Of a DNA stretch of 64,000 bases, positions 1-64,000 are shown one piece after another; positions within the stretch are counted from its first letter, which is position 1; every line of letters starts with the position of its first letter. Below the pieces are notes generated by a model, which had not been told where the DNA came from, ran no database searches, and saw only the letters and a list, made by a program, of their open reading frames with translations. The DNA comes from a virus, in IMG/VR virus record IMGVR_UViG_3300031715_000001, positions 1-64,000 of that record, one strand, 5' to 3'. Made by a program: the position numbers and the translations under genes.

Positions 1-23
1 CAATCGAAGAGTATCTGGCGGCC

Positions 24-587
24 ATGGTCGATACCGCCGATCTGGTTTCAGACGAGGAACAAAAGGAGTTCCTCGTTGAATTCCAGCAAGCACTGACAGT
101 GGCGGTCGACAAGCGCGATCGCGTCGGACAGTTCCACGCGCATCTGGAAATCCAAACTGCGCTGGCCAAGGCGGAGATCGATCGCCTCCAAAAGCGCAAG
201 GCCTTCTATGAGCGCGCCACCGAGAGGCTGGAGGCTTATCTGATCAAGGTGATCGAAAGCCTGGGCCAGGACGAAAAAGGCCGCTACCGAAAACTCGAAG
301 GGAAGACCGTGACCTTTCAGGTACGGCCTTGCCCGGCTTCACTCGACGTTTATGATGAAGCCTTGGTCCCGAGCCAATACAAGATCGCCGAAGTAAAACT
401 CCCGGCGCCGCTGTGGGAGGAATTGATGGAATCGATTGATCTCGATACCCGAACAAAGATTCTGGATCAGGTGAAAGCCGCCACACTGACGATCTCTGCC
501 GCGTCGGTAAAAGCTGTCCTCAATCAGAAGGAGGCGGTCCCCGGCGCGCGGCTCCTCGAAGACAAGCTATCGCTGAGGGTCTCATGA
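24..587 (+). CDS. Siphovirus Gp157-family protein (may begin before the window)
   Basis: Coiled coil AKAEIDRLQKRK..ERLEAYL, then EALVPSQYK and C-terminal VPGARLLEDKLSLRV, typical of Gp157. Confidence 0.75.
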   Translation: MVDTADLVSDEEQKEFLVEFQQALTVAVDKRDRVGQFHAHLEIQTALAKAEIDRLQKRKAFYERATERLEAYLIKVIESLGQDEKGRYRKLEGKTVTFQVRPCPASLDVYDEALVPSQYKIAEVKLPAPLWEELMESIDLDTRTKILDQVKAATLTISAASVKAVLNQKEAVPGARLLEDKLSLRVS

Positions 588-961
588 ACCCTCTACCCTT
601 CGATGAGCGCCGCGAAAAACAGCGCTTCTGGATCACTCTCCCATTTACCTACTCCACCGTGGGACGGTGCCGTATCTCAGGCCGGGGAAAGACGCTCAAT
701 ATCTCAAGCTCGGGCCTGTTGATCCAGACCGAAGAAACCTTTTACGCTCGCAACCTGGAGCTATGTATCGAGTGGCCCGTTCTGCTCAATGAGTCAATCG
801 GCCTGCATCTGTGCGTCCGCGCTTTCCTGATCCGAATTAATGGAAACCTGAAAGGCTTGGAGATCAGGAGCCATCACTTCAAACTACGGGGCCGGCACCG
901 GCTAACGCCGAGCGAAGTGCCGGGCCGGGCCATCGTCGGTGCCATCCGGAAAACCGCGTAG
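584..961 (+). CDS. Single-domain PilZ protein
   Basis: RxxxR motif (RREKQRF) and NxSxxG motif (NISSSG); start overlaps upstream stop. Confidence 0.75.
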   Translation: MNPLPFDERREKQRFWITLPFTYSTVGRCRISGRGKTLNISSSGLLIQTEETFYARNLELCIEWPVLLNESIGLHLCVRAFLIRINGNLKGLEIRSHHFKLRGRHRLTPSEVPGRAIVGAIRKTA

Positions 962-977
962 TCGGCATCAACCCGAG

Positions 978-1541
978 TTATTCTTCGGCTCCAGGCTTCA
1001 CAGAGGCTTGGGGCCGTCTTTGTGTCAACCCGGACGTATCCCTACTCAGCTTGTGTAAACCGGCCATCTTTCGGAACTTGGTCCGCAATACGCATACGGC
1101 GCGAAGGTAGCGCACGCGATCGAGCCTACTGACCGGAAAATCGCGCGCCGAGTTGAGATAAATTATGATGGACGCCTGCCTTCGAGCGGGTAACTCCAGA
1201 ATCTGTTTGTGGACCGCCGCGCACTGCTCCTCGCGAATGACCATGGTCTCGGCCGAGAGAATCCGGCAGTCCACGGCGTCAAGGGCATCCATCTGAATTT
1301 CCTCCGGTCTCCGGAGGGCGTGCCGCCGGCGCACCATGGTGTGAGCCGCGTTTCTCACGATCGAATGAAGCCAGGCGGACAGATTTCTCGCCTGTCCCCG
1401 ATGCCTCCAGGCCAGCAACGCCGCATCCTGAACGACGTCGTCCAGGTCGTCCGGCCTTTCGATGTAAAGACGCGCCGTCTGCCTCATCAGCGGCAGCGCG
1501 GCTTCTAACTCCATCCCGAACTTCTGATCGAACTCAGTCAT
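978..1541 (-). CDS. ECF-type sigma-70 factor
   Basis: Region 2 DDVVQDAALLAW..LSAWLHSIVRN; region 4-like ILELPARRQ. Confidence 0.8.
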   Translation of the reverse strand: MTEFDQKFGMELEAALPLMRQTARLYIERPDDLDDVVQDAALLAWRHRGQARNLSAWLHSIVRNAAHTMVRRRHALRRPEEIQMDALDAVDCRILSAETMVIREEQCAAVHKQILELPARRQASIIIYLNSARDFPVSRLDRVRYLRAVCVLRTKFRKMAGLHKLSRDTSGLTQRRPQASVKPGAEE

Positions 1542-1780
1542 GCTGGTTTTCTGACCACATCACAAGTGGCCAATATCAACTCTACGATGGAATGGACGCC
1601 GCGCTTCTCATAAATACGTGCCATCGTAGCTCTTACCACTTTCTCGTTTCGGCCCAATAATAGTGCGATCTCCGCCGGCTTCTGACCTCGGATCAGCAAC
1701 TCTTCTACTTCGCATTGGGGGGTGGATAATACTTGACCACCGCGCTCCGAGCGTAGATCTTTCGGCAGATGGAACCGCAT
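1538..1780 (-). CDS. LuxR-type HTH regulator (start uncertain)
   Basis: LLIRGQKPAEIALLLGRNEKVVRATMARIYEKRGVHSIVEL. Confidence 0.7.
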   Translation of the reverse strand: MRFHLPKDLRSERGGQVLSTPQCEVEELLIRGQKPAEIALLLGRNEKVVRATMARIYEKRGVHSIVELILATCDVVRKPA

Positions 1781-1947
1781 CTTATCAATATGCTCGCTTG
1801 CCGATACCCGTACCCCAGATCGTTCCACGTGAATCTTAATTGTTCCACGAAGAGTATGAGAAGCATTTTCCGTCCTGCGCCAATCTGGCATATGGCGCAG
1901 TGAAGAGCGGACGCACCACCGGGGCGATCCGTTCATTGGCTCCGATT

Positions 1948-1987
1948 CCCCGCATTTCCCGCATTTCCCGCATTTCCCCCGCATCCC
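1948..1987. repeat. 9-bp tandem repeat (CCCGCATTT) x ~4
   Basis: cccgcatttcccgcatttcccgcatttcccccgcatccc. Confidence 0.8.
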
Positions 1988-2136
1988 GTGCCGCCTCCGA
2001 TCAGGCCCTTGACCATAGCCCACAACTCCGCTGTAAGTCACTCCGTTTCAATGGGTTGAAGGGCCTGCCGTGCAGCAAGGTGCACCTTCCTGCACGGGTG
2101 AAATCAAGCGTTCTGGCCTACTGTTTGCCTCACCGA

Positions 2137-2736
2137 TTACCTCGCGCGGCGGGGGACTTTCTGCACATTCTGCAAGGCCAGTCGGAGCGTCGCCTGGGGT
2201 ATTCCCATCTCCATTTCCATCGCCCGCCAGCTCAGCCCTGTGGCCCGCAGCCGCGCGGCTTCGTCTCTCCGGAAGACTCTTTTCGGCCGCCCGCAGTGCT
2301 TGCCCTGACGTTGTGCTTCGGCAACGCCGGCGCGCACGCGCTCGACAATCAGGTCCCGCTCGAACTCGGCGAAAGCGCCAAAGATGTGCATCAGGAACTT
2401 GCCCATCGGCGACTTGGTGTCGGTGTCGATGTTCTGCGAGGGCACGATAAAGCGGATCCCCGCTGAATCGAGGGTCTGGACGTTCTCGATCAAGTGCTGG
2501 AGGGACCGGCCGAAACGATCAAGCTTCCACACCAACACGACGTCGAACTTCTTCAGCCGGGCGTCCTGGAGCAGCCGGTCAAGGACGGGACGCTTGCCGC
2601 CAGCCTTACCCGAAGCCGTTTCCACGTATTCGGTGGGTTGCCACCCGGACCGCTCGATGTATCCGCGGAGTTCGGTAAGCTGAAGCCCGCAATTCTGATC
2701 TTCGGTGGAGACGCGGGCGTAGATGGCGGCGGTCAT
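2137..2736 (-). CDS. Serine recombinase (resolvase/invertase family)
   Basis: YARVSTEDQ catalytic Ser motif, VWKLDRFGRS, FAEFERDLIVERVRAG, C-terminal HTH. Confidence 0.95.
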   Translation of the reverse strand: MTAAIYARVSTEDQNCGLQLTELRGYIERSGWQPTEYVETASGKAGGKRPVLDRLLQDARLKKFDVVLVWKLDRFGRSLQHLIENVQTLDSAGIRFIVPSQNIDTDTKSPMGKFLMHIFGAFAEFERDLIVERVRAGVAEAQRQGKHCGRPKRVFRRDEAARLRATGLSWRAMEMEMGIPQATLRLALQNVQKVPRRAR

Positions 2737-2746
2737 TATGTGTTTC

Positions 2747-2795
2747 TGACGTAATCAAGTATTGACACAATCAAGATACTCTGACATAATCAAGT
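2747..2795 (+). promoter_or_regulatory. Sigma70 promoter overlapped by three TGACNNAATCAAG direct repeats
   Basis: TTGACA(2762)-17bp-CATAAT(2785); repeats at 2747, 2763, 2782. Confidence 0.7.
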
Positions 2796-3140
2796 TGTTC
2801 TGGGATACCGGGACAGAAGGAGCTTGCAATGGTCGAGCGGTGGAACTCCGCTCGTGGATTGTAACTTGCTGGTTCACTTGTGCTCATGAAAACTAAAGCT
2901 AAATGGGGTGGCCGGCGTCAAGGCGCCGGCCGCCCATTCTCCAAGCAACCCCGCTGTAAATGTGGCGCGATGACACTGAAGCGCGCCAAGGCCCGTGCCC
3001 ACAAGTGCTAGCGACCCGCTCCGAAAGCCTCAGAGGGCGTACGACCCAGGGTCGCAACCTACGAGCCGCATCCGAGGAAAGCCTGAACGAAAAAAGATCT
3101 AAAGGGTGTACAATCTTTCGCAGGAGGGACACCGCGTCCT

Positions 3141-3356
3141 ATGCCTGGTCAACACTTCAAAGCCACACCCATTCCGCTCAACAAGATTCCGGAGCCTTTG
3201 CAGCCGGTCGCAAAAGCCTTAGCCCGCGATACCAACGCCGCCATCGTCACCGGGGATATAACAACCGAAGGATTGCACAAGTACTTCACTGCCTTGGACG
3301 AGTGGGTCACACAACAAAGGAATTCGCTACCTGAAGCCGCCGGCGCCGCAGGTTAA
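3141..3356 (+). CDS. Hypothetical protein
   Basis: ORF downstream of AGGAGG; converges on the minus-strand block. Confidence 0.5.
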   Translation: MPGQHFKATPIPLNKIPEPLQPVAKALARDTNAAIVTGDITTEGLHKYFTALDEWVTQQRNSLPEAAGAAG

Positions 3357-3544
3357 AGACGACTGGCTTTCGCGGCCATAGCCTTTAGCTTCTGGGTAGC
3401 TTTGACTTCATCTTCGGCATTCAAGCCCGCAATTTGTTTGCGCATGTTCTCGTTGTCGGCTTTCAATCTCGCACGTTCACGGTCTACTACGTCCCTTAAT
3501 TGAAGTAGAGGATCCCAAGCATTGGGAGTTTTCATAACCGACAA
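3353..3544 (-). CDS. Small coiled-coil protein
   Basis: Last ORF of minus-strand block; heptad pattern. Confidence 0.5.
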   Translation of the reverse strand: MSVMKTPNAWDPLLQLRDVVDRERARLKADNENMRKQIAGLNAEDEVKATQKLKAMAAKASRL

Positions 3545-3562
3545 GCTTTCTTAACAGATCTT

Positions 3563-3761
3563 CCGTCCTGCGCTCTCCTGACCACAGGCATCCAGGATGG
3601 GCGGCCTCGGGTAGGGGCATCCTCAGAGCCCGATCTTGTCCGCTCACAAGTAGACCGTTCCTGGATTCCCCTGGCCGATCCTGCGGATAAGTTGGGTTAC
3701 CCGTCTTCGCTTCTGGCCGACGAGCGCGGTGAAGAGGGACGAGTAACCGACCGTTCCGTTT
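3563..3761 (+). repeat. Family A hairpin element carrying nested B and C modules, long tail
   Basis: ccgtcctgcgctctcctg[B/C]acgagcgcggtgaaga..ccgttt. Confidence 0.9.
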
Positions 3762-4212
3762 ATTTGCCCGGCACTGAAGGTTTTACTTCGGTCTTTCGCC
3801 GTGCTTGAGCTTCTGCCAAGGACGGCTCACCCGTCGGAACGCGCCCGGTTAGTTCTTGCAATATTCGCTCCAGTTTTGCGATGTAGGCCAAGGCTTCGGT
3901 GAGCCTGCTGTTGACCAGGATATGAATCTCGCTCTGGGTCTCTTCAATGCCCGCTAGAGCAATGTTGGTTTTACTGGTGGTGGCAACGAGGGCAATGCGT
4001 GCATCCTCGACTTTCATTGCAATCTCGGCCGCCGCGGCTGTCGATTCTTTGTGGGCGGCAATTGTCGCAGCCTCGGTTCTGTCGTGAGCCTCGCGCGCCA
4101 GCTTGGCATTGCGATTCGCAATGAAGGTATTCACCAACGTTGCGATCGGGTTGGCCGCGATCACTCCAAAAGCTGAGATGGCCGCAGCCAGCGGAACATT
4201 GTTCAAATCCAC
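3760..4212 (-). CDS. Membrane-anchored coiled-coil protein (holin/lysis-associated?)
   Basis: N-terminal hydrophobic helix; EIHILVNSRL segment; lysis-block context. Confidence 0.5.
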   Translation of the reverse strand: MDLNNVPLAAAISAFGVIAANPIATLVNTFIANRNAKLAREAHDRTEAATIAAHKESTAAAAEIAMKVEDARIALVATTSKTNIALAGIEETQSEIHILVNSRLTEALAYIAKLERILQELTGRVPTGEPSLAEAQARRKTEVKPSVPGK

Positions 4213-4371
4213 TTAAATACCACCACGGAAAAAGATGAGCAGCAGGAAGATCACCAGCACCAGGCCGATGACGCCGATCCCACCACCAGCACCCCACTGG
4301 GAGTAGCCATACCAACCGCCTCCTCCACCGAAGACCAAGAGCAGGATGATGATCAACAGAATTAATCCCAT
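4213..4371 (-). CDS. Small Gly-rich membrane protein (DUF3309-like)
   Basis: MGLILLIIILLLVFGGGGGWYGYSQWGAGGGIG. Confidence 0.7.
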   Translation of the reverse strand: MGLILLIIILLLVFGGGGGWYGYSQWGAGGGIGVIGLVLVIFLLLIFFRGGI

Positions 4372-4373
4372 GT

Positions 4374-4655
4374 TCAGATTTCCTTTGAGTGTGTGTCCAC
4401 GCAATCGGTGGCGAGTGGCTGATCGGCCAGGAGTTTCACTGGCTGAAGTTTGTTGTTAAACGTCAATTGCTGAAGCCAGACGTCTCCGGTGAAGAGAATT
4501 TGCAGCCGTTCCAACCAAGTTGCATGCCAGCGCGAGGTGACCATACCGTCCGACCTGATTAGAGCGGGGAGTTCCTCGTACTGCGGTTGACCGGCGCCGA
4601 TGTTGCGTTCGGTTAAACCTGCGACTTCGTGGAGTACGGGCGATGCGGGTTTCAT
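4374..4655 (-). CDS. Hypothetical phage protein
   Basis: QPQYEELPA..SRW..W.ERL.ILFTG.VWLQQLTF; coupled to neighbours. Confidence 0.65.
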   Translation of the reverse strand: MKPASPVLHEVAGLTERNIGAGQPQYEELPALIRSDGMVTSRWHATWLERLQILFTGDVWLQQLTFNNKLQPVKLLADQPLATDCVDTHSKEI

Positions 4656-5785
4656 TCGATTATTTCCTTACTACCCTTGGCAATCAGGCTAGCGGCGCGA
4701 GTTGCGGCATTGGCTACCGCGAGCGCGATCCGCTGAGACGACGTCAAGGGAGCGCTGGTCAATTCCGAGGTAAGAGCACTTTGAGCGGCTTCGGACCGCG
4801 CGATCGCGGCGGTGACGTCCGAGACGTACTTGTTCACGTCCGTGATATATACCGTGGAACTGATCGGGGCGGCCGGTGGGACGACGACAGGCGGCGAGAC
4901 GGGAACCGGCGGGGGGACTACGACAACCGGAGGCGTGACGGTGCCACCCATGGAATTGAAATAACCGACCAGCAGCGAATACGTCCCGCTGGGAGCTTTT
5001 TGCGTGGCTTGGTTTGCCCAGTCCGGGTTTAGCACGGTGTACAATTCACCGCCCACCGAAGAGGCGCAATACTTCGCCAGCGCCGCCCACGTCATAATTC
5101 CGATCATGCCCCAGGTGCTGATGATGATTCCTACAGCGGTGTAACCGATCGCGACGACGCAATGACCATTGTTGGGGTCGGGATCGCCCGCTACGTCCCA
5201 AACAAATCCCGATTCGGAAGGGAACGGCGTGATCCAGGCGGCGGGAAGATTTAAGCCCAGTACATTGTCGCCGAACAGCCAAATTGTGCTCTTAACCTGA
5301 GCGACGTTGGTGGGATCGACCGCTAGCCATCCAGCGATCTTGTGAGAGCCGTCGGCGAGCAGCCCGTTTGCCTGCCAGTAGGTCAGGGCGGTGTCGATAT
5401 TGCAACCCTGGTCCGTAGACGGATCGGCGGGATTGAACTCGCCGCCGCTCATTCCCGTGTAGTTAAACTCTGTCTGTGTATCGGTGAAAATGATTGCGGG
5501 ACCGCCAGCATTGCCTGTAAACACGCCGTCGGCATGTTCGGTAGCGGCCGGTACACAGCAACCCAGGACATTATTGAGGTAAATCAGCAGCAGCGCAGCC
5601 ATCGCCTCAGGCGAGTAATCGATGGTCGCCGGAGCAGTCGGCAGGCTTTCGAGCGGAAGATAATCCTTGATCTTGGCGTGCGCCTCTATGATCTCGATTG
5701 GCGTCTGCTTTCTGCCAAAGAAGACACGCCTTCCGGTCAGAGGATGGATGACACTTTTTACTGGCATGATTTTCCTGTCGAGCAA
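4652..5785 (-). CDS. Papain-like cysteine peptidase with Pro/Val linker and helical C-terminal module
   Basis: LNNVLGCC (catalytic Cys), GHCVVAIGY (His), STWG. Confidence 0.7.
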   Translation of the reverse strand: MLDRKIMPVKSVIHPLTGRRVFFGRKQTPIEIIEAHAKIKDYLPLESLPTAPATIDYSPEAMAALLLIYLNNVLGCCVPAATEHADGVFTGNAGGPAIIFTDTQTEFNYTGMSGGEFNPADPSTDQGCNIDTALTYWQANGLLADGSHKIAGWLAVDPTNVAQVKSTIWLFGDNVLGLNLPAAWITPFPSESGFVWDVAGDPDPNNGHCVVAIGYTAVGIIISTWGMIGIMTWAALAKYCASSVGGELYTVLNPDWANQATQKAPSGTYSLLVGYFNSMGGTVTPPVVVVPPPVPVSPPVVVPPAAPISSTVYITDVNKYVSDVTAAIARSEAAQSALTSELTSAPLTSSQRIALAVANAATRAASLIAKGSKEIIE

Positions 5786-5835
5786 AAGATCGGGCTCCTC
5801 TTTGGGGGAAAGAGGAACCCGAGGGGAAGGAAGGC

Positions 5836-6075
5836 TTATTTCTTCTTAGCGGAGCTGGCGACGTCGAAGGCGTTGACCGTGGTATCGGCTGCGTCTACGG
5901 CGGCGTCCGCGGCATTGAGGGCGGTCTGCTGGGCGGGCGTCAGGCTGGCGGCCGCAAGGGCTGCGGTCAGCGCGGTCATGGTCGCCTGGGCTCGCGCGAT
6001 CGCGGCTTGAGAATCCGTGACGTATTGATTCACGTCATTGATGAACGTGGTCGGGTTTACTGGGCTGGTTGCCAT
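5836..6075 (-). CDS. Ala-rich helical protein, paralogous to peptidase C-terminus
   Basis: FINDVNQYVTDSQAAIAR vs YITDVNKYVSDVTAAIAR; AAGGAG RBS. Confidence 0.7.
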   Translation of the reverse strand: MATSPVNPTTFINDVNQYVTDSQAAIARAQATMTALTAALAAASLTPAQQTALNAADAAVDAADTTVNAFDVASSAKKK

Positions 6076-6115
6076 TGTCTTGAATTTCTCCTTGTGAGTT
6101 TTTGATTGCTTGAAA

Positions 6116-6292
6116 CTACGGTTTGGCCGTGGGGTCGAAACCCTTTACGGCCTGGTCTGCGGTCTTGACTGACGCATCAGCTTCATCCATTGCGATCTGC
6201 TGAGGGTTAGGCAAGCCTTGAAGTAGAGCGAGGAGGGATTGGTATAGAGAGGGCTCTACGTCTTTAAGGTGAAGGTCAATGTCGATTTGCAT
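6116..6292 (-). CDS. 58-aa protein absent from the ORF track (MQIDIDLHLKDVEPS...)
   Basis: AAGGAG RBS; QQIAMDEADASVKTADQAVKGFD resembles the 5836..6075 C-terminus. Confidence 0.65.
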   Translation of the reverse strand: MQIDIDLHLKDVEPSLYQSLLALLQGLPNPQQIAMDEADASVKTADQAVKGFDPTAKP

Positions 6293-6332
6293 TTCTCCTT
6301 TCCCTTCTGAAAACTAGATTGTGGAGATTGAT

Positions 6333-6460
6333 CCGTTTCGCGCTGCCGACCACTAGCGTTCTGGATGGGTGGCCTTGTCCCGCCGGATAAGCAGGGGTAC
6401 CCGTCTTCGCCCCTGGCCAGCAGCGCGGTGAAGACGGGACGGTAACCGGGCGGTCCGTTT
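6333..6460 (+). repeat. Family A element with nested B, long tail
   Basis: ccgtttcgcgctgc[B]gcagcgcggtgaaga..ccgttt. Confidence 0.9.
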
Positions 6461-6620
6461 ATTGGAACGCTGCGTGGATCGGAGCCCAGCCGAGCGCGGC
6501 CGTCAGGAACACCAGTCCCCAGGCGATCAACGCGCTGTTATACGGCCATACGGGATTACGGAAGTGACCGATTCCGGCGAGAATGAAAAGCACAATCGCC
6601 ACGATGAAACATGCGAGCAT
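6459..6620 (-). CDS. 53-aa two-TM membrane protein (holin-like), absent from the ORF track
   Basis: MLACFIVAIVLFILAGIG..ALIAWGLVFLTAALGW; AAGGAG RBS. Confidence 0.6.
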   Translation of the reverse strand: MLACFIVAIVLFILAGIGHFRNPVWPYNSALIAWGLVFLTAALGWAPIHAAFQ

Positions 6621-6632
6621 GAGAGTTCTCCT

Positions 6633-6902
6633 TTACGCTTTGGGCGGGGTTGGTACGGGCGCGTTCACGCCTGTAGCCGGTTCCTGGTTGGCGGCGGCGA
6701 GCGCTTGCACAGTGGAAGGTTGTCCGTGATCGCCACCCGTTACGTTCGAATCCTTGGCGAAGAAGCCCAAGACTCCAACCACTAAGGCGAACCATACCAG
6801 GGGGTCGTTGATAATTGCGACTAGCATTGTGTGTTTCGAAGCCTGTAATACACCGAGAGCTACCGCTGCAAGACCAGAGATAGTGGTCTTCCAAGAAGCC
6901 AT
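6633..6902 (-). CDS. Holin-like membrane protein
   Basis: MASWKTTISGLAAVALG..LGFFAKDSNVTGG. Confidence 0.65.
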   Translation of the reverse strand: MASWKTTISGLAAVALGVLQASKHTMLVAIINDPLVWFALVVGVLGFFAKDSNVTGGDHGQPSTVQALAAANQEPATGVNAPVPTPPKA

Positions 6903-6961
6903 ACTCGGAGTTTTAATCTGAATAGTCACATTTCCTTCAAGATGTAATGCATCAGGATTTG

Positions 6962-7025
6962 CCGTCCTGCGCTCTCCTGTCAACGAGCGCGGAGCACAGG
7001 GAACGCATTACCGGGTGTTCCGTTT
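6962..7025 (+). repeat. Family A element, long tail
   Basis: ccgtcctgcgctctcctgtcaacgagcgcggagca..ccgttt. Confidence 0.9.
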
Positions 7026-7035
7026 ATTTGTGGGC

Positions 7036-7090
7036 TCAGAGCGCGCACGGACGAACTTGATCCGTTAACGAGCGATGAGCCAAGCGTGAA
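7036..7090 (+). repeat. Family D element
   Basis: gagcgcgcacggacgaa..gatcc..cgatga..aagcgt. Confidence 0.75.
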
Positions 7091-7107
7091 CCTAAAAGCA
7101 AGCTGAC

Positions 7108-7833
7108 TTAGAAGCCCATCATTTCCAAACCAATCCAAGGAATGACGAGAGAAGAAGATTTAGTAGGTTCACATGCCTCAATCGTCTTCAGTGGAACAGG
7201 AGGTAAATTACCCTGCCACGTCAGCACCGGAACAGGCGACAACTTGGCACGTTTCTTACTCGCACCATTGGTGTAGGAAATGGATCCCAATACAGTCCAG
7301 ACACCGGAGAAGGAAGGTAGGCCATTCGCCATCGTTCCGTAGGGCGCCAAGGTGATCGCTGGAGGAAGGGTCGGGAGGAAGGCCGCTTCGTTCGGTTGCT
7401 GGCCGATTAGATAGCTCTTGAACGATTGAGCCGCTGTGTTGCCGAGCGATGTCGCGGCCGTGGCCCGGAGCGCGATCCTGGCCGACATGCCGATCAGTCC
7501 TCCGCCCAGCAGTGCGACCGCGAAAGGGCTGACGAAGTTCAATGCCGCGATTGCCCGGCTCTTTTTGGAATTGTTGAAGGCTTTGTCCGCTACCGCCTGG
7601 GCGCGAGCCGCATTCTCGATCTCCAATGTCGGAAACCACTGCCTGATCATGGCTTCGGTGATGATCACCATCCCTGAGGAATAATTCGTCACACCTATGT
7701 CACAGGTCGCCAGGTTTTTGATTCCGAGAACATTGGAACGAATACTCTCACACTGTGCTGTTGCGGAGACTCCTACTGATTGACCTTTCAGTACGAGAGC
7801 GGTGGTCAGCAATACGACGAAGAACTTCAGCAT
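7108..7833 (-). CDS. Exported protein of unknown function
   Basis: Signal peptide MLKFFVVLLTTALVLKG. Confidence 0.6.
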   Translation of the reverse strand: MLKFFVVLLTTALVLKGQSVGVSATAQCESIRSNVLGIKNLATCDIGVTNYSSGMVIITEAMIRQWFPTLEIENAARAQAVADKAFNNSKKSRAIAALNFVSPFAVALLGGGLIGMSARIALRATAATSLGNTAAQSFKSYLIGQQPNEAAFLPTLPPAITLAPYGTMANGLPSFSGVWTVLGSISYTNGASKKRAKLSPVPVLTWQGNLPPVPLKTIEACEPTKSSSLVIPWIGLEMMGF

Positions 7834-7845
7834 GTGAAGAATGAT

Positions 7846-7908
7846 CCGTCTCGCGCTCTCCTGTCAACGAGCGCGTTGAAGACTGACGAGATCCCGGCCG
7901 TTCCGCTT
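7846..7908 (+). repeat. Family A element, long tail
   Basis: ccgtctcgcgctctcctgtcaacgagcgcgttgaaga..ccgctt. Confidence 0.9.
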
Positions 7909-8004
7909 ATCCCATGACGCCATCCCAGGAATATGAACGCTCCCTCCATGGTTTGGTCATCACCATCGGGCAGATCCATTACTTCGAGGTTGGCTTGCAT
8001 CGGA

Positions 8005-8265
8005 CTAGGCTTTCCACAATTTCTTAGCCGCTTCTCCGGCTCTTGCGAAACTCTTCGTATCGACTTCCGCTGGCTTGGTACAGGTCTGCTCGTTCGTCTC
8101 TCCGTTTGGATATGGGCAGCCTGTTAATTTTCTTATGAAGAGATTCCAGGGCCGTTCTAAGGCCATAGCCAAGGTCAGCAGTTCGTCGCCGGAGATGCTC
8201 TGTGCAGCGATTAAGGCGGGGACCGGTGCGCAGAACAGCCCGACGAATAACGCGCGTCTTGTCAT
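8005..8265 (-). CDS. Small exported protein
   Basis: MTRRALFVGLFCAP leader. Confidence 0.55.
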   Translation of the reverse strand: MTRRALFVGLFCAPVPALIAAQSISGDELLTLAMALERPWNLFIRKLTGCPYPNGETNEQTCTKPAEVDTKSFARAGEAAKKLWKA

Positions 8266-8372
8266 GGGCAGGTCTTATTTGCTCGGAGGCGGAGGTTTCG
8301 GTATGGGAACCCAGCGGTTGAGTTGGAGGTCGAACTGCTTTCCGAAGATAGTTTTCATTATCCAGGCGGTGA

Positions 8373-8918
8373 TCATGTTCGTGAACCTTCAGGCTTCTGT
8401 GCCATCTCGACCATCAGTTCCAGCGGGCACTTCGGACCGGGACATGGTTTGTCGCTGAAAATCTCGTGATGCCCGACGATGTGCGTGCGGTCAATCGGGA
8501 TGTCCCAGCGCTGGCAGATTTCCGCGATCAGAGCGGCGCTTGCTTCGATCATCGCCTCCGGCCACTCGTCTTCCAACTGGCCTTCGTGCTCTATTCCTAT
8601 CAGGAAGTTGTTGGGATTCGTGTTGCGGAACTGGAGGAGCAACGCAAGGGTTGGCGGTTGCGGATTCAGGCGGCCGGCATGAAACGCTCGGTCCTCTTCC
8701 TTCACGTATTGATGGATCTGGCCTTCTTTGCCGACGCCGTAATGCGCACTCGAGGGTGGTTCGTCTCGCTTCTCCGGTGTGGTCAGGAACCATGTGTCTG
8801 TTCCTATCAGCGTACCCGCCATTAAGTGAATGACTATACCTTCGGGCTTGTAGTCGAGACGGCCGGAGGCGAAGTTTCCTTCTGCACAGCCGATCCAGGT
8901 TTTCGATAAGATGGGCAT
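8373..8918 (-). CDS. N-acetylmuramoyl-L-alanine amidase (Amidase_2), endolysin
   Basis: IVIH, SSAHYGV, AFHAG, IGIEHEG, IVGHHEI, KPCPG. Confidence 0.92.
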   Translation of the reverse strand: MPILSKTWIGCAEGNFASGRLDYKPEGIVIHLMAGTLIGTDTWFLTTPEKRDEPPSSAHYGVGKEGQIHQYVKEEDRAFHAGRLNPQPPTLALLLQFRNTNPNNFLIGIEHEGQLEDEWPEAMIEASAALIAEICQRWDIPIDRTHIVGHHEIFSDKPCPGPKCPLELMVEMAQKPEGSRT

Positions 8919-9357
8919 CGTGGAGAATCGGCGGGGGTCTTACGTGCTGATCGGCCAGACGCCGGTTCCAGAACCGGATCTACTGACCTGGGCGATGTGG
9001 ATGGAAACAGGAGACCGGCACGTTCGACATACCAGAGTCGGCCCGTATTTCGTCTCGACGATTTTCCTGGGACTCGATCACAACCATTTCCGATATCTTG
9101 ATCCTGAGAACTCCGGGCCGCCCATTCTTTTCGAAACCATGGTGTACGTCCACAATCCGCATACTGTGGAATGTTTCGGAAAAGAGATCACCTTCAACTC
9201 CGATTTCCTAGACATTCAGGAACGATGCTCAACATGGCTCGAAGCCGAAGCGCAGCATCAGCGCGTGATCGATCAAATTCGGGAAGGCTCTGACGACATC
9301 GAAGAGGTAGTTTCGGAGGGCGAACGATCCAGTGTTTCAACCAGCGAACCGTCGTAG
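8911..9357 (+). CDS. Hypothetical phage protein
   Basis: VSTIFLGLDH..PILFETMV..ERCSTWLEAEAQH. Confidence 0.65.
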   Translation: MGIVENRRGSYVLIGQTPVPEPDLLTWAMWMETGDRHVRHTRVGPYFVSTIFLGLDHNHFRYLDPENSGPPILFETMVYVHNPHTVECFGKEITFNSDFLDIQERCSTWLEAEAQHQRVIDQIREGSDDIEEVVSEGERSSVSTSEPS

Positions 9358-9389
9358 AGAAGACCCTCAACCCAAAAAAGAAAAGCAGA

Positions 9390-10049
9390 TCACTTCGATA
9401 AAGGACGTGCCCATTCTCTATTGATCGGTACGCCTACGCTGCGTCCCATCATTTCAATATTGACTACCAAGCCCCACTGATCCTTGCCCTTGAACTTGCT
9501 CAATATTCCGATACGTCCAACCAGTGGTCCGCAGATAATCTCGACCTTCTGGCCGATTACAAGCGGAATCGAAGCGCAGGGTAATCCACTCGCTAGCATG
9601 GCCCTTATCGTGTCAATCTCAGCCTCGGTGACGAGCGCCGGCGCTCCCAGGCAGCTCAGAATCTTGACCACTCCGAAGGTCTGCAATATCCGGACACGTT
9701 CCTCGAAATCGAACTTGCAGAAAAGATAGCCGCGAAAGAGCGGGATGTCCAATACGACTTTGCGGTCATGCCACTTTCTCAGCTCTTTGGAGGTTGGTAA
9801 GTAGCGTTCGTAGCCTTTTGATTCCAGATCTTGAGAGACGATGGATGCATGTCTTGGATTGACCAGCAGTACTTTCCAGGGTTGGATCAGTTCATTGTGA
9901 ACGATTGGTTCGTCCGCGCCAATCTGTCGACCAGTGGCATCCGCAAATGGGCGGCCTTGTCCTGCGGATAAGCAGGGGGACCCGCCTTCGCTCGGGCCGA
10001 TGGCGCGAGGTGGAACGCCCGGTGCCCCGGCGATCCGTTCATCCGTCAA
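9390..10049 (-). CDS. NusG paralogue (RfaH/UpxY-like antiterminator); N-terminus formed by an A+B element
   Basis: YLPT..RKWHDRK..PLFRGYLFC (NGN); KVEIICGPLVG (KOW). Confidence 0.88.
   Translation of the reverse strand: MTDERIAGAPGVPPRAIGPSEGGSPCLSAGQGRPFADATGRQIGADEPIVHNELIQPWKVLLVNPRHASIVSQDLESKGYERYLPTSKELRKWHDRKVVLDIPLFRGYLFCKFDFEERVRILQTFGVVKILSCLGAPALVTEAEIDTIRAMLASGLPCASIPLVIGQKVEIICGPLVGRIGILSKFKGKDQWGLVVNIEMMGRSVGVPINREWARPLSK
9911..10040 (+). repeat. Family A element with nested B, long tail
   Basis: cgtccgcgcca..[B]..tggcgcg..ccgg..ccgttc. Confidence 0.8.
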
Positions 10050-10589
10050 CTACTTCTCTCGTTCCTTGGTCGTCAGATCGTGCTTGATGCCTTCGTCGAT
10101 CGAGATGGGCGCCCAGGTTGGCCCGCTTGGCCCGGCCTGCAGCACTGTCCCAGATCCACCAGGGTTCACGGCAAGATCGGATGACCCGGTGATTGCCGCT
10201 GAGGTGTTCACCGCATTCCAACTCGGAGTTATCCAGGCGCTGGAACCGTAATAACAGCCACGACTGGCGTACTGGCTGGAGTCGGGGACTAAGGCTCTGA
10301 AGTCAGCGGAGAATTGAACCTTTTCCCATCCGGGGATGTAGGCTTTTTCAACCTTGCCGTCTTTCTTGCTTGGCTTCGCGTCTTGGTCGATCGTGTACTT
10401 CTCGGCGACATAGACCTTGACGTCCTCCCATTGCTTCTTGGCATCCTGGTAGGTCTTGTAAGCCTTCGCCAAGTGGTCAGAATCCGACTTGTCGACGATC
10501 ATGATTTTGGCTTCCTGCCCGCGAGCGAGGAGCGCCGTAAATCCAACCACAACCAGGATTGTGATTCCCAACATAACGAGAGCTTTCAT
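10050..10589 (-). CDS. Exported protein of unknown function
   Basis: Signal peptide MKALVMLGITILVVVG. Confidence 0.6.
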   Translation of the reverse strand: MKALVMLGITILVVVGFTALLARGQEAKIMIVDKSDSDHLAKAYKTYQDAKKQWEDVKVYVAEKYTIDQDAKPSKKDGKVEKAYIPGWEKVQFSADFRALVPDSSQYASRGCYYGSSAWITPSWNAVNTSAAITGSSDLAVNPGGSGTVLQAGPSGPTWAPISIDEGIKHDLTTKEREK

Positions 10590-10635
10590 TCAGGTTTTCC
10601 TTTCATTGAAGACGCTTCTATTTCGCGATCAAAAT

Positions 10636-10761
10636 AAGCGAAACACCGGGGCATGCGTCAGTGTGCTCCGCGCCCGTTCGGCATCGACCGAAGACGGGTG
10701 GCTTATCCGCTGGACAAGGCCGCCCATCCTGGATGCTAGTAGTCAGGAGAGCGCGAGACGG
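10636..10761 (-). repeat. Family A element with nested B, long tail
   Basis: rc ccgtctcgcgctctcctg[B]acgggcgcggagca..cgctt. Confidence 0.9.
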
Positions 10762-10897
10762 CGAATCGTGATCGGGACATACCTCCGGTACAATCGGTAA
10801 CATTTCAGGTATTTCACTTAACTTCTGAGAGTTTGCCGTTCAATATAAGGTGTAGGTTGAGGGGGTTGAAAGTGTCGCTCGAAGTGTCGCAGTACTT

Positions 10898-11479
10898 CTA
10901 GGCGGCCGCTAACATGGATGGACCAGGCGACAGACGGATGATCCGGTCGTATTCATCGCGGAGTTTCTTGACGGCGCGTTTCTTCCGCTGTTTGAATTGC
11001 GAAGGGGAGATATTGAGATCCTTTTGGATCTGTGCATCCGTGCGATGCCCGAAAAACGATTGACGCACGATCTCCCGATTCAGTTCGGGCAGTTTTTCGA
11101 GCAGGCCGTGTAATATTCCTGCACGCTCGGCATCCGATTCCGCGCGTAACAGATCCAGCTCCTCGGTCGGCGGCGTCGCCAGATGTACGGGGAACGGAAT
11201 CACTTTTCTGATGGCGGTCGATCGTGCTTCCAGGGCGTCCGCCCGCAGGATCAGCGCTATTCCACGGGCGTAGGCTATCGGGAAGTCCGGATGTTCGATG
11301 CGGTTCTCCTGGATCGCTTCTAGAACACGCGCGTTCAATTCCTGCAGGAGATCCCTGGCCGTTTCTTTCCCGAGGGAGACGAAAAAGCGTTCGCAGTGAT
11401 TCTTGAGGGCTCCGGCCAGGGCTTTCAATGCTGCCGGCTTGTGGGCCTGAACTCCGTCGTGGATCTCGCGCTCGGTCAA
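10898..11479 (-). CDS. ECF-like sigma factor
   Basis: DLLQE..VLEAI; LEKLPELNREIVRQSF..QIQKDLNISPSQFKQRKKRA. Confidence 0.7.
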   Translation of the reverse strand: MTEREIHDGVQAHKPAALKALAGALKNHCERFFVSLGKETARDLLQELNARVLEAIQENRIEHPDFPIAYARGIALILRADALEARSTAIRKVIPFPVHLATPPTEELDLLRAESDAERAGILHGLLEKLPELNREIVRQSFFGHRTDAQIQKDLNISPSQFKQRKKRAVKKLRDEYDRIIRLSPGPSMLAAA

Positions 11480-11624
11480 GCAGCCTTTTTGTCCGGCGCC
11501 TTCAAGTCGTGGATCTCTTTCTCTACCGCCTTGATCTTGGATTCCAAGTCCTCTTGCCGTTGGATCAGCGCGTTACGATAAGCCTGACGGTCTTTCAGCC
11601 GTTCCTTGCGTTGTCCGTCGGTCA

Positions 11625-12059
11625 TTACTTCACCTTGGCTACAACTTCCACCGGCCTCCAGCCTGTCTTCTCCCAGGTCAGGAACTTTTTGATTTCATCC
11701 TCGGACAAGTCGGTCTTCTTGAGCGCATCCTGGGAGATTTTGCAGATGGAGAAAAACACCGCGCGCGTGAGCCGCTTCAGAAGCTTGCCCATGTCCGCTA
11801 TCCTGGCTTCGTTGCGGCGCGGCCCCACGATTACCTTAAACTGCTCGCCTTCGATGTAGCAGGGCAGCGTAGCGGCGGCATTATCAAACTTGGCCCGGCA
11901 CTCCTTCGTCAATTCATCCTCGAGATCGATGTCGCCTTTCAACTCCGCAAGGATGGGCTTCAGTTTGGATCGAAGTGCTCCAAGGCGGTCCGCGATAGCT
12001 GGCCAATCTCCTACCGCTGGGCGGGTTGACGCAAAAACTTCGGCGGGTTTGCTGCTCAT
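11625..12059 (-). CDS. Hypothetical phage protein
   Basis: ORF in operon-like arrangement. Confidence 0.55.
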   Translation of the reverse strand: MSSKPAEVFASTRPAVGDWPAIADRLGALRSKLKPILAELKGDIDLEDELTKECRAKFDNAAATLPCYIEGEQFKVIVGPRRNEARIADMGKLLKRLTRAVFFSICKISQDALKKTDLSEDEIKKFLTWEKTGWRPVEVVAKVK

Positions 12060-12410
12060 GACTATAGGGTCGAAGTGAGCGAGTAAAATATTTACGTCTT
12101 TTTTTTAACCAACGGGCGGGCGGTAAAAGCGGGTAGAAGGTGGTGGGGAGCCGCGCTGCACTTAAAGATGTTTCTGGCCAGCGACCGACCCTCAGCAAGT
12201 AGGCGCAGATCGACGGACTAAATCGGCAACGGCCCTAGCAGGCTGGCCACGCACCGACTCCAGCCAAGCACCAGCCGCTATCCATTCGCTAAGCTGGCTT
12301 TCCGTTCAAACGGGCAACGGTATCAATCGACAGGCCACGTGACGCCTGCTGCCCTCCGGCTGCCCCTGCTATGGCCCTACACTTCCCGGCTGACCAGAAA
12401 CACCCGAATC

Positions 12411-12857
12411 TTAGCACGCGCTCGCTCTCATCCTCTTCAAAGCCTGGTGTGAAATCACATTCACTGTAATCGTCTTTATCCCGAGCGACCGAGCGATCTC
12501 CTGAGTTCCCTCGCCGGCCGCCAGCCGGTCCACCACCACTCTTTGCCGCGGGCTCAGCCTCAGCATCAGCCTCCGAACGATCCGGCCCCGCTCCTCTGCG
12601 ACGGCCAGCTCCTCGGGAGTGAGACAGGCCGATTGCAGCTCCTGACCGCGCCCGTTGACAGGAGGGCGCGAAACGTTAGAAAGCCCATGATGTAATAAGC
12701 TGGATCCTTCGGATATCCGTACTGGACTCAGTTCCACATGGAACTCATCTTTCCATTCAGACCTTACGAAATCTAGCATTGCTCCCCTAACCCTGTCCCT
12801 TACAAAGGGCCAGAATGGTCCGATAGAAGGTTCATAATACTCAGCTTCCAGTATCAT
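12411..12857 (-). CDS. Sigma region-4/LuxR-type regulator with internal family A hairpin
   Basis: RVRGAMLDFVR (sigma region 2-like); LSPRQRVVV..EIARSLGIKTITV. Confidence 0.7.
   Translation of the reverse strand: MILEAEYYEPSIGPFWPFVRDRVRGAMLDFVRSEWKDEFHVELSPVRISEGSSLLHHGLSNVSRPPVNGRGQELQSACLTPEELAVAEERGRIVRRLMLRLSPRQRVVVDRLAAGEGTQEIARSLGIKTITVNVISHQALKRMRASAC
12647..12675 (-). repeat. Family A hairpin (intragenic)
   Basis: rc cgtttcgcgccctcctgtcaacgggcgcg. Confidence 0.9.
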
Positions 12858-13100
12858 GGCGACTATCCCTATGCCCTCTAAGTCCTTTATTTCGAAGCAG
12901 GGTGGAAGCGTCTTTTTGAGGCGCCGCGCGAGCGTGTGGATACGGCCGAGGTGCTGGATTAGAAACGTGTCCCGTTCGGCTTGGCTCGTAAAGGCTCCTT
13001 AACGGTTCCTTCCCAAGCCGGTCTCAGCGGTTTATGGCATCCTAGCTAGTAGAATCACTAGGTTTAGACCCTAGCCTGTGCTCAATATGGATGGATAGCA

Positions 13101-13631
13101 ATGGGAAGCGGACCGGTGCAGCGAAAGGCCCACAGCCACGCCGATAAGTATTCGACCGTGCTGAAAAACATTCTGCCGGGCCGCCTTTTGCTGCTGAGGA
13201 GGATACACTCGCTTTCCCAGAAGCAGGCCGCCCGGCGCCTAGGCATTGCGGTCTCGACGCTCAACGCAATCGAGGGTGGGCAAGCTAACGATCTCAAGTT
13301 CTCGACGCTCTGCAAGATGTCGGAGTGCTTTCGGGTCTCGATCGACTATCTCTTAGGTTTGGAACGGCAGCAGGACCTAGTCCGCGGCTTCTACGATCAG
13401 GGTGTCTTCCGGTACTACACGATCGAGATTTTCGAGGACGGCAACTCCCCGAGGAAATGCTTCTATTGCGGCTGGCCATTGAACCCTCACCGCTCGCACA
13501 GCATCCCCGAGTGCATGTTGATGATGCACCAACGGAATCAGGACTATCAGTTCATCGCGAATCGCTTTGGGTTCAGCGTGAAAGGTGTTCAGACGATCAT
13601 CGAGGAAGAGATTGGAATACTCAGGTCTTAG
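13101..13631 (+). CDS. XRE-family HTH regulator with C-terminal Cys/His and second HTH-like segment
   Basis: LSQKQAARRLGIAVSTLNAIEGG..FRVSIDYLLG. Confidence 0.85.
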   Translation: MGSGPVQRKAHSHADKYSTVLKNILPGRLLLLRRIHSLSQKQAARRLGIAVSTLNAIEGGQANDLKFSTLCKMSECFRVSIDYLLGLERQQDLVRGFYDQGVFRYYTIEIFEDGNSPRKCFYCGWPLNPHRSHSIPECMLMMHQRNQDYQFIANRFGFSVKGVQTIIEEEIGILRS

Positions 13632-14812
13632 CGGTTTATGGGTGGACGCACTCCCACGACTACAACTTTGTGCCTATGGGATTCGGCGGTATTAACGCAG
13701 ACTGCTTCCGAAGAAGTCTGACTGTCTGCTTCCGGCCAAAGGCGGCGACACGCCTCTAAGATCGACTTCGCGGCGTTCTGGTCCCGGTCGTGAACCTCGC
13801 CGCACTTTTCGCAGGTGATGATCGTCTCCGAGAGAGCGACATCCTGAATATGCCCGCAGCAACTCATGCGTTTGGTGGAAGGATCGAAGCGTGGCATCTG
13901 AGCGAACAGACGGCCATATTTTTCGCAAAGCCATTTCTGTTTCAACAGATAACTCGAAAATCCGAGGTCGCTGACCTTACGACCCCAAAGAGCCTTCATA
14001 CCGGAAATATTTAGGTCCTCAAAAGCCAACGCGTCAAAGCGACTCGCCAAATCATACGCCGTCTTCCAGTGAAAATGCCGGCGCTTATTGGCTAACGAAC
14101 GATGAAGCCGTGCCACATTCAGACGCGCTCTTCGGCGCGAATTGCCGCCTTTCGCTTTGCGGGAAAGGCTTCGGCTGGCACTCCTCAATTGCCTGAGAGC
14201 GTGCTTGAGCGGTTGCGGAGAAACGATTTTCTCTCCGCTGGAAAGCGTGAGGAAGTTCCTTAACCCAAAATCCGCGCCTGTGGTTTTACCAGTCTTGACG
14301 AGAGGTTCGGGTATCGGAACTTCCGCACACGAGAAGGATACGAAATATCGCCCGGTTGTGTCCCGGCTGATTGTGACGGTTTTGATCATGCCGAGCACTG
14401 CGCGCGATTGATGAAACCGGTAGAGACGCCCTTGAATACGTAATCTGCCGGGGCCAAGCAGTTTCCAACCGTTCTGCTTTAGTGTGAAACTCTTGTACTT
14501 ACGGCGGGCGCGAAAGGTCGGCGGGCGTTTGATTTCCTTTTTGAAGAAGGCATCCCATGCACGGTACATCCGGTCAGTTACGGCCTGCACGGCTTGGCAG
14601 TCCACTAGCCTCCAATGCTGAAAGCGCGTGCGGCGTAGTTTTGCGAGATGCCGCTGGAGATGACTCTGCTTGAGCGTCTTATGAAAGATCTTGTAGTAGC
14701 GCCGATGGAGTGCCACCGAGTGGTTCCAGATATGAGCGGAGACATCAATCGTGCGGCTCAAATGCTTCGTTCGCCCGGACCTCATTAACTGAAACTTGAA
14801 TGATTGCCTCAT
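13628..14812 (-). CDS. tnpB: TnpB (IS200/IS605 family RNA-guided nuclease), no TnpA nearby
   Basis: RuvC motifs GADFG, FEDL, DRDQNAA; Zn finger CC..CEKC. Confidence 0.93.
   Translation of the reverse strand: MRQSFKFQLMRSGRTKHLSRTIDVSAHIWNHSVALHRRYYKIFHKTLKQSHLQRHLAKLRRTRFQHWRLVDCQAVQAVTDRMYRAWDAFFKKEIKRPPTFRARRKYKSFTLKQNGWKLLGPGRLRIQGRLYRFHQSRAVLGMIKTVTISRDTTGRYFVSFSCAEVPIPEPLVKTGKTTGADFGLRNFLTLSSGEKIVSPQPLKHALRQLRSASRSLSRKAKGGNSRRRARLNVARLHRSLANKRRHFHWKTAYDLASRFDALAFEDLNISGMKALWGRKVSDLGFSSYLLKQKWLCEKYGRLFAQMPRFDPSTKRMSCCGHIQDVALSETIITCEKCGEVHDRDQNAAKSILEACRRLWPEADSQTSSEAVCVNTAESHRHKVVVVGVRPPINR
13642..13760 (-). ncRNA. Predicted omega-RNA scaffold / element right end of TnpB 1 (5' limit approximate)
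   Basis: GAATCCCA..GTCGTGGGAGTGCGTCCA resembles IS605-type right ends (GAATCCCACG..CGTGGGAG..TCAA). Confidence 0.55.
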
Positions 14813-14903
14813 TACCGGACCATCTGGATATCTCCAGTATGCGCTGGAATGCCCGTATTTGTTAGGTCTAAACGCATGCTATTAAGTACCCGGTACGAAA
14901 CAG

Positions 14904-15890
14904 TCACAACCCGTTCGCGCTCCGAAGAATTGAAGTATTCGGAAATTCTCGGACTCTGAGATCGTGCATGACGGTTGGCCATTGATCCCAATCTCCACCT
15001 TTTTTGCCGCCGAGTTGGAGTGGAACGTATCCTTCCGGGCAGCGGCCGTGATTTCTAGCACTGAGGAGCGGCGTCGGGGTGAAGAAACGCCACGCATCCT
15101 CGCGCATGATCGGAAGTGCTCCGGCCTGCTTGAAGAAGAACGGTATTCCCTGGGCGTCGCATTGGACCTTGATCCTGCGCGCCCATGCAATATCGAAAGG
15201 CCTCGCCCCTGGTCCGCTCTCCCCGCCAACTATTACCCAGTGGATCCCCGTCAAATCTAATTCACCGATGTCCTCTAATAGCGGCTCAATCGATAGGAAG
15301 CGGATGGCGGCCGGCGTCTGGCGCAATAGGTCGATGCGGTTCTTGCGAAGAGGGTCTTCAACCGACGCACCCTCCCAGACATTCGGCAGGGGCCACTGGA
15401 ATTTCCAATCCACCCAATTAGCCTTACCCTCCCAGTTGGCGATGATGTCGATGGCGCAGTCTTCCACTTGTTCACTGAATCTCGAATCACTAAACGAATC
15501 GAGTCGCAGCTCCGGCCTCTTAGTAAGAACTTGATAGTTGTGCCAATTTGCTGCCGCCATGACCGCATACACGTCGATCTGGTCTCCGGACGAAAGTTTC
15601 TCGTGCCAGAGGTCGCTCATCGAATTCACAAAGATGTTTTTGGGATCTAACCAGTGCAGTGGATCGGCGATGCGCTTTTCCACCATTCGAACCTCCCCGG
15701 TCCAGGCCGGATGGCCATTGACGATGTGAACGAGGCCTTTGTACCCGGTGTTCTTCTGCCGCAGTGCCTGGCGTTCCGCATAGCAGTTCTTGCAACCTGG
15801 GGAAATTCGCGAGCAGCCTCGTGTTGGATTCCACGTTTTTCCACGGCTGCCATCGGCACCACGTGTCCATTCAATGTTGGTGTCGGCCAT
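14904..15890 (-). CDS. DUF5131 / phage Gp37-Gp68 family radical-SAM-like protein
   Basis: TNIEWT..TWNP..GCSRISPGCKNCYA, FVNSMSDL, LTKRP, WVIVGGESG, FFFKQ. Confidence 0.92.
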   Translation of the reverse strand: MADTNIEWTRGADGSRGKTWNPTRGCSRISPGCKNCYAERQALRQKNTGYKGLVHIVNGHPAWTGEVRMVEKRIADPLHWLDPKNIFVNSMSDLWHEKLSSGDQIDVYAVMAAANWHNYQVLTKRPELRLDSFSDSRFSEQVEDCAIDIIANWEGKANWVDWKFQWPLPNVWEGASVEDPLRKNRIDLLRQTPAAIRFLSIEPLLEDIGELDLTGIHWVIVGGESGPGARPFDIAWARRIKVQCDAQGIPFFFKQAGALPIMREDAWRFFTPTPLLSARNHGRCPEGYVPLQLGGKKGGDWDQWPTVMHDLRVREFPNTSILRSANGL

Positions 15891-16505
15891 TTACAGTACG
15901 TCCTCCATGCACAATTCCTCGATGATTCTATCGCTCGGGATATAACCCTTGCTTATGCATTCATCCAAAAACGCGTCCAGAGTTTTGGTGTTCTTACTGC
16001 TATTACATGGACCGCAGGCCGCGATCAGATTCCCTCGATGACTACCACCGCCGTTTTTCACGGGTATTGCGTGATCGATAGTGGTGGCTTTTCGGATTTG
16101 ACAGTATGCGCACAGACCGAAAAATGAGTCTATTACCAGTTCCCTGTTTCTTGGACTGATAGGAGATGTATTTCTATTTCTGGCGTACACTCGTGCTCGA
16201 ATCCTTTGCCCACCAGAGCCAGCGTAATATTTTCGGTACCCGATCCTAGCTGTTTCGCGCCGTTCCGCAGGCGATTTAAGACGTTGGGACGGTTTGTAAC
16301 CTCGGCAGCTTGCCGCTAGACCATCGCCCCTAGATCGATCTATAGGGAAAATCTGCCTGGAATGCCAGATCTTGCATCGAGTACACCATTTCTCCCCTAG
16401 CGCCAAATGTGCAATATAATCCCCTGGCGATATACCCAGTCGTTTGGCCGCTGTTTTCTCGTGCCACGTCGCGTCAGTCCACTCGATGTTGGTCGATTGA
16501 CTCAT
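15891..16505 (-). CDS. HNH endonuclease with DUF5131-like N-terminus
   Basis: CAYC..TIDHAIP..GG..NLIAACGPCNSSK; N-terminal MSQSTNIEWTDATW. Confidence 0.88.
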   Translation of the reverse strand: MSQSTNIEWTDATWHEKTAAKRLGISPGDYIAHLALGEKWCTRCKIWHSRQIFPIDRSRGDGLAASCRGYKPSQRLKSPAERRETARIGYRKYYAGSGGQRIRARVYARNRNTSPISPRNRELVIDSFFGLCAYCQIRKATTIDHAIPVKNGGGSHRGNLIAACGPCNSSKNTKTLDAFLDECISKGYIPSDRIIEELCMEDVL

Positions 16506-16957
16506 GCCGTGGCCCTCCGCATTGGCGCAAGCACTCTCACCGGCGGTTCAAGCCAGCACTGCCAGTGCCCCAGGAAGGGAAGCCGACCGTCCCAGAAACT
16601 CATCATTTCCTCGAAGGATTCAAAGCCGTCGAAGATGGCTAGGCGCTCACGCTCGTCCGGTTGAAGTTCGACGAGGTCCCATCTACTTTTATGACAGCTT
16701 ATGACCGACCTTGGAACCCTGATTCGAGGCGATATCCAGACTCGGTGTCTTTTCGTCATGAAGATCGACATCAGGGCTACGCACACGGGCGCAGGGTCGA
16801 TGATCAGCAGAGCCGGTTTCACTTGACGCAATCCGTGGAAGAGATGCATAGGCTCTCCGACCTTTTGTGGAAAGCGCCGGTACGCTCGTATCGTTCCGCC
16901 CTTCGTGCCGCGCGCGATGGGGTCGATAAAGCGTCGTTGAAAATTGAACGAAGCCAC
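16502..16957 (-). CDS. ASCH-domain protein
   Basis: FQRRFIDPIARGTKGGTIR..LFHGLR..LAIFDGFESFEEM. Confidence 0.75.
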   Translation of the reverse strand: MASFNFQRRFIDPIARGTKGGTIRAYRRFPQKVGEPMHLFHGLRQVKPALLIIDPAPVCVALMSIFMTKRHRVWISPRIRVPRSVISCHKSRWDLVELQPDERERLAIFDGFESFEEMMSFWDGRLPFLGHWQCWLEPPVRVLAPMRRATA

Positions 16958-16966
16958 GAAATCAAT

Positions 16967-17004
16967 CTCCCCCAGCGCTGCAACTACAGGGCAGCGCGAG
17001 ACGG
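16967..17004 (-). repeat. Family A element, short GGGG tail
   Basis: rc ccgtctcgcgctgccctgtagttgcagcgctggggg. Confidence 0.85.
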
Positions 17005-17014
17005 AATATCCTTG

Positions 17015-17245
17015 TCATCTTGGTACCTTCACTTCATCGAGAATTAAATGAAACCAGCGAAACACACCCGATATGGGCCAATCGTGACTATCCGCGAGGA
17101 GGTAACCCACCGCGAATCCGAAACATCCAAAGTCGATGTGCTCGAAGCCGTAAATCGTCGCGGTTGTCTGGTTGCCGTGCATGGTGCGAAATGAGGATCT
17201 GTCGTACATCTTCACCCTGTCCCCGATTTTGAAAGCAGTGGTCAT
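17015..17245 (-). CDS. Hypothetical protein
   Basis: FKIGDRV start; coupled to HNH gene. Confidence 0.55.
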   Translation of the reverse strand: MTTAFKIGDRVKMYDRSSFRTMHGNQTTATIYGFEHIDFGCFGFAVGYLLADSHDWPISGVFRWFHLILDEVKVPR

Positions 17246-17556
17246 GCCGTCGCCTCCACCAGCAACGGACGTGCTCTATCTTTCCTGGCGGACCTCGTCA
17301 GATGGGCTTTCCATACCCAATCCCAGTAGTCGTGAGCCCTATGACACTTGTGGCACAGGGTAAGGAGGTTAGAATCTTCTCCGTGGGCCGGGTTTCTGTC
17401 GGCGTGCGCTACTTCTAAACGGCTCCGTTCTCCAGGTAATGAATCTGGGAGTTTACATCTCCTGCATCTGTAGCCGTCTCTCTTGAGTATTCGTGGACGT
17501 GTTACTGTCCGCCACTTATGGCCGTACAAGGGACGGAACTCAAGAGATATGGGCAT
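17242..17556 (-). CDS. Small HNH endonuclease
   Basis: ILKRDGYRCRRC..LEVAH..NLLTLCHKCHRAHD. Confidence 0.85.
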   Translation of the reverse strand: MPISLEFRPLYGHKWRTVTRPRILKRDGYRCRRCKLPDSLPGERSRLEVAHADRNPAHGEDSNLLTLCHKCHRAHDYWDWVWKAHLTRSARKDRARPLLVEATA

Positions 17557-17919
17557 CTACAGTTTCTTCGTCGGCTTCTGTTCTTCTTCAGGCAGCGGAA
17601 ATAGAAAGGGAAGCTCGATCGACTCGCCCGATTTCAAAACGTCTACGCTGAAGTGCAGCGGATCATCGGTGTGCATGACGCAACCTGGCTGCAAGCTTCC
17701 GTCTTGTTCCCGAAAGAACTTTTCCTTCCTCTCATATCCTGGTAAACACTTACCTTCTTTTAAATGAGTTATTGAGCAGCACCAAGGTTCTGGTTCTTTT
17801 GAACATGCTATTAAGAATGTAAAAAGAGCGAGTATGAAGATCTTCCGTCTCGTGCCGCACTGTAATAGCGGCACGGAGCAAGAGGCGCTCATCCCCCGGC
17901 TGTCCGTTTGTTCGCTCAT
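17557..17919 (-). CDS. Putative lipoprotein with family A-derived N-terminus
   Basis: KIFILALFTFLIAC lipobox. Confidence 0.55.
   Translation of the reverse strand: MSEQTDSRGMSASCSVPLLQCGTRRKIFILALFTFLIACSKEPEPWCCSITHLKEGKCLPGYERKEKFFREQDGSLQPGCVMHTDDPLHFSVDVLKSGESIELPFLFPLPEEEQKPTKKL
17845..17909 (+). repeat. Family A element, long tail
   Basis: ccgtctcgtgccgcactgtaatagcggcacggagca..ccgttt. Confidence 0.85.
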
Positions 17920-18117
17920 TCGAAAAACTCCTTAGCCGCACGAATCGGCGTATGGGCTGGAGTCATCAACCCCTTGGTTCTGAGCGTTCCTACCATATTA
18001 TTGAAATGACCGTTCACGGTATAGTTGGCGTTCGCTGCGCTTTGCTAAAATCCCGATGGATTGCGTGACAGCCTCTAAGGGGAGTGAAAAGCGCGGCGCT
18101 ATGTGAAGTTGTTTCAT
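17916..18117 (-). pseudogene. Internally deleted remnant of a HerA/DUF87-like phage ATPase
   Basis: MKQLHIAPRFSLPLEAVTQSIGILAKR stops just before Walker A, joined out of frame to NYTVNGHFNNMVGTLRTKGLM..EFFE*. Confidence 0.5.
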
Positions 18118-18145
18118 GGGCTGAAGCTGCGGAACTCCCATTCCG

Positions 18146-18433
18146 TCACGCTCCTGCTCTCCGCACATGAACGGATTGCTCAGGTATCGACTTCGCTACT
18201 ACGCACCCGTTTACAGGAGGGTGCGAGACGTTCGATTGCCTTACTGTCCTGAAATATTCCACCAAATCAGTCCAGCGTGAACACCTTGCGCGACACTCTG
18301 CATGTTTACAGGTTCTGATATGAGTTGTGTACTCTTTGATCGAAACACCTTCGGGGTCGAAGCCGCATTGAAATCTGAGGTCCAGTGGATGGCAAGACTG
18401 TGTCTTTGAAAGTTCGAAGATGGACTGTTTCAT
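18146..18433 (-). CDS. Hypothetical protein; C-terminus from family A hairpin
   Basis: Lower-GC ORF between two A copies. Confidence 0.5.
   Translation of the reverse strand: MKQSIFELSKTQSCHPLDLRFQCGFDPEGVSIKEYTTHIRTCKHAECRARCSRWTDLVEYFRTVRQSNVSHPPVNGCVVAKSIPEQSVHVRRAGA
18202..18230 (-). repeat. Family A hairpin (intragenic)
   Basis: rc cgtctcgcaccctcctgtaaacgggtgcg. Confidence 0.85.
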
Positions 18434-18456
18434 AAATCAGCTATTAGCTTTTCGAG

Positions 18457-18520
18457 CGTTTCGTGCCCTCCTGGCAACGGGCACGGAGCAACATCGTTCT
18501 ACCCCCCCGGCGCTCCGTTT
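18457..18520 (+). repeat. Family A element, long tail
   Basis: cgtttcgtgccctcctggcaacgggcacggagca..ccgttt. Confidence 0.9.
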
Positions 18521-18541
18521 GTCCGCTCGTCTCGATGGGCA

Positions 18542-19012
18542 TTATCTTGTCGAGCAGATACACTCGTCTTCACCACAATCTGGACAGACATCATCATCGA
18601 ATTCGCTATCGTCTTCTGAGGCTGCCGCTGCAAGCGCCATCTGCGCCTTAGACGGGGCTTCGATCAGGATCAAAGGTCTGGCCACGGTCTTCTCAAGCGC
18701 GGTTCGTGCCGCTTCTTCAGTGCAGGGATTAATCGCGTAGAGAGCGCCTGGTGCAACTAGTCGTGATCTCGCTGGACTCGCAGCGCGCTTCACCTTCGCG
18801 CCCGCCGGGGTCCAGGATCTCCCGTCTTCCCCTACGTTAACGAATGCCGGAGCGTTCAGGACATATTCGCGTTCTGGCAGCTCTGGCGTGTCAATGCGAA
18901 AGAGAACCGCTTGGCCGAAGGCTTGCGTCGTTACAAATCCGATTTCACTCCGATGACCCATCAGCTCGACGATTGCCCAGTCTTCGAAATTGGCCTGTTG
19001 TGTTTCGCTCAT
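18542..19012 (-). CDS. Hypothetical phage protein
   Basis: WAIVELMGHR..GFV..FRID.P..ALYAINPCTEE; start MSETQQ overlaps upstream stop. Confidence 0.7.
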   Translation of the reverse strand: MSETQQANFEDWAIVELMGHRSEIGFVTTQAFGQAVLFRIDTPELPEREYVLNAPAFVNVGEDGRSWTPAGAKVKRAASPARSRLVAPGALYAINPCTEEAARTALEKTVARPLILIEAPSKAQMALAAAASEDDSEFDDDVCPDCGEDECICSTR

Positions 19013-19515
19013 GCCCGCGCCTTCCGCGCCTGGCGCTTGGCTTCCCCGGCCTGCCTGTAAGCTTCGATCAGCTCGGGCGTGGGTTTCGTTTTGACGGGCG
19101 GATCCACATAATGGCGGACGTCGATATCGATGTGCTCGACCACTTTGTAGTAATCGCCATCCGGATCCCGAAGGATTCGCGCTGGTGCTGGGTCTTTCTT
19201 GCGCCAGTGCTCCCAAATCTCTACGCGGACGTCCTTCAGAGCCCCGCAGTGCTTCAGCACCTTCCTCAGCGACAGTTTGCGGCCTTCGCGTCTGGAGAAG
19301 TTGTCCAGGTCGGAGCACAGCGCGTTGTCGATGGCGATGAAATTGATCTTGGTGATCGCTCCGTCAGGGCTTTCCTGCGCAATGTTCTGGCAGACGATTA
19401 CGCACGTGCTAACTGCTTTGACATGTCCCCGATGGAGTTGCGCTCTCTTGCCGCCCTTCTTGATGTGCCGCCATTCGACTATGTAAGATTTATCGTTCAG
19501 AAGTAGCTTCAACAT
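19009..19515 (-). CDS. Hypothetical phage protein
   Basis: CSDLDNFSRREGRKLSL segment. Confidence 0.6.
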   Translation of the reverse strand: MLKLLLNDKSYIVEWRHIKKGGKRAQLHRGHVKAVSTCVIVCQNIAQESPDGAITKINFIAIDNALCSDLDNFSRREGRKLSLRKVLKHCGALKDVRVEIWEHWRKKDPAPARILRDPDGDYYKVVEHIDIDVRHYVDPPVKTKPTPELIEAYRQAGEAKRQARKARA

Positions 19516-19532
19516 TCTTGTTCACCTATCCT

Positions 19533-19569
19533 CCGTCTCGCGCTCTCCTGGCAACGGGCACGTTGGGGA
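19533..19569 (+). repeat. Family A element, short tail
   Basis: ccgtctcgcgctctcctggcaacgggcacgttgggga. Confidence 0.9.
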
Positions 19570-19594
19570 TTCGCGCTGATTGTACCGACGTTGC

Positions 19595-19840
19595 TCATCG
19601 TCCAAGTTGTTCGAGCAGCGCCTGGAAGAATGCCTCCGGATCTTGTGAGATCTTCGCCGTCATTTCTTGCTCGTTAGCGTCCAGCATAAACAGCAGCCGT
19701 TTCAATTCATCCGCCGATGCTCCGCGTCCCGCATCGAGCAACACCGGAACTAATCCGCGGGCGTAAGCGACTATGGCGTTCTTGCTGGACTCCGACTGTT
19801 TGAGGTATCGGCCCATGGCCGCCTTTATCTCTTCGTTCAT
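19595..19840 (-). CDS. Hypothetical protein
   Basis: Coupled ORF. Confidence 0.55.
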   Translation of the reverse strand: MNEEIKAAMGRYLKQSESSKNAIVAYARGLVPVLLDAGRGASADELKRLLFMLDANEQEMTAKISQDPEAFFQALLEQLGR

Positions 19841-20088
19841 TTCCGATCCTTGGCCTTCGCTATCTGGTCCAACGAGTTCGTGATAAATTCCTCTGGAATC
19901 TCGAAGTTCTGCTCATAGTCCTTGCCACCCGAGGTGTACGTGAGGGTCAGACACGGTTTGCGGCCCGTTTTGATCTGATAGTCGATCTCGAGTAATTGCT
20001 CTTCGGTCAGATCCAGGGCCATATAAGCTGATTCGCCTGGCTGGATCGTCATCCCCTGTTGAAATGGCACTGGCGGTTTTTTCTCCAT
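19837..20088 (-). CDS. Hypothetical protein
   Basis: Coupled ORF. Confidence 0.55.
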   Translation of the reverse strand: MEKKPPVPFQQGMTIQPGESAYMALDLTEEQLLEIDYQIKTGRKPCLTLTYTSGGKDYEQNFEIPEEFITNSLDQIAKAKDRK

Positions 20089-20194
20089 ATGGTGCGGAGA
20101 AAAGGACCGGGAGTGTCGATCGATGCTGAACCCATGTGTTTCTCCCGGCCCCTCTCGCTCAGATTGTGTCCTCTCCGCTTACCTCCTTTCAATT

Positions 20195-20235
20195 AAAAAA
20201 GATGCGCGGCCTTGGCTTTTGAAGGAGACCGCGCA
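20195..20235 (-). terminator. Putative intrinsic terminator
   Basis: TGCGCGG..CCGCGCA stem followed by TC and T6 on minus strand. Confidence 0.5.
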
Positions 20236-20246
20236 ATATAAACTTC

Positions 20247-20288
20247 ATTTGCCGCTGCTTTCGGGAACGAAACCCGTCGGTTTCTTTC
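20247..20288. repeat. Family F direct repeat, copy 1
   Basis: gccgctgctttcgggaacgaaacccgtcggtttcttt. Confidence 0.7.
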
Positions 20289-20309
20289 CCAAGCCCATTC
20301 TTCCCTTCT

Positions 20310-20996
20310 TTACGCGCGAAGCCTCGTAGCATTCGCCGTTTTCAAAAACAGATCCTCGTTGAGTTCCAACATCAATTTCTTGGCCAGCGCTAAGTCAGCT
20401 CCCGGTAAGTTGTTCTCTGGAATCTCATACGGCGGATGGATACAGTAGCTTTCCACTGGTCCTTTTTCATCGATGCGCTTCACGTCGCCGCGTTCGCTGA
20501 TCTGATATCGATACTTCCCGCTCTTGCCAATCACTTCGAATTGTTTTTGTTTCTCGAACTGTTCGCGTTGATTGGGGTCGAGATGCTTCAACAGCAAGTC
20601 GAGGGCGATAGCATGGATTCTCTTCGCTCGCGCCCTGGCTTCAGCCTGCAGGGTAGCAACGCGTTGGGCCTCGGCCTCGCGAGCACGCCTCTCCGCTTCG
20701 TTCTCCCGGCACACGATACCGACGTTCCACTGCTGCCATGTAACATGCGAGTCGCTGGCGGTGATGGCGGCGCTGCCCAAGGTGTTGATCTGGCCAGCGT
20801 GGCTCGCCGTCTGTTGTTGAATCCAGATCGGCCGCACATTGTAATAGACGCCCTGCGTCGTGATGTTGCTGCCAGCAGAGGTGTAGGCTTGGTTCCACGC
20901 CGGCCATGTATATTGAACGTTGGACACAAGTCCACCTACGGCGTTGGTGAACAAGCCACCGCTGAGCCCGCAAAGGACAGAGCCTTGGCTAGCCAT
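20310..20996 (-). CDS. Hypothetical phage protein
   Basis: ALDLLLKHL..FEVIGKSG..YCIHP..LAKKLMLELNEDLFLKTAN. Confidence 0.7.
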   Translation of the reverse strand: MASQGSVLCGLSGGLFTNAVGGLVSNVQYTWPAWNQAYTSAGSNITTQGVYYNVRPIWIQQQTASHAGQINTLGSAAITASDSHVTWQQWNVGIVCRENEAERRAREAEAQRVATLQAEARARAKRIHAIALDLLLKHLDPNQREQFEKQKQFEVIGKSGKYRYQISERGDVKRIDEKGPVESYCIHPPYEIPENNLPGADLALAKKLMLELNEDLFLKTANATRLRA

Positions 20997-21003
20997 GGCG
21001 GAT

Positions 21004-21264
21004 CTACCCGCCTTTCATGGCCGGCGCCATGATCAATCGTTCGGCGTTCGGGTCAAACTTGTGGATGACTTCGCCCTTCTCGCCATCCTTGCCTTTGACC
21101 GAGTAAGCGGCGTAGCCTTTGGTCTTGAGTGAATCGAAGGTCGCGCGCGCCGCCGCGATCTCGTCGTTATTGTCGCGATTCCAGATGATCTTGGTATCGC
21201 CCTCCTGATTGAGCACGCACATCATCCCTTGGTTGGGAGCTAATTCAGTGGTCGTGTCTAACAT
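21004..21264 (-). CDS. Hypothetical phage protein
   Basis: GDTKIIWN..AARATFD..FDPNAERLIMAP; AAGGAG RBS. Confidence 0.7.
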   Translation of the reverse strand: MLDTTTELAPNQGMMCVLNQEGDTKIIWNRDNNDEIAAARATFDSLKTKGYAAYSVKGKDGEKGEVIHKFDPNAERLIMAPAMKGG

Positions 21265-21286
21265 TCGAATGTTCTCCTTCACAAAT

Positions 21287-21330
21287 ATTCGCCGCTGCTT
21301 TCGCAAGACACGAAACCTTCGGTTTCTTTT
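21287..21330. repeat. Family F direct repeat, copy 2
   Basis: gccgctgctttcgcaagacacgaaaccttcggtttcttt. Confidence 0.7.
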
Positions 21331-21359
21331 CTTGCAATCTTTTCTTCCCTCAGCACGCC

Positions 21360-21686
21360 TCAATCTGTTCGCACGACATAAAAATATCGCACCGTGCCGA
21401 GGTGTTTACCTTTTCCACCGTTGCTCAGAACGCTTCGTCTCCACTTTTCTTCGTCGGCCTCCGCTACTATCAGCATTGGAGTCGGCGGCAAGATAACACC
21501 GTTAAGGCCCGTAAGCTCCATATGTCTATCAACCCCGCATTGTTCGCACGGATTACCGCAGACCGTTCCAACCTTATGTGGGCGATCAAATCCCCATACA
21601 AGATCGTCATCAGCAACAACGTCAGCACTCGGAGCGCGTACGGACGAAGCCGATCCATTTTCAACCGATGAGGAAAGCGTCGACAT
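21360..21686 (-). CDS. Hypothetical protein, paralogue of 24340..24723
   Basis: GSASSVRAPS N-terminus (family D); PMLIVAEA..RYFYVV. Confidence 0.6.
   Translation of the reverse strand: MSTLSSSVENGSASSVRAPSADVVADDDLVWGFDRPHKVGTVCGNPCEQCGVDRHMELTGLNGVILPPTPMLIVAEADEEKWRRSVLSNGGKGKHLGTVRYFYVVRTD
21628..21684 (+). repeat. Family D element
   Basis: ctcggagcgcgtacggacgaagccgatcc..cgatgaggaaagcgtc. Confidence 0.8.
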
Positions 21687-21696
21687 ATCATCCCCC

Positions 21697-22404
21697 TCAT
21701 GATCCCGGTGGTAAAGCAGCTTGCATTGCTGATAAAAGTGCTTGTACATTTACTCCTTGTGAAACAAGTGGAGATGTAATATTCACTCCAGATGAGTTAT
21801 ATGCTTGTCCAGTGGCAATGATGATCGCAATGGACTGCGCGGCCTGCCCATTAATCGACACCAACGCCTGCAAAGAATCGTTGACGTCTGGAGAAACCGG
21901 TCCTGCGAGTACAAAGGAAGGAGCTGCGGTAGGTGTGACCGGTGTAACCGCCGCCGTGAACGCAGTCTGGATCGCCTGAGAGACGCCTGAGATATTCAAT
22001 AGGGCGCTCATGGCCACGTCCGAGGCCGCTTGGAAATTGTCCTGGTAGTAGAGAATCACCCGAGCCGTGTAGGTCGAATTCGACGGCGTTGTTTGGGTAT
22101 CTCCGACGTAGCCCTGGAAGATTCGGATGTCGTCGTTGGCGTCGTACAGGCTTCCCGTCCCTCCGAGCTGATACTGAAGATAGACCAGATCGTCGGGTAA
22201 TAAGCCCAGGGCCGTCATCTCGGCTTCGGTGAAGCTTCCGCCTGGCCCTGAACCGGTACTCTGGGAATTCGTGGCGATCCCGAAGATTCCTGTCGGTTGT
22301 AAAGGTAATAGCTTGACTTGTGGAAAGAGGAAGTTCTTCACCTGATTCAGTGAACAGTTTTTGACTGCGTTGGGAGCCACTAAAGGCTCAATATTCGGAT
22401 TCAT
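21697..22404 (-). CDS. Hypothetical protein
   Basis: 235-aa ORF with upstream GGAG RBS. Confidence 0.65.
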   Translation of the reverse strand: MNPNIEPLVAPNAVKNCSLNQVKNFLFPQVKLLPLQPTGIFGIATNSQSTGSGPGGSFTEAEMTALGLLPDDLVYLQYQLGGTGSLYDANDDIRIFQGYVGDTQTTPSNSTYTARVILYYQDNFQAASDVAMSALLNISGVSQAIQTAFTAAVTPVTPTAAPSFVLAGPVSPDVNDSLQALVSINGQAAQSIAIIIATGQAYNSSGVNITSPLVSQGVNVQALLSAMQAALPPGS

Positions 22405-22446
22405 TGATTACTCCTTTACTGAAACTTGTTCTCCACGGCTTTGGTT

Positions 22447-22482
22447 CGTTTCGTGCCCTCCTGACAACGGGCACGTTGGGAA
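22447..22482 (+). repeat. Family A element, short tail
   Basis: cgtttcgtgccctcctgacaacgggcacgttgggaa. Confidence 0.9.
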
Positions 22483-22486
22483 CTCG

Positions 22487-23059
22487 TCAGCGGAAGCTTG
22501 GCTCGTCCCAGCGCTCGACTACGAACATCTGGTCCGGCGCGGACTTAAGCCTCACGCCCAAGAACGGATCGATCTTTTCGCCCAGAGCCGCAACGTAGAA
22601 GGACACCTTATCGCCCAACTTCTCAACGATGGAATCGGCCGTCATCAATACTGGAAGTGGAACGATCTCGGGATAGAGCTGCGTCGAGAAAGATCCTGAG
22701 TCGCGGCTCCAACTATAGTCCCCGATACGGCGCCTCTCGGTGTCCTGCGTTCGAATCACATTTTGATCGCTGGCACGCAAGGGATACCAGTGCCACTCCC
22801 GTCTGGCGTCCTCCGCTTTCTTAGTCATGAAGGCTTCGACCTGGTCGAAATCGTAGATGCGCGCGCCTATTTCCTCGAGAACGGACACCAGCGCTCGCAC
22901 CCCCGTTCCAGAGATGGTGCGTACCCCTAATTTTGCCGCGAGCCTTTGGTGCTCCAGCAGTATGGAATCGTTCTCATCGTAGGTCGCGAGCGGTTTAGTT
23001 CGACGCAGACCGTCCTTAATGACTTCGCCGGTTTGGTCTTTTGATTTTGAAAATAACAT
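22487..23059 (-). CDS. Hypothetical phage protein
   Basis: DPFL..VVERWDEPSF C-terminus; AAGGAG RBS; bracketed by A copies. Confidence 0.7.
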   Translation of the reverse strand: MLFSKSKDQTGEVIKDGLRRTKPLATYDENDSILLEHQRLAAKLGVRTISGTGVRALVSVLEEIGARIYDFDQVEAFMTKKAEDARREWHWYPLRASDQNVIRTQDTERRRIGDYSWSRDSGSFSTQLYPEIVPLPVLMTADSIVEKLGDKVSFYVAALGEKIDPFLGVRLKSAPDQMFVVERWDEPSFR

Positions 23060-23079
23060 TCGACGTTCTCCTTTCAATT

Positions 23080-23142
23080 AAGCGAACTGCCGGGGCGTCG
23101 GCCCCTCTTCACCGCGCTGCAACTCCAGGGCAGCGCGAAACG
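23080..23142 (-). repeat. Family A element, long tail
   Basis: rc cgtttcgcgctgccctggagttgcagcgcggtgaaga..cgctt. Confidence 0.9.
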
Positions 23143-23165
23143 TTCCATAATTCCCTTCATAAGAT

Positions 23166-23408
23166 TTACCGATCCTCCGTATGAGCTAAAGGTCTTAGAG
23201 ATTCGGCAAGATGTTTGGCTAAGGCCTTCCGATCCGCCTCATCCAGTTTCAAATCCCGGCGGGCTGCTTCTGAGACTCCCCGCATGTATTCGTTGATAAC
23301 TTCCATGGCCTTTGATCCGCCTGCTTGCGGCCCAACGTGGTCACGTATTGCGATTACCTGCCTCTGCAGATCGTCCCAATGTGCCAGGGTTGCGAGGTCC
23401 CAGCTCAT
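23166..23408 (-). CDS. Hypothetical protein
   Basis: Coupled ORF. Confidence 0.55.
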   Translation of the reverse strand: MSWDLATLAHWDDLQRQVIAIRDHVGPQAGGSKAMEVINEYMRGVSEAARRDLKLDEADRKALAKHLAESLRPLAHTEDR

Positions 23409-23890
23409 ACCATTACTTTTTCTGTAAGATCGGCATGATTATGTTTGGGTCCCTCAGACATACTTGCGGAACCCTGAGGCTGGCTCCCGCATTCTTCTGA
23501 GCGCAAGCTCGTGCGGGCCAGAGCTACCTCACCTGTTGGTTCGACCGGGGATTCACGTTCGATACTCTCGACCCAATAGGCGATCACGTTGCGGCTCAGC
23601 CTGTGCTCATTATTCAGGTGCACGATCATTTCATGCACTGTTGATGGGCACCAGAAACGGTCGCAATAAACGTTAGGGCATCTCGGTACTATGGTGGTCA
23701 GAATGGGAAAAATACGATAGACTTTGTCCCACTTGCTGCGACAGTCCCACCCCCACCCTTCGCGCGGAGCAACAGCCAGGAGCGCGGAGCCCAGAGCGCA
23801 ACTAGCGCCCGTTCGGTCAAACAAGACCCCGAACAATTGGGGTCCATTCAAAGCACCTAGCCTGATGGCCTCGCTTAATTTGAGATTCAT
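23405..23890 (-). CDS. Hypothetical phage protein; C-terminus from family E
   Basis: LSEAIRLG..CALG..HLNNEH..IAYWVE. Confidence 0.65.
   Translation of the reverse strand: MNLKLSEAIRLGALNGPQLFGVLFDRTGASCALGSALLAVAPREGWGWDCRSKWDKVYRIFPILTTIVPRCPNVYCDRFWCPSTVHEMIVHLNNEHRLSRNVIAYWVESIERESPVEPTGEVALARTSLRSEECGSQPQGSASMSEGPKHNHADLTEKVMV
23448..23526 (+). repeat. Family E element with nested 33-bp hairpin
   Basis: gtccctcagaca..ccctgaggctggctc[33 bp]agagcta. Confidence 0.8.
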
Positions 23891-24339
23891 AAAGTCCTTT
23901 CTGTCTTTTCGGGTATGCCAGGGGCATCCAGGACACGCGTGGTCAAGGGTCCCAACAAAAAAGAATCTTGCATATACTTAAGGAATCCAATAGCAGCCCG
24001 TGATTTAGCTAATTCAACAATGGGCAGCTTTTTCAATTTCACTTCGATCTTTCTCAAAGCCTCTTCAGAAACCAGTTGCAGCAATACCAGACCTATCCCG
24101 CATAGTTCCAGATGATTCCCGCACAGTGAACACTTGTCGAGATGCTGTTGAAATAGGTCAGTCCGGGTAGTCATAATCGTAAGTTCTCTCTGCTGCTTTT
24201 GCTTTGGTCTTTTCCTGTGACTTCGATGCGTGGTTTTTCGTGGCGCGGGATACGGGCTTCGGTGATTCCATGGAGAGGCTCGGTTCGTAATCCTGGCTCG
24301 GCATGGCATATCGGACTGGTGAGGGCTGTACGGTGTGAG

Positions 24340-24723
24340 TCATTCGGCTATCACCTTGTAGAAATATCGATAGCGCTGTATGTCGATCAAGCGCTTGTAG
24401 AAATATCGATAGCGCTGTATGTCGATCAAGCGCCTGGGTTCGGGCAAGGACTTGGGATAGAAGCGTTCAATCTGAGCAATGAACTCAGAGGCAGTGGCCT
24501 CTCCCACAACGACCGTCGGATGATGGAGACGGCCCAACACATTGTTGAGACCTGGAAGCACTTGCTTGATTGAAGCCTCCTTGTGTCCGGCTACCACGAT
24601 GTGCCCCTGCTCTTCCATTACCCACTGAGCCATCTCTTCGGGACTGCTCGGAGCGCGCACGGACGAAGCCGAACCTTTCTCGGTCGATGATGCAAGCGTC
24701 AAACTATGAGCAGTATCTTTCAT
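24340..24723 (-). CDS. Hypothetical protein, paralogue of 21360..21686, with 13-aa duplication
   Basis: GSASSVRAPS; PTVVVGEA; (RLIDIQRYRYFYK)x2. Confidence 0.6.
   Translation of the reverse strand: MKDTAHSLTLASSTEKGSASSVRAPSSPEEMAQWVMEEQGHIVVAGHKEASIKQVLPGLNNVLGRLHHPTVVVGEATASEFIAQIERFYPKSLPEPRRLIDIQRYRYFYKRLIDIQRYRYFYKVIAE
24355..24433. repeat. Perfect 39-bp tandem duplication
   Basis: cttgtagaaatatcgatagcgctgtatgtcgatcaagcg x2. Confidence 0.95.
24647..24703 (+). repeat. Family D element
   Basis: ctcggagcgcgcacggacgaagccgaacc..cgatgatgcaagcgtc. Confidence 0.8.
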
Positions 24724-24727
24724 GCAG

Positions 24728-25147
24728 TCATGCTCTTTTCCTCAATTTATTAACACCTGTGGAAATAACAGACTTCTTATTCGGTATGGCAGTCACATTC
24801 CTCGATCTAACAGTTAGTACCCGTTGAACAACTGAAATGAAGTACTGGAGATCATTCGTCTTCACGATCACGCCCTTAGCCGGATCAGCCGGTCGAATAG
24901 TCTCCCATCTCAGTACGTAAAGTTCATCCACGTGACTCACTCGGCCATACCAACAAAGTTGAGAGGATGCGTCCAGGCGCACACACTTCCTCGGGTGCTT
25001 CAATAGTTTCTCTATTTCCACCGTGACTAAATCAATCTGCGGTTTCATTGCCTTACTTACACTGAGACCCTTGCTCCGTCTCGTGCCCTCCTGGAGCACG
25101 GGCACGTTGGGGATCAGGTCTCGACCTATTGGCTGGTTCATGGCCAT
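24728..25147 (-). CDS. Hypothetical protein; N-terminus includes family A
   Basis: ORF coupled to neighbours. Confidence 0.5.
   Translation of the reverse strand: MAMNQPIGRDLIPNVPVLQEGTRRSKGLSVSKAMKPQIDLVTVEIEKLLKHPRKCVRLDASSQLCWYGRVSHVDELYVLRWETIRPADPAKGVIVKTNDLQYFISVVQRVLTVRSRNVTAIPNKKSVISTGVNKLRKRA
25076..25113 (+). repeat. Family A element, short tail
   Basis: ccgtctcgtgccctcctggagcacgggcacgttgggga. Confidence 0.9.
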
Positions 25148-25152
25148 CTCTT

Positions 25153-25581
25153 TCAGGGCCGTCCACTGCTGCGCGCCATCATTCGCTCGGTTTTCGGACC
25201 GCCGTTCAGGCGCACATTGATACCGCGTGCTATTTGCTTGCCAAGGTCGGTCAGCGAGAATAGATATTTGGTATCGTGACGGTCCCGGTCAGTCGTTAGC
25301 CGTTCCAGATCGTGCATTGCCTGATGCACCTTCACCTCATCCTTCAAAATAAAGCCCGCCTTCGCCCGCTTCCAACATTCACTGATCTTAAGTGCGGTGT
25401 CCTTTTCCTCGCTCAATTCGGTACGCCGCAAGATGCCAAGTTCCGCCAAAGCATTGCAGTGGTAATCGCCTGGCATAGGCTTGCCGGCGACCGTGAGACG
25501 AATAATCCATCGGGTCTCTTCGACCGACAGTCGGATCGGTGTCGTTTCAATTGGTGACTCGTTCTTCGTTTCGTTTTTCAC
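25153..25581 (-). CDS. Hypothetical protein (wHTH-like)
   Basis: LAELGIL..SLTDLGKQIA; AAGGAG RBS. Confidence 0.6.
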   Translation of the reverse strand: MKNETKNESPIETTPIRLSVEETRWIIRLTVAGKPMPGDYHCNALAELGILRRTELSEEKDTALKISECWKRAKAGFILKDEVKVHQAMHDLERLTTDRDRHDTKYLFSLTDLGKQIARGINVRLNGGPKTERMMARSSGRP

Positions 25582-25601
25582 GGTTTGGCTCCTTCACAAA
25601 T

Positions 25602-25665
25602 AAACGGACTACCGGGGAACCCACCCCCTCCTCACCGCGCCCGTTGACAGGAGGGCGCGAAACGG
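25602..25665 (-). repeat. Family A element, long tail
   Basis: rc ccgtttcgcgccctcctgtcaacgggcgcggtgagga..ccgttt. Confidence 0.9.
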
Positions 25666-25673
25666 AATAACAT

Positions 25674-25919
25674 TCACTGCTGACTTTCCGTAATTACCGG
25701 TTCATTGGTTAAATCCGAACTTTTGACTGCTCTAAACACTGGCTTCTCTATCGATTCATAAATGACTGCTTCAGTACCATCTGGTTGTGGAGTACCGTCT
25801 ACTTCTTTCCTGACCCTTATACGGCACCATTCCTTTAATAGATCGAGTCTTTCGCCGAAGCTCTGATAAGGCTTACCCGATGCTCCGTTGGTATATTGAA
25901 TTACAGCGCGGTATTTCAT
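25674..25919 (-). CDS. Hypothetical protein
   Basis: Lower-GC ORF coupled to MTase stop. Confidence 0.55.
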   Translation of the reverse strand: MKYRAVIQYTNGASGKPYQSFGERLDLLKEWCRIRVRKEVDGTPQPDGTEAVIYESIEKPVFRAVKSSDLTNEPVITESQQ

Positions 25920-27304
25920 GATTTGATCTCCAAGGTTTTGCCAAGGAGTCCCTCAGACAATCTGGAACGACCCTGAAGCTGGCTCAGAGCTACTTCATCC
26001 GTCGGCGTGCAATCGGTTTCGGTACCGAACAGCACATCCTGTCTCAGCCGCTTGATCGACATTGTGAGATACCGCTCGTTCAATTCGATCCCAATGCAAC
26101 GCCGCCCATTTTGTTTGGACACCAGGGCCGTAGTCGCCGCACCCGAGAACGGATCCAAGATCGTTCCGCCTACCGGGCAACCGGCCAGGACGCAGGGCAG
26201 GATCAGCGCGGGCGGGTATGTCGCGAAGTGGGCTTCCGGAAAGGGATACGTCGGCACGACCCAGACTGACCGCTTGTTACGGTACTCAACCACGTCCTTA
26301 ACAGCGGCACTGAATGATTCGTTTTGACGTATCCCACTTCCCGGCTCGGCGCACTTGGGATTAACGCCTGAGGGGCGCGCGAACTTCGATCCTGGTTTAT
26401 TTGTCGCGATGGTCTGACTACCAGGACCGCCATCCGCCCACTTGTGAGTGTCGCTGCGACCTCGTGCATAGCGTGCGTGTGTGTCATCGGAGGCTTGTTC
26501 CTTGATCGCATCAGCGTCGTAAAAATACCGTTCGCTCTTCGCCAGAAGAAAGATCTGCTCATGCGTTTTGGTCGGCCGATCAAGCACGCTTTCGGGAAGC
26601 GGATTGGGCTTGTGCCAGATGATCTCAGAACGAAGCCACCAGCCATCCTCCTGGAGCGCCAGAGCAGCACGCCAGGGAATACCGAGCAGGTCTTTAGGTT
26701 TTATCCCCGGCGCACCCGCCCATTTTCGGCGCACGGCTGTCCATGATGGGACGCTACCGTCAGCGCTTCGTGTATGCTTACCAGTGTTCGCTCCGCCCCC
26801 GCCCCATTTGTCCGAATTGCAGAACGTGTCACCCAAATTGAGCCATAGCGTCCCATCGTTCCGTAATACCCTCCGCACCTCGCGAAAGATCCCCACCAGG
26901 CGCTCAATGTATTCAGGGTAGGTTCGCTCCAGCCCGAGTTGCCGGTCGACGCGCTGGGCTCCGCATTTGCGGCATTCATCCTTGTAAACGGCCTGGGCGG
27001 TGAATGTCCGATCCGCCCGTTGCCCACTCGTGCCTTGCGTCCCGTGGTTGTAGACGTGATCACAATCCGGGAGTCCTCCCATCCATTCGGCCGTGCCGTA
27101 ATCCCGAAGTCCAAAATACGGAGGGCTCGTTATGCAGCAATGCACGCTCTCATCGGGCAAGCGGCGCAACACGTCCAGTGCGTCTCCGAGATAGAGGGTC
27201 ACGCCGGAATGCTCGTAGTAAGGAGCGAGTACACGTCCGTCCGCACGCTGGTCAAGTAGGTCTGAGCCAGCTTCAGGGACGCGAGAGTGTGTCTGTGGGA
27301 CCAA
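25916..27304 (-). CDS. N4-C/N6-A DNA methyltransferase (beta class)
   Basis: TSPPY, IIWHKPNP, HFATYP, ILDPFSG, IGIELN. Confidence 0.93.
   Translation of the reverse strand: MVPQTHSRVPEAGSDLLDQRADGRVLAPYYEHSGVTLYLGDALDVLRRLPDESVHCCITSPPYFGLRDYGTAEWMGGLPDCDHVYNHGTQGTSGQRADRTFTAQAVYKDECRKCGAQRVDRQLGLERTYPEYIERLVGIFREVRRVLRNDGTLWLNLGDTFCNSDKWGGGGANTGKHTRSADGSVPSWTAVRRKWAGAPGIKPKDLLGIPWRAALALQEDGWWLRSEIIWHKPNPLPESVLDRPTKTHEQIFLLAKSERYFYDADAIKEQASDDTHARYARGRSDTHKWADGGPGSQTIATNKPGSKFARPSGVNPKCAEPGSGIRQNESFSAAVKDVVEYRNKRSVWVVPTYPFPEAHFATYPPALILPCVLAGCPVGGTILDPFSGAATTALVSKQNGRRCIGIELNERYLTMSIKRLRQDVLFGTETDCTPTDEVALSQLQGRSRLSEGLLGKTLEIKS
25941..25992 (+). repeat. Family E element
   Basis: ccaaggagtccctcagacaa..ccctgaagctggctcagagcta. 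Confidence 0.88.
27257..27302 (-). repeat. Family E element (inverted relative to 25941)
   Basis: rc ggtcccacagaca..ccctgaagctggctcagaccta. Confidence 0.85.
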
Positions 27305-27311
27305 AATATAA

Positions 27312-28802
27312 TTAGCCTTCTCTTACTTGGAATCTCCGCATAAGTTCTGTAAACGCAAGCGCTGCCTGAAGAGGTACGACCGCAAGTCCCAAGCAGCGAA
27401 GCTGATCGGTTCTTTCCTGGTCCACCACCAGGGAAAGCCCATGTGCCATGCATCGAAAGCCGGGTTCAACCGCAGGGTAGAGCCAACGCGCGTCTCGTCC
27501 AATTTCCGCCCATGCTTCAGCATCCGAGTCCTTAGCGATTCGAAACGCTCTACCGTCAACGCAGGTAAACCACGGGGTATCGCCTCCGTTAACGTGCCTT
27601 CGCTCGTGCCATGCGCCTTGTCCGGGCGGGAAAAGTCGATGGCTTGCGTCGTAAGGCTCTCCTGGTTCTGTCGGCTGGCCATTCCTTCCGGACGGGATTG
27701 GTAGCCTTGACGCGCTTCCGTCGAGGTTGGCGCTGCCCAGTTCTGTGTCTGCTCCCGAAGATTCGGCCCCATTACTCCGTTGCTGCGCGTGCTGGTATTG
27801 GCGTCCGCTGTCGCCCAATTCCGAACCTGTCCGGTCAGGCTGTCTCCCTCGGATCTCGGATGGTTCCCGCAACTCTCGGCATCCTCCGATCGCGGCGCTG
27901 ACCACTTCACTACTTCGTCCGTCAGGTTCCGGCCTCCGTGCTCCGTTCCGTACCGGCCCACCCGATCCCGATTCCCCGGAGCCATGTCGTGCGCTTGGGG
28001 CGTGCTCCAGTGCCGGGTCTGTGATTCCAGGTCGACTTGCCGCTTCCCCGTGGCCGTTGCGCCCTTCGCCTCCACGTCCTCCCTGGACATCACGCGTCCG
28101 CCGTTCGGAGCGTTCGCCGTCGCCCAAGCCTTGGTCGCGATCGCCAGCGGGACGCCCGCGCCATTGCCGTTGCAGCCCTTCTCCTTGAGCGCAGCCTGCC
28201 GCGCATACCAGCTCTCCGGGCGCTCCCCATCGTTCATCTGTGCGGCCCCGCTCGCGGGCCAGAATGAACGTCCTGTTTCTCTCCTGGGCGGCGCCCACGT
28301 CGGACGCTCGAAAAGTAATCCACTCCGCATCGAACCCGAGTTCGGAAAGCGCTCCAAGAACAAACCACAGCCCCGCTGGTAAAACCCAGCTAGGTTCTTC
28401 GTCGTCGGAGTGGGGAACAAGGATTCCTGAGACGTTCTCCACAAACACCCATCCGGGTCGAACGTCGCGAATGATCCGTGCGAACTCAAACCAGAGACCG
28501 GATGCGGTTTCCGCAGTGATTCCTTTTCGATCACCGGCCACGGATAAATCGGTGCACGGGAAACCACCGCAGATGAGGTCGATTTCACCGCGCCATTCCG
28601 ATCCATCGAAAGTGCGGACATCAGACCAGATCGGAGCGTCGTCAATTGACCCTTCCTGAATACGCGTAACCAAAAGCTCGACGGCTTTAATTTCGTTCTC
28701 CACGTAACAGACTGAGCGAACATTTGAGCCAAGCGCGATTCTGAGTCCGAGGTCCAGTCCGGCAGTACCTCCGGTGAACAGGCTGAGGGCACGTAGAGCC
28801 AC
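27312..28802 (-). CDS. C5-cytosine DNA methyltransferase, alpha polypeptide (motifs I-VIII, X)
   Basis: LSLFTG, GGFPC, VFVENV, GAAQERNRTF, QLRCLGLAVVP. Confidence 0.88.
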   Translation of the reverse strand: MALRALSLFTGGTAGLDLGLRIALGSNVRSVCYVENEIKAVELLVTRIQEGSIDDAPIWSDVRTFDGSEWRGEIDLICGGFPCTDLSVAGDRKGITAETASGLWFEFARIIRDVRPGWVFVENVSGILVPHSDDEEPSWVLPAGLWFVLGALSELGFDAEWITFRASDVGAAQERNRTFILARERGRTDERWGAPGELVCAAGCAQGEGLQRQWRGRPAGDRDQGLGDGERSERRTRDVQGGRGGEGRNGHGEAASRPGITDPALEHAPSARHGSGESGSGGPVRNGARRPEPDGRSSEVVSAAIGGCRELREPSEIRGRQPDRTGSELGDSGRQYQHAQQRSNGAESSGADTELGSANLDGSASRLPIPSGRNGQPTEPGEPYDASHRLFPPGQGAWHERRHVNGGDTPWFTCVDGRAFRIAKDSDAEAWAEIGRDARWLYPAVEPGFRCMAHGLSLVVDQERTDQLRCLGLAVVPLQAALAFTELMRRFQVREG

Positions 28803-28804
28803 AT
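27323..28804 (-). CDS. Overlapping alternative-frame beta polypeptide of the C5 MTase (motif IX plus W-x-T/A-P repeats)
   Basis: 493 codons open; RLNPAFDAWHMGFP; repeats WSTPQAHD, WSAPRSED, WAAPTSTE. Confidence 0.75.
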   Translation of the reverse strand: MWLYVPSACSPEVLPDWTSDSESRLAQMFAQSVTWRTKLKPSSFWLRVFRKGQLTTLRSGLMSALSMDRNGAVKSTSSAVVSRAPIYPWPVIEKESLRKPHPVSGLSSHGSFATFDPDGCLWRTSQESLFPTPTTKNLAGFYQRGCGLFLERFPNSGSMRSGLLFERPTWAPPRRETGRSFWPASGAAQMNDGERPESWYARQAALKEKGCNGNGAGVPLAIATKAWATANAPNGGRVMSREDVEAKGATATGKRQVDLESQTRHWSTPQAHDMAPGNRDRVGRYGTEHGGRNLTDEVVKWSAPRSEDAESCGNHPRSEGDSLTGQVRNWATADANTSTRSNGVMGPNLREQTQNWAAPTSTEARQGYQSRPEGMASRQNQESLTTQAIDFSRPDKAHGTSEGTLTEAIPRGLPALTVERFESLRTRMLKHGRKLDETRVGSTLRLNPAFDAWHMGFPWWWTRKEPISFAAWDLRSYLFRQRLRLQNLCGDSK

Positions 28805-28839
28805 CTATTCGTTCCCCTCCTTCACGCCTTCAAAATATT

Positions 28840-29238
28840 TCACATGACTCCTTCAAACATCGGCTGTTGAAGCCCTTGCTTTTTTCTCTTCTCCCTCACG
28901 CCGGAGTATCCGGTATTTGCAATCGGTCGAATGTCCCTGTTCGCTTCAGGCGGAGACAATGACTGCTGAGGGTCCAAACAAAAAACAGAAGTTTCTATAA
29001 CGTGTGAAATTCCAGGACTTGGTATAGGTACATCTGTCAATCTTCGTCCTCGTGCTGATTCAACCTGGTCAATAGCTTGTTTAATAACCAATCCAGGGTA
29101 ATGTTCTGGTTCATAGCGAAAAGGTCCTGGTTCGGAATTCACAATTCCAGATACGGCAAAGTCGACAAGACGGTCAAAGGAATTTCCCCAGGCATCTCGC
29201 CAGTCATCAGTGAGTGGAGATTTGATTAGGGTTGCCAT
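28840..29238 (-). CDS. Hypothetical protein
   Basis: Lower-GC ORF right after the replication gene. Confidence 0.5.
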   Translation of the reverse strand: MATLIKSPLTDDWRDAWGNSFDRLVDFAVSGIVNSEPGPFRYEPEHYPGLVIKQAIDQVESARGRRLTDVPIPSPGISHVIETSVFCLDPQQSLSPPEANRDIRPIANTGYSGVREKRKKQGLQQPMFEGVM

Positions 29239-29239
29239 T

Positions 29240-30301
29240 TTAGGATCCCTTCAGGCGCCGCTTTTGACGCTCAGTAAACTGTTCCAACTCCGTCAGCTCC
29301 TCTGGACTGAGACTGGAGCGTTGATCGTTAGCCTTCGCTGCGGCCTCACCGACGTCACCGATAATTCGCACCACCAAGCCCCAACCTATTCGCTCCAATC
29401 TCGGGAGCCTGGTATTCAAGCGGCGCGCGCAATCCTCATAGGCGGCTGCCCCCTTGGCCTTTAACGCCAGCTTCGCTGTGTGATCGTCGCACGGCCCTAA
29501 CCGCGGCCGGCACCAGCGATTGAGGAATTCGCGCATCTCCGCCAGGGCTTTATCAGGAACCCCGGAGGGCTCAGGTTTAGATTTGATCGGGTTGTTAATG
29601 GTTGTAGTTTCTGTAGCCTGCGCGGGTGTCCTAACTGGAGTCCGGGAAGTTGCCATCGCCTTATCTTCGCCAGAAGGAGCGATTAAGATTTGCAGGTTTT
29701 CGCCCTGAAGTTTCGGCAGCACCGAAAGAGAGCTTCCGATCTTGTTATAAAAGCGGACTCTGAGATCATCCCGGAGCGCAATCGGCCGGCTCTTGGCGCC
29801 CGGGAGCAGCATGAGCGGCTCATGAGGTGCCACAGTCTGAATGGACTCGGCACGCGCCGCCGGCTTGCGGGGGAGTACACGCGCTTCGCGTTCCGATGCC
29901 GTTTCAAAATTTTCGACGCAAAGGCGATACCGATTGGTATTTCCTTGCTTTCGACACTGGATCAACTTCCGTTCTTCGAGCGCGGCAAATGCCTTCTCAA
30001 CACCGTCCTCGGTGGTATTGGTTTGCTCCGCGACCTCGCTCGCAGGGAGCTCGACAAATTCCGGATGATTCCAGGTGCCATCTTCGTTCTGGGATCCCCC
30101 ATAAGAGCCCATCGCCAGCAGCAGAAGGATATCCTTCTCCAGTCCGGCCGAACATTTGCTGATGACCACTTTCAGAAAGGGTCTGGTCATCGCCACAAAG
30201 TTGGAGCTTGGAACTTCGACCTGTCTCTTCAGGTCTTCCGGAACAGGCATGCGGCGCGATCGCGACGCTCTGTTTCGTACTGCTACTGCGGAGGCGCTCA
30301 T
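29240..30301 (-). CDS. Putative replication initiator (N-terminal wHTH)
   Basis: SEVAEQTNTTEDGVEKAFAALEERKLI..TNRYRL; low-complexity linker. Confidence 0.55.
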   Translation of the reverse strand: MSASAVAVRNRASRSRRMPVPEDLKRQVEVPSSNFVAMTRPFLKVVISKCSAGLEKDILLLLAMGSYGGSQNEDGTWNHPEFVELPASEVAEQTNTTEDGVEKAFAALEERKLIQCRKQGNTNRYRLCVENFETASEREARVLPRKPAARAESIQTVAPHEPLMLLPGAKSRPIALRDDLRVRFYNKIGSSLSVLPKLQGENLQILIAPSGEDKAMATSRTPVRTPAQATETTTINNPIKSKPEPSGVPDKALAEMREFLNRWCRPRLGPCDDHTAKLALKAKGAAAYEDCARRLNTRLPRLERIGWGLVVRIIGDVGEAAAKANDQRSSLSPEELTELEQFTERQKRRLKGS

Positions 30302-30690
30302 CGGCGTATCCCATCCTCGGCGATCGCCGGCGTTTTGTAATTCGAATTGAGCACTCGAGTGAACCTTTGAAAAGCCGTGCTGGCCGTGCGCGACTAGGAA
30401 AGATACTCAGTTGAGGAGACGGGAATGAGCGTGGGAAAATAAAGACGTTTGTTTCCACACGTCTGCATCCGGCGTTTCCAGGATGCGTAACACTCCGATG
30501 CCCCGGCCAGGGCTCGGATTTTGTGCGCATTGTTTTAGGGAGACGCCGGCATGTGGAGGCGGACGGCACGCCCTTTTGACTGACCCCGTGACTGACCCCG
30601 TATCGCGACATTCCGGTATAGGCCAATGGAATGAAATAGGGGCTTTTGCTGAGGATTTAGTACATGGAGCTATACGAGGATAGGCCTGAT

Positions 30691-30733
30691 TCGCATTAAA
30701 AGTGCGATGCTCTACCAACTGAGCTACCGGCCC
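30691..30733 (-). pseudogene. 5' half of tRNA-Lys(TTT): acceptor strand, D arm, anticodon arm; no T arm
   Basis: GGGCCGGTAGCTCAGTTGGTAGAGCATCGCACTTTTAATGCGA then unrelated sequence. Confidence 0.88.
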
Positions 30734-30761
30734 AACGCTATGAAAGAAAAGCCAATTAGGT

Positions 30762-30790
30762 ATCATACGCGTTTTGCTCACTCGCCGCAA
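30762..30790 (-). promoter_or_regulatory. Sigma70 promoter facing the tRNA half
   Basis: TTGCGG-17bp-TATGAT. Confidence 0.6.
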
Positions 30791-31338
30791 CTGACCCCGT
30801 ATTCCGGGGTCAGGCATGGCAACTCGGGGTCAAACACAACACCTAAACCACGCGCCACGATCGCCAAATGATCAAACTTGCTGCGATCACTGATCGATGG
30901 CTTTTGAGCTTTTCCTTTGACCGATCCCCTGGTCTTTACCTCTATCCGCAGGATTGTATTTCCCCGGATCGCGATTAAATCGCAAGACGCACAGTGGGAA
31001 ACGGAACGAAAAACATCGTAGCCGGCATTCAGCAGATGCACTGCGGCGATCAGCTCGGATGTAGATCCGACTGTTACCTGGTTCGATTCCCGAACGGCTC
31101 TTAATTCAGCTACCGCAGTCTGCATCTCGTTGCGGACTTGCTTGCTGAACGAACCGAGGTCCAAGAGAATCTGTTTTAGTTTCTCCTCAGCGACGGCGCG
31201 ATTCTCGGAACCAGTAGATTCACAAATTACCCGCGATCCAGTTCGGTACTTAAAGTACCAAGTTTTTGTGCGACACAAGTTACCCTGCCGATCCCGATAG
31301 GGCTTTTGAAAGATAGAGCCTTCGCCCGCTTTTCTCAT
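30778..31338 (-). CDS. Integrase N-terminal-like domain fused to PD-(D/E)XK nuclease
   Basis: N-terminus aligns with adjacent integrase; GSTSELIAAVHLLNAGYDVF..CDLIA..RIEVKT. Confidence 0.8.
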   Translation of the reverse strand: MRKAGEGSIFQKPYRDRQGNLCRTKTWYFKYRTGSRVICESTGSENRAVAEEKLKQILLDLGSFSKQVRNEMQTAVAELRAVRESNQVTVGSTSELIAAVHLLNAGYDVFRSVSHCASCDLIAIRGNTILRIEVKTRGSVKGKAQKPSISDRSKFDHLAIVARGLGVVFDPELPCLTPEYGVSCGE

Positions 31339-32450
31339 TGAATTGATCCGTTCGCTGCGGCCACCGCTTCTTCTTCCTTGGCCCGCATGTGAATCTCAAG
31401 CCGGCTCGCCATCTCTTTCAGGCGCCGCTCGCTCACGATGTGATAGCGGTCGAAGACATCGCGCGTGAGATGCCCGGAGATCTCCATGGCTTCTTTCTCC
31501 GAGAAGCCGGCTTCGATCATGTTGGTGATCGCAGTCCGCCGCAAATCATGAAACAGGGACTGGGGAACTCCGGCCATCTCGCAGGCCGTCGCCCAGGATT
31601 TCTCAAAATCGTATACGCGCTTGCCTTTGCGCTGGATCAAAAACGGACAGGCGGGATTTCCAGCCGCTAATGCCATTTCGATTTCCGGTCCCATCTGTCC
31701 GTAGATGGGTAGGAACCGCGCGTGTTTATTCTTCACCGAGCGTGAAAGCAACTCGATGCGCCCGGCTTTGAGATTCACCTTGTCGCGGAGGATGCTCAAG
31801 ACCTCGCCCTTGCGTGCTCCCGTATGGTATCCGATCACCAGCGCGATCCGGGCGTAGGAGGGCAGGGCATCTCTCACACTCCGGTATTGTTCATGCTCAA
31901 GCGTTCCCTCGCGCGCATCGCCGTTAGGAAGCATATCGAATTTTGGGACGCGACCGACGAGAGGCGGATCCTGTCGTTCGCCTAGCTTCAAGGCTCTTCG
32001 AACATAGGCCAGCTCGCGGTTGATCGTGCCGTTGGCCGGCCGCGGCTTGTGCTGGCGGCGCCAGGCGATGAAACGATCGATCTCGCTCGATGTCACATTC
32101 GACGCCTTTATATTCCCGAACCAGGCGCGCAAGCCGGTTTCCTTTTCGATCATGTATTTCAGGTCGTAGGTGGTCCGCCGTTCCTTTTTGGCGTACCAGG
32201 CCAGCAACAAGTCAAACAGATCGCCCATGCGGACGCGCTCGGGCTCCCCGCCTATCTGTGTGGCGAGTCCCGCCATTTGACGGCGCAGGAACTTGATCGC
32301 TTCGTCCCGGTTCTCGGTTCCGGTAGCTACTTCCCGCCGTTCACCGTTGACGTAATATCTTGCATACCAGACTTTGGTTTTTGTGAAATCACCTTCCCGT
32401 GTTCTATAACGACGCTGTATCACTGTTCCCGAGGCTAATTTATTAGGCAT
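31335..32450 (-). CDS. int: Tyrosine integrase
   Basis: TINRELA, HTGARKGE, VKNK, FHDLRRT, ISGH, FDRY. Confidence 0.95.
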   Translation of the reverse strand: MPNKLASGTVIQRRYRTREGDFTKTKVWYARYYVNGERREVATGTENRDEAIKFLRRQMAGLATQIGGEPERVRMGDLFDLLLAWYAKKERRTTYDLKYMIEKETGLRAWFGNIKASNVTSSEIDRFIAWRRQHKPRPANGTINRELAYVRRALKLGERQDPPLVGRVPKFDMLPNGDAREGTLEHEQYRSVRDALPSYARIALVIGYHTGARKGEVLSILRDKVNLKAGRIELLSRSVKNKHARFLPIYGQMGPEIEMALAAGNPACPFLIQRKGKRVYDFEKSWATACEMAGVPQSLFHDLRRTAITNMIEAGFSEKEAMEISGHLTRDVFDRYHIVSERRLKEMASRLEIHMRAKEEEAVAAANGSIQ

Positions 32451-33361
32451 TAATTAGGCCTCAAGTTTTGTACGTCTCGCGCCAATCTGGCATATGGCGC
32501 GTTGGGGATCAGCCACCCTTCATCCCTTGTGGGCGACCGGTGAATGATCGCCGGCCTAGCCCATTTGCGTTGAAAGTTTTCCCATTCTGGACCGGGTCGG
32601 TGCTTCTCCGCGCTTTGCGTTTCCGGTTGCCAAAGCATCGCGTGTGGCGTGAAGCCGATCGCCACCATGTCGCTGAGCCTTTTCTCCGCGAGCGTGAACG
32701 TGTCCTTGGGATAGCCGATCAGCACATAACACCGTAGCCGATGCGAGCAGGCCGTAAATCCCGCTGCCAGCATCCGATCAGCAGCACTCTTCAGCGTTTC
32801 GAATGGGTCTCCGGGATCATAAGCGAAAAAACAATTCGGTCGCGGCTTCAAGTCCGCGAGTAGCCCGACCTGATAATCCTGGAGGGCTAAAGCTTCTAGG
32901 CCGCCGGTGAATTCGACACGCCGCCCTTGACGCGCCAGCATGGCGAACACCGCACGCACATGAGGTTCTGGGCAGGCGAGCAGGTTATCGTCGAGAATGT
33001 TCCAACCGTCCTGGATTTGGAGCAATCGCGGAACTGGGTCACGCTTCCAGACTGAACAAAACCAGCAACGCCTCGGGCAGCCACGAGATGTAAAAGTGTA
33101 GCCATGCTTGATGTATCGGCCAGGAACGAACTCGCGACCAGGATCGCCGTATGCAACGCCGCCAATCTTTACTGGCGCGATATGCGTCCATTGCTCCGCT
33201 AAAGTCTCCGCCTTGGGCTTGTCTAGCGTGAAGGTGACATCCAGATGAACTTCGTCGACCCCGGAGAAGGCTTCGGGGAAAAGATTCGGCGGCGGACCGT
33301 AGAAGGCCAGCGCATCATCAGGCGTCGCCTTGTTCCTTCGCGGAAACACGCGGGCCAATTT
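32450..33361 (-). CDS. Radical SAM protein (start approximate, near LARVFPRR)
   Basis: TSRGCPRRCWFC, ILDDNLL, FAYD, CYVLIGY. Confidence 0.85.
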   Translation of the reverse strand, partial: KLARVFPRRNKATPDDALAFYGPPPNLFPEAFSGVDEVHLDVTFTLDKPKAETLAEQWTHIAPVKIGGVAYGDPGREFVPGRYIKHGYTFTSRGCPRRCWFCSVWKRDPVPRLLQIQDGWNILDDNLLACPEPHVRAVFAMLARQGRRVEFTGGLEALALQDYQVGLLADLKPRPNCFFAYDPGDPFETLKSAADRMLAAGFTACSHRLRCYVLIGYPKDTFTLAEKRLSDMVAIGFTPHAMLWQPETQSAEKHRPGPEWENFQRKWARPAIIHRSPTRDEGWLIPNAPYARLARDVQNLRPN

Positions 33362-33401
33362 ACGCTCCGAACTTTCCAGTTGAACCAAAGCCAACGCTAG
33401 T

Positions 33402-33438
33402 CTCCCCCAGCGCCGCAACTCCAGGGCGGCGCGAAACG
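33402..33438 (-). repeat. Family A element, short tail
   Basis: rc cgtttcgcgccgccctggagttgcggcgctggggg. Confidence 0.88.
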
Positions 33439-33467
33439 TACAAAACCGTTCTTGAAATTCATTCGCA

Positions 33468-33869
33468 TCAGGAGGCCACTTTGTTTCTGGCGATCCAGTT
33501 ATCAAGATCCTGGATGTCGAGTCTGGTTACTTTAATCTTCGGTGGCTTTACGGCCCGTAATTCCTCCGAGGCGATCATGTTGTAGATTGTCGGAACGCTA
33601 AATCCGAGGTAGGTCGCCGCCTCTTCCACAGTCAACAATCTTTTGTTCGTGGCCTCGCTCATGTTGAGCGCTTTTTTTACGCCGGCTTCGGCGGCACGAG
33701 CGATGATCTCCTCGAAAGCATCGTAGAGACCTGTTGGACGCGCGTTACCTTTGGGCTGACCGTTGCGGCCGCGCTTGGTCTCTCGCACCAGCACCTCACC
33801 ATGATACTCGGGAGTCGAAGCGCCTGACGACTCGGATGACGGCGGAGCTGAACCGGAACTGCGGTCCAT
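33468..33869 (-). CDS. Excisionase-like HTH_17 protein
   Basis: LLTVEEAATYLGFSVPTIYNMI..DLDNWI. Confidence 0.85.
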   Translation of the reverse strand: MDRSSGSAPPSSESSGASTPEYHGEVLVRETKRGRNGQPKGNARPTGLYDAFEEIIARAAEAGVKKALNMSEATNKRLLTVEEAATYLGFSVPTIYNMIASEELRAVKPPKIKVTRLDIQDLDNWIARNKVAS

Positions 33870-33944
33870 GCAAGAACCTTCTTCCTACGCCCCTCCCCAG
33901 GGGAAGTTTATTTCAGCCATTGCGCGGTCTTTATGCCGCGTCTT

Positions 33945-34133
33945 CTACTTTGTCAAACACTGCAAGGCCCCGATCGGGTCCACGAAACACGTATCTTGAG
34001 AGAGCGACTGGCTTAAAAGTACAGCGATGAGACCCAGCAGAATTGCTGGTACCGACGTGATTAACCAGAGTTGAAAGTTTGAACGACGCTCCAGCCAATG
34101 CGCTAGTTTCGATGTCTTTTCCGAGAGCATCAT
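33945..34133 (-). CDS. Small membrane protein
   Basis: Single TM helix; coupled start. Confidence 0.45.
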   Translation of the reverse strand: MMLSEKTSKLAHWLERRSNFQLWLITSVPAILLGLIAVLLSQSLSQDTCFVDPIGALQCLTK

Positions 34134-34591
34134 ACAACAGCCGATTCTTCCATTTTCCCGTTTCGCGCGCTCCTGTCAACGCGCGCGTTGAAGATTGCGG
34201 GCTCTTCCCGAGCGCTCCGCTCATTATCCCGGAGTCTCAGTTCCGCCCGGACCATAGGAATCAAGCGGCAGCGGCGCTCGGCATCGTCTTTCCCTAGGGA
34301 GCCAAAGGCGCGTTCAGCTTCGCCAGCTCCTTCCAACATGCGCGCTCGACATAGATGATCGAGGAAGCGAGCAAATTCTGGATTATTCTGGTATTCTCTA
34401 ACGAAGGCGACGCCAGCGGCATAGGCCGGTCGCAAAGCGTGTGATGCGGTGCGGCTTCCGATTAAGCAGCAGCAACTATAGAAACCGAGCTTGCCATCCT
34501 GGGCGTGGGCGAGTAACGCAGCCAACCAGGAATCCGGTCCGGATCTCAGCCAGGCGCGGATAGGAATCTTGAGTTCTTGAATTCTGGTCAC
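34130..34591 (-). CDS. Hypothetical protein; C-terminus from family A
   Basis: LLAHAQDGKL..SCCCLIG; coupled. Confidence 0.6.
   Translation of the reverse strand: MTRIQELKIPIRAWLRSGPDSWLAALLAHAQDGKLGFYSCCCLIGSRTASHALRPAYAAGVAFVREYQNNPEFARFLDHLCRARMLEGAGEAERAFGSLGKDDAERRCRLIPMVRAELRLRDNERSAREEPAIFNARVDRSARNGKMEESAVV
34158..34222 (+). repeat. Family A element, long tail
   Basis: ccgtttcgcgcgctcctgtcaacgcgcgcgttgaaga..ccgctc. Confidence 0.88.
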
Positions 34592-35016
34592 GCCGCACCT
34601 TCCTCTTCCCGCATATCTCTGTCAAGTTTCCGGATATCATCATCCGCGCAACGAGCCGCTGGGCGATCTGCGTAATAAGGGCATCGTTGGTGCAGGTGCA
34701 GGATCGCCGCCACGCGCTCGGTCAATGTGAGATGAACTTTTCTCACGTTGCGGACTTCCGATTCCTTCACGCCGTGGCTGATCGCGATCGCCTGTTCACC
34801 GAGACCCGCTTTCAGATCCGCGAGGATGCTGTGGCGCAGCGCCTCGCTTAGTAAAGCAGTTCTCTTGTTTTGAGCGATATAGGCGGAACGGCGTCGAGGT
34901 TTTCGCGGCGCTGTGTTATTCTGCTCCGCGTGATGGTTGGCTTTTTCGGAGGGCACTGTCACTTCCGGGGCGCTTTCTAAGGGCGCTCCGGATTGATCTT
35001 TGAAATTTGCGTTCAC
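34588..35016 (-). CDS. Hypothetical protein, HTH-like
   Basis: ILADLKAGLGEQAIAISHGVKESEVRNV. Confidence 0.55.
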   Translation of the reverse strand: MNANFKDQSGAPLESAPEVTVPSEKANHHAEQNNTAPRKPRRRSAYIAQNKRTALLSEALRHSILADLKAGLGEQAIAISHGVKESEVRNVRKVHLTLTERVAAILHLHQRCPYYADRPAARCADDDIRKLDRDMREEEGAA

Positions 35017-35249
35017 GCAGCCGTTCCTTGTTCCGCCCGTTCCTGCTCTAACAGGGCGAGCGCTTCAGCGAGAGCTGCGTCGAGAATCCGCCGGGCCCGC
35101 GCCGACGCGGAACCTCTGCGACCGCGCAAAACATCAGTGACGTACATCGCGTTTGCTTCGGCCTGGGCTGCAATCCTAACCATAGAACCGCGATGTCTTT
35201 GCAGTATTTTCCTCATCTCACTTCTCGTGAGAGATTGCCTTTCAGTCAT
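35013..35249 (-). CDS. Cro-like HTH regulator
   Basis: RIAAQAEANAMYVTDVLRGR; first gene of leftward operon. Confidence 0.6.
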   Translation of the reverse strand: MTERQSLTRSEMRKILQRHRGSMVRIAAQAEANAMYVTDVLRGRRGSASARARRILDAALAEALALLEQERAEQGTAA

Positions 35250-35286
35250 AACTTGATCTACGCTTATCTACGCCTAGACATGGAAC

Positions 35287-35329
35287 AGTATAAGAGATTC
35301 CCTGTTTCCCTTGCAATAGGGAAATAGGG
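35287..35329 (-). promoter_or_regulatory. Leftward promoter with operator over the -35
   Basis: TTGCAA-18bp-TATACT; inverted repeat ccctgtttccct-6-agggaaataggg. Confidence 0.65.
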
Positions 35330-35388
35330 TGAGTGGCTCAGTTTTTTGGTGTCTATCTCTTATGCGCATGATTTGAAAGGGAAGATAG

Positions 35389-35847
35389 GTGCCTAAAAAA
35401 TCCGCGCTCCCGCCTGGTATGGTGATGCTGAGTGCCGAGGTACCAGAGAGCCTGCGAAGGCGACTCAATGGAATTGCCGGCAATCAAGGTATCGCCGCCA
35501 AAGATATCGTCACCGAAGCGCTGGAGCAATGGCTGTCCCTGGGAGCGGAAAAAAATATTGACTCCTCTGTAACAAACGATCAGAATAAGTCGTTGATTAT
35601 TCCTCAGCAATTGTTCGGGGAATTAGCGCAACAATTAGCTAGTACTATTTCACGTTCGATTCGCGAAGTTATGCGTGAGGAGCTGAAGGCTTTTTCGACG
35701 GGACCGGGCTCGCATGAAAGTAGTAACACTGCCGCAAAAGCGCTTGCCTCAGCGGAAAAGGCTCGTATTGCAAGAGACTCTGCTCGGAATCTTGGAGTCC
35801 CAAAGTCTAGTAGACGAAGCAAAGGCTCAGGTCTTAAAAGAGCTTGA
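35389..35847 (+). CDS. Ribbon-helix-helix regulator, divergent (repressor candidate)
   Basis: LSAEVPESLRRRLNGIA..KDIVTEALEQWL. Confidence 0.65.
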   Translation: MPKKSALPPGMVMLSAEVPESLRRRLNGIAGNQGIAAKDIVTEALEQWLSLGAEKNIDSSVTNDQNKSLIIPQQLFGELAQQLASTISRSIREVMREELKAFSTGPGSHESSNTAAKALASAEKARIARDSARNLGVPKSSRRSKGSGLKRA

Positions 35848-36237
35848 GGCGGGCGCCGAGATCGAGCCTGGCTATCACCGCGCACGGATCAAGAAATCAA
35901 TAAAAGGCGGCAGGATAATTCGAACGCTACTTGTTCGATAATCCCGCACACTACCCCACGCATCCCGGTCCGCCGGCGCTCCCCGGAGGGCGAACGGCCC
36001 AGAGTCAACAGCCTACGTTCCGTAGTTGAGAAGAGCCTCGATTCCAAAAAACACCAGGACTCCAGTACTTCCGGTAACTTCAGTAACTCTAGTACCCCAA
36101 TATGGGCGACTCCAGTTCGGACTTCGAAGTTCCAGTAAGGTATTACTTCTCTCTTACTGAAAAATAAAAGCTAGCTAGCTAAGCTGAGCCTCAAAGTTCT
36201 CATGAGAAAAGAAAGGCAACGCAACGCAAGATCAGCT

Positions 36238-36270
36238 CGTCCGCACCCTCCTGTCAACGGGTGCGAGCAC
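36238..36270 (+). repeat. Family A hairpin
   Basis: cgtccgcaccctcctgtcaacgggtgcgagca. Confidence 0.8.
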
Positions 36271-36332
36271 TCATGTCGGGGGGCCCGTGCAGTCCGGTCA
36301 TGTGCACGCAGATCCGGGTTTTCGGGCGCGAG

Positions 36333-36369
36333 TCCCCAACGTGCCGCAACTCCAGGGCGGCACGAGACG
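36333..36369 (-). repeat. Family A element, short tail
   Basis: rc cgtctcgtgccgccctggagttgcggcacgttgggga. Confidence 0.9.
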
Positions 36370-36428
36370 ATGGAAATCCCAAATAAACTTGCTTGCAATC
36401 GGAAATTAACAGGGGTAAAATTTATTCC

Positions 36429-36779
36429 ATGCCACGAAGACCAGCCGCCTCCGCTCAACAGCCCCAGAATAATAACCTGACCACGCCAGCGAAACGCCGC
36501 GGTCGACAGCCTGGTTGGAGAAAGAACGCAGCCGGAACGACGCTCCACACTCACTCTGGCGAGGCTACCATCGAGGAATTATTGGAACAGATCTTCCCGG
36601 CCACATTGCTGGGGATGATCACTACGCACATGGCGGACTTGATAAACCGTGGCAAACTGAACGGGTCCAAACTTGCCGATCTCGTGGCGCAGCACAAGGC
36701 GAGCGTGGAGAGCTATTTTGGGACCGTCGAACACATGGCCAAGAACGTCAAAGCCAAGGCCATGAGCGCTGCAGCCTAA
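36429..36779 (+). CDS. Hypothetical protein with AT-hook-like motif
   Basis: KRRGRQPG. Confidence 0.5.
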   Translation: MPRRPAASAQQPQNNNLTTPAKRRGRQPGWRKNAAGTTLHTHSGEATIEELLEQIFPATLLGMITTHMADLINRGKLNGSKLADLVAQHKASVESYFGTVEHMAKNVKAKAMSAAA

Positions 36780-36781
36780 GG

Positions 36782-37150
36782 TCAGGCAAGCTTCCGGTAC
36801 GTGATGGTCACGTACACGGGGACATCAGGCGGAACTTCCTGACCGGCCAACAGGTAGCGTTTCGCTTTCTGGATATCGAGTCCGTATTCAACATCCAGTA
36901 CTTCAAAACCCTGCAACCCGAATGCGTTCGCTTTCTTGGCGATCTCTCGAAACACCGTTGGAAGATTAACGATGCCGGCGGGTACGCGAACCCGCTCCTG
37001 GAATACGCCTATCCGCTCCTCGGTGTGCCAGCGATGACAATTTCCGCAGAAGAGTTGCTCGACGTCGTTCGAATTATGCGAAGTCAGTCCGCAGCGCAGG
37101 CATTTGATAGCCGATCGGCCGTCACTGGTTATTAGTTCGTAGGTCATCAT
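36782..37150 (-). CDS. Small Zn-finger protein
   Basis: IKCLRCGLTSHNSNDV..FCGNCHRWH. Confidence 0.65.
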   Translation of the reverse strand: MMTYELITSDGRSAIKCLRCGLTSHNSNDVEQLFCGNCHRWHTEERIGVFQERVRVPAGIVNLPTVFREIAKKANAFGLQGFEVLDVEYGLDIQKAKRYLLAGQEVPPDVPVYVTITYRKLA

Positions 37151-37170
37151 CGACTATTCAGAGCTTTCTT

Positions 37171-37208
37171 CCGTCTCGTGCTGAACTGAGGTTTCAGCAC
37201 GTTGGGGA
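37171..37208 (+). repeat. Family A element, short tail
   Basis: ccgtctcgtgctgaactgaggtttcagcacgttgggga. Confidence 0.85.
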
Positions 37209-37520
37209 CTCGTTCTTTTGAACGCCCGAGCGGAAATGGGCGATCTTCTCGAAACAGTATTGATGGAATTGGGCCTGCTCCATCGCTTTTCCTTCACCCC
37301 GAAATAAGATCATCGGTATGCGATCCCGGCATAGATCGCAATCATCACAGTATTCCGAATGTTCGTCCCATCTCGGGTCATCTTCTGCGACACCAATGGG
37401 AAGGTCACAGAAGGCGCAGCGGCACTCCGGATCGGTGCAGCCGGCATTCCCGCAGGAGCCTCGCTTCGACCAGCGTATAGCCGCGATGTAGGCGGGATGA
37501 ATCGTGAAACCTGCGATCAT
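37194..37520 (-). CDS. Cys-rich hypothetical protein
   Basis: Multiple CxxC; start MIAGF overlaps upstream stop. Confidence 0.55.
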   Translation of the reverse strand: MIAGFTIHPAYIAAIRWSKRGSCGNAGCTDPECRCAFCDLPIGVAEDDPRWDEHSEYCDDCDLCRDRIPMILFRGEGKAMEQAQFHQYCFEKIAHFRSGVQKNESPTC

Positions 37521-37813
37521 CGGAGTACCGGGCGTCGCTTTGGTAGCCGGCGGATTTCTTCCTGCAAACGCGAGATCTCCGTCCACAGGGCCTCATTGCG
37601 CTTGAGCATCTCGATACCATATTCGGGGATAACGAAGAGCTCGTCGGTCAGCAGATTTGTGAGCAACAGACTTCCACAAAGTCCGCAAATGTAGGGCGCG
37701 AATTGGGGCACCGTGTTCGGTACTTTCCCCCAGGGCACCGCTGCCAGAGCATCGGGTTCGCCGTCACATTTGGGGCACGGATACATATAAACGAAGGGGC
37801 GGCCTAAACTCAC
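37517..37813 (-). CDS. Small Zn-ribbon protein
   Basis: CPKC..ICGLCG. Confidence 0.55.
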   Translation of the reverse strand: MSLGRPFVYMYPCPKCDGEPDALAAVPWGKVPNTVPQFAPYICGLCGSLLLTNLLTDELFVIPEYGIEMLKRNEALWTEISRLQEEIRRLPKRRPVLR

Positions 37814-38061
37814 AGTAGTTCAACTTCGATCGTATCTCCCGGCGCTGTAGTCATGACCAGAGTTAATTCATCTACCCGGTCAATAACCGCCGCAATCTTC
37901 TGCTTGGCCCGCTCATCGCCTCGCCCAAAGAAATCGCTCATGATACCGAGAATGTCCTGCTTGGCGATATGGGGAACAGTGACGCGGAGACGTAGTTTCT
38001 TGTTCTGACCTGGCGCGTTCAGTATCCACGCGAAGGCAATCAACGCCAAACGTCGGGTCAT
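37810..38061 (-). CDS. Hypothetical protein
   Basis: MTRRLALIAF leader; RBS supplied by family A GGGGAGAGG tail. Confidence 0.5.
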   Translation of the reverse strand: MTRRLALIAFAWILNAPGQNKKLRLRVTVPHIAKQDILGIMSDFFGRGDERAKQKIAAVIDRVDELTLVMTTAPGDTIEVELL

Positions 38062-38070
38062 AGCATCCTC

Positions 38071-38106
38071 TCCCCCAGCGCGGCGACTCCAGGGCCGCGC
38101 GAAACG
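38071..38106 (-). repeat. Family A element, short tail
   Basis: rc cgtttcgcgcggccctggagtcgccgcgctggggga. Confidence 0.85.
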
Positions 38107-38112
38107 TTCAAT

Positions 38113-38508
38113 TCATTTCCTTCTGACCGTAACCAGACAATTCATTCGACTCAGATCATGTCCCGGATACTGGTTTAATTCGCCGGCGAGTTCGTTATAG
38201 TCAGAGCAAAGACTTCGCCATTCCCGCATGGCTCTTACTGCTGTGGCATTGGATCGTTGGGTATTTGAATTCGCTTCATCGACCAGTTTACGGAAGGATC
38301 CGACAGTTGCTTCGTTGCGGGCCATTACTTCGTCAACCTGCTTGTTGAGCCCGTCGAACTTCCCGTTCAGCTCCTTGAATAGCCTGCCGTATTCAACGAC
38401 CTCGTGCGTGAGCGGCCGCACTTCAATCCAGTTGCAGAGGTTCCAGCCCATGAATAGCCAGGCTATGGAGCTTGTGAAATATCGGAAGAGACCAAACCGG
38501 GAACTCAC
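38113..38508 (-). CDS. Membrane-anchored coiled-coil protein
   Basis: N-terminal TM then heptads. Confidence 0.5.
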   Translation of the reverse strand: MSSRFGLFRYFTSSIAWLFMGWNLCNWIEVRPLTHEVVEYGRLFKELNGKFDGLNKQVDEVMARNEATVGSFRKLVDEANSNTQRSNATAVRAMREWRSLCSDYNELAGELNQYPGHDLSRMNCLVTVRRK

Positions 38509-38960
38509 GAGGCCTGTCGCTCCGCCTCCCTTGTCGAACTCTCCATGGATTTCCTTCGGCGCGCCGATTCAATGTAACATTCCCGGAAGAACACCAAGGT
38601 TCGGCTGGCCGCTTGCCTAATACCAATTGCCAGTGGTCCCACGATGTACTCCTCCGATCCCAGTTGGGCGACGTACTTCCCGTTCCGAATGGATAACTGA
38701 GGCTTCTCGGTCAGCCGCGCGATCACGGCGTTCAGATCGATTCCATAGTGAGCCTCGAATTTACGCCGGCCTTTGTCCAAAGCGAATTTGTCGATTCTGT
38801 GATGCAGATGGCATAGCGGAACAACTTGAGTGTCTGACGCCTTCTGGGACGTTCCGTGTGGCCCTACATGACAAGGGTCAACCCATCGTTGGCAACCGTG
38901 TACAAGGCACGGTAATGATTTTATGAACGCGAGATGAGACTTGTTACGTGATGGCTTCAT
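38505..38960 (-). CDS. DUF968/HNH-like nuclease
   Basis: HLAFIKSLPCLV..DPCHV..KASD..VPLC..HH. Confidence 0.75.
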   Translation of the reverse strand: MKPSRNKSHLAFIKSLPCLVHGCQRWVDPCHVGPHGTSQKASDTQVVPLCHLHHRIDKFALDKGRRKFEAHYGIDLNAVIARLTEKPQLSIRNGKYVAQLGSEEYIVGPLAIGIRQAASRTLVFFRECYIESARRRKSMESSTREAERQAS

Positions 38961-38981
38961 TTACTGTTTCGATTCTTTTTA

Positions 38982-39033
38982 CCAAGGAGTCCCTCAGACA
39001 AACTGTCACGTCCCTGAAGCTGGCTCAGAGCTA
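38982..39033 (+). repeat. Family E element
   Basis: ccaaggagtccctcagacaa..ccctgaagctggctcagagcta. Confidence 0.88.
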
Positions 39034-39293
39034 TCAGGCGAGTTGCTTACAACCGGGCTCGATTCGGGATCTTCGTGGCCTGGACACCCGGTTTCATAGC
39101 TGAAGCCCTCGCATTGCCCGTAGGGCAGAACTTTCCTGCCTAACACGAGCTGATCCAGGAGCATGTCCTTGGCTTCGTCTGCGGTCAGTTTCCGTCCGTC
39201 GTCATCACGGAACATTCCATCGAACTCGCCAGAGAGCATGTGGCTCTTTAGAAACCCCCGGATATCAAGGCATATGTGTACGGTTTTGGTCAT
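39006..39293 (-). CDS. Hypothetical phage protein; C-terminus from family E
   Basis: HICLDIRG..G.KVLP..CEGFSY..GCPGH. Confidence 0.65.
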   Translation of the reverse strand: MTKTVHICLDIRGFLKSHMLSGEFDGMFRDDDGRKLTADEAKDMLLDQLVLGRKVLPYGQCEGFSYETGCPGHEDPESSPVVSNSPDSSEPASGT

Positions 39294-39296
39294 CGT

Positions 39297-39518
39297 TTAT
39301 TGCTCTAAGTCCCGTATTGGTTCGTCGTACTCGAAAACACCACGCACTTCGCAATCGGCGATCCGATCAAAGCCAGAATCGTCCACTGATTCCGGTGGAA
39401 GAAAGATATCGACCTCAACCCGCAAGTTTTCGGCAATCTCGCGGGCCTCGTCAGCCGTGTTCGCCTCGACCAGGATGGAACTTGTGCCACTGATATTAAG
39501 TTCAACTTCCCATTTCAT
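39297..39518 (-). CDS. Acidic hypothetical protein
   Basis: VEANTADEAREIA. Confidence 0.6.
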   Translation of the reverse strand: MKWEVELNISGTSSILVEANTADEAREIAENLRVEVDIFLPPESVDDSGFDRIADCEVRGVFEYDEPIRDLEQ

Positions 39519-39733
39519 TAGACCGGTCCTCCGGGATCAATCTCGGGCTCAAGACTTCGCTCGTATACCGGGACCAGGCGTGGCTTCGGGCTTGGATCGT
39601 CGTCCCATTTCACAAGCCAATCCCCCCGATACTTCGAGGGCGCGACGATGGTGCCGATGCGCTCTCTAACGATGGCTATGCCGGAGAACTTCTGCCGCAC
39701 CCGATCTCCTTGGGCGAATCGTTTCTCGCTCAT
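39518..39733 (-). CDS. Small SH3-like hypothetical protein
   Basis: FAQGDRV..GTIV..LVKWD. Confidence 0.55.
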   Translation of the reverse strand: MSEKRFAQGDRVRQKFSGIAIVRERIGTIVAPSKYRGDWLVKWDDDPSPKPRLVPVYERSLEPEIDPGGPV

Positions 39734-39796
39734 AAACGGATCGTCCGGTCATCGGCAGCCTCTTCACCGCGCCGTATGCCAGATCGGCGCGAGGCG
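39734..39796 (-). repeat. Family A element, long tail
   Basis: rc cgcctcgcgccgatctggcatacggcgcggtgaaga..ccgttt. Confidence 0.85.
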
Positions 39797-39809
39797 AAAG
39801 AGTGCTTCA

Positions 39810-40037
39810 TCATGATGTCACCGGCACACATGCCTCCAGCGCAACGCAGCCAGACTCGCCTTCGAGCCACACCACCGCCGTATGGCCAGAGAGCACAGAG
39901 GCTTCACTGCGCGTCTTCCGTAATCGGAACTCAGGGGCTCAAATCACTGGATGATATTCGACCATCGTTCCTACCGGATATTTCAAATTCCAGTTCTCGA
40001 CCTCGAGAATGAGCGTCTTCAGAGTGGGCTGTTTCAT
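39810..40037 (-). pseudogene. Small phage gene with one in-frame TGA (39939-39941)
   Basis: ..WNLKYPVGTMVEYHPVI*APEFRLRKTRSEASVLSGHTAVVWLEGESGCVAL. Confidence 0.6.
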
Positions 40038-40615
40038 AACTTCGCCTCGAGGGTGGCTTTGGCGGCGAGGCAGATGGCGAGCGGGGCGGTGGCTGCGAAC
40101 GCTTGATAGTGAGGCTCGTCGTCGTCAGTCTTTGAGAAACAAGTGTGCCAATCGTCAGTCCAGTGAGCAGCGGGCCGCTCGGTTGTAGAGGCTGCATTCA
40201 CGGTGGCATGCCAGCCCAGTTCCCTCATCCGCTCCACCACGCTCCAGGCATCAGAGATTCCAGTTGAAAATCCGGGACATAAACGGGAATTGCCTTTCTC
40301 GTCGCGCCAATGGGAATTTAGCGCAACCCACCCACCGAGCATCATCGTCCCGCGAGGCACGAACCGCCAGCCAAGGCAATGCTCAGCAATCCAGACATCC
40401 AATTCTTCGCCCGGAGCGCCGCCATCGACCGAAGACGGGTGCCCCAACTTATCCGCAGGATCGGCCAGGGGAATCCAGGAACGGTCTACTTGTGAGCGGA
40501 CAAGATCGGGCTCTGAGGATGCCCCTACCCGAGGCCGGGCATCCTTGGATGCTAGTGGTCGGGACAAAGCCGAATCTTTCCCGGCCGACGTCGTCATATC
40601 ATCTTCATGTTTCAT
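40034..40615 (-). CDS. Phage ABA-sandwich (BC1872-like) protein with B+C element in N-terminus
   Basis: ELDVWIAEHCLGW..FSTGISDAWSVVERM..TAPLAICLAA. Confidence 0.75.
   Translation of the reverse strand: MKHEDDMTTSAGKDSALSRPLASKDARPRVGASSEPDLVRSQVDRSWIPLADPADKLGHPSSVDGGAPGEELDVWIAEHCLGWRFVPRGTMMLGGWVALNSHWRDEKGNSRLCPGFSTGISDAWSVVERMRELGWHATVNAASTTERPAAHWTDDWHTCFSKTDDDEPHYQAFAATAPLAICLAAKATLEAKL
40421..40562 (-). repeat. B+C element without a recognisable A stem
   Basis: 40443-40537 is the exact reverse complement of 3602-3696 (95 bp). Confidence 0.92.
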
Positions 40616-41772
40616 GGCACGATACCTCGCATCAGTTGATCAAGCGTTTGATGCTCCCAAAGCGGGATTTCTGATGTCACGCCATAGGCATGTACCTTCT
40701 CGTGGCTCCATCCGAGCCCGGAAATGAGCGCGTTACGAGCGGCGTTAACGTCCCGCTCGTGGTGAGCACCACAGGCCCCGCAGTACCATTCCCTTACCTT
40801 GAGTCCTGCTAAGCCTATTGGACCAGTTAAGGCCCCACAGGTAGAACAGGTCCTCGTGGAATTCCGATTCTCGGGGAAGATCAGTTCCGTACCGCCGATA
40901 AGGCTCTTGTACGAAAGCATGATCCTCAACCCGCCGTGGCCACTATCGCCAACGGATTTTCCAAAACGCTTCGCTATCGCCCGATGATTATCCTTGAGAA
41001 AACAGATCGTCTTGTTCTCCGCTACTAACCGGCGCGACAGCTTGTGGTTCCGATCCCTGCGGCGATTCTTGGCCCGCTCCTGTAAACGATTGGCTAGATG
41101 CCTATTCCAGCCGCGTTGGGCTTGTCCAAATCGCTTCTCGATCTTTCTGAATTCCCGCGGGTGCGATAGCTTTTCGCCGGTACTCAGCGTGACCAGATCT
41201 TTGAAGCCGGGATCAATACCGACGCTAGCTTCGGCGATCCGCCCGATAGCTTTTGGCTGAGCATCGATAAACAGACACAGATACCAGCCGGAAGCGCGTT
41301 TGACAATCCGCCCGCACTTGATTCTGCCCTCAGGAATCCATTGCTTGTGAAAGCCCACCCGTCCAATTCCCTGAATTCCGATCTTGCCGTCCTTGGGACG
41401 CCTCATCGGATCGGGGAACGGAATGGAGTTGAGCGGACGGCGCATTCCTTTAAGTCTCGGCTTGCGCGCCAACCCCTTGAAACAGCGCTGCCACGACATG
41501 TGAACGGTCGAGAGCACCCCCTGTATCGTGTGGCTGGGAATGCCCAAACGCTCACAGTGCCCTGCCAATAGATTGTGGAAGTCTCGCGCCGAAAAGTAAA
41601 TCTTATCTCGCGCGTTTAGCTCGATCTTCCGTAATCCGAAGTTCCAGACCGATCCAAGTATAGGAAGCCAGGAAGACAGAAGCTTCTCCTGTCGCCGATT
41701 CAGCCTGAGCTTGAGTTGATATTGAATCACTGTACTGACGATCATGCTAACATAGCGCGGGCAAGTACGCAA
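40612..41772 (-). CDS. tnpB: TnpB-like protein with atypical RuvC-II (start probably ~41745)
   Basis: VGIDPG, CSTC..CGAC, HERDVNAA; ICFLKDN in place of the EDL motif. Confidence 0.88.
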   Translation of the reverse strand: MRTCPRYVSMIVSTVIQYQLKLRLNRRQEKLLSSWLPILGSVWNFGLRKIELNARDKIYFSARDFHNLLAGHCERLGIPSHTIQGVLSTVHMSWQRCFKGLARKPRLKGMRRPLNSIPFPDPMRRPKDGKIGIQGIGRVGFHKQWIPEGRIKCGRIVKRASGWYLCLFIDAQPKAIGRIAEASVGIDPGFKDLVTLSTGEKLSHPREFRKIEKRFGQAQRGWNRHLANRLQERAKNRRRDRNHKLSRRLVAENKTICFLKDNHRAIAKRFGKSVGDSGHGGLRIMLSYKSLIGGTELIFPENRNSTRTCSTCGALTGPIGLAGLKVREWYCGACGAHHERDVNAARNALISGLGWSHEKVHAYGVTSEIPLWEHQTLDQLMRGIVP

Positions 41773-41820
41773 GAGAAAAAGACACTCCGCGCCCGAGATT
41801 AATACTGGTGGAACTCCCCA

Positions 41821-41849
41821 TTGACTATGGGTAGTTAGGCGGGTAAGCT
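41821..41849 (+). promoter_or_regulatory. Sigma70 promoter of plus-strand moron operon
   Basis: TTGACT-17bp-TAAGCT, then GGAGG RBS. Confidence 0.6.
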
Positions 41850-41863
41850 AGCAGGGGAGGGGA

Positions 41864-42100
41864 ATGAAGAAGATACGGAAGAATCCGGCGGCTGTTGCGT
41901 TAGGTAAACTCGGTGCGAAAAAGGGTGGGGAAGCTCGCGCTCGAAGCTTAACCGAACAGGAGCGGCGCGAGATTGGGAAGGCGGGCGGAAAAGCGCGGGC
42001 TAAGAAGATGACCAAGCGGCAGCGCTCGGACAGCGCCCGGAAGGCGGCGGCGGCGCGGTGGGGAAAAAAAGGCCTGAATGGGAAAAGCAGTAAAGGCTAA
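41864..42100 (+). CDS. Basic KGG-repeat small protein
   Basis: KNPAAVALGKLGAKKGGEARA..ARKAAAARW. Confidence 0.75.
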   Translation: MKKIRKNPAAVALGKLGAKKGGEARARSLTEQERREIGKAGGKARAKKMTKRQRSDSARKAAAARWGKKGLNGKSSKG

Positions 42101-42356
42101 AACACGCGATTCGATCGAAGACCGGATGCTAAAAGCTGTGGCGAAGTATCTGGAGACAAAGGATTGGCACGTTGCGGTTGTCAGCGCCGCCCGGATTCAA
42201 GGGCCGGTGAGCGCTGGGCTTAACTACGAATTCGTGCTGCGGTTCAGCGGCAAAAAGAAAGAGCCGACGGCTGAATCCGCCCTGAAGCAAGTCGAGCAAG
42301 TCGGCGAATCCATCCACGCCATAAAGAGTGCTGCGCGCAAGCACGGATTCCTGTGA
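42078..42356 (+). CDS. Hypothetical protein
   Basis: Overlaps preceding ORF. Confidence 0.5.
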   Translation: MGKAVKAKTRDSIEDRMLKAVAKYLETKDWHVAVVSAARIQGPVSAGLNYEFVLRFSGKKKEPTAESALKQVEQVGESIHAIKSAARKHGFL

Positions 42357-42413
42357 CGCGTATAAAACGGAACGCCGAGGTATCGGACAATCTTCACCGC
42401 GGCATATTACAGA

Positions 42414-43148
42414 TTGCCGCGAGACGGAGGACAAGAAAAAGTGACTGGCAAAAGCTTAGTGTTTTTGTGCTGTGCGATCGCGCACACACAACCACTCGTC
42501 AACTCTCTCGTAGTCCGATCGGTAACGGTGACACCCACCGAAATCAGCGCGGACCTACTCAACACATCCGGCCTAAGCATCACCGCTGGATCGATCCAGC
42601 TCACCACCACCACCGAAACGCAACAGCCCACGGTACAGAAGCTTTCGTTTGAATTGATCTGGAGCACCAATCTGGACGACTTGCGGGCGCCCTACGCAGC
42701 CAAATACCCGGCGAGTATGCAATTTGGCCCTATCCTTCCCAATGCGGTTTATCACTGGCGGCATCCCAACACCAACCCGCCCGCGAAAACCGCCGACGTA
42801 AAAGTGACCGCGGTGATCTTTTTGGGCGGCAAGGAAGAGGGCGATCCGCTGCGTACCATCCCGCTATTCGTGGCGCGCGCGCAGATGACCGGCGAATTAA
42901 CTTATTGGGCCAAGGCCATCGATTCCGTCCACACGCTGGCCCAGCTCGAAACCTTGCTCAGCCATCCGCGAACGCCGGCCGACGCGACTACGGCGGCCGT
43001 GATTCTTAGTACGCTGCGCAGCGTGCCCGCATCCGTGAGCGCTGGGGTGATGACCGAAGGAGCGGGTTTGAACTACGTCCAGGTATATCTAAAGCGAATG
43101 CTGTCCACGTTGGAAGTCGAATCGGTCCGCAAAGGAGGCCAGCAATGA
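42414..43148 (+). CDS. Exported protein of unknown function (start probably GTG ~42441)
   Basis: KSLVFLCCAIAHTQ leader. Confidence 0.55.
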   Translation: MPRDGGQEKVTGKSLVFLCCAIAHTQPLVNSLVVRSVTVTPTEISADLLNTSGLSITAGSIQLTTTTETQQPTVQKLSFELIWSTNLDDLRAPYAAKYPASMQFGPILPNAVYHWRHPNTNPPAKTADVKVTAVIFLGGKEEGDPLRTIPLFVARAQMTGELTYWAKAIDSVHTLAQLETLLSHPRTPADATTAAVILSTLRSVPASVSAGVMTEGAGLNYVQVYLKRMLSTLEVESVRKGGQQ

Positions 43149-43786
43149 ACCAGTTATTTCTTGCGTTGCTGTTCGCTCCACTCGCGGCCGCGCAGTGTCC
43201 CGGTTGGGCCATGAGCATCGGAGGGATCTTGGCCGGAACACAGTACAGCTTTTCGCAAACCGGTCCCACCGGAACTGGTATACCTTTCTCCAACTTTTAC
43301 ATCACGCGGACCTACTGGCCGGCTTGTATCTCGCTCACGGGAGCCGGGAGCACGAGCTCGCCGACTTCGCTTAACGCCAGCGGGACTTACGGCTTTGCCG
43401 GAATCTATCCGCAGTGCAATCCCATTTTCAGCGCCGTAAACAGCGGGTATGCAACCGGAATTCAATACGCACAGTATGGAGCCGTCAACGAAGGTTGGCT
43501 GGGAGTCTGTGTCGCGACGGGCATAGTTTCGGCACAGGTCAATTGCCCGACTAGCTGTCAAGCCTCATTGCCGCCACCAACTAAGCCGACAACCTGTGGG
43601 AGCGTGGGGACGCCTCCAGCGTGGTCCTGCAACCTCTGGTGCTGCGACACGTTTTACGGGCTGTGGTACTGTACCGAAGACGGAGTATGCAGCAACAACT
43701 ATTCCAAAAACAGTCCGTTCCTGGTCCGGCCGCGACGGCAGAGTGATGTCCTGGCCATTCAACTCGGGCCACCGCCAGGGAAGTAA
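43145..43786 (+). CDS. Secreted Cys-rich protein
   Basis: Signal peptide MNQLFLALLFAPLAAA; many Cys. Confidence 0.65.
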   Translation: MNQLFLALLFAPLAAAQCPGWAMSIGGILAGTQYSFSQTGPTGTGIPFSNFYITRTYWPACISLTGAGSTSSPTSLNASGTYGFAGIYPQCNPIFSAVNSGYATGIQYAQYGAVNEGWLGVCVATGIVSAQVNCPTSCQASLPPPTKPTTCGSVGTPPAWSCNLWCCDTFYGLWYCTEDGVCSNNYSKNSPFLVRPRRQSDVLAIQLGPPPGK

Positions 43787-43815
43787 AAGCAACGCCCAGT
43801 CATAAAGAACCCGCT

Positions 43816-44505
43816 ATGCTAAGAAACTTTGCGCTTCTCAATCTTCTCGCGCTGTCACTCGGCGCAACTCCGACCTATCTCGACACCGGATCAGCCAGCA
43901 TCACCTGTGTCCCGAACGGCCCTGGAGATCCAACCACCGTCCAATCCAGTGGTCCGCAGGCAGCGGCGCAGTGCCAATTGCCCAATCTCAGCCCTGGTGG
44001 TGCCGGTGTAGACGCCAATGGCCTTAACCTTTTGGGTAGTATCGGAGGTTGGGCCAGCGCAGCTTCTTTTAGTGCTAGCGGACAGTCCGTAGATACCGTC
44101 ACTGAGGGCGACAGCAGCGGAGTCGCTCAGTTCAATATCTCATTCCAATGGGGCGTGCTTTTAGATTTTGGAATTCAAGCTGACGTGGCGGCTGATTTTT
44201 ACATCAATGGGGTACCGGTTTGGAATGACAACCATTTTGTGACTGGTGATGTCTCAGTAGGCAATTTTGATATCGCCGCTGTCGATGAACCGTTCAGTCT
44301 AGGACAGCAATTCACCTTGCAGGAAGATGTTAGCATCTCTGGATCGGGGGGCGGTCCAACTGGGATAGAAGAGTACGGAAACTACATCAGCGTTGTCGGG
44401 ATATTAGAAATCAGCGATCCAATTCTTATTCCAGAGCCACGCACGGCTTTTATGGTAATAGTCGGAATCTTACTGCTGGGTATTGCGGGCAGGGACTATC
44501 TATGA
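43816..44505 (+). CDS. PEP-CTERM sorting-domain surface protein
   Basis: Signal peptide; C-terminal IPEPRTAFMVIVGILLLGIAGR. Confidence 0.85.
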   Translation: MLRNFALLNLLALSLGATPTYLDTGSASITCVPNGPGDPTTVQSSGPQAAAQCQLPNLSPGGAGVDANGLNLLGSIGGWASAASFSASGQSVDTVTEGDSSGVAQFNISFQWGVLLDFGIQADVAADFYINGVPVWNDNHFVTGDVSVGNFDIAAVDEPFSLGQQFTLQEDVSISGSGGGPTGIEEYGNYISVVGILEISDPILIPEPRTAFMVIVGILLLGIAGRDYL

Positions 44506-44708
44506 ATTCAAGAACTTGGAATGACATACTGATAGCCAGAATCGGCTGGCTGTTATTAAGTATCAGCCTGATGATGCTACTGCAACCGCCCAAATCATTG
44601 AAGGTCTTACTATATTCAATGGCCTGCGCGTCTGTGGGATTCGTCTCTTGTAAAGTCGGTGAAGCGGTTGCGCGCAGATGGTCGAGTCGCAGGGAGTCAA
44701 GTATATAA
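44502..44708 (+). CDS. Small two-TM protein
   Basis: Two hydrophobic segments; coupled start. Confidence 0.5.
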   Translation: MNSRTWNDILIARIGWLLLSISLMMLLQPPKSLKVLLYSMACASVGFVSCKVGEAVARRWSSRRESSI

Positions 44709-44721
44709 TTACCTAACCTTT

Positions 44722-45561
44722 TCAAGTTCCCTGACAAGGTACTGCGCTCGAAGTAAATGTACCTGTTGAGTCTACACAAACATACCGTAGGCCGCTGCCG
44801 CTCTTCAGGGTTGGCATAACAATCTCCCCTGGTTGGCTGCCGCTCGCGCCAGTTTTTAGCGTACCTGGAATGCTCACATTTCCACCTGAATCCAGAACTA
44901 CGCAATTCGGACAGGAGATCACGCCGGTTGCAGGGTTGTAGACAAGCGGCGCGAGAACGCCATTAATGACCAATGGACCAATCGCTGGAACGGGCGCTGG
45001 CTGTGCGGTTCCGGATATCTCGACGCGGAGCCCGGTTGGATTGGGATTGGGCGTATAGTTCGTGACCACAAAATCAAGCGTGTTGATTCCGGCGATAAAT
45101 CCGGTCGAGATGGGGAAAGGCGTAAGGGAAAGAAAGGAATCGGAACTGGGGCCAACCGCTGTACCGTTGATCTTTATGATGATAGGGGGATCGTCGGAAG
45201 CAACCTTCACCGTAAGGGCCGCCGTGCTGATATTCAATCCGGTGAGGTCGAAAGTGGTTCGGTAGGTATATGCGCCCGCTAGGTTGCCAGATCCAGCATC
45301 CGCTCTAGGCCCAATCCATTTGGAATTTGGCCCGCTAGCCAGCCAAAGATTCGTTGCAATCGGCCAAGCGTTATTGACCACATATGCGTTCGGGCCTGGG
45401 TAGGCAGGGTCCGCGCTGGTGATCAACTTGTAATGCGCGTCCACGCTAGCGTCGGATGCCAGGACGCCAGGGGAGACCGTGCCGGTATTAAAAATTGGAA
45501 TCGCGACTGGGGTTTGGGCAAGAATGGAACAGGTTATGCCGAGGTATATTAGCATTCTCAT
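44722..45561 (-). CDS. Exported galactose-binding/lectin-like domain protein with fibre-like C-terminus
   Basis: Signal peptide; SKWIGP, YTYRTTFDLTG, GINTLDFVV, NPTGLRVE. Confidence 0.7.
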   Translation of the reverse strand: MRMLIYLGITCSILAQTPVAIPIFNTGTVSPGVLASDASVDAHYKLITSADPAYPGPNAYVVNNAWPIATNLWLASGPNSKWIGPRADAGSGNLAGAYTYRTTFDLTGLNISTAALTVKVASDDPPIIIKINGTAVGPSSDSFLSLTPFPISTGFIAGINTLDFVVTNYTPNPNPTGLRVEISGTAQPAPVPAIGPLVINGVLAPLVYNPATGVISCPNCVVLDSGGNVSIPGTLKTGASGSQPGEIVMPTLKSGSGLRYVCVDSTGTFTSSAVPCQGT

Positions 45562-48272
45562 CTGACAGTTACCCCAGAAATCGTCGCGCCAGAGAATGTA
45601 GTGTTGCCAGTCGGCGTAGGCAAAGAGAAGCCTGTCGCGCCGCAATAAACAGCCAGGTTGTCTGGTGCTCCGGAATCACTGTGGCCGCACTGCAATGTTC
45701 CGTCTGGCGAGATGGAAGTTTGGCTGACGTAGTAATCCGTGCCTGTATAGTCACCAATGACACTCACGCCGCGAGTTTTGAGTAATTCAACTACGTTTAT
45801 CGGGGTGGCCGAAGTGCCAGTAGCCATCGGCGAAAAGTCCAGAATCATCATGTCCGACTGATTCTGGTAAGGACCGTTTACGCCACTAGTTGCCATCGTA
45901 ACGTCGGGGGTGAATATTCCGGTCCCGGCAGTCCAGGTACCCCCCAACGTCCCTCCACAATTGAAGGTCGAGCCCCACTGAGCCGTAGCGCCTGAAACCG
46001 TCCCGGCGTTGTCGGTCAGCGTTAGGCTCGTGCCGCTATTTACCGTCGCCACTTTACAGAACTTTCCTGAACCCAGAGAACAGGTGGTGACGCCAGCGAT
46101 CTGAATGTAGTGGCCGGCCAGCGCACTATCAAAGGCAGGACCGCTCGTTGCGGTTAGCGCCGTACCGCCCGTTACGTTCACGCTGCCGGTCAGATTGGTA
46201 AGTCCAGCGATGGTGCATTTATTATTAACGTCCAACAGTCCAGTCACGCCAGAGAGAGTGATCGGGCTTCCGACGATCTTATTGCCGTTTGATACTGGCA
46301 GGTTTCCATTTATATAGTTAGCATCAACGGTGAGTGAGCCTGGGGTGCCGGTTGTCAGACTTCGAATGGCGTAGCCGTATACTGCGGGGGCGCTGTTACC
46401 ATTGTCAACAGTTATGATTGACAATGGAGCCGTCAAAGCTCCACCGACATGAAAGTCCTGAAGTTGGTGGTCTATCGGGAAGAGGAAGTATGCGCCACCG
46501 CCTGCCTGCACGGGCGTGAACATACTGACTGCGCCGCCCGCATCTGGATCAGAAGCGGTAACGACGCTGTATGCAGCCAAGTCTACGCCTTGAACAAAAA
46601 GCTCATGCTTGACGCCGCCTATGGAAACCTCAACCCAGCCCGCGTGCCCAGCGGAATTACAATTGGCATTCGCACAATCGGTCGCTGCATTGGAAATTTG
46701 TTTGAATAGAAATCCTTTATCGCTTGATGATGGCCTTACCGGCATCGGACCTTCATCTACAATGGTGTGCCCCGGCCCTAGCCAACTCAAGAGTTCGTCA
46801 GCGGCGCTTGTAGCGCTCGTTGCTTCCAGAATGCACCACATCTTACCACTAACACCGGAGAATCCCTGACTGCACTGAAGAATTCCTCTGATATTCGTTT
46901 GGCTGCTACTACTAGGATTAGGATTCCCTGGGCTGATCGTTGTGAGCGAGCCATAATTGTACGTAACATAAGTCCCATTCGTTACGTCTGCGATTAGGGC
47001 TATTGGGCTATTACCTGTAACATGTACGTTGTTGGTGAGTGGGAAATACTTCCCACCAACCACCATTGTGTCGTTTGAAGAGGCGAGACTATATAAGGCC
47101 GTAAAGGAGGGTCCGGTCGTTCCCACCAACAAACCTATATCCGCGTCGGAGCCGCCCGGAATCAGGACCCGATGAATTGTGGCGGAATGCGTAGTATAGA
47201 GATAGGCATCCAAGCCTGGATTGAACGCTGTATAACTTGGGTCCCAGAGCATGTCTCCATCAGTTAGGGTTGTGACAGTCAACACATCACCAGTACCATT
47301 CGTCTTGGTGATGTAAGTCGTACCACCTGGAAGGGTCTCTGTTATTACGTAATTGCCTGTCGTGCTGACGGAAGACTGAGGACCATCCGTTAGGATCACT
47401 CGAATGGCATTCGATGGGGTAACGCGATAACGAACACTCCCTGCTCCTGGGCCAAAGTTCGGGTCGGTGTCGGTGGTGGACGTACCGGGAGTCGTCGGCA
47501 GGAAACGAGTTCCACCAGGCACGGCGTTTGTAATAGTGCAAAGTTCCTCGTGTTGATAAATAGCACTCCCAACAGCACAGTTTACAGCAGCCCCGTTAGG
47601 AGTCTTCCAATTTTGAACGGACGGTGCAAAGGTCTGATAGTTGATTGTTTCCGTACAGCCCGAAGGGCACGAGCCGCTTTGAGTGATGGTGATAGTGGAC
47701 TGCGGGCAGTTTGTTCCTACTGTTGAGCATGCCGGGAAACCTGTCAGATTCGATCCGGTCCAGTAAACGTAGACCTGATTTGGGGCAGTTGTCGTTGACA
47801 CCGTGGCTGTCCCAGAGCATGAAGCCGCTGTTCCAGGGCTTGCTATAGCCGTGGTTGGACTGGAAGTATAGCCGCCGCCTCCATTGGTGATGACAAGTGC
47901 TGTCCCTCCGGCGATTGTATTTGTGCCGGTCAACGCCACTGTGGCCGCGCCGAGTTCCCCACCTCCGTTGAACAGATTCAGGACACAGGTCTGGCTGACT
48001 GAACCGACTGCCGTGATGCCGCTTGTATAAGTCCCAGCCGTTAGTGTCGAAGTGACCTGGGTGTGCATGATAGCGCACAGAGAACCACCGGTCGTGATAG
48101 TATTCGCGCATCCCGATACCGTGATCGTGCCCGAACCGCCAGTGAGGGTGATTGCGCGCGGGTAGTCCTGCGCATAGGCCGAGACGCCTTGGAAGGTCAG
48201 CGTAGTAGGGCTGATCTGTCCCAACAATGCGGAAGAAATGGCCAGCGCCAATGCTAAAAAGCCGAATTTCAT
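45558..48272 (-). CDS. Large Thr/Gly/Ser-rich exported protein (propeller/adhesin-like)
   Basis: Signal peptide; ISPDG propeller-type motif. Confidence 0.65.
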   Translation of the reverse strand: MKFGFLALALAISSALLGQISPTTLTFQGVSAYAQDYPRAITLTGGSGTITVSGCANTITTGGSLCAIMHTQVTSTLTAGTYTSGITAVGSVSQTCVLNLFNGGGELGAATVALTGTNTIAGGTALVITNGGGGYTSSPTTAIASPGTAASCSGTATVSTTTAPNQVYVYWTGSNLTGFPACSTVGTNCPQSTITITQSGSCPSGCTETINYQTFAPSVQNWKTPNGAAVNCAVGSAIYQHEELCTITNAVPGGTRFLPTTPGTSTTDTDPNFGPGAGSVRYRVTPSNAIRVILTDGPQSSVSTTGNYVITETLPGGTTYITKTNGTGDVLTVTTLTDGDMLWDPSYTAFNPGLDAYLYTTHSATIHRVLIPGGSDADIGLLVGTTGPSFTALYSLASSNDTMVVGGKYFPLTNNVHVTGNSPIALIADVTNGTYVTYNYGSLTTISPGNPNPSSSSQTNIRGILQCSQGFSGVSGKMWCILEATSATSAADELLSWLGPGHTIVDEGPMPVRPSSSDKGFLFKQISNAATDCANANCNSAGHAGWVEVSIGGVKHELFVQGVDLAAYSVVTASDPDAGGAVSMFTPVQAGGGAYFLFPIDHQLQDFHVGGALTAPLSIITVDNGNSAPAVYGYAIRSLTTGTPGSLTVDANYINGNLPVSNGNKIVGSPITLSGVTGLLDVNNKCTIAGLTNLTGSVNVTGGTALTATSGPAFDSALAGHYIQIAGVTTCSLGSGKFCKVATVNSGTSLTLTDNAGTVSGATAQWGSTFNCGGTLGGTWTAGTGIFTPDVTMATSGVNGPYQNQSDMMILDFSPMATGTSATPINVVELLKTRGVSVIGDYTGTDYYVSQTSISPDGTLQCGHSDSGAPDNLAVYCGATGFSLPTPTGNTTFSGATISGVTVR

Positions 48273-49816
48273 CGCAGCGTTACTCCAGGAGTTATATTCA
48301 TGCCACTTCCTAGAATGGAAGGCAAGATCGTAGTTCCACCGCTGAACTCATAAGCCCCCGCATCCCACACACCGGTTGCCGGTCGAGAAGTGGTGGAACG
48401 AGACACGGCCTTATGATTAACCGAATCGTAGCTGGTGTAAGTTGAATCGCTCGTGCATAAACTGGCAAAGACGCCCGAGCACGAACTAGTGAAGTCTGTC
48501 CCGACCCCAACTGTTGAGTTGGTCGAAGCTACCGGTGAGTAGGCATAGGTTTCTGAAGCCGTATACTGATCGAAGCGAGGGGAACTGTCAGAGTCAGCCT
48601 GTGCCGCCGTCTGTTGCACGTTGCCACCATCGTTGATGCAACTTCCGTTCACGAAATTGCATATTGTTGGCGAGATGCAGTGAAAATTGCCGTAATGCGC
48701 CGTGCCCGTTCCCGCAGACCCGTTTTGCATACACGCTCCCGTGGCTGTTACGACGGTATTGTTGTAATAATAGAATGTGCCGTTCGTTGAAGGACCACCG
48801 ATGCTAAAGCCTTTATCGGAGTTCACCTCGTTATCGTAAAGAACATTATTGAAGGCATAGGCAACGTAGGATGGGTTGGCTGAATTGGCCAACATGAAAA
48901 TGGTGGTCCCGCCGCTACACACCGAGTGACGGACGACGTTGTTGGAAACTTGGATTACCGTACCGCTAAAGACCCCCTGCGGATAAATCATGTTGCAGTG
49001 ATCGCCCGTGGTCGAGAGGTTGTTATATTCAACTAGATTTCCGTCGATCACGTTGAAGATGCCGTTCATCCCGTCATACACGTAACGCACGATGTTGCCA
49101 TGTACGATGTTGCCGTGCAAGATTCCACCGAAACAGTAGTTGCCTCCTATGTCTGATGAGTCCGATCCGTCGATGACGTTGTACTGAAAAAGATTGCCGG
49201 TTCCTTCGCCGCCGAAGTTGCTCCAGTTCATGGTCATGGCGAATGGATCGTTTGTGCCGGAACCGCAAGAGCCACCCGTACGTGACCAGCCATGAATGTA
49301 AAGATTTTCTACCGTAATACCGTTGCCGTAAGTAGCGACGATGTTTGAACTAGACCCATCGTACTTATAGCCGGTGACCTCGATGTTGTCGAGAGTCAGG
49401 TAATTCCCCGCAAGCCAGACCACGTTACCGAGAGTGCTAGAGTTATTCCCGCAATTAGTCGCTTGGCAACTCCAAATAGGCCGCGTCCAGGATGCTCCCG
49501 TGAACCACGTTTGATCCACGCCGATGTAGATCGTGGACCCGCTGGAACCGGAGTAGGTAAGGTTCACGCCGCCTAAGTCCGTCGAACCCCACGTATCCCC
49601 TCCGTAGAGGATAAAGCGATCCCCAGGATTAGGGGAATATCCAGCAGCGTTAGATGTAGCGCCAGCCATTCCTGGAATATGCGCCCACGGAGTTGCTTTC
49701 GATTGGGCAGTTGTAGAAGAACGAGTATCGAGACCGTTTGTTTTTGAGATATAAAATGTCGCCCCAGACAATGGAAGGCATAGCAGTGCTAAGAGAGCAA
49801 ATCTCCTGTAGGTCAT
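48269..49816 (-). CDS. Right-handed beta-helix (pectin lyase-like) protein
   Basis: TPWAHIPG, Asn ladders (YNNTV, FNNVLYD), WDAGAYE; signal peptide. Confidence 0.75.
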   Translation of the reverse strand: MTYRRFALLALLCLPLSGATFYISKTNGLDTRSSTTAQSKATPWAHIPGMAGATSNAAGYSPNPGDRFILYGGDTWGSTDLGGVNLTYSGSSGSTIYIGVDQTWFTGASWTRPIWSCQATNCGNNSSTLGNVVWLAGNYLTLDNIEVTGYKYDGSSSNIVATYGNGITVENLYIHGWSRTGGSCGSGTNDPFAMTMNWSNFGGEGTGNLFQYNVIDGSDSSDIGGNYCFGGILHGNIVHGNIVRYVYDGMNGIFNVIDGNLVEYNNLSTTGDHCNMIYPQGVFSGTVIQVSNNVVRHSVCSGGTTIFMLANSANPSYVAYAFNNVLYDNEVNSDKGFSIGGPSTNGTFYYYNNTVVTATGACMQNGSAGTGTAHYGNFHCISPTICNFVNGSCINDGGNVQQTAAQADSDSSPRFDQYTASETYAYSPVASTNSTVGVGTDFTSSCSGVFASLCTSDSTYTSYDSVNHKAVSRSTTSRPATGVWDAGAYEFSGGTTILPSILGSGMNITPGVTLR

Positions 49817-51940
49817 TTAATTAAAACACGCATTCGCTGCATAGAATGTATCCCCACTTGTTCCATCAGTGACGACAGGCGTTTTAGAACCAGCCGTAGT
49901 CGTAATCAACGCAACAGACCCGTCCTGCGTGTTGCCATAAATTGTGTGGGCATAACTGAACGAATTGCCGGATGCGGGGGCCGTCGTTAAAGATCCGTTG
50001 ACGCCAAACCCAGCCAAACAGAAATCATTCGTTCCTGTCGTAGTTACCGATGGTCCTGTGCAAGTAGTCCCGCTACAAGTCCCCGCATTTGTCGCTCCGC
50101 CCGAGCCGTCCTGGGACCAACTACTCCCAGAACCCTTGGCAACTTGATAGATCGTAAGCTCCGCGTTTGTTACAGCGCCGCTAAATACGATGTGAATTTG
50201 TGATGCTGCGGTACTGGGAGCACTCACAAACCAAATAGAAGGCGTCATGTGGCCCGTGGCAGCGGTCGCCCCGGCAGCTTTTGACATGGTGCCACCCGTA
50301 ATGCAAGAACCCCCGGAAGACAAACAGACAGAGGATGTCGAAATCGCCGCGCTTCCGCTTTGCTGCGCTATCTCAACCGCCATGAGATTGTTCTGAATAG
50401 AGGCTTTAGTCAGCGCGAAATTTAGGGATGATCCACTAGTAGCTTGATCCGACTCGCCATCTATGATACCGATGCCACCAGACCCCCAAAATCCAACAAC
50501 GTCTCCTGTCCACCCTGTACTCCCCGATGCCGACAGTGTGAATGTGAATGGTGGCCCAATGGTTCCTGCCGATGGGATGCAATGCCCAAATGGATTATTC
50601 TGCCAAAGCGGTTGTGGTCCATCTATAGGCTCACCGCCGAAAGATCCAGCATCGAATTGACAGTTCGATCCCGTCCCGGAGGGAGCCGTCAACGCAATAG
50701 CGGTGTTCGTTCCCTCCGACCCAACGGCCTCTGAAATTCCCACGGATGGCAGAGGACTCCAGGTAGGCCCAGATGAAACCGCATCAAAGGCTAACGATGT
50801 AGCACCGCTGCTCCCGCTTGAGAAAGAAGCGCGACCTGCCGTAACGCTAGTGGGCGCATTGACGTACTCTCTCAACACAAACGTACAATCTTGGGACGTA
50901 GCAACGGTGAAGGTCAGGTCTCCTGGGGATGTCGCCGCCGCGTTGGCAAGATAATACTCATTGAGTCCGCCGACCGAGCCGTTAAATGTGGTAGTCCAGG
51001 TACGGCCCGCATCCGTAATCGCGGTCGGCCCAGCGCTGATACAAGAATTGGTGTCGGTAAGTAAGCTCCCGCTGGCGTTGGGAAATTGCACCTTAAAGGA
51101 TGTGGCCGATGAGCTATTCGGTTCTGAATAACCCAACATGCGGCTGACATATACTCCACTTGGGGCTGTACCGGCAGACGCAGATTTGAATGCAATGAGA
51201 AATTCCGTATAACTGGAAGATGTTCCCAGCGTTATGGTGGGGTTCTGTACCCCTGCCGAAGTAGCGACAGTCCAACCTACAGCACAATCGTCCTGTAGGT
51301 TACTAGGCCCTTGCGTCCATCCACCCGGAAAGGTGATAGATGCTTGGACTTGGCTACTGGCCGGACAAACCTGAGCCAGAACAAGATCGTTTGCCGCCGT
51401 GGTGGTTATGCTGGCGCAATTGGCGGACGTTGTTGCAGCGTGACTACAACTTGTGTCCACATCCACCGGGCTAGAGGTTGCAATGTTATAAAACTCCCAG
51501 ACTTGGGCGCTGGCGTTGCTGACGGCTGTTGTTCCGAACGTAACGTTTGTCTTGATAGCCCCAGCGGTCACATTTGGCGCATAGGCAATACCATTCCACA
51601 GGTTAGTCCCGCTTGGGTCTTGTGATCCTGAGAGCACGGTAAAAGAATTGCTCTTATCGTCTGCTGCCGTCGCCGTTACCGAAGTACTGGCATGGGCATA
51701 CTGAAACGGAACTACCCTGAGGTTCCCGCTGAGCGCCGGGTATGACGCCTGGAGACAATAGGAAAAGGTAGGACAGGCGGTCTGGCCTGTAGGGTTACTA
51801 CCCACGCTTGTGCCGGTCGTGCTATTGCTTGCGCTTGCGCTGACGAAGCCGGGAGTGGCCGGTACAACAGAATTGAAAACTGTCGGAACAAATTGACCAA
51901 AACAAGCGCCTGCTGCTAACAATACAGATAACACTCGCAT
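49817..51940 (-). CDS. Ser/Thr-rich exported multi-domain protein
   Basis: Signal peptide; repeated SITTTAANDL/SVTTTGTNDF domains. Confidence 0.65.
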   Translation of the reverse strand: MRVLSVLLAAGACFGQFVPTVFNSVVPATPGFVSASASNSTTGTSVGSNPTGQTACPTFSYCLQASYPALSGNLRVVPFQYAHASTSVTATAADDKSNSFTVLSGSQDPSGTNLWNGIAYAPNVTAGAIKTNVTFGTTAVSNASAQVWEFYNIATSSPVDVDTSCSHAATTSANCASITTTAANDLVLAQVCPASSQVQASITFPGGWTQGPSNLQDDCAVGWTVATSAGVQNPTITLGTSSSYTEFLIAFKSASAGTAPSGVYVSRMLGYSEPNSSSATSFKVQFPNASGSLLTDTNSCISAGPTAITDAGRTWTTTFNGSVGGLNEYYLANAAATSPGDLTFTVATSQDCTFVLREYVNAPTSVTAGRASFSSGSSGATSLAFDAVSSGPTWSPLPSVGISEAVGSEGTNTAIALTAPSGTGSNCQFDAGSFGGEPIDGPQPLWQNNPFGHCIPSAGTIGPPFTFTLSASGSTGWTGDVVGFWGSGGIGIIDGESDQATSGSSLNFALTKASIQNNLMAVEIAQQSGSAAISTSSVCLSSGGSCITGGTMSKAAGATAATGHMTPSIWFVSAPSTAASQIHIVFSGAVTNAELTIYQVAKGSGSSWSQDGSGGATNAGTCSGTTCTGPSVTTTGTNDFCLAGFGVNGSLTTAPASGNSFSYAHTIYGNTQDGSVALITTTAGSKTPVVTDGTSGDTFYAANACFN

Positions 51941-51942
51941 GA

Positions 51943-54900
51943 CTAGTTCGCCTGCACCACTAACAGCCTCGGAAAGGTTACATCGGCTGAGTAAAAGTTG
52001 ATATTACCTGTCGCTGTATCGGTAGCCCGCCCGACCTGTACAATCATCAATCCCCCTGCAATACAACCGCTCATTTGTGTAGCACCGAATTGAACATTCG
52101 AGCCGTTATAGAAGCCGTTCGCTACCGCGCTAGCTCCGAATGTGACGGTACTTGATGACTGCGCCGCTGAAAAGGTAGCGTCATCCGACACCGTGCCATT
52201 TCCGGCAGTAGGGCACGATACCTTCACCTGTGGGATTACGGTATGCCCGTTAGTTGTATCGGAAGCAGCCGAGAAATAAAAGCGGACGTATGGATTGGTC
52301 GCCGTATCCCAATCTTCAGGAATAGTTAGTGAGAACTGAGCAAACGTGCTGGAGGTGTCGGTAATAGTAACGAATCCGCCCTGGTTGTTTGTTCCTGCCC
52401 GGCAGCCAACGGTGCCTCCCGATCCAATTGACCAACCCGCTCCAGCCGTAGTGTTATTGCAATTAGCTGCCGGGATCTGAAGGCGTTCGGGGAAGTCTAT
52501 ATAGGTTGGTTTGGTGCTAGCACCCTGAGAAACAAATACTTGCCCGCTAGTCCCCGCAACAGAGGACTGAAAAGCACCGGTTGATGTAGTACCGCCTAAG
52601 ATAGGAGCGAAAGCCGTAACAGACGTGTCGCCAGTGCCGCCCCCTGAGACAGTAATCGTTGGTAGATCTCCGGTTGCAATAGCCCTGAATGCTGGAGCGC
52701 CTGCAGTGGCGAACAATGCATGAGTCGTTGTCGTGTCAGCCGAGATGGTAGCCTCAGCTTGCGAGCCTTGACCGATCACGACAGCGTTGTTGGTCAATGC
52801 TGCCGCACTGGTTACCTGGGTGGCCGGGTTTAAAGAAAACTGAGCGTACGTGATGGCACTTCCAGAAGATCCGATGGCCGTCACCTGGGACGTGAGAAGC
52901 CAAGAAGTGGTCCCGTTGACGGTGCCGGATTGAACAGGAATGCTTCCGGTATTGTTGACGTCGGACGGCGTATCGTAGTCTAAAGCTCGCGTGAACACGG
53001 TGCTTATGCCCGTAGTCCCCACCACGGTCACTGTGTATACGCCATTGTAAGCTGCCGTGGATAGATTCTTTAGTAGGTAACGCTGCCCGGTTCCACTAAC
53101 AGTCACGCCGTCAATGGTCGTCGTCCCGGTTGCTGTCAGGGTATACGTGTCACCGATACCACCCCCGACCTGCACGTACGTACCTGGGATATTAGCGGTA
53201 GTAGCTGCAAGTACGGCAACCGCTGGATTGACGGCTGCGATGGCATTCGATACGGCGGTGGTAACGAAAGCGTCAGTGGCGAGGTCGGTCGAATTATCAC
53301 CGGCTGTCTGGGTGGGAGCGGTGGGGGTACCGGTCAGCGCAGGACTAGCGGAAAGAACAGCCGTGGTGCCCGTTCCGGTGGTGGTGGTGGCAATGAGTTG
53401 CTTACTGCTGTTGGTTCCTAGCAAGGTGGCTGATGTTGGAATTGCAGCGCCTTCGACCTGCACCACCGTAGCAGCCACAGATCCAGAACCGGACGCCGTC
53501 ACATCGCCAGTTAATGCGCTGATACCTCCGCCCGAGGCAGCAGCCCCCGCAGGATTCATGTCAATCAGCGGAAGAGTGGTGGAGAGAGTAGCCGAAATAC
53601 CGTCTCCGAACATACCGGCAGGCAGCGTTCCGGCAACCGCCATGACGATACCAACAGTGGAACCTTGCCCGGACGTACATGAACTCGTTCCACCAGAATC
53701 CGTCACTTGGCCAGCCGTTGAGCCCGCGCAAACGGTATGGTTTAACGTCACCGCTGAGGAGGCGTTGATCGGGATCAAGCTCCCAATCTTAGCCACATGC
53801 ACAGTATTCGTAAGGACTTTTTCAGCAGCGCCTAGCCAATTCGTAGGACTAGCAGGGCAATCAGCGACAGTGTTAGCTGTGGCCGCAACAGGGCATTCCA
53901 AATTGAACTGTGTCGCTGTTGTACCTTTATCGTATGGCTGTAAGAGTATCAACGGCCCCTGCAAACCTTGTGTTGTTCCGGTGGACTCTCCGCCTTGCAA
54001 CTGCAAGCTCCCCGCTACCGAAGCCGCATTCGCCACAGCGTTGTTTCCGCCGCGCACAAGCGTGTAACCACCGACCGAAGAAGAACCGCCACCAGCCTGG
54101 CTATCCGCACCACGAAAGACACCACCTGGGAGCGTGCCATTCAGGGCTGTATCTAATCCACCATCATAAACCCCTGGATTTCCGCTATTGTTGTACATGG
54201 TGTTTCCGGGAGCCGAAAAATTGCTCGTGGTTAACTGACCCCCGAAACCACCACCCATCGAAATAACGCCGTTCCCTAGATTCACCGTTGAATAGGCCGA
54301 ATAAGCATTGGCCCCATTGCCCCAAATCATGGGCTGCGCGTTGGTTGAGTTGATGCCGAAGTTGTCGGTGGCTGTTGCGGTGAAGCCCGCAGCGGCGGGG
54401 ATTTTTAAGTTACCGGCGCTTCCATCGAAGATACCTCCTGATCCGAGGGTGATCGTAGTTCCAGAGTAGGTAAGTTGGCTAATTCCGCCGAACGCGCCCG
54501 CGTTATTATATTGAATCTGTGTGCTACTGCCTCCGGGACTTCCGCCTCCGCCGCCCGAGGGAGTAACTGCGTTATAGCAAGGATTGGGGCTACCTCCGGT
54601 CGTGTATTCGATCGCCTGGCCATTGGTTGGGGTAAACCCCGAGCACAGAGGAACTCCGTTAATTCCGGCCACGGTGGTTGCTGGGAAGGTACCAGAAACA
54701 TCTCCGGTGAACACGCCCGCATTTACCAGGTCAGCGGCTGGAACCAACCCATAGGTTATTTGCGACACGTTGCTACTGGGAGCGCCGACAAGCATGACTC
54801 CTGCGGCTGAAGGGCCGGTAGGTGACGCCTGTAAACCGTAACCTGTGAACGTTGCTACATCAGGACCTATAAAACTGAATATATTCGCTAGTATCGGCCA

Positions 54901-56679
54901 CAGGGTGGTGTTGCCGACGAGTTGGACAACCCCTGAATTAACCCCATTGTTGGCGGAAGAGACCGGGCCTGGGAAGGTTGTGGTGGCTACTCCCGTCGCG
55001 CTGCCGGTGTGGGTGAAGGCGATGGTAGAGGCGGCATCGGTTCCATTCCCCGGCTGAAATTGAAGCGAGACGCAGCCCTTGGTTGAAGCCGCCGCGTGCC
55101 ATTCGTTACCGCAGGAGAGATCTAGGGATGGACCGCTTTGGGAAGTACTGGAGGTTGCGGCGGTTGTGTTGTACCAGGCAAACGCATCTGCCAACGCTGA
55201 GGTGTAGTCAAAAACCGACGTGTCCCCGGTCATGCTAAGGGTGAGGTTTCCGGTTGGGTTGCCGATAGCGCTCCAAATTACCGAGCCCGATCCAACAGCC
55301 CCGCAGGTTAGCGTGTGGCTTGGATAGACCAGTGCATGTGCGCCGTCATTGGCACAGACGGGGATGGCTTGAGTGCTTGGGATTGCTGAGGAGGCAGTGA
55401 AATTACCGAAGATGTTGTCCGCGCCGACGCTGGCTAATCCGCCTGCCGGGAGGCCAAGCGCATTTGCTAGATTTACGCTGACTGGCGTTCCAAGTGCAGG
55501 AGCTACCAAGGTTTTACTGGAGAGGGTTTGGGGGTCGGTGGTGCCGACTATCGTACCTGTGGGCGCAGCCACCGTGGTTCCCCACGAGGTGCCTGAAACT
55601 ACAATCGGAACGCCGGAGCCGGTAGGATAGACCATCCCGCTTCCGCTCCCAAGGGCGGTCCATATATTTGTAGTAGCGCAGCCTTTGAACGTCGCCGCCA
55701 CGGTATTAAATTCGATCTGACCAGCCGCGCAACTTGCTGGGTCGGAGGCATGGTTGGGGAGTAACAGATCCACAGCGCTGAAACTCTGCAACCCTGTGGA
55801 GTACGTATTCGCTTGGTCGTTGAATACAACATCGCTGGCTAGGCGCGCTTTTGCAAGCGTCCCAGTCCACCCTGCCGTAAGGACTCCGCCAGATAGTGAA
55901 AGCGTTACATTGGTATCATTCGCGGTGGATGTGACCGTGCCTAAACAGGACCCACTGCCGAACAATGCGTGGGTGGCGTCACAAGTACCAGTCCACAGGC
56001 CAATTATGTCGCTAGCCAACGCAGACGCCGTCCCTCCAGCCCCATTACCTTTGAGTGGAGCGCTTCCGGAAGTTGCGGCCACGTAATCGGTGCCAGCAAC
56101 AGCTAATCCCGCCACACCGCTGGTAACCTTCACGATTCCCGTACCGGAGGGAGCAGGACCAGCCGGACCAGCCGGTCCAGTTGCGCCAGTCGCCCCAGGG
56201 ACTCCGGGGAGTCCCCACGTCATGGTGACAGACCCGGTGATGGAGCCTCCCGCCACCACCATCCGGATGTCGATGAGGTCATTCACGGCTGTCGTGAAAT
56301 TAGCGGTGCTGCCGCATGTGATATTTGCCGGCGCGGAAGAACTGCCATTGACAGGGCACGTCACTGTTTGCGGCAACGTGTTGTCCATAAATGTAAATGT
56401 GGCCGTGACGCCGGCACCTAGAGCGGAACTCCAGCGCGCCGCGAAATTTGAAATAGAACCAGCGATCAGTACAGGCGTTTGGACAACGGTCTCAGTCGTG
56501 TTGGCCGCGATATTGCCGCCGGCTGCCGGGAAGTAGTAAGTGCCTGCGATATAGGTGGCGGATGCAACCGCGGAACTTCCGCCGCCTCCCCCGCCGCCGC
56601 CCGTGCCGCCCGGACCATTGACGAACTGAGCCTGGACGAATGCGCACACGAATACGGCAAAGAAAAGAAGTCTTCTCAT
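51943..56679 (-). CDS. Tail-fibre-like protein, 1578 aa
   Basis: Collagen-like GxT/GPA, LTGDVT, SPALTGTPTAPT..ATDAFV, QYNNAGAFGG; signal peptide. Confidence 0.75.
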   Translation of the reverse strand: MRRLLFFAVFVCAFVQAQFVNGPGGTGGGGGGGGSSAVASATYIAGTYYFPAAGGNIAANTTETVVQTPVLIAGSISNFAARWSSALGAGVTATFTFMDNTLPQTVTCPVNGSSSAPANITCGSTANFTTAVNDLIDIRMVVAGGSITGSVTMTWGLPGVPGATGATGPAGPAGPAPSGTGIVKVTSGVAGLAVAGTDYVAATSGSAPLKGNGAGGTASALASDIIGLWTGTCDATHALFGSGSCLGTVTSTANDTNVTLSLSGGVLTAGWTGTLAKARLASDVVFNDQANTYSTGLQSFSAVDLLLPNHASDPASCAAGQIEFNTVAATFKGCATTNIWTALGSGSGMVYPTGSGVPIVVSGTSWGTTVAAPTGTIVGTTDPQTLSSKTLVAPALGTPVSVNLANALGLPAGGLASVGADNIFGNFTASSAIPSTQAIPVCANDGAHALVYPSHTLTCGAVGSGSVIWSAIGNPTGNLTLSMTGDTSVFDYTSALADAFAWYNTTAATSSTSQSGPSLDLSCGNEWHAAASTKGCVSLQFQPGNGTDAASTIAFTHTGSATGVATTTFPGPVSSANNGVNSGVVQLVGNTTLWPILANIFSFIGPDVATFTGYGLQASPTGPSAAGVMLVGAPSSNVSQITYGLVPAADLVNAGVFTGDVSGTFPATTVAGINGVPLCSGFTPTNGQAIEYTTGGSPNPCYNAVTPSGGGGGSPGGSSTQIQYNNAGAFGGISQLTYSGTTITLGSGGIFDGSAGNLKIPAAAGFTATATDNFGINSTNAQPMIWGNGANAYSAYSTVNLGNGVISMGGGFGGQLTTSNFSAPGNTMYNNSGNPGVYDGGLDTALNGTLPGGVFRGADSQAGGGSSSVGGYTLVRGGNNAVANAASVAGSLQLQGGESTGTTQGLQGPLILLQPYDKGTTATQFNLECPVAATANTVADCPASPTNWLGAAEKVLTNTVHVAKIGSLIPINASSAVTLNHTVCAGSTAGQVTDSGGTSSCTSGQGSTVGIVMAVAGTLPAGMFGDGISATLSTTLPLIDMNPAGAAASGGGISALTGDVTASGSGSVAATVVQVEGAAIPTSATLLGTNSSKQLIATTTTGTGTTAVLSASPALTGTPTAPTQTAGDNSTDLATDAFVTTAVSNAIAAVNPAVAVLAATTANIPGTYVQVGGGIGDTYTLTATGTTTIDGVTVSGTGQRYLLKNLSTAAYNGVYTVTVVGTTGISTVFTRALDYDTPSDVNNTGSIPVQSGTVNGTTSWLLTSQVTAIGSSGSAITYAQFSLNPATQVTSAAALTNNAVVIGQGSQAEATISADTTTTHALFATAGAPAFRAIATGDLPTITVSGGGTGDTSVTAFAPILGGTTSTGAFQSSVAGTSGQVFVSQGASTKPTYIDFPERLQIPAANCNNTTAGAGWSIGSGGTVGCRAGTNNQGGFVTITDTSSTFAQFSLTIPEDWDTATNPYVRFYFSAASDTTNGHTVIPQVKVSCPTAGNGTVSDDATFSAAQSSSTVTFGASAVANGFYNGSNVQFGATQMSGCIAGGLMIVQVGRATDTATGNINFYSADVTFPRLLVVQAN

Positions 56680-56748
56680 GAAGTTGGAACCTTAAAGTTG
56701 AAATTGGTGGAGAGCGGGGAGCTTTACGCTAGATCTCTAGGGCGCATA

Positions 56749-59700
56749 TTATTTGGCGGTCACTGTCCAGGCCGAGCCATCACAGTAGGCTTCGACGTGG
56801 TTTGATCCCCCGCCGGTGATTGTCGCTCCCCACGTGTTGGTCACTGAGTCGGTAACGGGCGCATGGCGCCCTTCGTTTCCGGATGCACAGGTAGCCAGAG
56901 CCGAGAATGAATTGGTTTTCGATCCGTAGGACCCGACGTCATCAAGCGACCAAGCCAGCGCTTTGGCGTTGTTCAAAATCTGGTACTGGCCCGCGCTGGC
57001 TACGCGAAAGTATTTTATGGGCGACGTGGCGCCGGTCTCCACATTTTCGAAAATCATCTCGTTGGTGTCGCTGGTTGCGTTGAAGCGGTAACGAGCCGGT
57101 GTCTCGAAGGTGGCGTATTGGGTGGCGGCCGTATAGGCGTTCAACTCAGTCGAATCAACAAGCGGAACTCCAGACGACGCCTGCACTGGCGCCCTCATGA
57201 CCAAACGTGTCGGCGGTGTCGATGTATCCAGCCTGATGCTGCGAAAGGTTCCCCCAAATTTCGGATTAATGAAGGAAACCAAGTCGGACGAGGTTTGGAC
57301 CTTGACGTCGCCGCCCAAGCCCGATGCATTATTGCTCCCGAACGTAGTGTTGCCGAACGACACGATGGCGCTGTTATCGATAAGCCCCGCGAATACGGAG
57401 CCGCTGACGGAATTGGAGAAAAAGGAATTGTCTATCTGAACGTTTCGCGCGTTGTGCGTATAGAGCGATGACGTTGAGGCGGTCCCATCGACGATCAACT
57501 GATCGAAAAACGAGAACATCGATTGCAGCGAATTGGTGTTCTCTATTTGTACGGCGACTGCCCACGCACCATAGATTCTGATCCCAAAGCCGTAGGTTGC
57601 TCCAGCAGCGGCCGCCGTGGTGGCAAGATCATGAAACGCTATCTGCCCGGTTCCCGCCGGCGGATTGATGACAACATTGTAGAAGCTGTTCTCTCCGGCG
57701 CTCCCCGTCTTGTCATGATGAACTGCGTCGCAACTGACATTGGTAATACCCAGATTGCCGAAACCGGATGCCTGCGTGAGGGCGATATTGAGGCCGTTAC
57801 AGCCGCCATAGAGAGATGCATCGGAGACGAAGTCAGGAACTCCGCCCAGGCCGCCGTAACTCGACACCACGACGTCGTCCTTTGTGGTGCTCTGGTTGTC
57901 CACCGTCAACTTGTGGAGTCCGACGCGGTCGCGTCCTATGGGGCCCGGATTTTGACTGTCGCAGGTGAACCGGAAGGCAGGATTCGGAATCGTGGCATCG
58001 TAGACCAAGACCACACCGCTTCGCGAGGTGCCGACTATTTCCACGAGGTTTAGATAGACCTCTACCCCGGCGTGCATTGTGAAGGTCCCGTCGGGAATGG
58101 TTACCGTGCCGGAGTGGCCGCCGAAGTTGGGATCCACTGGAAGAGCCCACATTGCTTCATCGATGCCGGCGGTTGCGCTCGATATCGTCCAGGAGCCGGT
58201 ATGATTATTAGCCGGCACAAAGGTGAGGGTTCCAGTGGAGGCGCCGGACGTGCACGTTCCACCGGTGATGAGCACCGCCTCGGCGGTTCCCGTCCCGGCC
58301 GAAATCCACTTGTAGTCGCGCGCGTTCGTCCCGTTCACCCCTAAAGGACAGGGAGCCATGTTGGCTGTGTTCGTAAGCCCCGCAATGAGGGTTCCTCCTG
58401 GACTTTGGGCTTGAAAGTTGTAATCAGCGGCATTATTGATGGCCAGCGTGCTGAACTGCAGTGTCGGCGTCACGATATTGGGCGCGACGCGCAAATAGTT
58501 AAGCTGCGCTCCCGTTCCCAGCCCGAGGCCGCCATTTGCGAGCTGTAATATTCCAGTCACATCCGTTGTGAGCCCGACCGGGGAATAAGCTGGAGGACCG
58601 GCCACGTTTCCGTGCAGCAAGGTGGTCGTCGTTCCTAGGGTCGAGAGCGCCGAAGTCCCCTGCGAACCGGCCCCGATGATCAGAGCGTTCAGCGTCTCCG
58701 CCGCGGCGCTCGTTACGCACGTCGGGCAGGCGATCGCGCCCGTAGCCGTGATCGGACCTCCGGTGATTGGACCGGTGGTCGTGATGCTCGTGACCGTGCC
58801 CGTTCCAGCCGTGTTAGCGACCCATTGGACACCGCCTGGTTGGGCGGAATTGGACTCCAGGACGAAGCCGTTGGTGCCCGCAACCGTGATCCCGAAGGTT
58901 CCGGTGCCGGTCCCGGTGACGATTCCGCCTTTGGCAACCCCGCTCGAATCGAAGCCGGTTCCGCCTTGCGCGGGCGTCACCGCCGCATTGGTGGTTAATA
59001 CCGTGGCGCTGGCGTTCGGGAATGCAAAGGTCTTGAGCGAAGTGGTGGGTCCTGAGACGGCGAAAAAGCCGTTGCCTGATCCACCGCTCGCGCCCGGCAG
59101 AATTCCCGCGACATCGGTGGTCAGAGTAACCGGAAGAAAAGAGCCGGTGCCTCCAGCGTTGCCGTGGTAGACCGTCGTCGTACTTCCAAGCGTCCCCAGC
59201 ACCGTCGCGTCGTTTGCACCATTGCCGATCAGCAGTTGTCCCGCAAAGAGTGGGCCGCTCGAGTTGGTAACCGTCCCCGCGCCCGCTACGGTCGCCCAGG
59301 TTCCATCGCCGCGCCAGAAAGTGATGCTCGACGCTCCCGTGCCGCCGTTCAAGTTTGAAACTGGTAGATTACCGGTCACGCCGCCATTTCCCGAGGCCGC
59401 CAGGTTGATCGCCGCCAGGCGCGCCCCTGCGACTGTTCCGCCCGAGAGATTGTTACCGTTCGTTGCGTCAATGGTCGCCGAAGGCGAAAAGCCGGTGCCG
59501 TTCGTGGTTGTGACGATCGTGGCGCAGCTTCCGGCCGCTTTCTGCACATCTCCGGTAAAAGCGGGAACTTGAGGACAGAGCAGCGAGCCGCTCAATACGG
59601 AAGCGGGCAGGCTTGTGATCCAGGCGGGATTCGAATAGCTTCCCGTCGAGACGATGAGATTCGCCGCCGGAATCGAACTGTCGATGATATTGCCGCTCGA

Positions 59701-60426
59701 ATCGAAGAACGGAATATCCCCTGTCGAAAAGACACCTGATCCGCTGGTGAGTTTCCCGCTGTTTCCATACAGCGAAGTGATGGGCACGCCTAGGATCTGA
59801 TTGGCGTTATTGATTCCGGTTCCTGAAAAGGTCAAGACACTGCTCGATCCGACCGTCAGGGTCTGGCCGGTGTTATTCACTCCGGTCAGGATGGAGGAAA
59901 AGGTGGTGGATCCGCCGCCTCCCCCTCCGCCCGCGCCCGGCGCCCAATAATTGCCGTTCCAGGTGAGCACGTTGCCGATCGAAGCGCCGGCGTTTGAGAT
60001 TTGCGCGGGTGCGATGATGCCGGTAGAAGGAGGCGGGCAACCGACTGAGGATTCGACGATGTTGAGCGAGACCGGGGAGGAGGAGACTGGGACGTACCAG
60101 TATCGTGAGCTGGCCTGCCCATTGAGCCGGTATTGGACTTGAAAACAGCCGATCGGCAACATGGCCGCGGTGGGGAACAAAGAGATGTTGACCGCACCGT
60201 TTGTGATCGAGACGGTCTCCGAGCCGGGAAAAATCACCTGCCGCGGATTGGCGTCGTTGGTGTAACGCCCCCACGAAATTACGATCGTGCCGCTTGGATG
60301 CGTATTGTTCGGCCAGGTGATGGTGTCGGAGATCTGGGTCAGCGCGGACTGCCCGAAAACATTGAGTGAAAACGCTAAAGCGATGGTAAGATACAGAATG
60401 AGCCGCGCGACGTTGACGCGCCGCAG
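56749..60426 (-). CDS. Tail-fibre/spike-like protein with C-terminal beta-helix (start uncertain)
   Basis: VTGNLPVSNLNGGTGAS..FWRGDGTW, DVTGIL..NGG, GTVTIPDGTF; hydrophobic leader RLILYLTIALAF. Confidence 0.7.
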   Translation of the reverse strand: MRRVNVARLILYLTIALAFSLNVFGQSALTQISDTITWPNNTHPSGTIVISWGRYTNDANPRQVIFPGSETVSITNGAVNISLFPTAAMLPIGCFQVQYRLNGQASSRYWYVPVSSSPVSLNIVESSVGCPPPSTGIIAPAQISNAGASIGNVLTWNGNYWAPGAGGGGGGGSTTFSSILTGVNNTGQTLTVGSSSVLTFSGTGINNANQILGVPITSLYGNSGKLTSGSGVFSTGDIPFFDSSGNIIDSSIPAANLIVSTGSYSNPAWITSLPASVLSGSLLCPQVPAFTGDVQKAAGSCATIVTTTNGTGFSPSATIDATNGNNLSGGTVAGARLAAINLAASGNGGVTGNLPVSNLNGGTGASSITFWRGDGTWATVAGAGTVTNSSGPLFAGQLLIGNGANDATVLGTLGSTTTVYHGNAGGTGSFLPVTLTTDVAGILPGASGGSGNGFFAVSGPTTSLKTFAFPNASATVLTTNAAVTPAQGGTGFDSSGVAKGGIVTGTGTGTFGITVAGTNGFVLESNSAQPGGVQWVANTAGTGTVTSITTTGPITGGPITATGAIACPTCVTSAAAETLNALIIGAGSQGTSALSTLGTTTTLLHGNVAGPPAYSPVGLTTDVTGILQLANGGLGLGTGAQLNYLRVAPNIVTPTLQFSTLAINNAADYNFQAQSPGGTLIAGLTNTANMAPCPLGVNGTNARDYKWISAGTGTAEAVLITGGTCTSGASTGTLTFVPANNHTGSWTISSATAGIDEAMWALPVDPNFGGHSGTVTIPDGTFTMHAGVEVYLNLVEIVGTSRSGVVLVYDATIPNPAFRFTCDSQNPGPIGRDRVGLHKLTVDNQSTTKDDVVVSSYGGLGGVPDFVSDASLYGGCNGLNIALTQASGFGNLGITNVSCDAVHHDKTGSAGENSFYNVVINPPAGTGQIAFHDLATTAAAAGATYGFGIRIYGAWAVAVQIENTNSLQSMFSFFDQLIVDGTASTSSLYTHNARNVQIDNSFFSNSVSGSVFAGLIDNSAIVSFGNTTFGSNNASGLGGDVKVQTSSDLVSFINPKFGGTFRSIRLDTSTPPTRLVMRAPVQASSGVPLVDSTELNAYTAATQYATFETPARYRFNATSDTNEMIFENVETGATSPIKYFRVASAGQYQILNNAKALAWSLDDVGSYGSKTNSFSALATCASGNEGRHAPVTDSVTNTWGATITGGGSNHVEAYCDGSAWTVTAK

Positions 60427-60459
60427 CGGCTCGGCACGAGACCCATAGGAGGGGTCAAC

Positions 60460-61266
60460 ATGCAAACCAATATTACACCTGCGCTCAGTTGGCACATCCA
60501 GGATATTTCCGGGCAGACCTTTGGAGCGCTCATCGTCGAAGAATTTAGTCATGTTGGAAAGAGACATACGACCTACTGGAAATGCCGTTGCGCATGCGGG
60601 GTGGTGAGAACCATCCGTCAGGACCAATTGAAAGCGGGCCAGCCCTGCAAGGCTTGCTATGTGGGGCAGAAGAGGGAACGAGTACTAGCGAGGATGGAAA
60701 AGCGCTGCAGTGTCTGCCATCAGACGCTTCCGCTATGCGGGTTCAATAAGGACAATCAATACACGGGGCGGATCAGTTCCCGCTGCAAGGCCTGCGCCAT
60801 AGAAATGCAAATACGACAGAGGGAGAGAATAAAGGTCCTAGCCCTTCAAAGGCAAAAGCGGAGAGCGTCAGAGTCCGCGTTGGAAGAAAAACTCTGCCCG
60901 AAATGCCACAAGACCAAACCGGTTGGAGACTTTTGGAAAACTAAGCAGACCGTTCATGGGCTAACGTCCCGGTGTAAGGAGTGCCTAGTAGCAGACGATC
61001 GCGAACGAAAATTCGGTCTTACTCCAGAAGCGCTGCAGTCTATGTCGAAGTCGCAAGGGAACTGTTGTTATGTCTGTCACAGTCCTTTTTCCGGCCCTCA
61101 CACAAGAGCAATAGACCATTGTCATGAGTCTGGATTGGTTCGCGGGCTATTATGCCCACAGTGCAATCTTGGACTCGGGTGTTTTCGTGACTCGCCTGAC
61201 CGACTCCGGGCCGCCGCTCTCTATATCGAGAAATGGCTGGAGCGGCGCGCCACCCCTGCGGCGTAA
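60460..61266 (+). CDS. Recombination endonuclease VII-family (homing-type) nuclease
   Basis: QGNCCYVC..IDHCHESGLVRGLLCPQCNLGLG..D; N-terminal GQTFGAL..WKCRCACG; AGGAGG RBS. Confidence 0.9.
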   Translation: MQTNITPALSWHIQDISGQTFGALIVEEFSHVGKRHTTYWKCRCACGVVRTIRQDQLKAGQPCKACYVGQKRERVLARMEKRCSVCHQTLPLCGFNKDNQYTGRISSRCKACAIEMQIRQRERIKVLALQRQKRRASESALEEKLCPKCHKTKPVGDFWKTKQTVHGLTSRCKECLVADDRERKFGLTPEALQSMSKSQGNCCYVCHSPFSGPHTRAIDHCHESGLVRGLLCPQCNLGLGCFRDSPDRLRAAALYIEKWLERRATPAA

Positions 61267-61308
61267 GCTAAATGCAGGTGTTAGGGATGAACCGGGATGA
61301 TCTTGTAG

Positions 61309-61707
61309 CTATTTCTTCTCGGGCGTAGGGGGCTTATTCCACCACACGTGCGGCGTTACGGGCCGCCCCTCCGGGCCCTTTAGCAACTTTCCATCCGGGC
61401 CGAATCCGCTGACTCCGCATTCCGGGGTCTTTATCTTGTCCTTGGGGACGCCCACCGATTCACAAGCTTTCGCTACCATCGCTTGCTGATCAGCGATCAC
61501 GGGATCGATCTCATTGTGATAGTCGTCGATCTTGTAATTCTTGTTGATCAGATTGATTTGAGAGATCGTGAAGGCTAAGTGATAGGTCTCTTCGTCGGTG
61601 AAATCTCTTCCATTCGATGATTTCTCGGTTTGCTTCGGAACTACTGATTTCGGTTCCTGAGCATAAATAAGTGATGTCAAAAGTGTAAGTAAAATCAAAA
61701 GCTTCAT
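61309..61707 (-). CDS. Exported protein of unknown function
   Basis: Signal peptide MKLLILLTLLTSLIYA. Confidence 0.6.
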   Translation of the reverse strand: MKLLILLTLLTSLIYAQEPKSVVPKQTEKSSNGRDFTDEETYHLAFTISQINLINKNYKIDDYHNEIDPVIADQQAMVAKACESVGVPKDKIKTPECGVSGFGPDGKLLKGPEGRPVTPHVWWNKPPTPEKK

Positions 61708-61723
61708 GCTTTTTCCTTTCGTG

Positions 61724-61760
61724 CGTCTCGTGCGCTCCTGGAACCCGCGCACGTTGGGGA
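61724..61760 (+). repeat. Family A element, short tail
   Basis: cgtctcgtgcgctcctggaacccgcgcacgttgggga. Confidence 0.85.
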
Positions 61761-61764
61761 TTAG

Positions 61765-62055
61765 TTATTTCGTATCGTCAGCAGCGCATGGAAACTGGTG
61801 CTCTGGAAACTCGGCAGGATCGCCGGGATACTCACCACCGCAGTTTTCGCAGTAGGTGACCGTCTCGTACGAGTCGGCCACGTCAGGAGGCCCACCAGCA
61901 CGCTGACTCTTCCATTTATGCTCCATCTCGCCAGTCTCCCACGTGCCCGTCGGCATCGAGCGAAGACGGGTCCCCGTACTTATCCGCAGGATAAGGCCGG
62001 GTATCCAGGATGCGAGTGGACGAGGGCACGAAACGCACGATAGCCTCAATTCCAT
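61765..62055 (-). CDS. Small Zn-ribbon protein bracketed by A copies
   Basis: HKW..YCENCGGE; start abuts upstream stop. Confidence 0.5.
   Translation of the reverse strand: MELRLSCVSCPRPLASWIPGLILRISTGTRLRSMPTGTWETGEMEHKWKSQRAGGPPDVADSYETVTYCENCGGEYPGDPAEFPEHQFPCAADDTK
61936..62035 (-). repeat. Family A element with nested B, short tail
   Basis: rc cgtttcgtgccctcgt[B]acgggcacgtgggag. Confidence 0.88.
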
Positions 62056-64000
62056 TTAACAACCACTTGAGCTAATTAAGAGCCCAAATGTGAAATTCAT
62101 AGAGCAACTTCCATTAACTACTGTCTTGCTGGCTCCCGCACCACTCGGAGTCTGGTATCCGATGTTGGTGAAGAAACCATTCACGCCGTCCATGGTGGCT
62201 TTCACATTTCCTGATGCATCCGTGGCCGCGCATTGCCCGGCTCCGCTCAATCCACCTCGCGAGCCGGCATCGCACCACACCACTAGTTCGCCGCCAGCGC
62301 TATAGCCCGAAAACGAGTAAGGCGCCGTCGCGCTGCTCACCCAATTCCCATAGGCCGCTGTGTAGGTATTTCCGCGGTGATGGTCCGCGTTGTCGATCAC
62401 GTTCGCCCCGCCGACCTGGAAGGCTCCCGAGGTGTTCGATACACTCACCGCTCCATTTCCCGTTACCCAAAAAGCGAAATTCGAGTTCGAGAATGTGAAT
62501 AAGCCACCTGTGTTGTTGGCCGTCATCTGCAGGAACTGAACACTGTTCGCGGTCCCGATCTGCTGCGGCAACGTTAAAGCTACGGTTGACCCGGAGGGTG
62601 TAACGGTGATCGCGTTCGGCTGCGCGCCATTTGTGATCGTCAGCGTACCGAGGTTGTTCCAGGCGGTCCCGTTGAAGACTTTTTCCTGAGCCGCGCCGTT
62701 ATCCCAGTACATCGCCCCTGCGGCGAAGGTGTCGCCCGTGGTCAAGGTCGGAGTTCCCGAGGAATTTCCGGTCTGGATGTAATGAGCGGCGCTGAAGCTC
62801 AAGGCCGTCATTCCGGCGTCGACCGCTTGGACGGCATCGAACCGGGTATTGGTCCCGAAGGGAAGTACTTTGAATCCGTTGTCTGATTGCACGTAGCCGC
62901 CGGCTACCGTGATGGCTTGATTCGATCCCGTTCCGTGAACGGTCAGCGTATTGATGGAATTCTGCCAGGTCAGGTTGGCGCTACCACCGAAGATTCCGGC
63001 GTTGTTGTATTGCAGGTTCGTATCGGCGCCCGCCGGTGTTCCGCCCCCTCCGCCTCCCCCGGAAAGCGCTACCCAGGCCGTTCCGTTGTAGTATTTTTCG
63101 ACACAAGGGCTTACGCTCGTATCGCAGAACATCATGCCCTGGTTCAAATTGTCGCCTGGAGTAATGGGCGCGGATCCGCCGCCCGATCCGGGAGGACCGC
63201 TCGAAAATCCGGTGGTGATGTAATTGGCGGCAGTGAAGCTCGATGCCTTCATTCCGGCGGGAGTGATGATGGAATCGTAGCGCGTGGCAAGACCGAAGGG
63301 AACTGCGAAACCCCAGTCGGAGGTTACTAGGCCGGTTTGGACCTCCAGGGCCGGGATACCGGGACCGCCGGCGTTCCCGACTACATGCAAAATCTGGTTG
63401 GTATTGTCCCACCAGAAATTGGCGCTTCCGGCGAAAGAGCCCGCGCTATTGAACTGAACGTTGGTTGTCGCGCCACCCGGCGAAGTAGCGCCGCCCGAGG
63501 CCAGATTCACCCAGGCTGAGCCGTTATAGAGTTTCTCCTGGCAGGGTGAGCTGCCGGTATCGCAATACATCGTTCCGGCGTGCGGAAAGCCAGGCTCGCT
63601 GCCCGTGGCTGGAGGCGCTCCGGACGAGGCCCCGGTTTCAATGTAGTTCAAAGCTGTGACGCTGGTTGCGAGCACCCCCGTGCCTATTGCGCTGATCGCG
63701 CTGTAGCCGGCGCTGGTTCCGTTCACCAGGAATCCGTAATCGGAGCTCACGGAGGCCTTTGAGACTACGAGGGACGCAGGCGCGAGGCCCAGGCCCGTAA
63801 AGGTCCCGGATATATGCACAACCTGATTGGTGTTGTCCCACCAGAAATTGGCGCTGCCCGCCAGCGCGCCCGCATTGTTGTACTGGACGCTGGTCGTCGG
63901 GCCGCCGGGCGTCCCCCCTCCGCCGCCTCCACCTCCACCGCCCGGAGCGAATACAAGATTGCCCGCGCCATCGGAGGTCAGCGCGCCCGCCGCGTCCTGT
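62056..64000 (-). CDS. Tail-fibre-like repeat protein (5' end outside window)
   Basis: Repeated GG..TNVQFN.AG.F.GSANFWWDNTNQ and YNGTAWVAL modules. Confidence 0.7.
   Translation of the reverse strand, partial: QDAAGALTSDGAGNLVFAPGGGGGGGGGGTPGGPTTSVQYNNAGALAGSANFWWDNTNQVVHISGTFTGLGLAPASLVVSKASVSSDYGFLVNGTSAGYSAISAIGTGVLATSVTALNYIETGASSGAPPATGSEPGFPHAGTMYCDTGSSPCQEKLYNGSAWVNLASGGATSPGGATTNVQFNSAGSFAGSANFWWDNTNQILHVVGNAGGPGIPALEVQTGLVTSDWGFAVPFGLATRYDSIITPAGMKASSFTAANYITTGFSSGPPGSGGGSAPITPGDNLNQGMMFCDTSVSPCVEKYYNGTAWVALSGGGGGGGTPAGADTNLQYNNAGIFGGSANLTWQNSINTLTVHGTGSNQAITVAGGYVQSDNGFKVLPFGTNTRFDAVQAVDAGMTALSFSAAHYIQTGNSSGTPTLTTGDTFAAGAMYWDNGAAQEKVFNGTAWNNLGTLTITNGAQPNAITVTPSGSTVALTLPQQIGTANSVQFLQMTANNTGGLFTFSNSNFAFWVTGNGAVSVSNTSGAFQVGGANVIDNADHHRGNTYTAAYGNWVSSATAPYSFSGYSAGGELVVWCDAGSRGGLSGAGQCAATDASGNVKATMDGVNGFFTNIGYQTPSGAGASKTVVNGSCSMNFTFGLLISSSGC

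Follow-up and report, generated by a model that had tools for sequence, protein, structure and literature searches.

Phage-borne palindromic repeats resembling bacterial REP and MITE elements at the edges of exchangeable small genes

The window, a stretch of 64,000 nt from the 106,688-bp genome of a soil phage (the 107-kb phage), contains a family of dispersed hairpin elements, family A, which behaves as evolutionarily mobile DNA edging exchangeable small genes. This is supported by its presence across phage lineages, by differences between orthologous junctions, by genome-specific variants, by an in-frame copy in a sigma factor gene and by replacement of the cargo between paired copies. With moderate confidence, family A is interpreted as a group of miniature palindromic insertion elements akin to the REP/REPIN and MITE of bacteria and the RPE of Rickettsia.

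Structure and covariation of the element

The repeat unit of about 37 nt consists of the foot CGTYTYG, a perfectly paired stem of 7-9 bp whose sequence varies from copy to copy, a loop (7-11 nt in standard copies) and a purine-rich, Shine-Dalgarno-like tail. Foot and loop CTG are invariant in both orientations. Two tail types, short and long, had been described before and are confirmed in the alignments; the long tail is a second module of about 45 nt present in some copies. This long form starts after TCCGTYT and ends in TCCGTTT, and its two hairpins are unlike one another. In a few copies, a large structured loop of 75-140 nt is closed by the same foot, stem and tail.

A covariance model (R1) was built from 39 copies. 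It recovers 25 copies in the window; for the entire phage genome the number is about 45, with 19 or so outside the window. The earlier note had listed 25 dispersed copies, and the features it described are present at every position: 20 are standard copies recovered by R1 at E ≤ 7e-4, and the remaining five (3563, 6333, 9911, 10636r, 61936r) are large-loop copies, two of which (9911, 10636r) were recognised by direct reading only (Table 1). Three good copies were missing from that list (1871, 32473 and 42391-42426). The region 44.7-60.3 kb is free of copies as claimed, the sole match there reaching 12 bits (E = 0.6).

The covariation proposed for the stems was borne out. Stem cells are paired in 88.8% of cases (70.1% in shuffles), 59 cells are changed on both sides (16.7 in shuffles) and the covariation score is 0.527, compared to 0.182 in shuffles and 0.06-0.15 in slid controls; none of 500 shuffles reached the observed values for pairing, double changes or covariation. 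Watson-Crick pairs make up 717 of 749 stem cells, and nearly all exceptions concern the closing pair. Both orientations occur and poly-T is present in no copy, as had been noted; the two orientations are similar in frequency. Scans of the elements for σ70-type promoters and intrinsic terminators gave chance levels, and no promoter or terminator consensus was found.

Table 1. Elements of family A and one candidate gene in the window.
Feature	Position	Strand	Remarks
Element, long tail (to about 1940)	1871-1906	+	R1 49.5 bits, aligned; absent from earlier note
Large-loop variant, modules B and C inside stem, long tail	3564-3734	+	Direct reading, R1 just 11.8 bits; loop 3576-3709 94% identical to 40430-40564(-)
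Large-loop variant, module B, long tail	6334-6434	+	R1 19.1 bits
Element, long tail of GAGCA type	6963-6998	+	R1 38.4 bits
Element, long tail of TTGAAGA type	7847-7882	+	R1 55.1 bits
Large-loop variant, module B	9911-10013	+	Direct reading; missed by R1
Large-loop variant, module B, mismatched outer stem, long tail	10625-10760	-	Direct reading; missed by R1
Element, in frame within σ2-σ4 linker of ECF-like sigma gene	12640-12675	-	R1 55.3 bits
Element, sense; tail GGGGGAGA is Shine-Dalgarno of GTG start at 16957	16967-17003	-	R1 48.7 bits
Element, long tail; left partner of 18195-18230	17846-17882	+	R1 45.7 bits
Element; right partner of 17846-17882	18195-18230	-	R1 49.1 bits
Element, long tail	18457-18492	+	R1 53.6 bits
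Element, short tail; 2 stem mismatches	19534-19569	+	R1 53.6 bits
Element, short tail abutting stop of 22487-23077(-); left partner	22447-22482	+	R1 57.9 bits
Element, long tail, then Shine-Dalgarno and ATG; right partner of 22447-22482	23106-23142	-	R1 59.5 bits
Element, short tail; left partner, pair around 25153-25581(-)	25077-25113	+	R1 61.3 bits
Element, long tail, then Shine-Dalgarno and GTG; right partner of 25077-25113	25629-25664	-	R1 60.7 bits
Element, short tail; left pair member	32473-32508	+	R1 54.5 bits; absent from earlier note; at 3' end of radical-SAM ORF, adjoining integrase start
Element, GGGGGAGA tail; right partner of 32473-32508	33402-33438	-	R1 48.5 bits
Element, long tail	34159-34194	+	R1 52.3 bits
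Weak element; left member of 'empty' pair, 60 nt between members	36238-36272	+	R1 25.5 bits
Element; right member of empty pair with 36238-36272	36333-36369	-	R1 58.6 bits
Element	37172-37208	+	R1 55.4 bits; 37 nt identical to copy on metagenome contig L023
Element; tail is Shine-Dalgarno of ATG at 38061	38070-38106	-	R1 43.5 bits
DUF968/HNH-like nuclease gene P0001, candidate only	38505-38960	-	In all five carriers
Element, long tail	39761-39796	-	R1 48.1 bits
Element, long tail	42391-42426	-	R1 47.3 bits; absent from earlier note
Element, short tail; left member, pair around 53-aa ORF	61724-61760	+	R1 61.4 bits
Large-loop variant, module B; right partner of 61724-61760	61935-62035	-	R1 34.6 bits over 125 nt

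Distribution in phages and bacteria

Besides the 107-kb phage, the element is carried by phages G006 (22 copies), G007 (19), G008 (25) and G002 (3). The three with 19-25 copies are complete phages of an unrelated lineage; only three protein families are common to the 107-kb phage and G002, G006, G007 and G008. Further copies were found on 22 soil or peat metagenome contigs. The family has no match in Rfam, and a Bryobacterales genome (7.4 Mb) holds just one true copy; the Gemmatimonadales genome searched contains none. Family A is, then, present in two unrelated phage lineages and essentially absent from the bacterial genomes searched. For 70% of the copies, the nearest neighbour comes from the same genome; shuffles give 25% and at most 38%. 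Copies group by genome and not by position, i.e. they are genome-specific variants, and have been homogenised or multiplied inside each genome. Repeated intergenic motifs of their own are common among phages, e.g. in L081 or as a second family in G002.

An operator, promoter or terminator for one trans factor (sigma factor, stoperator-type repressor or RNA-binding protein) that takes no part in gene flux would be compatible with such phage-own motifs and with the three ECF-like sigma factors encoded by the 107-kb phage. This reading is quite unlikely: G006 and G007 encode no sigma factor despite their copy numbers, orientation is mixed, the promoter and terminator scans remained at chance levels, and the stem covariation speaks against recognition of a double-stranded sequence.

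Inverted pairs and replacement of their cargo

Copies of either orientation usually occupy the short gap that separates one gene's stop codon from the start codon that follows; they are enriched in accessory regions and flank ORFans. Tail-to-tail inverted pairs less than 700 nt apart occur 25 times, compared to 9.9 ± 2.4 expected from orientation shuffles (2.5-fold, p < 1e-4); the other pairs within this distance are seven foot-to-foot and seven direct ones. The doublets bracket 30-900 nt of rapidly replaced DNA, often one small ORFan; their contents are small ORFs unrelated to each other or about 170 nt of non-coding DNA. At the junction of gene families F12 and F20, G002 has no element, G006 an empty pair and G008 a pair with a 53-aa ORF.

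Gene gain and loss at the elements in related phages, which the earlier note had envisaged, is seen as cargo replacement: in orthologous pairs of G006 and G008 the elements are kept (one identical over ~45 nt), but the cargo is unalignable. Filled and empty sites at nucleotide resolution were not seen at population level. Element presence and orientation differ between phages at orthologous junctions; G006 and G008 (~70% flanking identity) have several positions and orientations in common, for which selection for a cis function could equally be responsible. The members of a pair are not mutual closest copies (median rank 0.78), which speaks against simple terminal inverted repeats of joint origin. 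Target-site duplications were looked for around the elements and none were found.

Copies inside coding DNA

According to translation and Pfam, the copy at 12640-12675 sits in frame between Sigma70_r2 and Sigma70_r4 of the sigma gene 12411-12995 (minus strand). In five more distant sigma homologues, about 25-27 residues are absent at this point, and the peptides in two closer homologues are probably translated element variants, one in another reading frame. Two degenerate copies are located inside a 3151-aa ORF. In at least one instance, an element has been brought into an ORF without breaking its reading frame.

Folding in the transcript

Of the 30 sense copies, 14 have T at the closing position and 18 a Shine-Dalgarno sequence plus start codon after the tail; among the 28 antisense copies, the numbers are 3 and 4, respectively (Fisher p = 0.0036 for the T). 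The sense/antisense assignment, like the placement at gene boundaries, is based on our own, crude gene calls. Since the U.G closing pair and the Shine-Dalgarno/start combination occur almost only in sense copies, the sequences imply that the hairpin would fold in mRNA. Folding in the transcript had been left unconsidered before.

A possible, but rather doubtful alternative is regulatory punctuation without transposition, similar to the PeSLs of T4-type phages (PMC2839356, PMC4122927). Hairpin and Shine-Dalgarno tail would form a selected cis signal (attenuator or mRNA stabiliser), and homologous recombination of co-infecting phages at the repeats would swap flanked genes and homogenise copies. 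The precedent itself, the placement in stop-to-start gaps, where the tail acts as Shine-Dalgarno site, the ORFan-flanking positions in accessory regions, their conservation between G006 and G008 and the failure to find an element-specific enzyme in the phages checked all suit it. It does not account well for the missing promoter/terminator consensus, the balanced orientations, the copy within the sigma factor linker or a family common to phages with almost no other homology, and the invariance of foot and loop CTG both ways is beyond the need of an RNA hairpin alone.

Candidate enzymes

The earlier note saw no identifiable enzyme in the window. A serine recombinase, a tyrosine recombinase, two TnpB and a DUF968/HNH-like nuclease are in fact encoded, but none could be linked to the element. 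An HUH/Y1 enzyme, which the note had proposed to look for in the rest of the genome, was not found in the 107-kb phage. No transposase, recombinase or sigma factor is common to all carrier phages; a tyrosine recombinase is missing in G002, G006, G007 and G008, and BLAST detected no TnpB in G006-G008. The P0001 family is the sole one which is present in all five carriers and represents a plausible nucleic-acid enzyme; it also occurs on fragment G001. As the element's enzyme, P0001 is unsupported, because 60 of 64 viral loci with DUF968 homologues, the best-scoring ones included, lack the element.

Dedicated cassette capture, with the folded single-stranded hairpin as substrate of an integron-like, HUH-like or DUF968/HNH enzyme moving the pair-bracketed segment, would explain inverted doublets around variable cargo, empty doublets, near-perfect Watson-Crick stems and the constant company of the DUF968/HNH-like gene. 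We consider it unlikely in view of the DUF968 loci without element, the lack of a tyrosine recombinase in G002, G006, G007 and G008 and of a Y1 enzyme in the 107-kb phage, an orientation unlike attC arrays, the lack of target-site duplications and the short stems and loops, which give weak DNA hairpins of about -9 kcal/mol. Of the earlier reading as a mobile or shuffling system, mobile DNA edging exchangeable genes stands; a dedicated recombination system acting at DNA level is unsupported, because no HUH/Y1 enzyme in the 107-kb phage, no shared recombinase and no target-site duplication was found and partners are not closest copies. An integron-like system is likewise not supported.

Derivatives of IS200/IS605 ends (PATE-like), served by TnpA in trans and akin to the two TnpB genes of the window, appear highly unlikely. 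At 50-180 nt downstream of tnpB-2 there is a copy of the large-loop module, and TCCGTYT ahead of the long form and TCCGTTT at its end are reminiscent of a target site and a site of right-end cleavage. Against this, the 107-kb phage lacks Y1 TnpA and BLAST shows no TnpB in G006-G008, the long-form hairpins are mutually dissimilar, and strand-specific single-strand transposition would not be expected to give inverted pairs and mixed orientation.

Comparison with known systems

There is about an even chance that family A is a phage-borne insertional repeat of REP/REPIN/RPE type, co-transcribed and with doublets bracketing exchangeable cargo. Bacterial REP/REPIN, which are mobilised by RAYT, are likewise palindromes of 35-45 nt with a conserved unpaired head, situated between genes in both orientations and in inverted doublets, with genome-specific variants and co-transcribed hairpins (PMC3116915, PMC3337134). 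However, REPs are chromosomal, whereas the element resides in phage genomes and never exceeds one copy in the bacterial genomes searched; no RAYT/Y1 gene was found with it, its doublets span as much as 900 nt, ORFs included, and its tail doubles as ribosome-binding site.

T4-type PeSLs share the conserved intergenic stem-loop followed by Shine-Dalgarno sequence and start codon, the plastic regions with ORFan flanks and the gene replacement between relatives at the motifs. They contain a σ70 early promoter and a working terminator and are direct repeats along transcription (PMC2839356, PMC4122927), in contrast to the covarying elements of mixed orientation and inverted pairing, free of promoter or terminator consensus, which unrelated phages share. 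Rickettsia RPEs and prokaryotic MITEs are also small palindromic repeats which can sit in frame within protein genes; RPEs are ~100-150 bp long, mainly intragenic and chromosomal (PMC10969869), whereas the element is 37-80 nt long and mostly intergenic. The terminal inverted repeats and target-site duplication of this group were not seen.

Integron attC sites likewise fold as imperfect palindromes and delimit gene cassettes that have no promoter, but they share one orientation, contain extrahelical bases and R/L boxes and require an adjacent IntI integrase, none of which applies to the element. Mycobacteriophages possess phage-specific short repeats at gene starts (the start-associated sequences of cluster K) and small mobile insertions (MPME), both reminiscent of the element. 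However, the ultra-small MPME are ~440 bp long with an ORF of their own, and start-associated sequences occur in one orientation only and form no covarying hairpin.

Proposed mode of action

In the insertional-repeat reading, element DNA would spread by insertion or ectopic conversion, possibly via an enzyme acting in trans; the ordinary recombination functions of co-infecting phages may suffice. The inserted hairpin would fold in the polycistronic mRNA, where a sense copy would supply the ribosome-binding site for the next gene and an antisense copy a 3' hairpin behind the preceding stop codon. Conserved doublets may serve as portable homologous edges for the exchange of small accessory genes between phages. 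Overall, the repeat resembles a phage equivalent of the REP/MITE elements of bacteria and would mark the sites at which small accessory genes are swapped.

Structure and copy number of the repeat

The IMG/VR record of this phage is 106,688 bp long, with positions 1-64,000 as the window, and has a CheckV completeness of 97%. It encodes a P22-like portal and coat as well as a 3151-aa multidomain virion protein, and nearly all genes are on the minus strand. The family A motif was present at every position given in an earlier note, and ~38 clear members were obtained in the whole genome by searching for the foot plus a perfect hairpin. Alignment A1, comprising 39 of the clear members, has the consensus nnTTTnGTn-CGTYTCG-YGCnn-nCTG-loop-nnGCRCG-TTGGGGA, in which the CG of the foot, the second stem base and the CTG of the loop are invariant. 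The claimed covariation of the 8-pair stem with pairing kept was confirmed: 88.8% of the cells were paired (70.1% in shuffles), changes on both sides were found in 59 cells (16.7 in shuffles), none of 500 shuffles reached covariation values as high and slid controls were far lower. The stems align gap-free and are 95.7% Watson-Crick (~99% for the inner pairs), with nearly all exceptions in the closing pair. An outer helix between foot flank and tail is unsupported (49.7% paired).

The covariance model R1, built from A1, matched 44 copies in the genome, of which 25 lie in the window (E ≤ 0.011); copies absent from the earlier list are entered in the table. The large genes at 44.7-60.3 kb had been described as free of copies, and R1 gave a single match of 12 bits in this tail-gene block. 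Five of the positions listed earlier are large-loop versions, in which the usual foot, stem and tail enclose a structured insert 75-140 nt long; this insert was never found by itself. The long tail is conserved in 19 copies (GTGAAGAG...CCGG...TCCGTTTAT), and no conserved pairing besides hairpin 1 was detected in its consensus structure. One large-loop module (B plus C) recurs close to a TnpB gene, in the position expected of a TnpB guide-RNA scaffold.

Positions of family A copies and other features (this phage unless stated; positions of the whole record)
Feature	Position	Strand	Remarks
ECF-like sigma-70 family protein	978-1541	-	
Family A copy	1871		not listed earlier
Small serine recombinase	2137-2736	-	resolvase/invertase size
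Large-loop module, B plus C	3576-3709	+	94% identity to 40430-40564 (-), 135-nt stretch
ECF-like sigma-70 family protein	10898-11479	-	
ECF-like sigma-70 family protein, 194 aa	12411-12995	-	Sigma70_r2, residues 14-82; Sigma70_r4, residues 139-191; element in sigma2-sigma4 linker
Family A copy, in frame	12640-12675		55 bits
TnpB (OrfB_IS605 / Cas12f-like)	13628-14812	-	no TnpA in phage
N6/N4 DNA methylase	25916-27304	-	
C5 cytosine methylase	27312-28802	-	
tRNA-like fragment (Rfam)	30681-30733	-	40.5 bits; no ARAGORN call; ~600 bp from tyrosine integrase
Tyrosine recombinase	31335-32450	-	
Radical-SAM domain protein (cargo)	32450-33400	-	phrog_9298, E=1.8e-17; sole cargo with a recognisable family
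Family A copy	32473		not listed earlier; 3' end of radical-SAM ORF
DUF968/HNH-like nuclease (P0001)	38505-38960	-	
Large-loop module, B plus C	40430-40564	-	begins ~50 nt downstream of TnpB gene; within doubtful 193-aa ORF
TnpB (OrfB_IS605 / Cas12f-like)	40612-41772	-	no TnpA in phage
Family A copy	42391-42426		not listed earlier
3151-aa ORF	65158-74613 (L001:1158-10613)	-	transglycosylase, histidine phosphatase, FtsK-gamma, 2'-5' RNA ligase/Acb1-like domains
Short ORF, phage G006	9421-9451		
Short ORF, phage G008	36116-36359		
Second dispersed motif, phage G002 (loci L062-L064)	e.g. 2239, 9716, 15599, 37792		10 copies

Orientation-dependent features

The elements are mixed in orientation relative to the genes (42 sense, 32 antisense). 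A T at the closing position, which gives a U.G pair in RNA, was found in 14 of 30 sense and 3 of 28 antisense copies (p=0.0036), and a Shine-Dalgarno motif plus start codon followed the tail in 18 of 30 and 4 of 28, respectively. The tail of antisense copies typically abuts the preceding stop codon. Folding energies are about -16 to -19 kcal/mol for the RNA hairpins and about -9 kcal/mol for the DNA hairpins. The orientation-dependent features indicate that the inserted element functions as a hairpin in the mRNA, or is tolerated there as one, and bears the ribosome-binding site of the next gene.

Unlike an intrinsic terminator, with its G+C-rich hairpin and T run, family A has no T run after the hairpin in either orientation, as the earlier note had said. 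The scan for intrinsic terminators gave chance level, and σ70 promoter-like sites numbered 11 compared to 9.6 expected, two of them overlapping elements, only in the subfamily with TTGACA in the loop. The element is thus neither a canonical promoter nor a canonical terminator. A promoter of a phage-encoded sigma factor was also rejected, since the sigma domain PF04542 is absent from the carrier phages G002, G006 and G007.

Copies within coding sequence

In a test of placement against longest ORFs, 20 of 43 copies were "inside" with 36 expected, a weakly informative result, as this naive method over-extends ORFs across elements. One copy lies in frame between the two domains of a sigma factor, and in an alignment of homologues five more distant sigma proteins lack ~25-27 residues exactly at this site. 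The closest homologue has SSVSCPPVNGHV in place of SNVSRPPVNGRG; its R-to-C and R-to-H differences would fit a compensatory change of C-G to T-A in the stem, and SCALLEHGH in a third homologue would be the translation of a different subfamily in another reading frame, both readings being drawn from protein sequences. Two degenerate copies are found inside the 3151-aa ORF, which looks as if once-separate genes had been fused across elements.

Inverted pairs and their cargo

The map of genes and elements displays plus-then-minus pairs with tails inward, flanking single genes. In four genomes, 25 tail-inward pairs (doublets) less than 700 nt apart were counted, compared to 9.9 ± 2.4 in orientation shuffles (p<1e-4), next to 7 foot-to-foot and 7 direct pairs. 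The DNA between the members (cargo) consists of ORFans, one radical-SAM gene or ~170 nt without ORF, and no homology among cargos was detected; empty pairs exist as well, with 29-60 nt between members. Pair members are not mutually closest copies and are no more alike than non-partners, which argues against partners as cognate inverted repeats. Target-site duplications were not found flanking 26 pairs.

Orthologous positions were compared between phages (F12, F15 and F20 are gene families clustered in this analysis). The F12-F20 junction carries no element in G002, an empty pair in G006 and a pair with a 53-aa ORF in G008. At two more orthologous pairs of G006 and G008, the elements are kept, one being identical over ~45 nt, and the cargo is unalignable between flanking genes which are ~70% identical. 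Behind F15, G007 has no element, G006 and G008 have one in sense orientation, and that of G002 is antisense and displaced. Replacement breakpoints at the motif were seen only between phages of ~70% identity. From one DNA run, only short pieces of low depth were obtained, with no informative joints at elements. The doublets mark the replacement of small accessory genes, and they may mediate it.

The two short ORFs of G006 and G008 (table) begin at the left element's Shine-Dalgarno tail, run through the right, antisense element and stop at a TAA overlapping the ATG of the next gene, which may reflect translational coupling across the doublet.

Distribution

Using the pattern and R1, 22 metagenome contigs from soil or peat were found to carry family A, of which more than 150 copies are available in all. 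It is also present in the complete phages G006 (44 kb, 22 copies), G007 (38.6 kb, 19 copies), G008 (86 kb, 25 copies) and G002 (45 kb, 3 copies), which are mutually related and have only three protein families in common with this phage. Some copies are 95-100% identical between phages whose proteins are ~50% identical or unrelated. For 70% of the copies (25% expected), the nearest neighbour belongs to the same genome, which indicates concerted evolution or within-genome spread, and the hairpin subfamily is often unlike at orthologous sites. Among viral contigs, no close relatives were found via the 584-aa protein or the sigma-factor homologue P0007 (104-kb contig). G002 carries another dispersed motif, TTCAGAGCGCGAACGC followed by a 5-bp hairpin and then AGAAGAG, whose first part resembles half of the family A reverse complement.

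A host REP would be present in high chromosomal copy number. This explanation was rejected, since the strict pattern had matches on only two contigs when 596 Gb were searched in representative genomes, which possibly do not include the phage's host, and the Bryobacterales genome G005 has one true copy only, directly after a stop codon.

Search for a trans-acting factor

Tyrosine and serine recombinases are encoded by this phage, PF01797 (Y1/HUH RAYT transposase) had no match in the 97%-complete genome while controls matched, and the tyrosine type (PF00589) is absent from G002, G006, G007 and G008. The single tyrosine recombinase of this phage is more likely a phage integrase than of the IntI type because of the adjoining tRNA-like fragment. 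Soil-run contigs stack exactly on this fragment (depth 71, loose ends on both sides); it probably represents the core of an attP site that corresponds to a tRNA gene of the host. The resolvase and TnpB have no BLAST counterpart in G006-G008.

Two protein families occur in all five carriers: one is a domain of the 3151-aa virion protein, and the other, the DUF968/HNH-like nuclease, is the only enzyme-like candidate. Of 64 viral loci encoding its homologues, 4 have the element, namely the four known carriers. The nuclease was therefore rejected as cognate enzyme, as its closest homologues and most homologue loci (60) lack the element.

Comparison with known systems

The element matches no known Rfam family; the only hit was the tRNA-like fragment (gathering score; E≤1 over 1-44000). 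REP/REPIN-RAYT systems share with family A the short palindrome, the conserved head, both orientations and inverted doublets, but this phage has no RAYT Y1 gene and the searched chromosomes show no high copy number. Integron attC sites have one orientation relative to their cassettes, extrahelical bases and an adjacent IntI, whereas family A is mixed in orientation with gap-free stems. PeSL elements likewise combine a stem-loop with Shine-Dalgarno motif and start codon, ORFan flanks and replacement breakpoints at the motif; their σ70-type early promoter is not part of family A. Neither the TnpA (Y1) and same-strand left- and right-end hairpins of IS200/IS605 ends and PATEs nor the terminal inverted repeats and target-site duplication of MITEs are seen. 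REP/REPIN, RPE/MITE and PeSL are the nearest analogues of family A, which does not fully fit the definition of any of them.

The short palindromic repeats of bacterial chromosomes have been studied well; to our knowledge, such repeats are hardly described in phages. A review from 2024 on prokaryotic MITEs (PMC10969869) never uses the word "phage".

Interpretation

Several observations point to family A being a propagating DNA repeat: the foot and the loop CTG do not vary in either orientation, the family has spread across lineages, variants are specific to genomes, positions turn over and one copy lies in frame within a gene. The family accounts for roughly 2-4% of the sequence in several compact phage genomes across unrelated lineages, supplies ribosome-binding sites, can become protein sequence and brackets positions of ORFan replacement. 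It seems rather unlikely that a new type of phage gene cassette has the doublets as its ends, the bracketed segment being excised and inserted by a hairpin-recognising enzyme (possibly a host factor or the DUF968/HNH nuclease); if so, soil phages would trade small accessory genes across lineages in an integron-like market. If the doublets mediate exchange, this would account for the movement of small accessory genes from one soil phage to an unrelated one with no need of dedicated recombinases, and would provide a sequence tag for such genes in metagenomes.

What the first reader, a model, noticed from the sequence alone, without database searches (positions are those of the whole stretch)
3563..3761. 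Nested modules: B inside the loop of A, and C inside B
Seen: five A copies (3563, 6333, 9911, 10636r, 61936r) have a roughly 65-70-nt module B in the loop, consensus CCACTAGCATCCAGGATGGGCGGCCTTGTCCTGCGGATAAGCAGGGGTACCCGTCTTCGCTCGATGCCG. B is itself a hairpin (GATGGGY/ACCCGTC, CTTGTCC/GGATAAG). Two B copies carry a further ~72-nt multi-hairpin module C after GGCC; 3602-3696 is identical over 95 bp to the reverse complement of 40443-40537, 37 kb away. At 40421 B+C has no recognisable A stem, and a B-like fragment is at ~23922-23945. Inference: independent mini-elements that target each other's hairpins, with recent copying or conversion of B+C.
Basis: partly seen in the sequence, partly recalled or inferred. 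Interest (0 to 1): 0.82.

Follow-up and report, generated by a model that had tools for sequence, protein, structure and literature searches.

The report
Nested palindromic modules in phage hairpins
An uncultured soil phage carries about 46 copies of a small conserved DNA hairpin, and in seven of them a second palindromic piece sits at the tip of the hairpin, twice with a third piece inside it. This is a Russian-doll arrangement that looks like tiny mobile DNA, not a gene or a known RNA.

Summary
The window is the first 64 kb of a 106.7-kb phage contig.

- **A:** hairpin family A has 38 "empty" copies with a covarying 7-bp stem and uniform 10-11-nt loops.
- **B:** seven further A copies carry module B (about 68 nt) in the loop. 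A 5'-truncated copy lies at 95.1 kb. B always has the same orientation and sits at the same loop point.
- **C:** two B copies carry C, a 72-nt imperfect palindrome that is 100% identical in both.

B-filled hairpins belong to at least five A stem, loop and tail classes that also have empty members. Homology between B copies stops sharply at B's ends. B therefore behaves as a discrete module added to A, not as a remnant of a long ancestor.

Independent mobility of C is not shown. The near-identity tract runs beyond C into B, which fits one event plus copying or conversion of B+C.

Rejected readings: TnpB omegaRNA or IS605 end, assembly artefact, any Rfam family, and a high-copy host repeat in about 1,100 sampled genomes. 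No B relative was found anywhere else. The enzyme and the function remain unknown.

The scan had noted the same long form in overlapping windows of this same genome, not on other DNA.

The parts
3563..3737 (+). A hairpin (foot and arms at 3563-3575 and 3722-3729) enclosing B+C. The long tail continues to about 3765 and overlaps the stop codon of the minus-strand ORF 3760-4212.
3579..3720 (+). Module B, split by C. The left half is 3579-3607 and the right half is 3679-3720.
3607..3678 (+). Module C, a 72-nt imperfect palindrome. Its terminal inverted match is 13 of 16, and it folds as a rod hairpin with z about -3.
6333..6437 (+). A hairpin with B and no C. The tail runs to about 6465. Together with ORF 6459-6620 it is absent from a near-identical environmental variant.
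9910..10016 (+). A hairpin of the second loop class, with B and no C.
10662..10762 (-). A hairpin with B, which carries a 5-nt internal deletion. The right part of the A loop is intact.
40402..40573 (-). B+C inside a decayed A: the foot, left loop part and tail are recognisable but the stem is lost. C lies at 40461-40531. The element begins 38 nt downstream of the tnpB stop codon but lies outside the IS right end.
61933..62037 (-). A hairpin with B, the variant with the other 5' half. Its twin lies outside the window at contig 80705-80809(-).
6960..7004 (+). Example of an empty A. Its foot and arm are identical over 18 nt to the filled copy at 3563. It is one of 38 empty copies in the contig.

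Best explanation
B and C are non-coding, imperfect-palindrome ('foldback') modules added at the tip of a phage-specific hairpin repeat, A. A is the basic unit.

B is about 68 nt and its ends are inverted repeats of each other. It lies at one fixed point of the A loop, in one orientation, and replaces about six loop bases. It lengthens the A stem into a long rod.

B has reached A copies of at least five different stem, loop and tail classes. It is therefore copied from hairpin to hairpin independently of any one A copy. The most likely route is a small non-autonomous insertion element of the MITE or ERIC kind that uses the single-stranded hairpin loop as its landing site. A loop is also the only place in this tightly packed genome where an insertion leaves the hairpin intact.

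C is 72 nt and has the same kind of ends as B. It is a second-order module of the same sort at the tip of B. Its two copies trace to one insertion, followed by duplication or gene conversion of B+C.

Shown: discrete boundaries, fixed site and orientation, palindromic build, spread across A classes, recent copying of B+C, and presence/absence of whole A(+B) units in environmental variants.

Inferred: the act of transposition, the single-stranded target, and the enzyme, for which no candidate was identified.
For: - The 38 empty A copies have uniform 10-11-nt loops. Their stem is 99% paired, and 6 of 7 pairs show compensatory changes.
- A related phage fragment (major capsid protein 61% identical) has about 8 A-like hairpins with the same loop length.
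- All seven B copies and the truncated one align colinearly with A, at the same loop point.
- Filled copies share foot and arm with empty copies of their own class, for example 18-nt identities of 3563 with 6962 and of 10636r with 7846 and 19533. Further class matches were read.
- The two most similar B copies, at 61.9 and 80.7 kb, are identical over the first 31 nt of B, yet their adjacent arms differ at three positions with compensation. Homology therefore ends at B's boundary.
- C's terminal inverted match of 13/16 was reached by 0 of 5,000 shuffles, and its fold has z about -3.
- B folds as an extension of the A stem on either strand.
- A non-homologous 49-nt foldback occupies the same loop position of an A-like hairpin in the related phage, next to an empty twin with the same stem.
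- An environmental variant lacks 6309-6638, which is A+B plus a small ORF. A weaker joint skips 3536-3745.
Against: - There is no clean target-site duplication. Instead about 3-6 loop bases are missing at the insertion points.
- B's own terminal repeats are weak, 2-6 of 8.
- No Y1/RAYT transposase is encoded in the phage, and no other candidate enzyme was linked to the modules.
- No allele was seen that lacks only B or only C.
- B was never found outside A or outside this genome, so mobility is inferred from seven copies in one genome.
- One orientation in 7 of 7 copies would also fit a single origin spread by recombination.
Confidence: 0.45

Rival explanations
1. There is no transposition. 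B arose once by growth of the palindrome at one hairpin tip and then spread to other A copies by homologous recombination or gene conversion between the many A repeats. This would resemble exchange between PeSL cassettes in T4-type phages, helped by the phage's own annealing protein. C arose the same way and was copied once.
For: - The near-identity tract of the two B+C copies (3602-3709) does not coincide with C. It runs 38 nt into B on one side, as a conversion patch would.
- The 3' part of B is mosaic between copies.
- One empty A, at 19531-19575, has a 5' arm of one class and a 3' arm of another, which is a crossover inside the loop.
- The phage encodes a Sak4-like annealing protein.
- All copies share one orientation.
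- A near-identical variant differs by a 330-nt indel bounded by a repeated ribosome-binding stretch.
Against: - Conversion seeded in the arms should often co-convert them. The arms next to the most similar B copies differ and stay complementary.
- The flanking homology available is only about 15-25 nt on each side.
- This reading does not explain why a non-homologous foldback sits at the same loop point in a related phage.
Confidence: 0.3
2. A with B and C is one functional structured element, as RNA or as single-stranded DNA, with optional apical domains. This would resemble the variable terminal structure of integron attC sites or the variable arms of structured RNAs. Copies with and without B would be functional subclasses kept by selection.
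For: - The strong covariation of the A stem shows selection or correction for structure.
- The B core is highly conserved in loops as well as stems.
- B prolongs the A helix without breaking it.
- attC sites tolerate very different terminal structures (PMC5027507).
- Elements lie exactly at gene boundaries, and their tails often abut stop codons.
Against: - Elements lie in both orientations relative to the uniformly minus-strand genes, with 4 of the 7 full copies in sense and 3 antisense.
- There is no Rfam match even at E up to 10.
- Fold z-scores are modest and similar on both strands.
- Pairing of the 5' half of B differs between copies.
- No homologue of B occurs outside this genome, and the related phage uses an unrelated insert.
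Confidence: 0.15
3. B+C is the omegaRNA or right end of the neighbouring TnpB (IS605-family) element, and the other copies are its miniature derivatives.
For: B+C at 40402-40573 lies 38 nt downstream of, and in the same direction as, a TnpB ORF at 40612-41772.
Against: - Four homologous tnpB loci (61-73% identity) end in a shared hairpin motif that also occurs in the window, inside the ORF's 3' end near 40650-40690. The IS therefore ends about 80 nt before B+C.
- None of the tnpB loci fetched has B downstream.
- The second TnpB, at 13628-14812, has no B.
- The phage has no Y1 transposase.
Confidence: 0.03
4. The 95-108-nt identity and the nested look are assembly artefacts, caused by mis-threading through a repeat.
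For: The contig is a metagenome assembly. The C-bearing copy at 3.6 kb was not covered independently by the laid contigs.
Against: - Copy-specific bases lie 6 nt to the left and 19 nt to the right of C, so words that bridge C and each flank must exist in the reads.
- Contigs from two other studies carry B+C with the 40.4-kb flank.
- Seven B copies, each with its own flanks and substitutions, cannot come from a collapse.
Confidence: 0.02

Closest known systems
ERIC/IRU and other modular palindromic intergenic repeats of bacteria (ERIC long forms with about 70-bp internal insertions; BOX A-B-C modules; Correia elements). This comparison rests on my own knowledge and was not checked in a paper here.
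   Same: These are short, non-coding imperfect palindromes at gene boundaries, in both orientations. They have short and long forms that differ by a discrete insert of about 50-70 nt at a fixed internal site, and they form hairpins in the transcript or in single-stranded DNA.
   Different: This family sits in a phage genome at very high density, about one element per 2.3 kb. The base unit is only about 45 nt, with strong stem covariation. There is a second level of nesting (C in B). No sequence similarity to these families is known or was found.
REP/REPIN elements mobilised by RAYT transposases (PMC3116915)
   Same: They are GC-rich extragenic hairpins, frequent as inverted doublets, non-autonomous, and thought to move as single-stranded hairpins.
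   Different: The phage has no RAYT or Y1 gene. A was not found as a high-copy repeat in about 1,100 sampled bacterial genomes. As far as I know, REPINs are not described with foldback modules nested in the REP loop.
PeSL regulatory cassettes of T4-type phages (PMC2839356, PMC4122927)
   Same: They are repeated stem-loop motifs between small non-essential phage genes that act as points of exchange. Here a near-identical variant differs by an ORF+hairpin indel, and one hairpin has chimeric arms.
   Different: PeSLs combine a sigma-70 promoter with a terminator and face one way. A consensus scan here found neither enriched. The elements lie in both orientations, and PeSLs are not reported with nested inserts.
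Integron attC sites with their variable terminal structure (PMC5027507)
   Same: They are structure-conserved, sequence-variable hairpins at the ends of gene cassettes, with a tip that varies widely in size.
   Different: attC sites lie in one orientation in an array beside an IntI integrase. Their conserved core boxes pair at the base of the hairpin. Here the AAC and GTT motifs sit in the loop and after the 3' arm, orientations are mixed, and no IntI-type array is present.
IS200/IS605 miniature derivatives (PATEs) and TnpB omegaRNA
   Same: These are hairpin-bearing ends with no target duplication, and a tnpB gene lies next to one copy.
   Different: The IS right end lies about 80 nt upstream of B+C. 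tnpB relatives lack B, and the phage has no TnpA.

Membership tests
MITE-like non-autonomous insertion element | Terminal inverted repeats | tested here: met
   C has 13 of 16 terminal bases inverted-complementary, reached by 0 of 5,000 shuffles. B is weaker, at 2-6 of 8 depending on the copy.
MITE-like non-autonomous insertion element | Target-site duplication flanking each copy | tested here: not met
   There is no clean duplication. B replaces about 6 loop bases and C replaces 3. Loop-like sequence on both sides of B is too short and degenerate to count.
MITE-like non-autonomous insertion element | Several dispersed copies with unrelated flanks, plus empty sites | tested here: met
   B has seven full copies and one truncated copy, in A hairpins of at least five classes that also have empty members. 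C has only two copies, and these share flanking B sequence.
MITE-like non-autonomous insertion element | A cognate transposase with matching ends somewhere in the genome | tested here: inconclusive
   No Y1 transposase was found. The two TnpB elements have other ends. The serine recombinase at 2137-2736 has its own repeats. Not every protein was scanned, and the host is unknown.
REP/REPIN-RAYT system | RAYT (Y1) gene, and high copy number of the repeat in the cell's genome | tested here: not met
   No Y1 domain occurs in the phage. Only chance-level single hits to the A foot pattern were found in about 1,100 genomes of three phyla. Acidobacteriota, the commonest taxon among look-alikes of the phage integrase, could not be searched.
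TnpB omegaRNA / IS605 right end | Lies within the IS, overlaps the 3' end of tnpB, and is conserved in homologous tnpB loci | tested here: not met
   The shared terminal motif of four tnpB relatives occurs about 80 nt upstream of B+C, and none of the fetched tnpB loci has B.
Integron attC site | Core boxes that pair at the hairpin base, uniform orientation in an array, and an IntI integrase | tested here: not met
   Orientations are mixed. The AAC and GTT motifs are not at the base of the stem. The phage integrase at 31335-32450 lies beside a tRNA-like fragment, like an ordinary attP integrase. An IntI-specific domain was not tested.
PeSL promoter-terminator cassette | A sigma-70 promoter joined to a terminator stem-loop, facing the gene direction | tested here: not met
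   The consensus scan of 3000-13000 found 4 promoter-like sites (4.6 expected) and 10 terminator-like sites (10.4 expected). Only one tail hairpin was flagged, and it lies on the strand opposite to the genes. The host's promoter type is unknown.
Any described RNA family (Rfam 15, including self-cleaving ribozymes) | Covariance-model match | tested here: not met
   There was no match at the gathering scores in the window. At E up to 10 on 3400-10900 there were only two chance-level hits.

The most novel reading that the evidence does not exclude
The A hairpins are structure-specific recombination sites of a phage-borne gene-cassette system, read as folded single-stranded DNA. B, C and the unrelated foldback in the related phage would be cargo or regulatory modules that the same machinery places at the hairpin tip. 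This would be a new bidirectional counterpart of integron attC sites that works in a virus.
Probability: 0.12. Interest if true: 0.85.

Novelty: new variant of a known kind. Interest (0 to 1): 0.55.

Why it matters
Small palindromic repeats with nested inserts are known from bacterial chromosomes. A virus genome filled with a structure-conserved hairpin, about one per 2.3 kb, whose loop repeatedly accepts further palindromes has, to my knowledge, not been described.

If the modules are mobile, they give a compact natural case of insertion aimed at hairpin loops. Empty, singly filled and doubly filled sites all lie in one 107-kb genome, which would make the mechanism experimentally tractable.

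If the modules instead spread by recombination between repeats, they mark the exchange points that shuffle small genes in this phage group. Either way they provide ready markers for tracking micro-evolution of this phage in soil metagenomes.

Tried and rejected
1. TnpB omegaRNA or IS605 end: rejected by comparing tnpB loci.
2. Known RNA family: none.
3. B relatives elsewhere:
   - Exact-pattern scans of viral contigs gave nothing real.
   - The 12 hits in species genomes were about the number expected by chance, and none extends into B.
   - Metagenome contigs gave nothing.
   - BLAST against GenBank phages gave nothing.
   - The scan's own index gave nothing.
4. Close relatives of the phage for empty or filled alleles:
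   - The neighbouring 371-aa protein has no relative in viral or metagenome contigs.
   - A 179-aa neighbour has only 40-54% identical relatives.
   - The phage that shares the TnpB (G001) is unrelated and lacks A.
   - A closer capsid relative (G006, 78% identity, 18.8 kb) has no A in the part held.
5. Expression: no RNA holder was listed among public runs, so nothing can be said about transcripts.
6. Host repeat idea: only chance-level hits in about 1,100 sampled genomes. The two hits in one genome are not hairpins.
7. Y1/RAYT transposase in the phage: none.
8. Promoter or terminator reading of A and B by sigma-70 consensus: no enrichment.
9. C as a partial duplicate of B: only an 18-nt resemblance between C's 3' end and the B stretch that precedes the C site, of marginal significance (7-14 of 500 shuffles).
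10. Other modules with B- or C-like ends in the contig: none beyond the known copies.
11. The joint 3535 to 3746 in one environmental contig has only 24 nt on its short side. It is treated as weak.

Full report
**Setting.** The window is the first 64 kb of a single 106,688-bp virus contig whose ends overlap by 126 bp. Its genes are phage-like:
- a P22-type major head protein, a portal and a head-closure protein;
- a tyrosine integrase beside a tRNA-like fragment;
- methyltransferases, an amidase, a small serine recombinase, an ECF-type sigma factor and two TnpB genes.

By a crude codon-usage gene call, nearly all genes lie on the minus strand. No cultured phage is close; the capsid protein is at most 31% identical to any.

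**Check of the observation.** A 20-nt B core pattern occurs 3 times against 0.02 expected.

C is a 71-72-nt block present in two B copies and identical in both. 3602-3696 equals the reverse complement of 40443-40537, and the match runs on to 3709 with two mismatches. The fragment at 23922-23945 is only an 11-12-nt match and is not counted.

**What A is.**
- A regular-expression scan and a covariance model built from 18 copies find 38 empty A hairpins in the contig.
- The 7-bp stem is paired in 99% of cells. Six of seven pairs carry compensatory changes, and 0 of 500 shuffles reach that score.
- Loops are uniformly 10-11 nt and fall into a few sequence classes. A conserved 'foot' precedes the stem. 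Either a short or a long purine-rich tail follows it.
- Copies lie at gene boundaries in both orientations and are often inverted pairs around small ORFs. Other first-stage notes on this genome said the same.
- A related phage fragment (capsid protein 61% identical) has about eight A-like hairpins with the same foot, tail and loop length but another loop sequence. A closer fragment of 18.8 kb has none.

The short, empty form is therefore the conserved state.

**B as a discrete module.**
- In all copies B lies colinear with A, between the left part of the loop and the last one or two loop bases. About six loop bases are missing.
- Filled hairpins match empty hairpins of their own class. 3563 shares an identical 18-nt foot plus arm with 6962, and 10636r shares one with 7846 and 19533.
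- 6333 has the stem of the 23.1-kb and 17.0-kb copies. 9911 has the stem and loop of the second loop class. 61936r and 80715r have two further stems.
- All tail types occur with B.
- The two most similar B copies are identical over the first 31 nt of B, while the adjacent arms differ at three compensated positions. Homology therefore stops at B's edge.
- B folds as a continuation of the A stem into one irregular rod, on either strand. The z-scores range from -0.5 to -2.8.
- The inner 7-bp hairpin is present in all C-less copies. The pairing of B's 5' half differs between two sequence variants.

**C.**
- With the preceding T, C is a 72-nt imperfect palindrome. Its terminal inverted match is 13/16 (0 of 5,000 shuffles) and it forms a rod-like fold with z about -3.
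- Its ends resemble those of B, and it replaces three bases just before B's apical loop.
- The near-identity between the two loci extends 38 nt into B on the right and only 5-6 nt on the left.
- There is no C outside B.

This fits one insertion or expansion event followed by copying or conversion of B+C. It does not show that C moves alone. The same asymmetry places copy-specific bases close to C on both sides, which argues against an assembly collapse. Contigs from other soil studies carry B+C with the 40.4-kb flank.

**The 40.4-kb copy and TnpB.** B+C begins 38 nt downstream of the stop codon of a TnpB ORF. Four tnpB relatives (61-73% identical) end in a shared small hairpin motif. That motif is found in the window inside the ORF's 3' end, about 80 nt before B+C, and none of the fetched tnpB loci has B. 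B+C is therefore outside the IS. Around it the A foot, the left loop part and the tail are still recognisable, while the stem is lost.

**Evidence from other DNA.** No B relative was found in:
- viral contigs, species genomes, metagenome contigs or GenBank phages;
- Rfam;
- the related phage fragments.

In the related phage, one A-like hairpin carries an unrelated 49-nt foldback at the same loop position. An empty hairpin with the same stem lies elsewhere in that fragment. Tip extension by palindromic inserts thus recurs in this hairpin family.

Contigs from three soil studies, laid on 3000-11000, show a near-identical variant that lacks 6309-6638. That stretch is A+B plus a 53-codon ORF, bounded by a repeated ribosome-binding stretch. 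A weak joint skips 3536-3745. No joint removes B or C alone.

**Enzymes.**
- The phage has no Y1/RAYT domain.
- The serine recombinase at 2137-2736 has three direct repeats of its own upstream.
- A Sak4-like annealing protein is present.
- One empty hairpin has arms of two classes, a sign of exchange within loops.
- The A foot pattern gives only chance-level hits in about 1,100 sampled genomes of three phyla.
- The likeliest host phylum suggested by integrase look-alikes could not be searched.

**Verdict.** The nested arrangement is real and non-random.
- The best reading, at about 0.45, is that B and C are foldback insertion modules of a MITE or ERIC-like kind that occupy hairpin tips.
- Spread by recombination between A copies is a serious rival, at about 0.3.
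- An optional functional domain is a weaker rival, at about 0.15.
- The omegaRNA and artefact readings are rejected.

Noticed in passing
window 40612-41772 (-) and about 40650-40690: A TnpB (OrfB_IS605 plus TNB domain) gene. Its ORF appears to read through the IS right end: the terminal hairpin motif shared with relatives lies inside the last ~25 codons.
   Followed up: partly
window 30681-30738 (-), beside the integrase at 31335-32450 (-): A tRNA-like fragment (Rfam tRNA, 40.5 bits; not called by ARAGORN) next to the tyrosine integrase. This is probably the attP core of a temperate phage that integrates into a tRNA gene.
   Followed up: no
window 2137-2736 (-) and 2745-2800: A small serine recombinase (resolvase/invertase type, 199 aa) with three direct 13-nt repeats just upstream. 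A 30-nt palindrome at 2068-2097 lies downstream.
   Followed up: partly
window 10898-11479 (-): A phage-encoded ECF-type sigma factor (regions 2 and 4), directly upstream of a B-filled hairpin. The long tails of A read like GGAC, then 15-17 nt, then CGTTTA. That could be an ECF-type promoter as well as a hairpin followed by a T-rich run.
   Followed up: partly
window 19531-19575 (+): An empty A hairpin with a 5' arm of one class and a 3' arm of another (two mismatched pairs). It looks like a crossover inside the loop between two A copies.
   Followed up: partly
window 6309-6638: A near-identical variant in another soil metagenome lacks this 330-nt unit, which holds a small ORF plus the A+B hairpin. 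The unit is bounded by a repeated ribosome-binding stretch.
   Followed up: partly
L069:12322-12410 (related phage fragment G007): An A-like hairpin with an unrelated 49-nt foldback in its loop (+ strand fold z = -4.3). An empty hairpin with the same stem lies at 17210-17255.
   Followed up: partly
window 1945-1990: A short tandem array of a 9-nt unit (about three and a half copies), just after the long tail of the A copy at 1868-1912.
   Followed up: no
contig 86263-86357 and 87364-87458 (outside the window): A perfect 95-nt direct repeat about 1.1 kb apart in the structural-gene region.
   Followed up: no
contig 65158-74613 (-) (outside the window): A single ORF of 3,151 codons, with further ORFs of 1,578 and 1,272 codons in the window (51943-56679, 56749-60567). 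These are giant virion-type proteins with no Pfam or PHROG match among those scanned.
   Followed up: no
contig 1-126 and 106563-106688: The ends overlap at 99% identity over 126 nt. This indicates a circularly closed assembly or a terminal repeat, although the source classes the record as linear.
   Followed up: no

Follow-up and report, generated by a model that had tools for sequence, protein, structure and literature searches.

A tnpB gene of the IS605 family lies convergent with an XRE-family regulator gene in the phage DNA analysed here (the window, that is the whole stretch of 64,000 nucleotides, part of an IMG/VR record of 106,688 bp), and an 18-mer matching its predicted guide stands upstream of the regulator gene. 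We put the probability at about one half that this is a stranded tnpB whose guide is native DNA past the XRE stop, with the upstream 18-mer as a duplicate that lacks a TAM and the two copies bracketing an XRE cassette of 586 bp (Table 1).

Table 1. Coordinates of the features around the XRE and tnpB genes (window positions)
Feature	Position	Strand	Description
Sigma-70 region 4 / LuxR-like regulator gene	12411..12857	-	divergent from XRE; Pfam GerE, Sigma70_r4; PHROG sigma factor
Second 18-mer copy	13020..13037	+	matches guide positions 2-19, 17/18
Segment between the 18-mers, 586 bp	13038..13623	+	TAGAAT, GTTTAGACC (13062-13070), nearly whole XRE ORF
XRE-family regulator, 176 aa	13101..13631	+	Pfam HTH_3 1e-8; PHROG transcriptional regulator
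Predicted 19-nt guide CCCATAAACCGCTAAGACC	13624..13642	-	native DNA past XRE gene
tnpB ORF, 394 aa, IS200/IS605 family	13628..14812	-	Pfam OrfB_IS605 5e-24, Cas12f1-like TNB 2e-11
Omega-RNA scaffold	13643..13790 (5' limit approximate)	-	overlaps tnpB 3' end; RNAalifold
Right-end (RE) terminal motif GGGAGTGCGTCCA	13655..13643	-	relatives read ..GTCAA
Spacer, DUF5131 stop to tnpB ATG, 92 bp	14813..14903	-	without left-end hairpin, TTAC or tnpA; has GTTTAGACC (14873..14865)
DUF5131 phage gene directly upstream of tnpB	14904..15890	-	Pfam DUF5131 1e-75; phrog_2045

Across the 106.7-kb phage record the pattern GGTCTYAGCGGTTTATGG had exactly two occurrences, the upstream copy GGTCTCAGCGGTTTATGG (13020-13037) and the downstream copy GGTCTTAGCGGTTTATGG (13624-13641), and this 17/18 match, reported in an earlier note on the same DNA, proved real and had no further copy in the 106,688 bp. 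The same two copies were the only matches when up to 3 mismatches were allowed in the window and up to 4 across the full record, and shuffled windows held 0.05 matches on average, with 0 of 100 reaching two. The sole internal difference between the copies was T13629 versus C13025, and T13629 makes the XRE stop. Local alignment gave sharp edges on both sides and ended at 18 nt, which rules out that the 18-mers are the core of a longer, degenerate repeat. Duplication of the XRE unit in tandem was also ruled out (the sequences after the copies differ and a second XRE is absent), and so was a local hop that left its former donor site here, since precise excision would leave a TTAC next to the upstream 18-mer and there is none. 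A separate 16/18 repeat (13469/14972) was not regarded as meaningful: about 0.05 such pairs are expected by chance in this region on our own estimate, and the two lie in unrelated reading frames. A pattern scan of IMG/VR for the 18-mer core (15 specified bases) returned 28 matches, none of which extended past the pattern or carried TTAC, and which we read as chance matches. Neither a compositional break of the 586-bp segment against its flanks nor terminal inverted repeats of an XRE cassette were found.

The upstream copy lies 5' of XRE, as had been noted, 64 nt before its ATG in the 243-bp divergent region; its minus-strand flank is ..CTAGCTAGGATG, again as described, and GGATG occupies the place of a TAM. 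It ends 13 nt before a -10-like TAGAAT, which is present at 13050-13055 as claimed, although a consensus scan called no promoter there. The motif GTTTAGACC, said to precede both XRE and tnpB, was indeed found upstream of both starts, and in the full record only there (13062-13070, plus strand; 14865-14873, minus strand); two or more copies arose in 4/100 shuffles.

The downstream 18-mer begins one base past the RE of the element. In about 146 distinct relatives, homology stopped directly past the equivalent of GGGAGTRYGTCAA and the flanks diverged beyond, which sets the boundary at 13643/13642 and indicates that the guide begins at 13642. The boundary proposed earlier was therefore right within one base, and the start of the guide had to be moved, so that the repeat corresponds to guide positions 2-19. 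Against this guide, the upstream site is mismatched at position 1 (C vs G) and position 14 (A vs G), and positions 2-13 match contiguously (12 nt). The guide covers the final two codons of XRE, its stop and a further 11 nt, and holds the stops of both convergent ORFs (XRE TAG 13629-13631, tnpB TAA 13630-13628); because the closest XRE homologue (P0122) terminates at the equivalent residue, the stop codon within the 18-mer is taken as native. The RE cleavage motif reads TCCA in the window and TCAA in every tnpB-linked relative listed. One further match to GGGAGTGCGTCCA, at position 439 of L068, had neither flanking homology nor an adjacent tnpB and was discarded as a chance match.

The protein and its RNA appeared intact. 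Pfam PF01385 (85 bits) and PF07282 (44 bits) both exceeded their cut-offs, and the window TnpB aligned with ISDra2 TnpB (8BF8) at E 3e-33. The RuvC acidic triad, which the earlier note had held to be complete, was confirmed as D181 (GADFG), E265 (AFEDLN) and D344 (HDRDQN), aligned with the ISDra2 catalytic motifs and invariant in 25 relatives; the zinc-finger cysteines were likewise invariant in the relatives' alignments, so the protein looks nuclease-competent as judged from its residues. The closest TnpBs (P0003-P0016) were 80-67% identical, and scans of metagenomes and genomes yielded relatives mostly at 40-48% identity, plus L163-L166 at 56-69%, while an IMG/VR single-protein scan with TnpB found nothing. 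At the tnpB 3' end the window has the layout of scaffold, RE and then variable guide. In an RNAalifold model of 14 family members, the window among them, 14 of the 23 pairs showed compensatory changes, and the terminal hairpin was kept despite a 7-nt insert, owing to which the ORF reads past the relatives' ..AESHxL* end, its final 13 codons being read-through into RE and guide. An Rfam search of 12000-16000 gave no match.

Mobility, by comparison, appears to have been lost. A six-frame search of the 106.7-kb record, with positive controls, found no Y1 tnpA (PF01797), in agreement with the reported absence of TnpA; the closest relatives with DNA (L163 and L166) have a divergent Y1 tnpA, and in other relatives tnpB is preceded by a left end at a distance of about 170-210 bp. 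The three autonomous IS605-type features, tnpA, a hairpin left end at TTAC and the RE TCAA, are thus all absent from the window, and since the phage has no tnpA, the element no left end and the RE a TCAA mutated to TCCA, we consider the element immobile.

XRE has an N-terminal HTH and a C-terminal domain with invariant C120/C123/H133/C138, and every other gene called between 9390 and 16957 is on the minus strand. HMMER recovered the full-length family. Two full-length homologues in other phages (L275, L276) had neither tnpB nor a flanking repeat, so the upstream match did not recur in these two loci, and L164/L165, a relative without a recognisable left end, had no guide match nearby. With XRE or the sigma-like protein as query, IMG/VR single-protein scans returned nothing, the DUF5131 search reached distant phages only, without synteny, 12300-16000 had no blastn match among GenBank phages, and tblastn of XRE and TnpB gave nothing close.

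Wherever the left end of a relative could be mapped (36-69% protein identity), its junction carried TTAC or TTAT; L163/L166 and the cyanobacterial copies had TTAC, a gut-phage clade TTAT. The upstream 18-mer is flanked by GGAT/GATG, not TTAC/TTAT. Position 53 of TnpB tracks TTAC versus TTAT across relatives, and with positions mapped from the ISDra2 TAM contacts the window TnpB shares Q53, Q73, Q76 and Q113 with the TTAC group; from the relatives and these residues we infer that its TAM is probably TTAC/TTAT. Two candidate contacts are unusual in the window, C72 (S or A in aligned relatives) and N114 (S, A or C in most), so an altered TAM is possible. TldR TAMs are reportedly predictable from related TnpBs (PMC10705468), and TAM-dependent binding is described as near-universal for TnpB-derived TldR repressors across clades (10.64898/2026.09.22.753285). 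TTAY-flanked sites with a seed longer than 5 nt were not found in the phage, a pattern that would be consistent with self-tolerance.

The earlier note had favoured a domesticated RNA-guided regulator or self-targeting switch. The TnpB-omega-RNA would repress XRE in a Cro-like manner by binding 13020-13037, within the divergent XRE/sigma-like promoter region; a variant would have TnpB cut the site, with single-strand annealing between the 18-mers deleting XRE. The match at guide positions 2-19, contiguous over the 12 nt at 2-13, is what such a model expects, and so is the place of the site in a cluster of regulatory genes, 13 nt before TAGAAT and 64 nt before the XRE ATG; protein and omega-RNA are intact with mobility lost, GTTTAGACC precedes both starts, and the position-14 mismatch could favour binding over cleavage. 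Precedents also exist, since ISDge10 TnpB is nuclease-competent yet binds without cutting when its guide is 10 nt long (PMC13507860) and TldRs, phage ones included, are TnpB relatives that repress promoters (PMC10705468). However, the site lacks a TTAC/TTAT TAM where TAM dependence is reportedly near-universal across TldR clades (10.64898/2026.09.22.753285), its first seed base (guide position 1) is mismatched, the RuvC is intact in contrast to TldRs, the XRE-tnpB association is a singleton and the consensus scan gave no promoter at the site. Two outcomes that the earlier note had named as refuting were observed, a site flank at odds with the family TAM (GGAT(G), with the position-1 mismatch) and no upstream match at the two homologous XRE loci; they weaken the idea, which keeps some probability because the TAM of the window TnpB is taken from relatives; we judge RNA-guided control of XRE unlikely. 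The fuller version, in which an immobilised nuclease-competent TnpB was recruited as RNA-guided XRE regulator through an altered or relaxed TAM, and the shared GTTTAGACC would set up mutual repression, a CI/Cro-like toggle with one RNA-guided arm, seems to us a rather slim prospect.

Two other explanations were considered. In lambda, OL and OR flank cI, and flanking operators are a known phage architecture; the 18-mers might accordingly bind a phage protein (XRE or a neighbour) and flank the regulator gene, the IS having inserted beside the downstream site. A sharp-edged 17/18 repeat on both sides of a regulator gene, in a divergent region resembling a switch, would suit this familiar arrangement, but the 18-mer, read from the sequence, has no dyad symmetry, further degenerate copies are absent in 106 kb, no comparable repeat flanks the XRE homologues of L275 and L276, and an RE within one base of the site would be a few-percent coincidence on our own estimate. 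We regard such an operator pair as quite doubtful. The guide may otherwise serve as a weapon against kin, targeting TTAC-flanked copies in related phages, for example at the XRE promoter, with the phage's own copy disarmed. At the fliCP promoters of TldR-bearing prophages, self-avoidance reportedly takes the form of a changed TAM and seed base at the self-match (PMC10705468), which the upstream copy mirrors, and the nuclease triad is intact. Yet no IMG/VR contig carried the 18-mer with extended flanks or TTAC, IMG/VR protein scans and GenBank-phage blastn turned up no close relative of the phage region, and at least 3/4 TAM bases would need changing, all of which makes this weapon very improbable.

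Under the stranded-tnpB reading, an IS605-family element would have inserted just downstream of the phage's XRE gene and later lost its left end and tnpA, and mutation of the RE cleavage site would have left an immobile tnpB and omega-RNA. The guide would then be an ordinary product of insertion, the 19 nt past the RE, which canonically would cleave a TTAC-flanked, element-free copy of the XRE-end junction. The upstream 18-mer would most likely be a by-product of the event that joined the cassette to its neighbours, either cassette insertion or RE-flank duplication, and it is presumably tolerated, with TnpB inactive on it, because of the missing TAM and the first-seed-position mismatch. An XRE cassette between 18-bp direct repeats, which had been offered as the alternative, fits the anatomy better than the regulator reading. 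In support, no recurring XRE-tnpB module was found, and by analogy the element of L095 suggests that RE-flank duplicates can exist without any targeting role. Against the stranded-tnpB reading, the repeat starts one base from the RE and its 18 nt equal a guide length; in a cassette or pre-existing-repeat model the alignment with the RE would be a few-percent coincidence (our own estimate), unless the same event made both. No mechanism was identified for the 18-bp duplication, tnpB and omega-RNA are intact despite lost mobility and could have been retained by selection, the TAM may have been altered, given C72 and N114, and the site plausibly lies within the promoter region of the neighbouring regulator.

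If the upstream 18-mer is a mere TAM-less duplicate, what the phage carries is an ordinary IS605 element in decay, and the locus offers a caution: a guide-length self-match is insufficient for calling an RNA-guided regulator, for which the TAM inferred from relatives should fit and the pairing should recur at other loci. If instead the regulator reading were true, a TnpB transcriptional regulator that keeps its nuclease would act on an adjacent gene inside a phage switch, and the TldR concept would be extended.

Compared with known systems, the locus is closest in its parts to the IS605 group of IS200/IS605 elements, with which it shares the Pfam domains, RuvC triad and zinc finger, an omega-RNA over the tnpB 3' end with a terminal hairpin and GGGAGTRYGTC.A end, and a guide taken from DNA past the RE. 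That group combines Y1 tnpA with tnpB/omega-RNA and a TTAC target as in IS608, and solo-tnpB derivatives are common in cyanobacteria and gut phages; the window differs in having no left end, tnpA or TTAC junction, in the RE change from TCAA to TCCA, in the 7-nt insert in the terminal hairpin, which removes the usual stop codon, and in a second, TAM-less guide copy 604 bp away. With TldRs, including the prophage-encoded fliC-associated clade, it shares a phage-borne TnpB relative, a lost transposon context and a guide matching a promoter-like region of a non-transposon gene. However, RuvC is degraded in TldRs and intact in the window, the window site has no cognate TAM and is mismatched at seed position 1, a conserved gene association with guide-target pairing across loci is absent for the window (two XRE-homologue phages), and the match is 18 nt long, whereas oppF-associated TldRs are reported to use only about 9-11 nt (PMC10705468). 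In the IS605-type element of L095 (Calothrix sp. MAG), as in the window, a nearby copy of the RE flank starts exactly at the RE and has no TAM; there the repeat is 310 bp, direct and upstream of the element, lies in and just past an ORF and brackets the IS with its copies, whereas the 18-bp repeat of the window brackets the neighbouring gene.

The virus record (IMG/VR) is 106,688 bp long with a completeness estimate of 97%, and the window, its first 64 kb, contains a run of minus-strand genes spanning 9.4-17 kb. The XRE gene and the sigma-like gene beside it are divergent and 243 bp apart; the XRE and tnpB ORFs converge and overlap by 4 nt at 13628-13631. In another phage contig (L015:1990-2787), a DUF5131 gene also lies directly upstream of a same-family tnpB, as in the window, whose product is 43% identical to the window TnpB; the shared adjacency may reflect chance or a preferred insertion context.

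Genes of the minus-strand run and the XRE gene, with window coordinates
Feature	Position	Strand	Remark
Antiterminator-like gene	9390-10049	-	
Sigma-70 region 4-like gene, first of two	10898-11479	-	
Sigma-70 region 4-like gene, second of two	12411-12857	-	
XRE gene	13101-13631	+	Sole plus-strand gene called in the 9.4-17 kb run
tnpB	13628-14812	-	
DUF5131 gene	14904-15890	-	
HNH endonuclease gene	15891-16505	-	

The tnpB ORF encodes 394 aa with OrfB_IS605 and TNB zinc-finger domains and has more than 1,700 homologues, the closest of which are metagenomic (80-56% identity). As the earlier note held, the three RuvC acidic residues are intact: D181, E265 and D344 align to the catalytic motifs of ISDra2 TnpB and, like the zinc-finger cysteines, are invariant in 25 relatives. 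The omega-RNA looks sound, as the window fits a consensus structure modelled from 14 aligned sequences, in which 14 of 23 pairs show compensatory changes. Compared with all aligned relatives, the window carries a 7-nt insert, ACAAAGT, at 13661-13667 (minus strand), which lengthens its terminal omega-RNA/right-end hairpin and leaves it unbroken. The stop codon found in the hairpin loop of relatives is lost through the insert, so that the TnpB ORF is 13 codons longer and ends inside the guide.

DNA was obtained for the relatives L163 (69% identity) and L164-L166 (56-57%), and each aligns with the window without interruption as far as ..GGGAGTGCGTCAA, where the alignment breaks; the window reads ..GTCCA there, ending at 13643. 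Across the wider family, about 146 distinct loci share the 13-nt element end, with unrelated sequence after each, and pairwise blast of the elements stops at the same end. The guide therefore starts at 13642 and is predicted to be CCCATAAACCGCTAAGACC on the minus strand. The right end is thus followed by the 18-nt repeat as had been proposed, but the repeat occupies guide positions 2-19, and positions 1 and 14 mismatch the upstream site.

The repeat itself (GGTCTCAGCGGTTTATGG at 13020-13037 and GGTCTTAGCGGTTTATGG at 13624-13641) proved real: with up to 3 mismatches allowed, the window has no other match, and shuffled controls gave a mean of 0.05 matches, 0/100 reaching two; with up to 4 allowed, the whole record has no other match either. 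Local alignment showed that the similarity ends exactly at 18 nt. The two final XRE codons and the XRE stop (AGG TCT TAG) fall within the downstream copy, and the only difference between the copies, T13629 against C13025, creates this stop; the stop codons of XRE (TAG, plus) and tnpB (TAA, minus) both lie within the 18-mer. Since the closest XRE homologue terminates at the same residue, the downstream copy is, on this comparison, native XRE flank, in which case the guide would be an ordinary consequence of an IS605-type insertion 11 nt after the stop, turning the XRE 3' flank into guide. The 586-bp segment between the copies showed no terminal inverted repeats and no GC break from its flanks, and there is no second XRE copy. 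The upstream 18-mer is the odd feature of the arrangement, and it lacks the TTAC by which an old donor site would be marked. Another 18-nt direct repeat (16/18), CGGCTGGCCATTGAACCC at 13469-13486 inside XRE and CGGTTGGCCATTGATCCC at 14972-14989 inside the DUF5131 3' part, brackets tnpB and was treated as chance, with about 0.05 such pairs expected in the region by our own estimate.

Judged from its sequence, the element cannot move. A left end is present together with a divergent Y1 tnpA in L163 and L166, and lies about 170-210 bp upstream of tnpB in solo-tnpB relatives. In the window, the stretch separating the DUF5131 stop from the tnpB ATG is only 92 bp long and has no left-end hairpin, and no Y1 transposase was found anywhere in the phage, extending to the whole record the reported absence of TnpA; the right-end cleavage motif reads TCCA against TCAA in every tnpB-linked relative. 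The metagenome contigs L164/L165 (tnpB 56-57% identical) represent a second relative without recognisable tnpA or left end upstream, their homology to the complete element L166 beginning exactly at the tnpB start codon.

The TAM of an IS200/IS605 element is the motif directly next to its left end. Where the homology of L163 and L166 begins, both read ..TTAC, multi-copy cyanobacterial elements show unrelated flanks followed by TTAC, and a gut-phage clade has TTAT; from these flanks, the whole clade (members 36% to 69% identical to the window protein) is read as using TTAC or TTAT. The TAM contacts of ISDra2, which we take to be Y52, S56, K76, F77, Q80, T123 and N124, were carried onto the window TnpB by alignment to ISDra2. 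Y52 and Q80 are named among such contacts (10.64898/2026.09.22.753285). The window TnpB has Q53, Q73, Q76 and Q113, matching the TTAC group; among relatives with mapped left ends (L017-L242), position 53 (S56 in ISDra2) is Q with TTAC and K or S with TTAT and may determine the last TAM base. C72 and N114 are unusual in the window, so its specificity could be shifted.

The motif GTTTAGACC, noted earlier before both XRE and tnpB, lies at 13062-13070 (plus) and 14865-14873 (minus), 30 and 53 nt before the respective ATG, and has only these two copies in the 106.7-kb phage, although at least 2 copies arose in 4/100 shuffles. A -10-like hexamer (TAGAAT; TAATAG) precedes each copy by 5-6 nt, with a partial palindrome, CTAGGTTTAGACCCTAG, around the XRE copy; the motif may act as an operator common to both genes or mark transcription starts.

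The only Pfam match in the XRE protein is the N-terminal HTH (residues 28-88), and BLASTP gave one close relative (P0122, 52% identity). The family of the XRE protein (P0122-P0177) comprises proteins of about 150-200 aa in which the HTH is followed by a C-terminal domain whose C120, C123, H133 and C138 (C-x2-C...H...C) are invariant, and which have a second HTH-like stretch; the alignment covered more than 25 full-length cluster representatives. Recurrence of the upstream match was not borne out, as two XRE loci of other phages (full-length homologues L275 and L276) lack both tnpB and a flanking repeat of high identity. Only 2 of about 146 relatives have a nearby guide match, and L164/L165, which resemble the window in showing homology only from the tnpB start codon onward, have none. 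One match, in L136 (15/17), is probably chance. The other, L095 (Calothrix MAG), is an IS605-type element with a divergent upstream ORF and tnpB bracketed by a 310-bp direct repeat (2124-2433, 4163-4490), whose downstream copy starts exactly at the right-end boundary; its upstream copy is preceded by CTCC, no TAM, so boundary-aligned duplicates of the flank occur without sign of targeting.

We give a probability of roughly 0.5 to a stranded but intact tnpB/omega-RNA with a native-flank guide, the upstream 18-mer being a TAM-less duplicate that brackets an XRE cassette and on which TnpB would be inactive. That the 18-mers form a protein operator pair is rather improbable, a reading weakened by their lack of dyad symmetry and of further copies in the whole record. 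Another reading, in which the guide serves to attack related phages and the copy in this phage is disarmed, is very improbable. The rest of the probability is assigned to no reading.

That TnpB represses or cuts at the XRE promoter under RNA guidance appears unlikely. This reading is kept alive mainly because the repeat is of guide-like length and is aligned to within one base of the right-end boundary, which a pure coincidence model does not explain; moreover, a nuclease-competent TnpB is known that binds but does not cut at short pairing (PMC13507860), and the position-14 mismatch could therefore matter. Such control would need an altered TAM: the non-target strand of the upstream site reads 5'-CTAGCTAGGATG-CCATAAACC, with GGAT rather than TTAC before guide position 1, and AGGAT/GGATG, with which the earlier note required the TAM to be compatible, does not agree with the TTAC or TTAT of relatives. 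No TTAY-flanked site in the whole phage has a guide seed match above 5 nt, so the phage lacks a canonical self-target. Native TldR targets are reported to bear the TAM of related TnpBs and prophage fliCP promoters to avoid self-targeting by TAM and seed changes (PMC10705468), and TAM-dependent binding is reported as near-universal over TldR clades (10.64898/2026.09.22.753285); given this dependence and the GGAT, canonical recognition of 13020-13037 by TnpB is unlikely.
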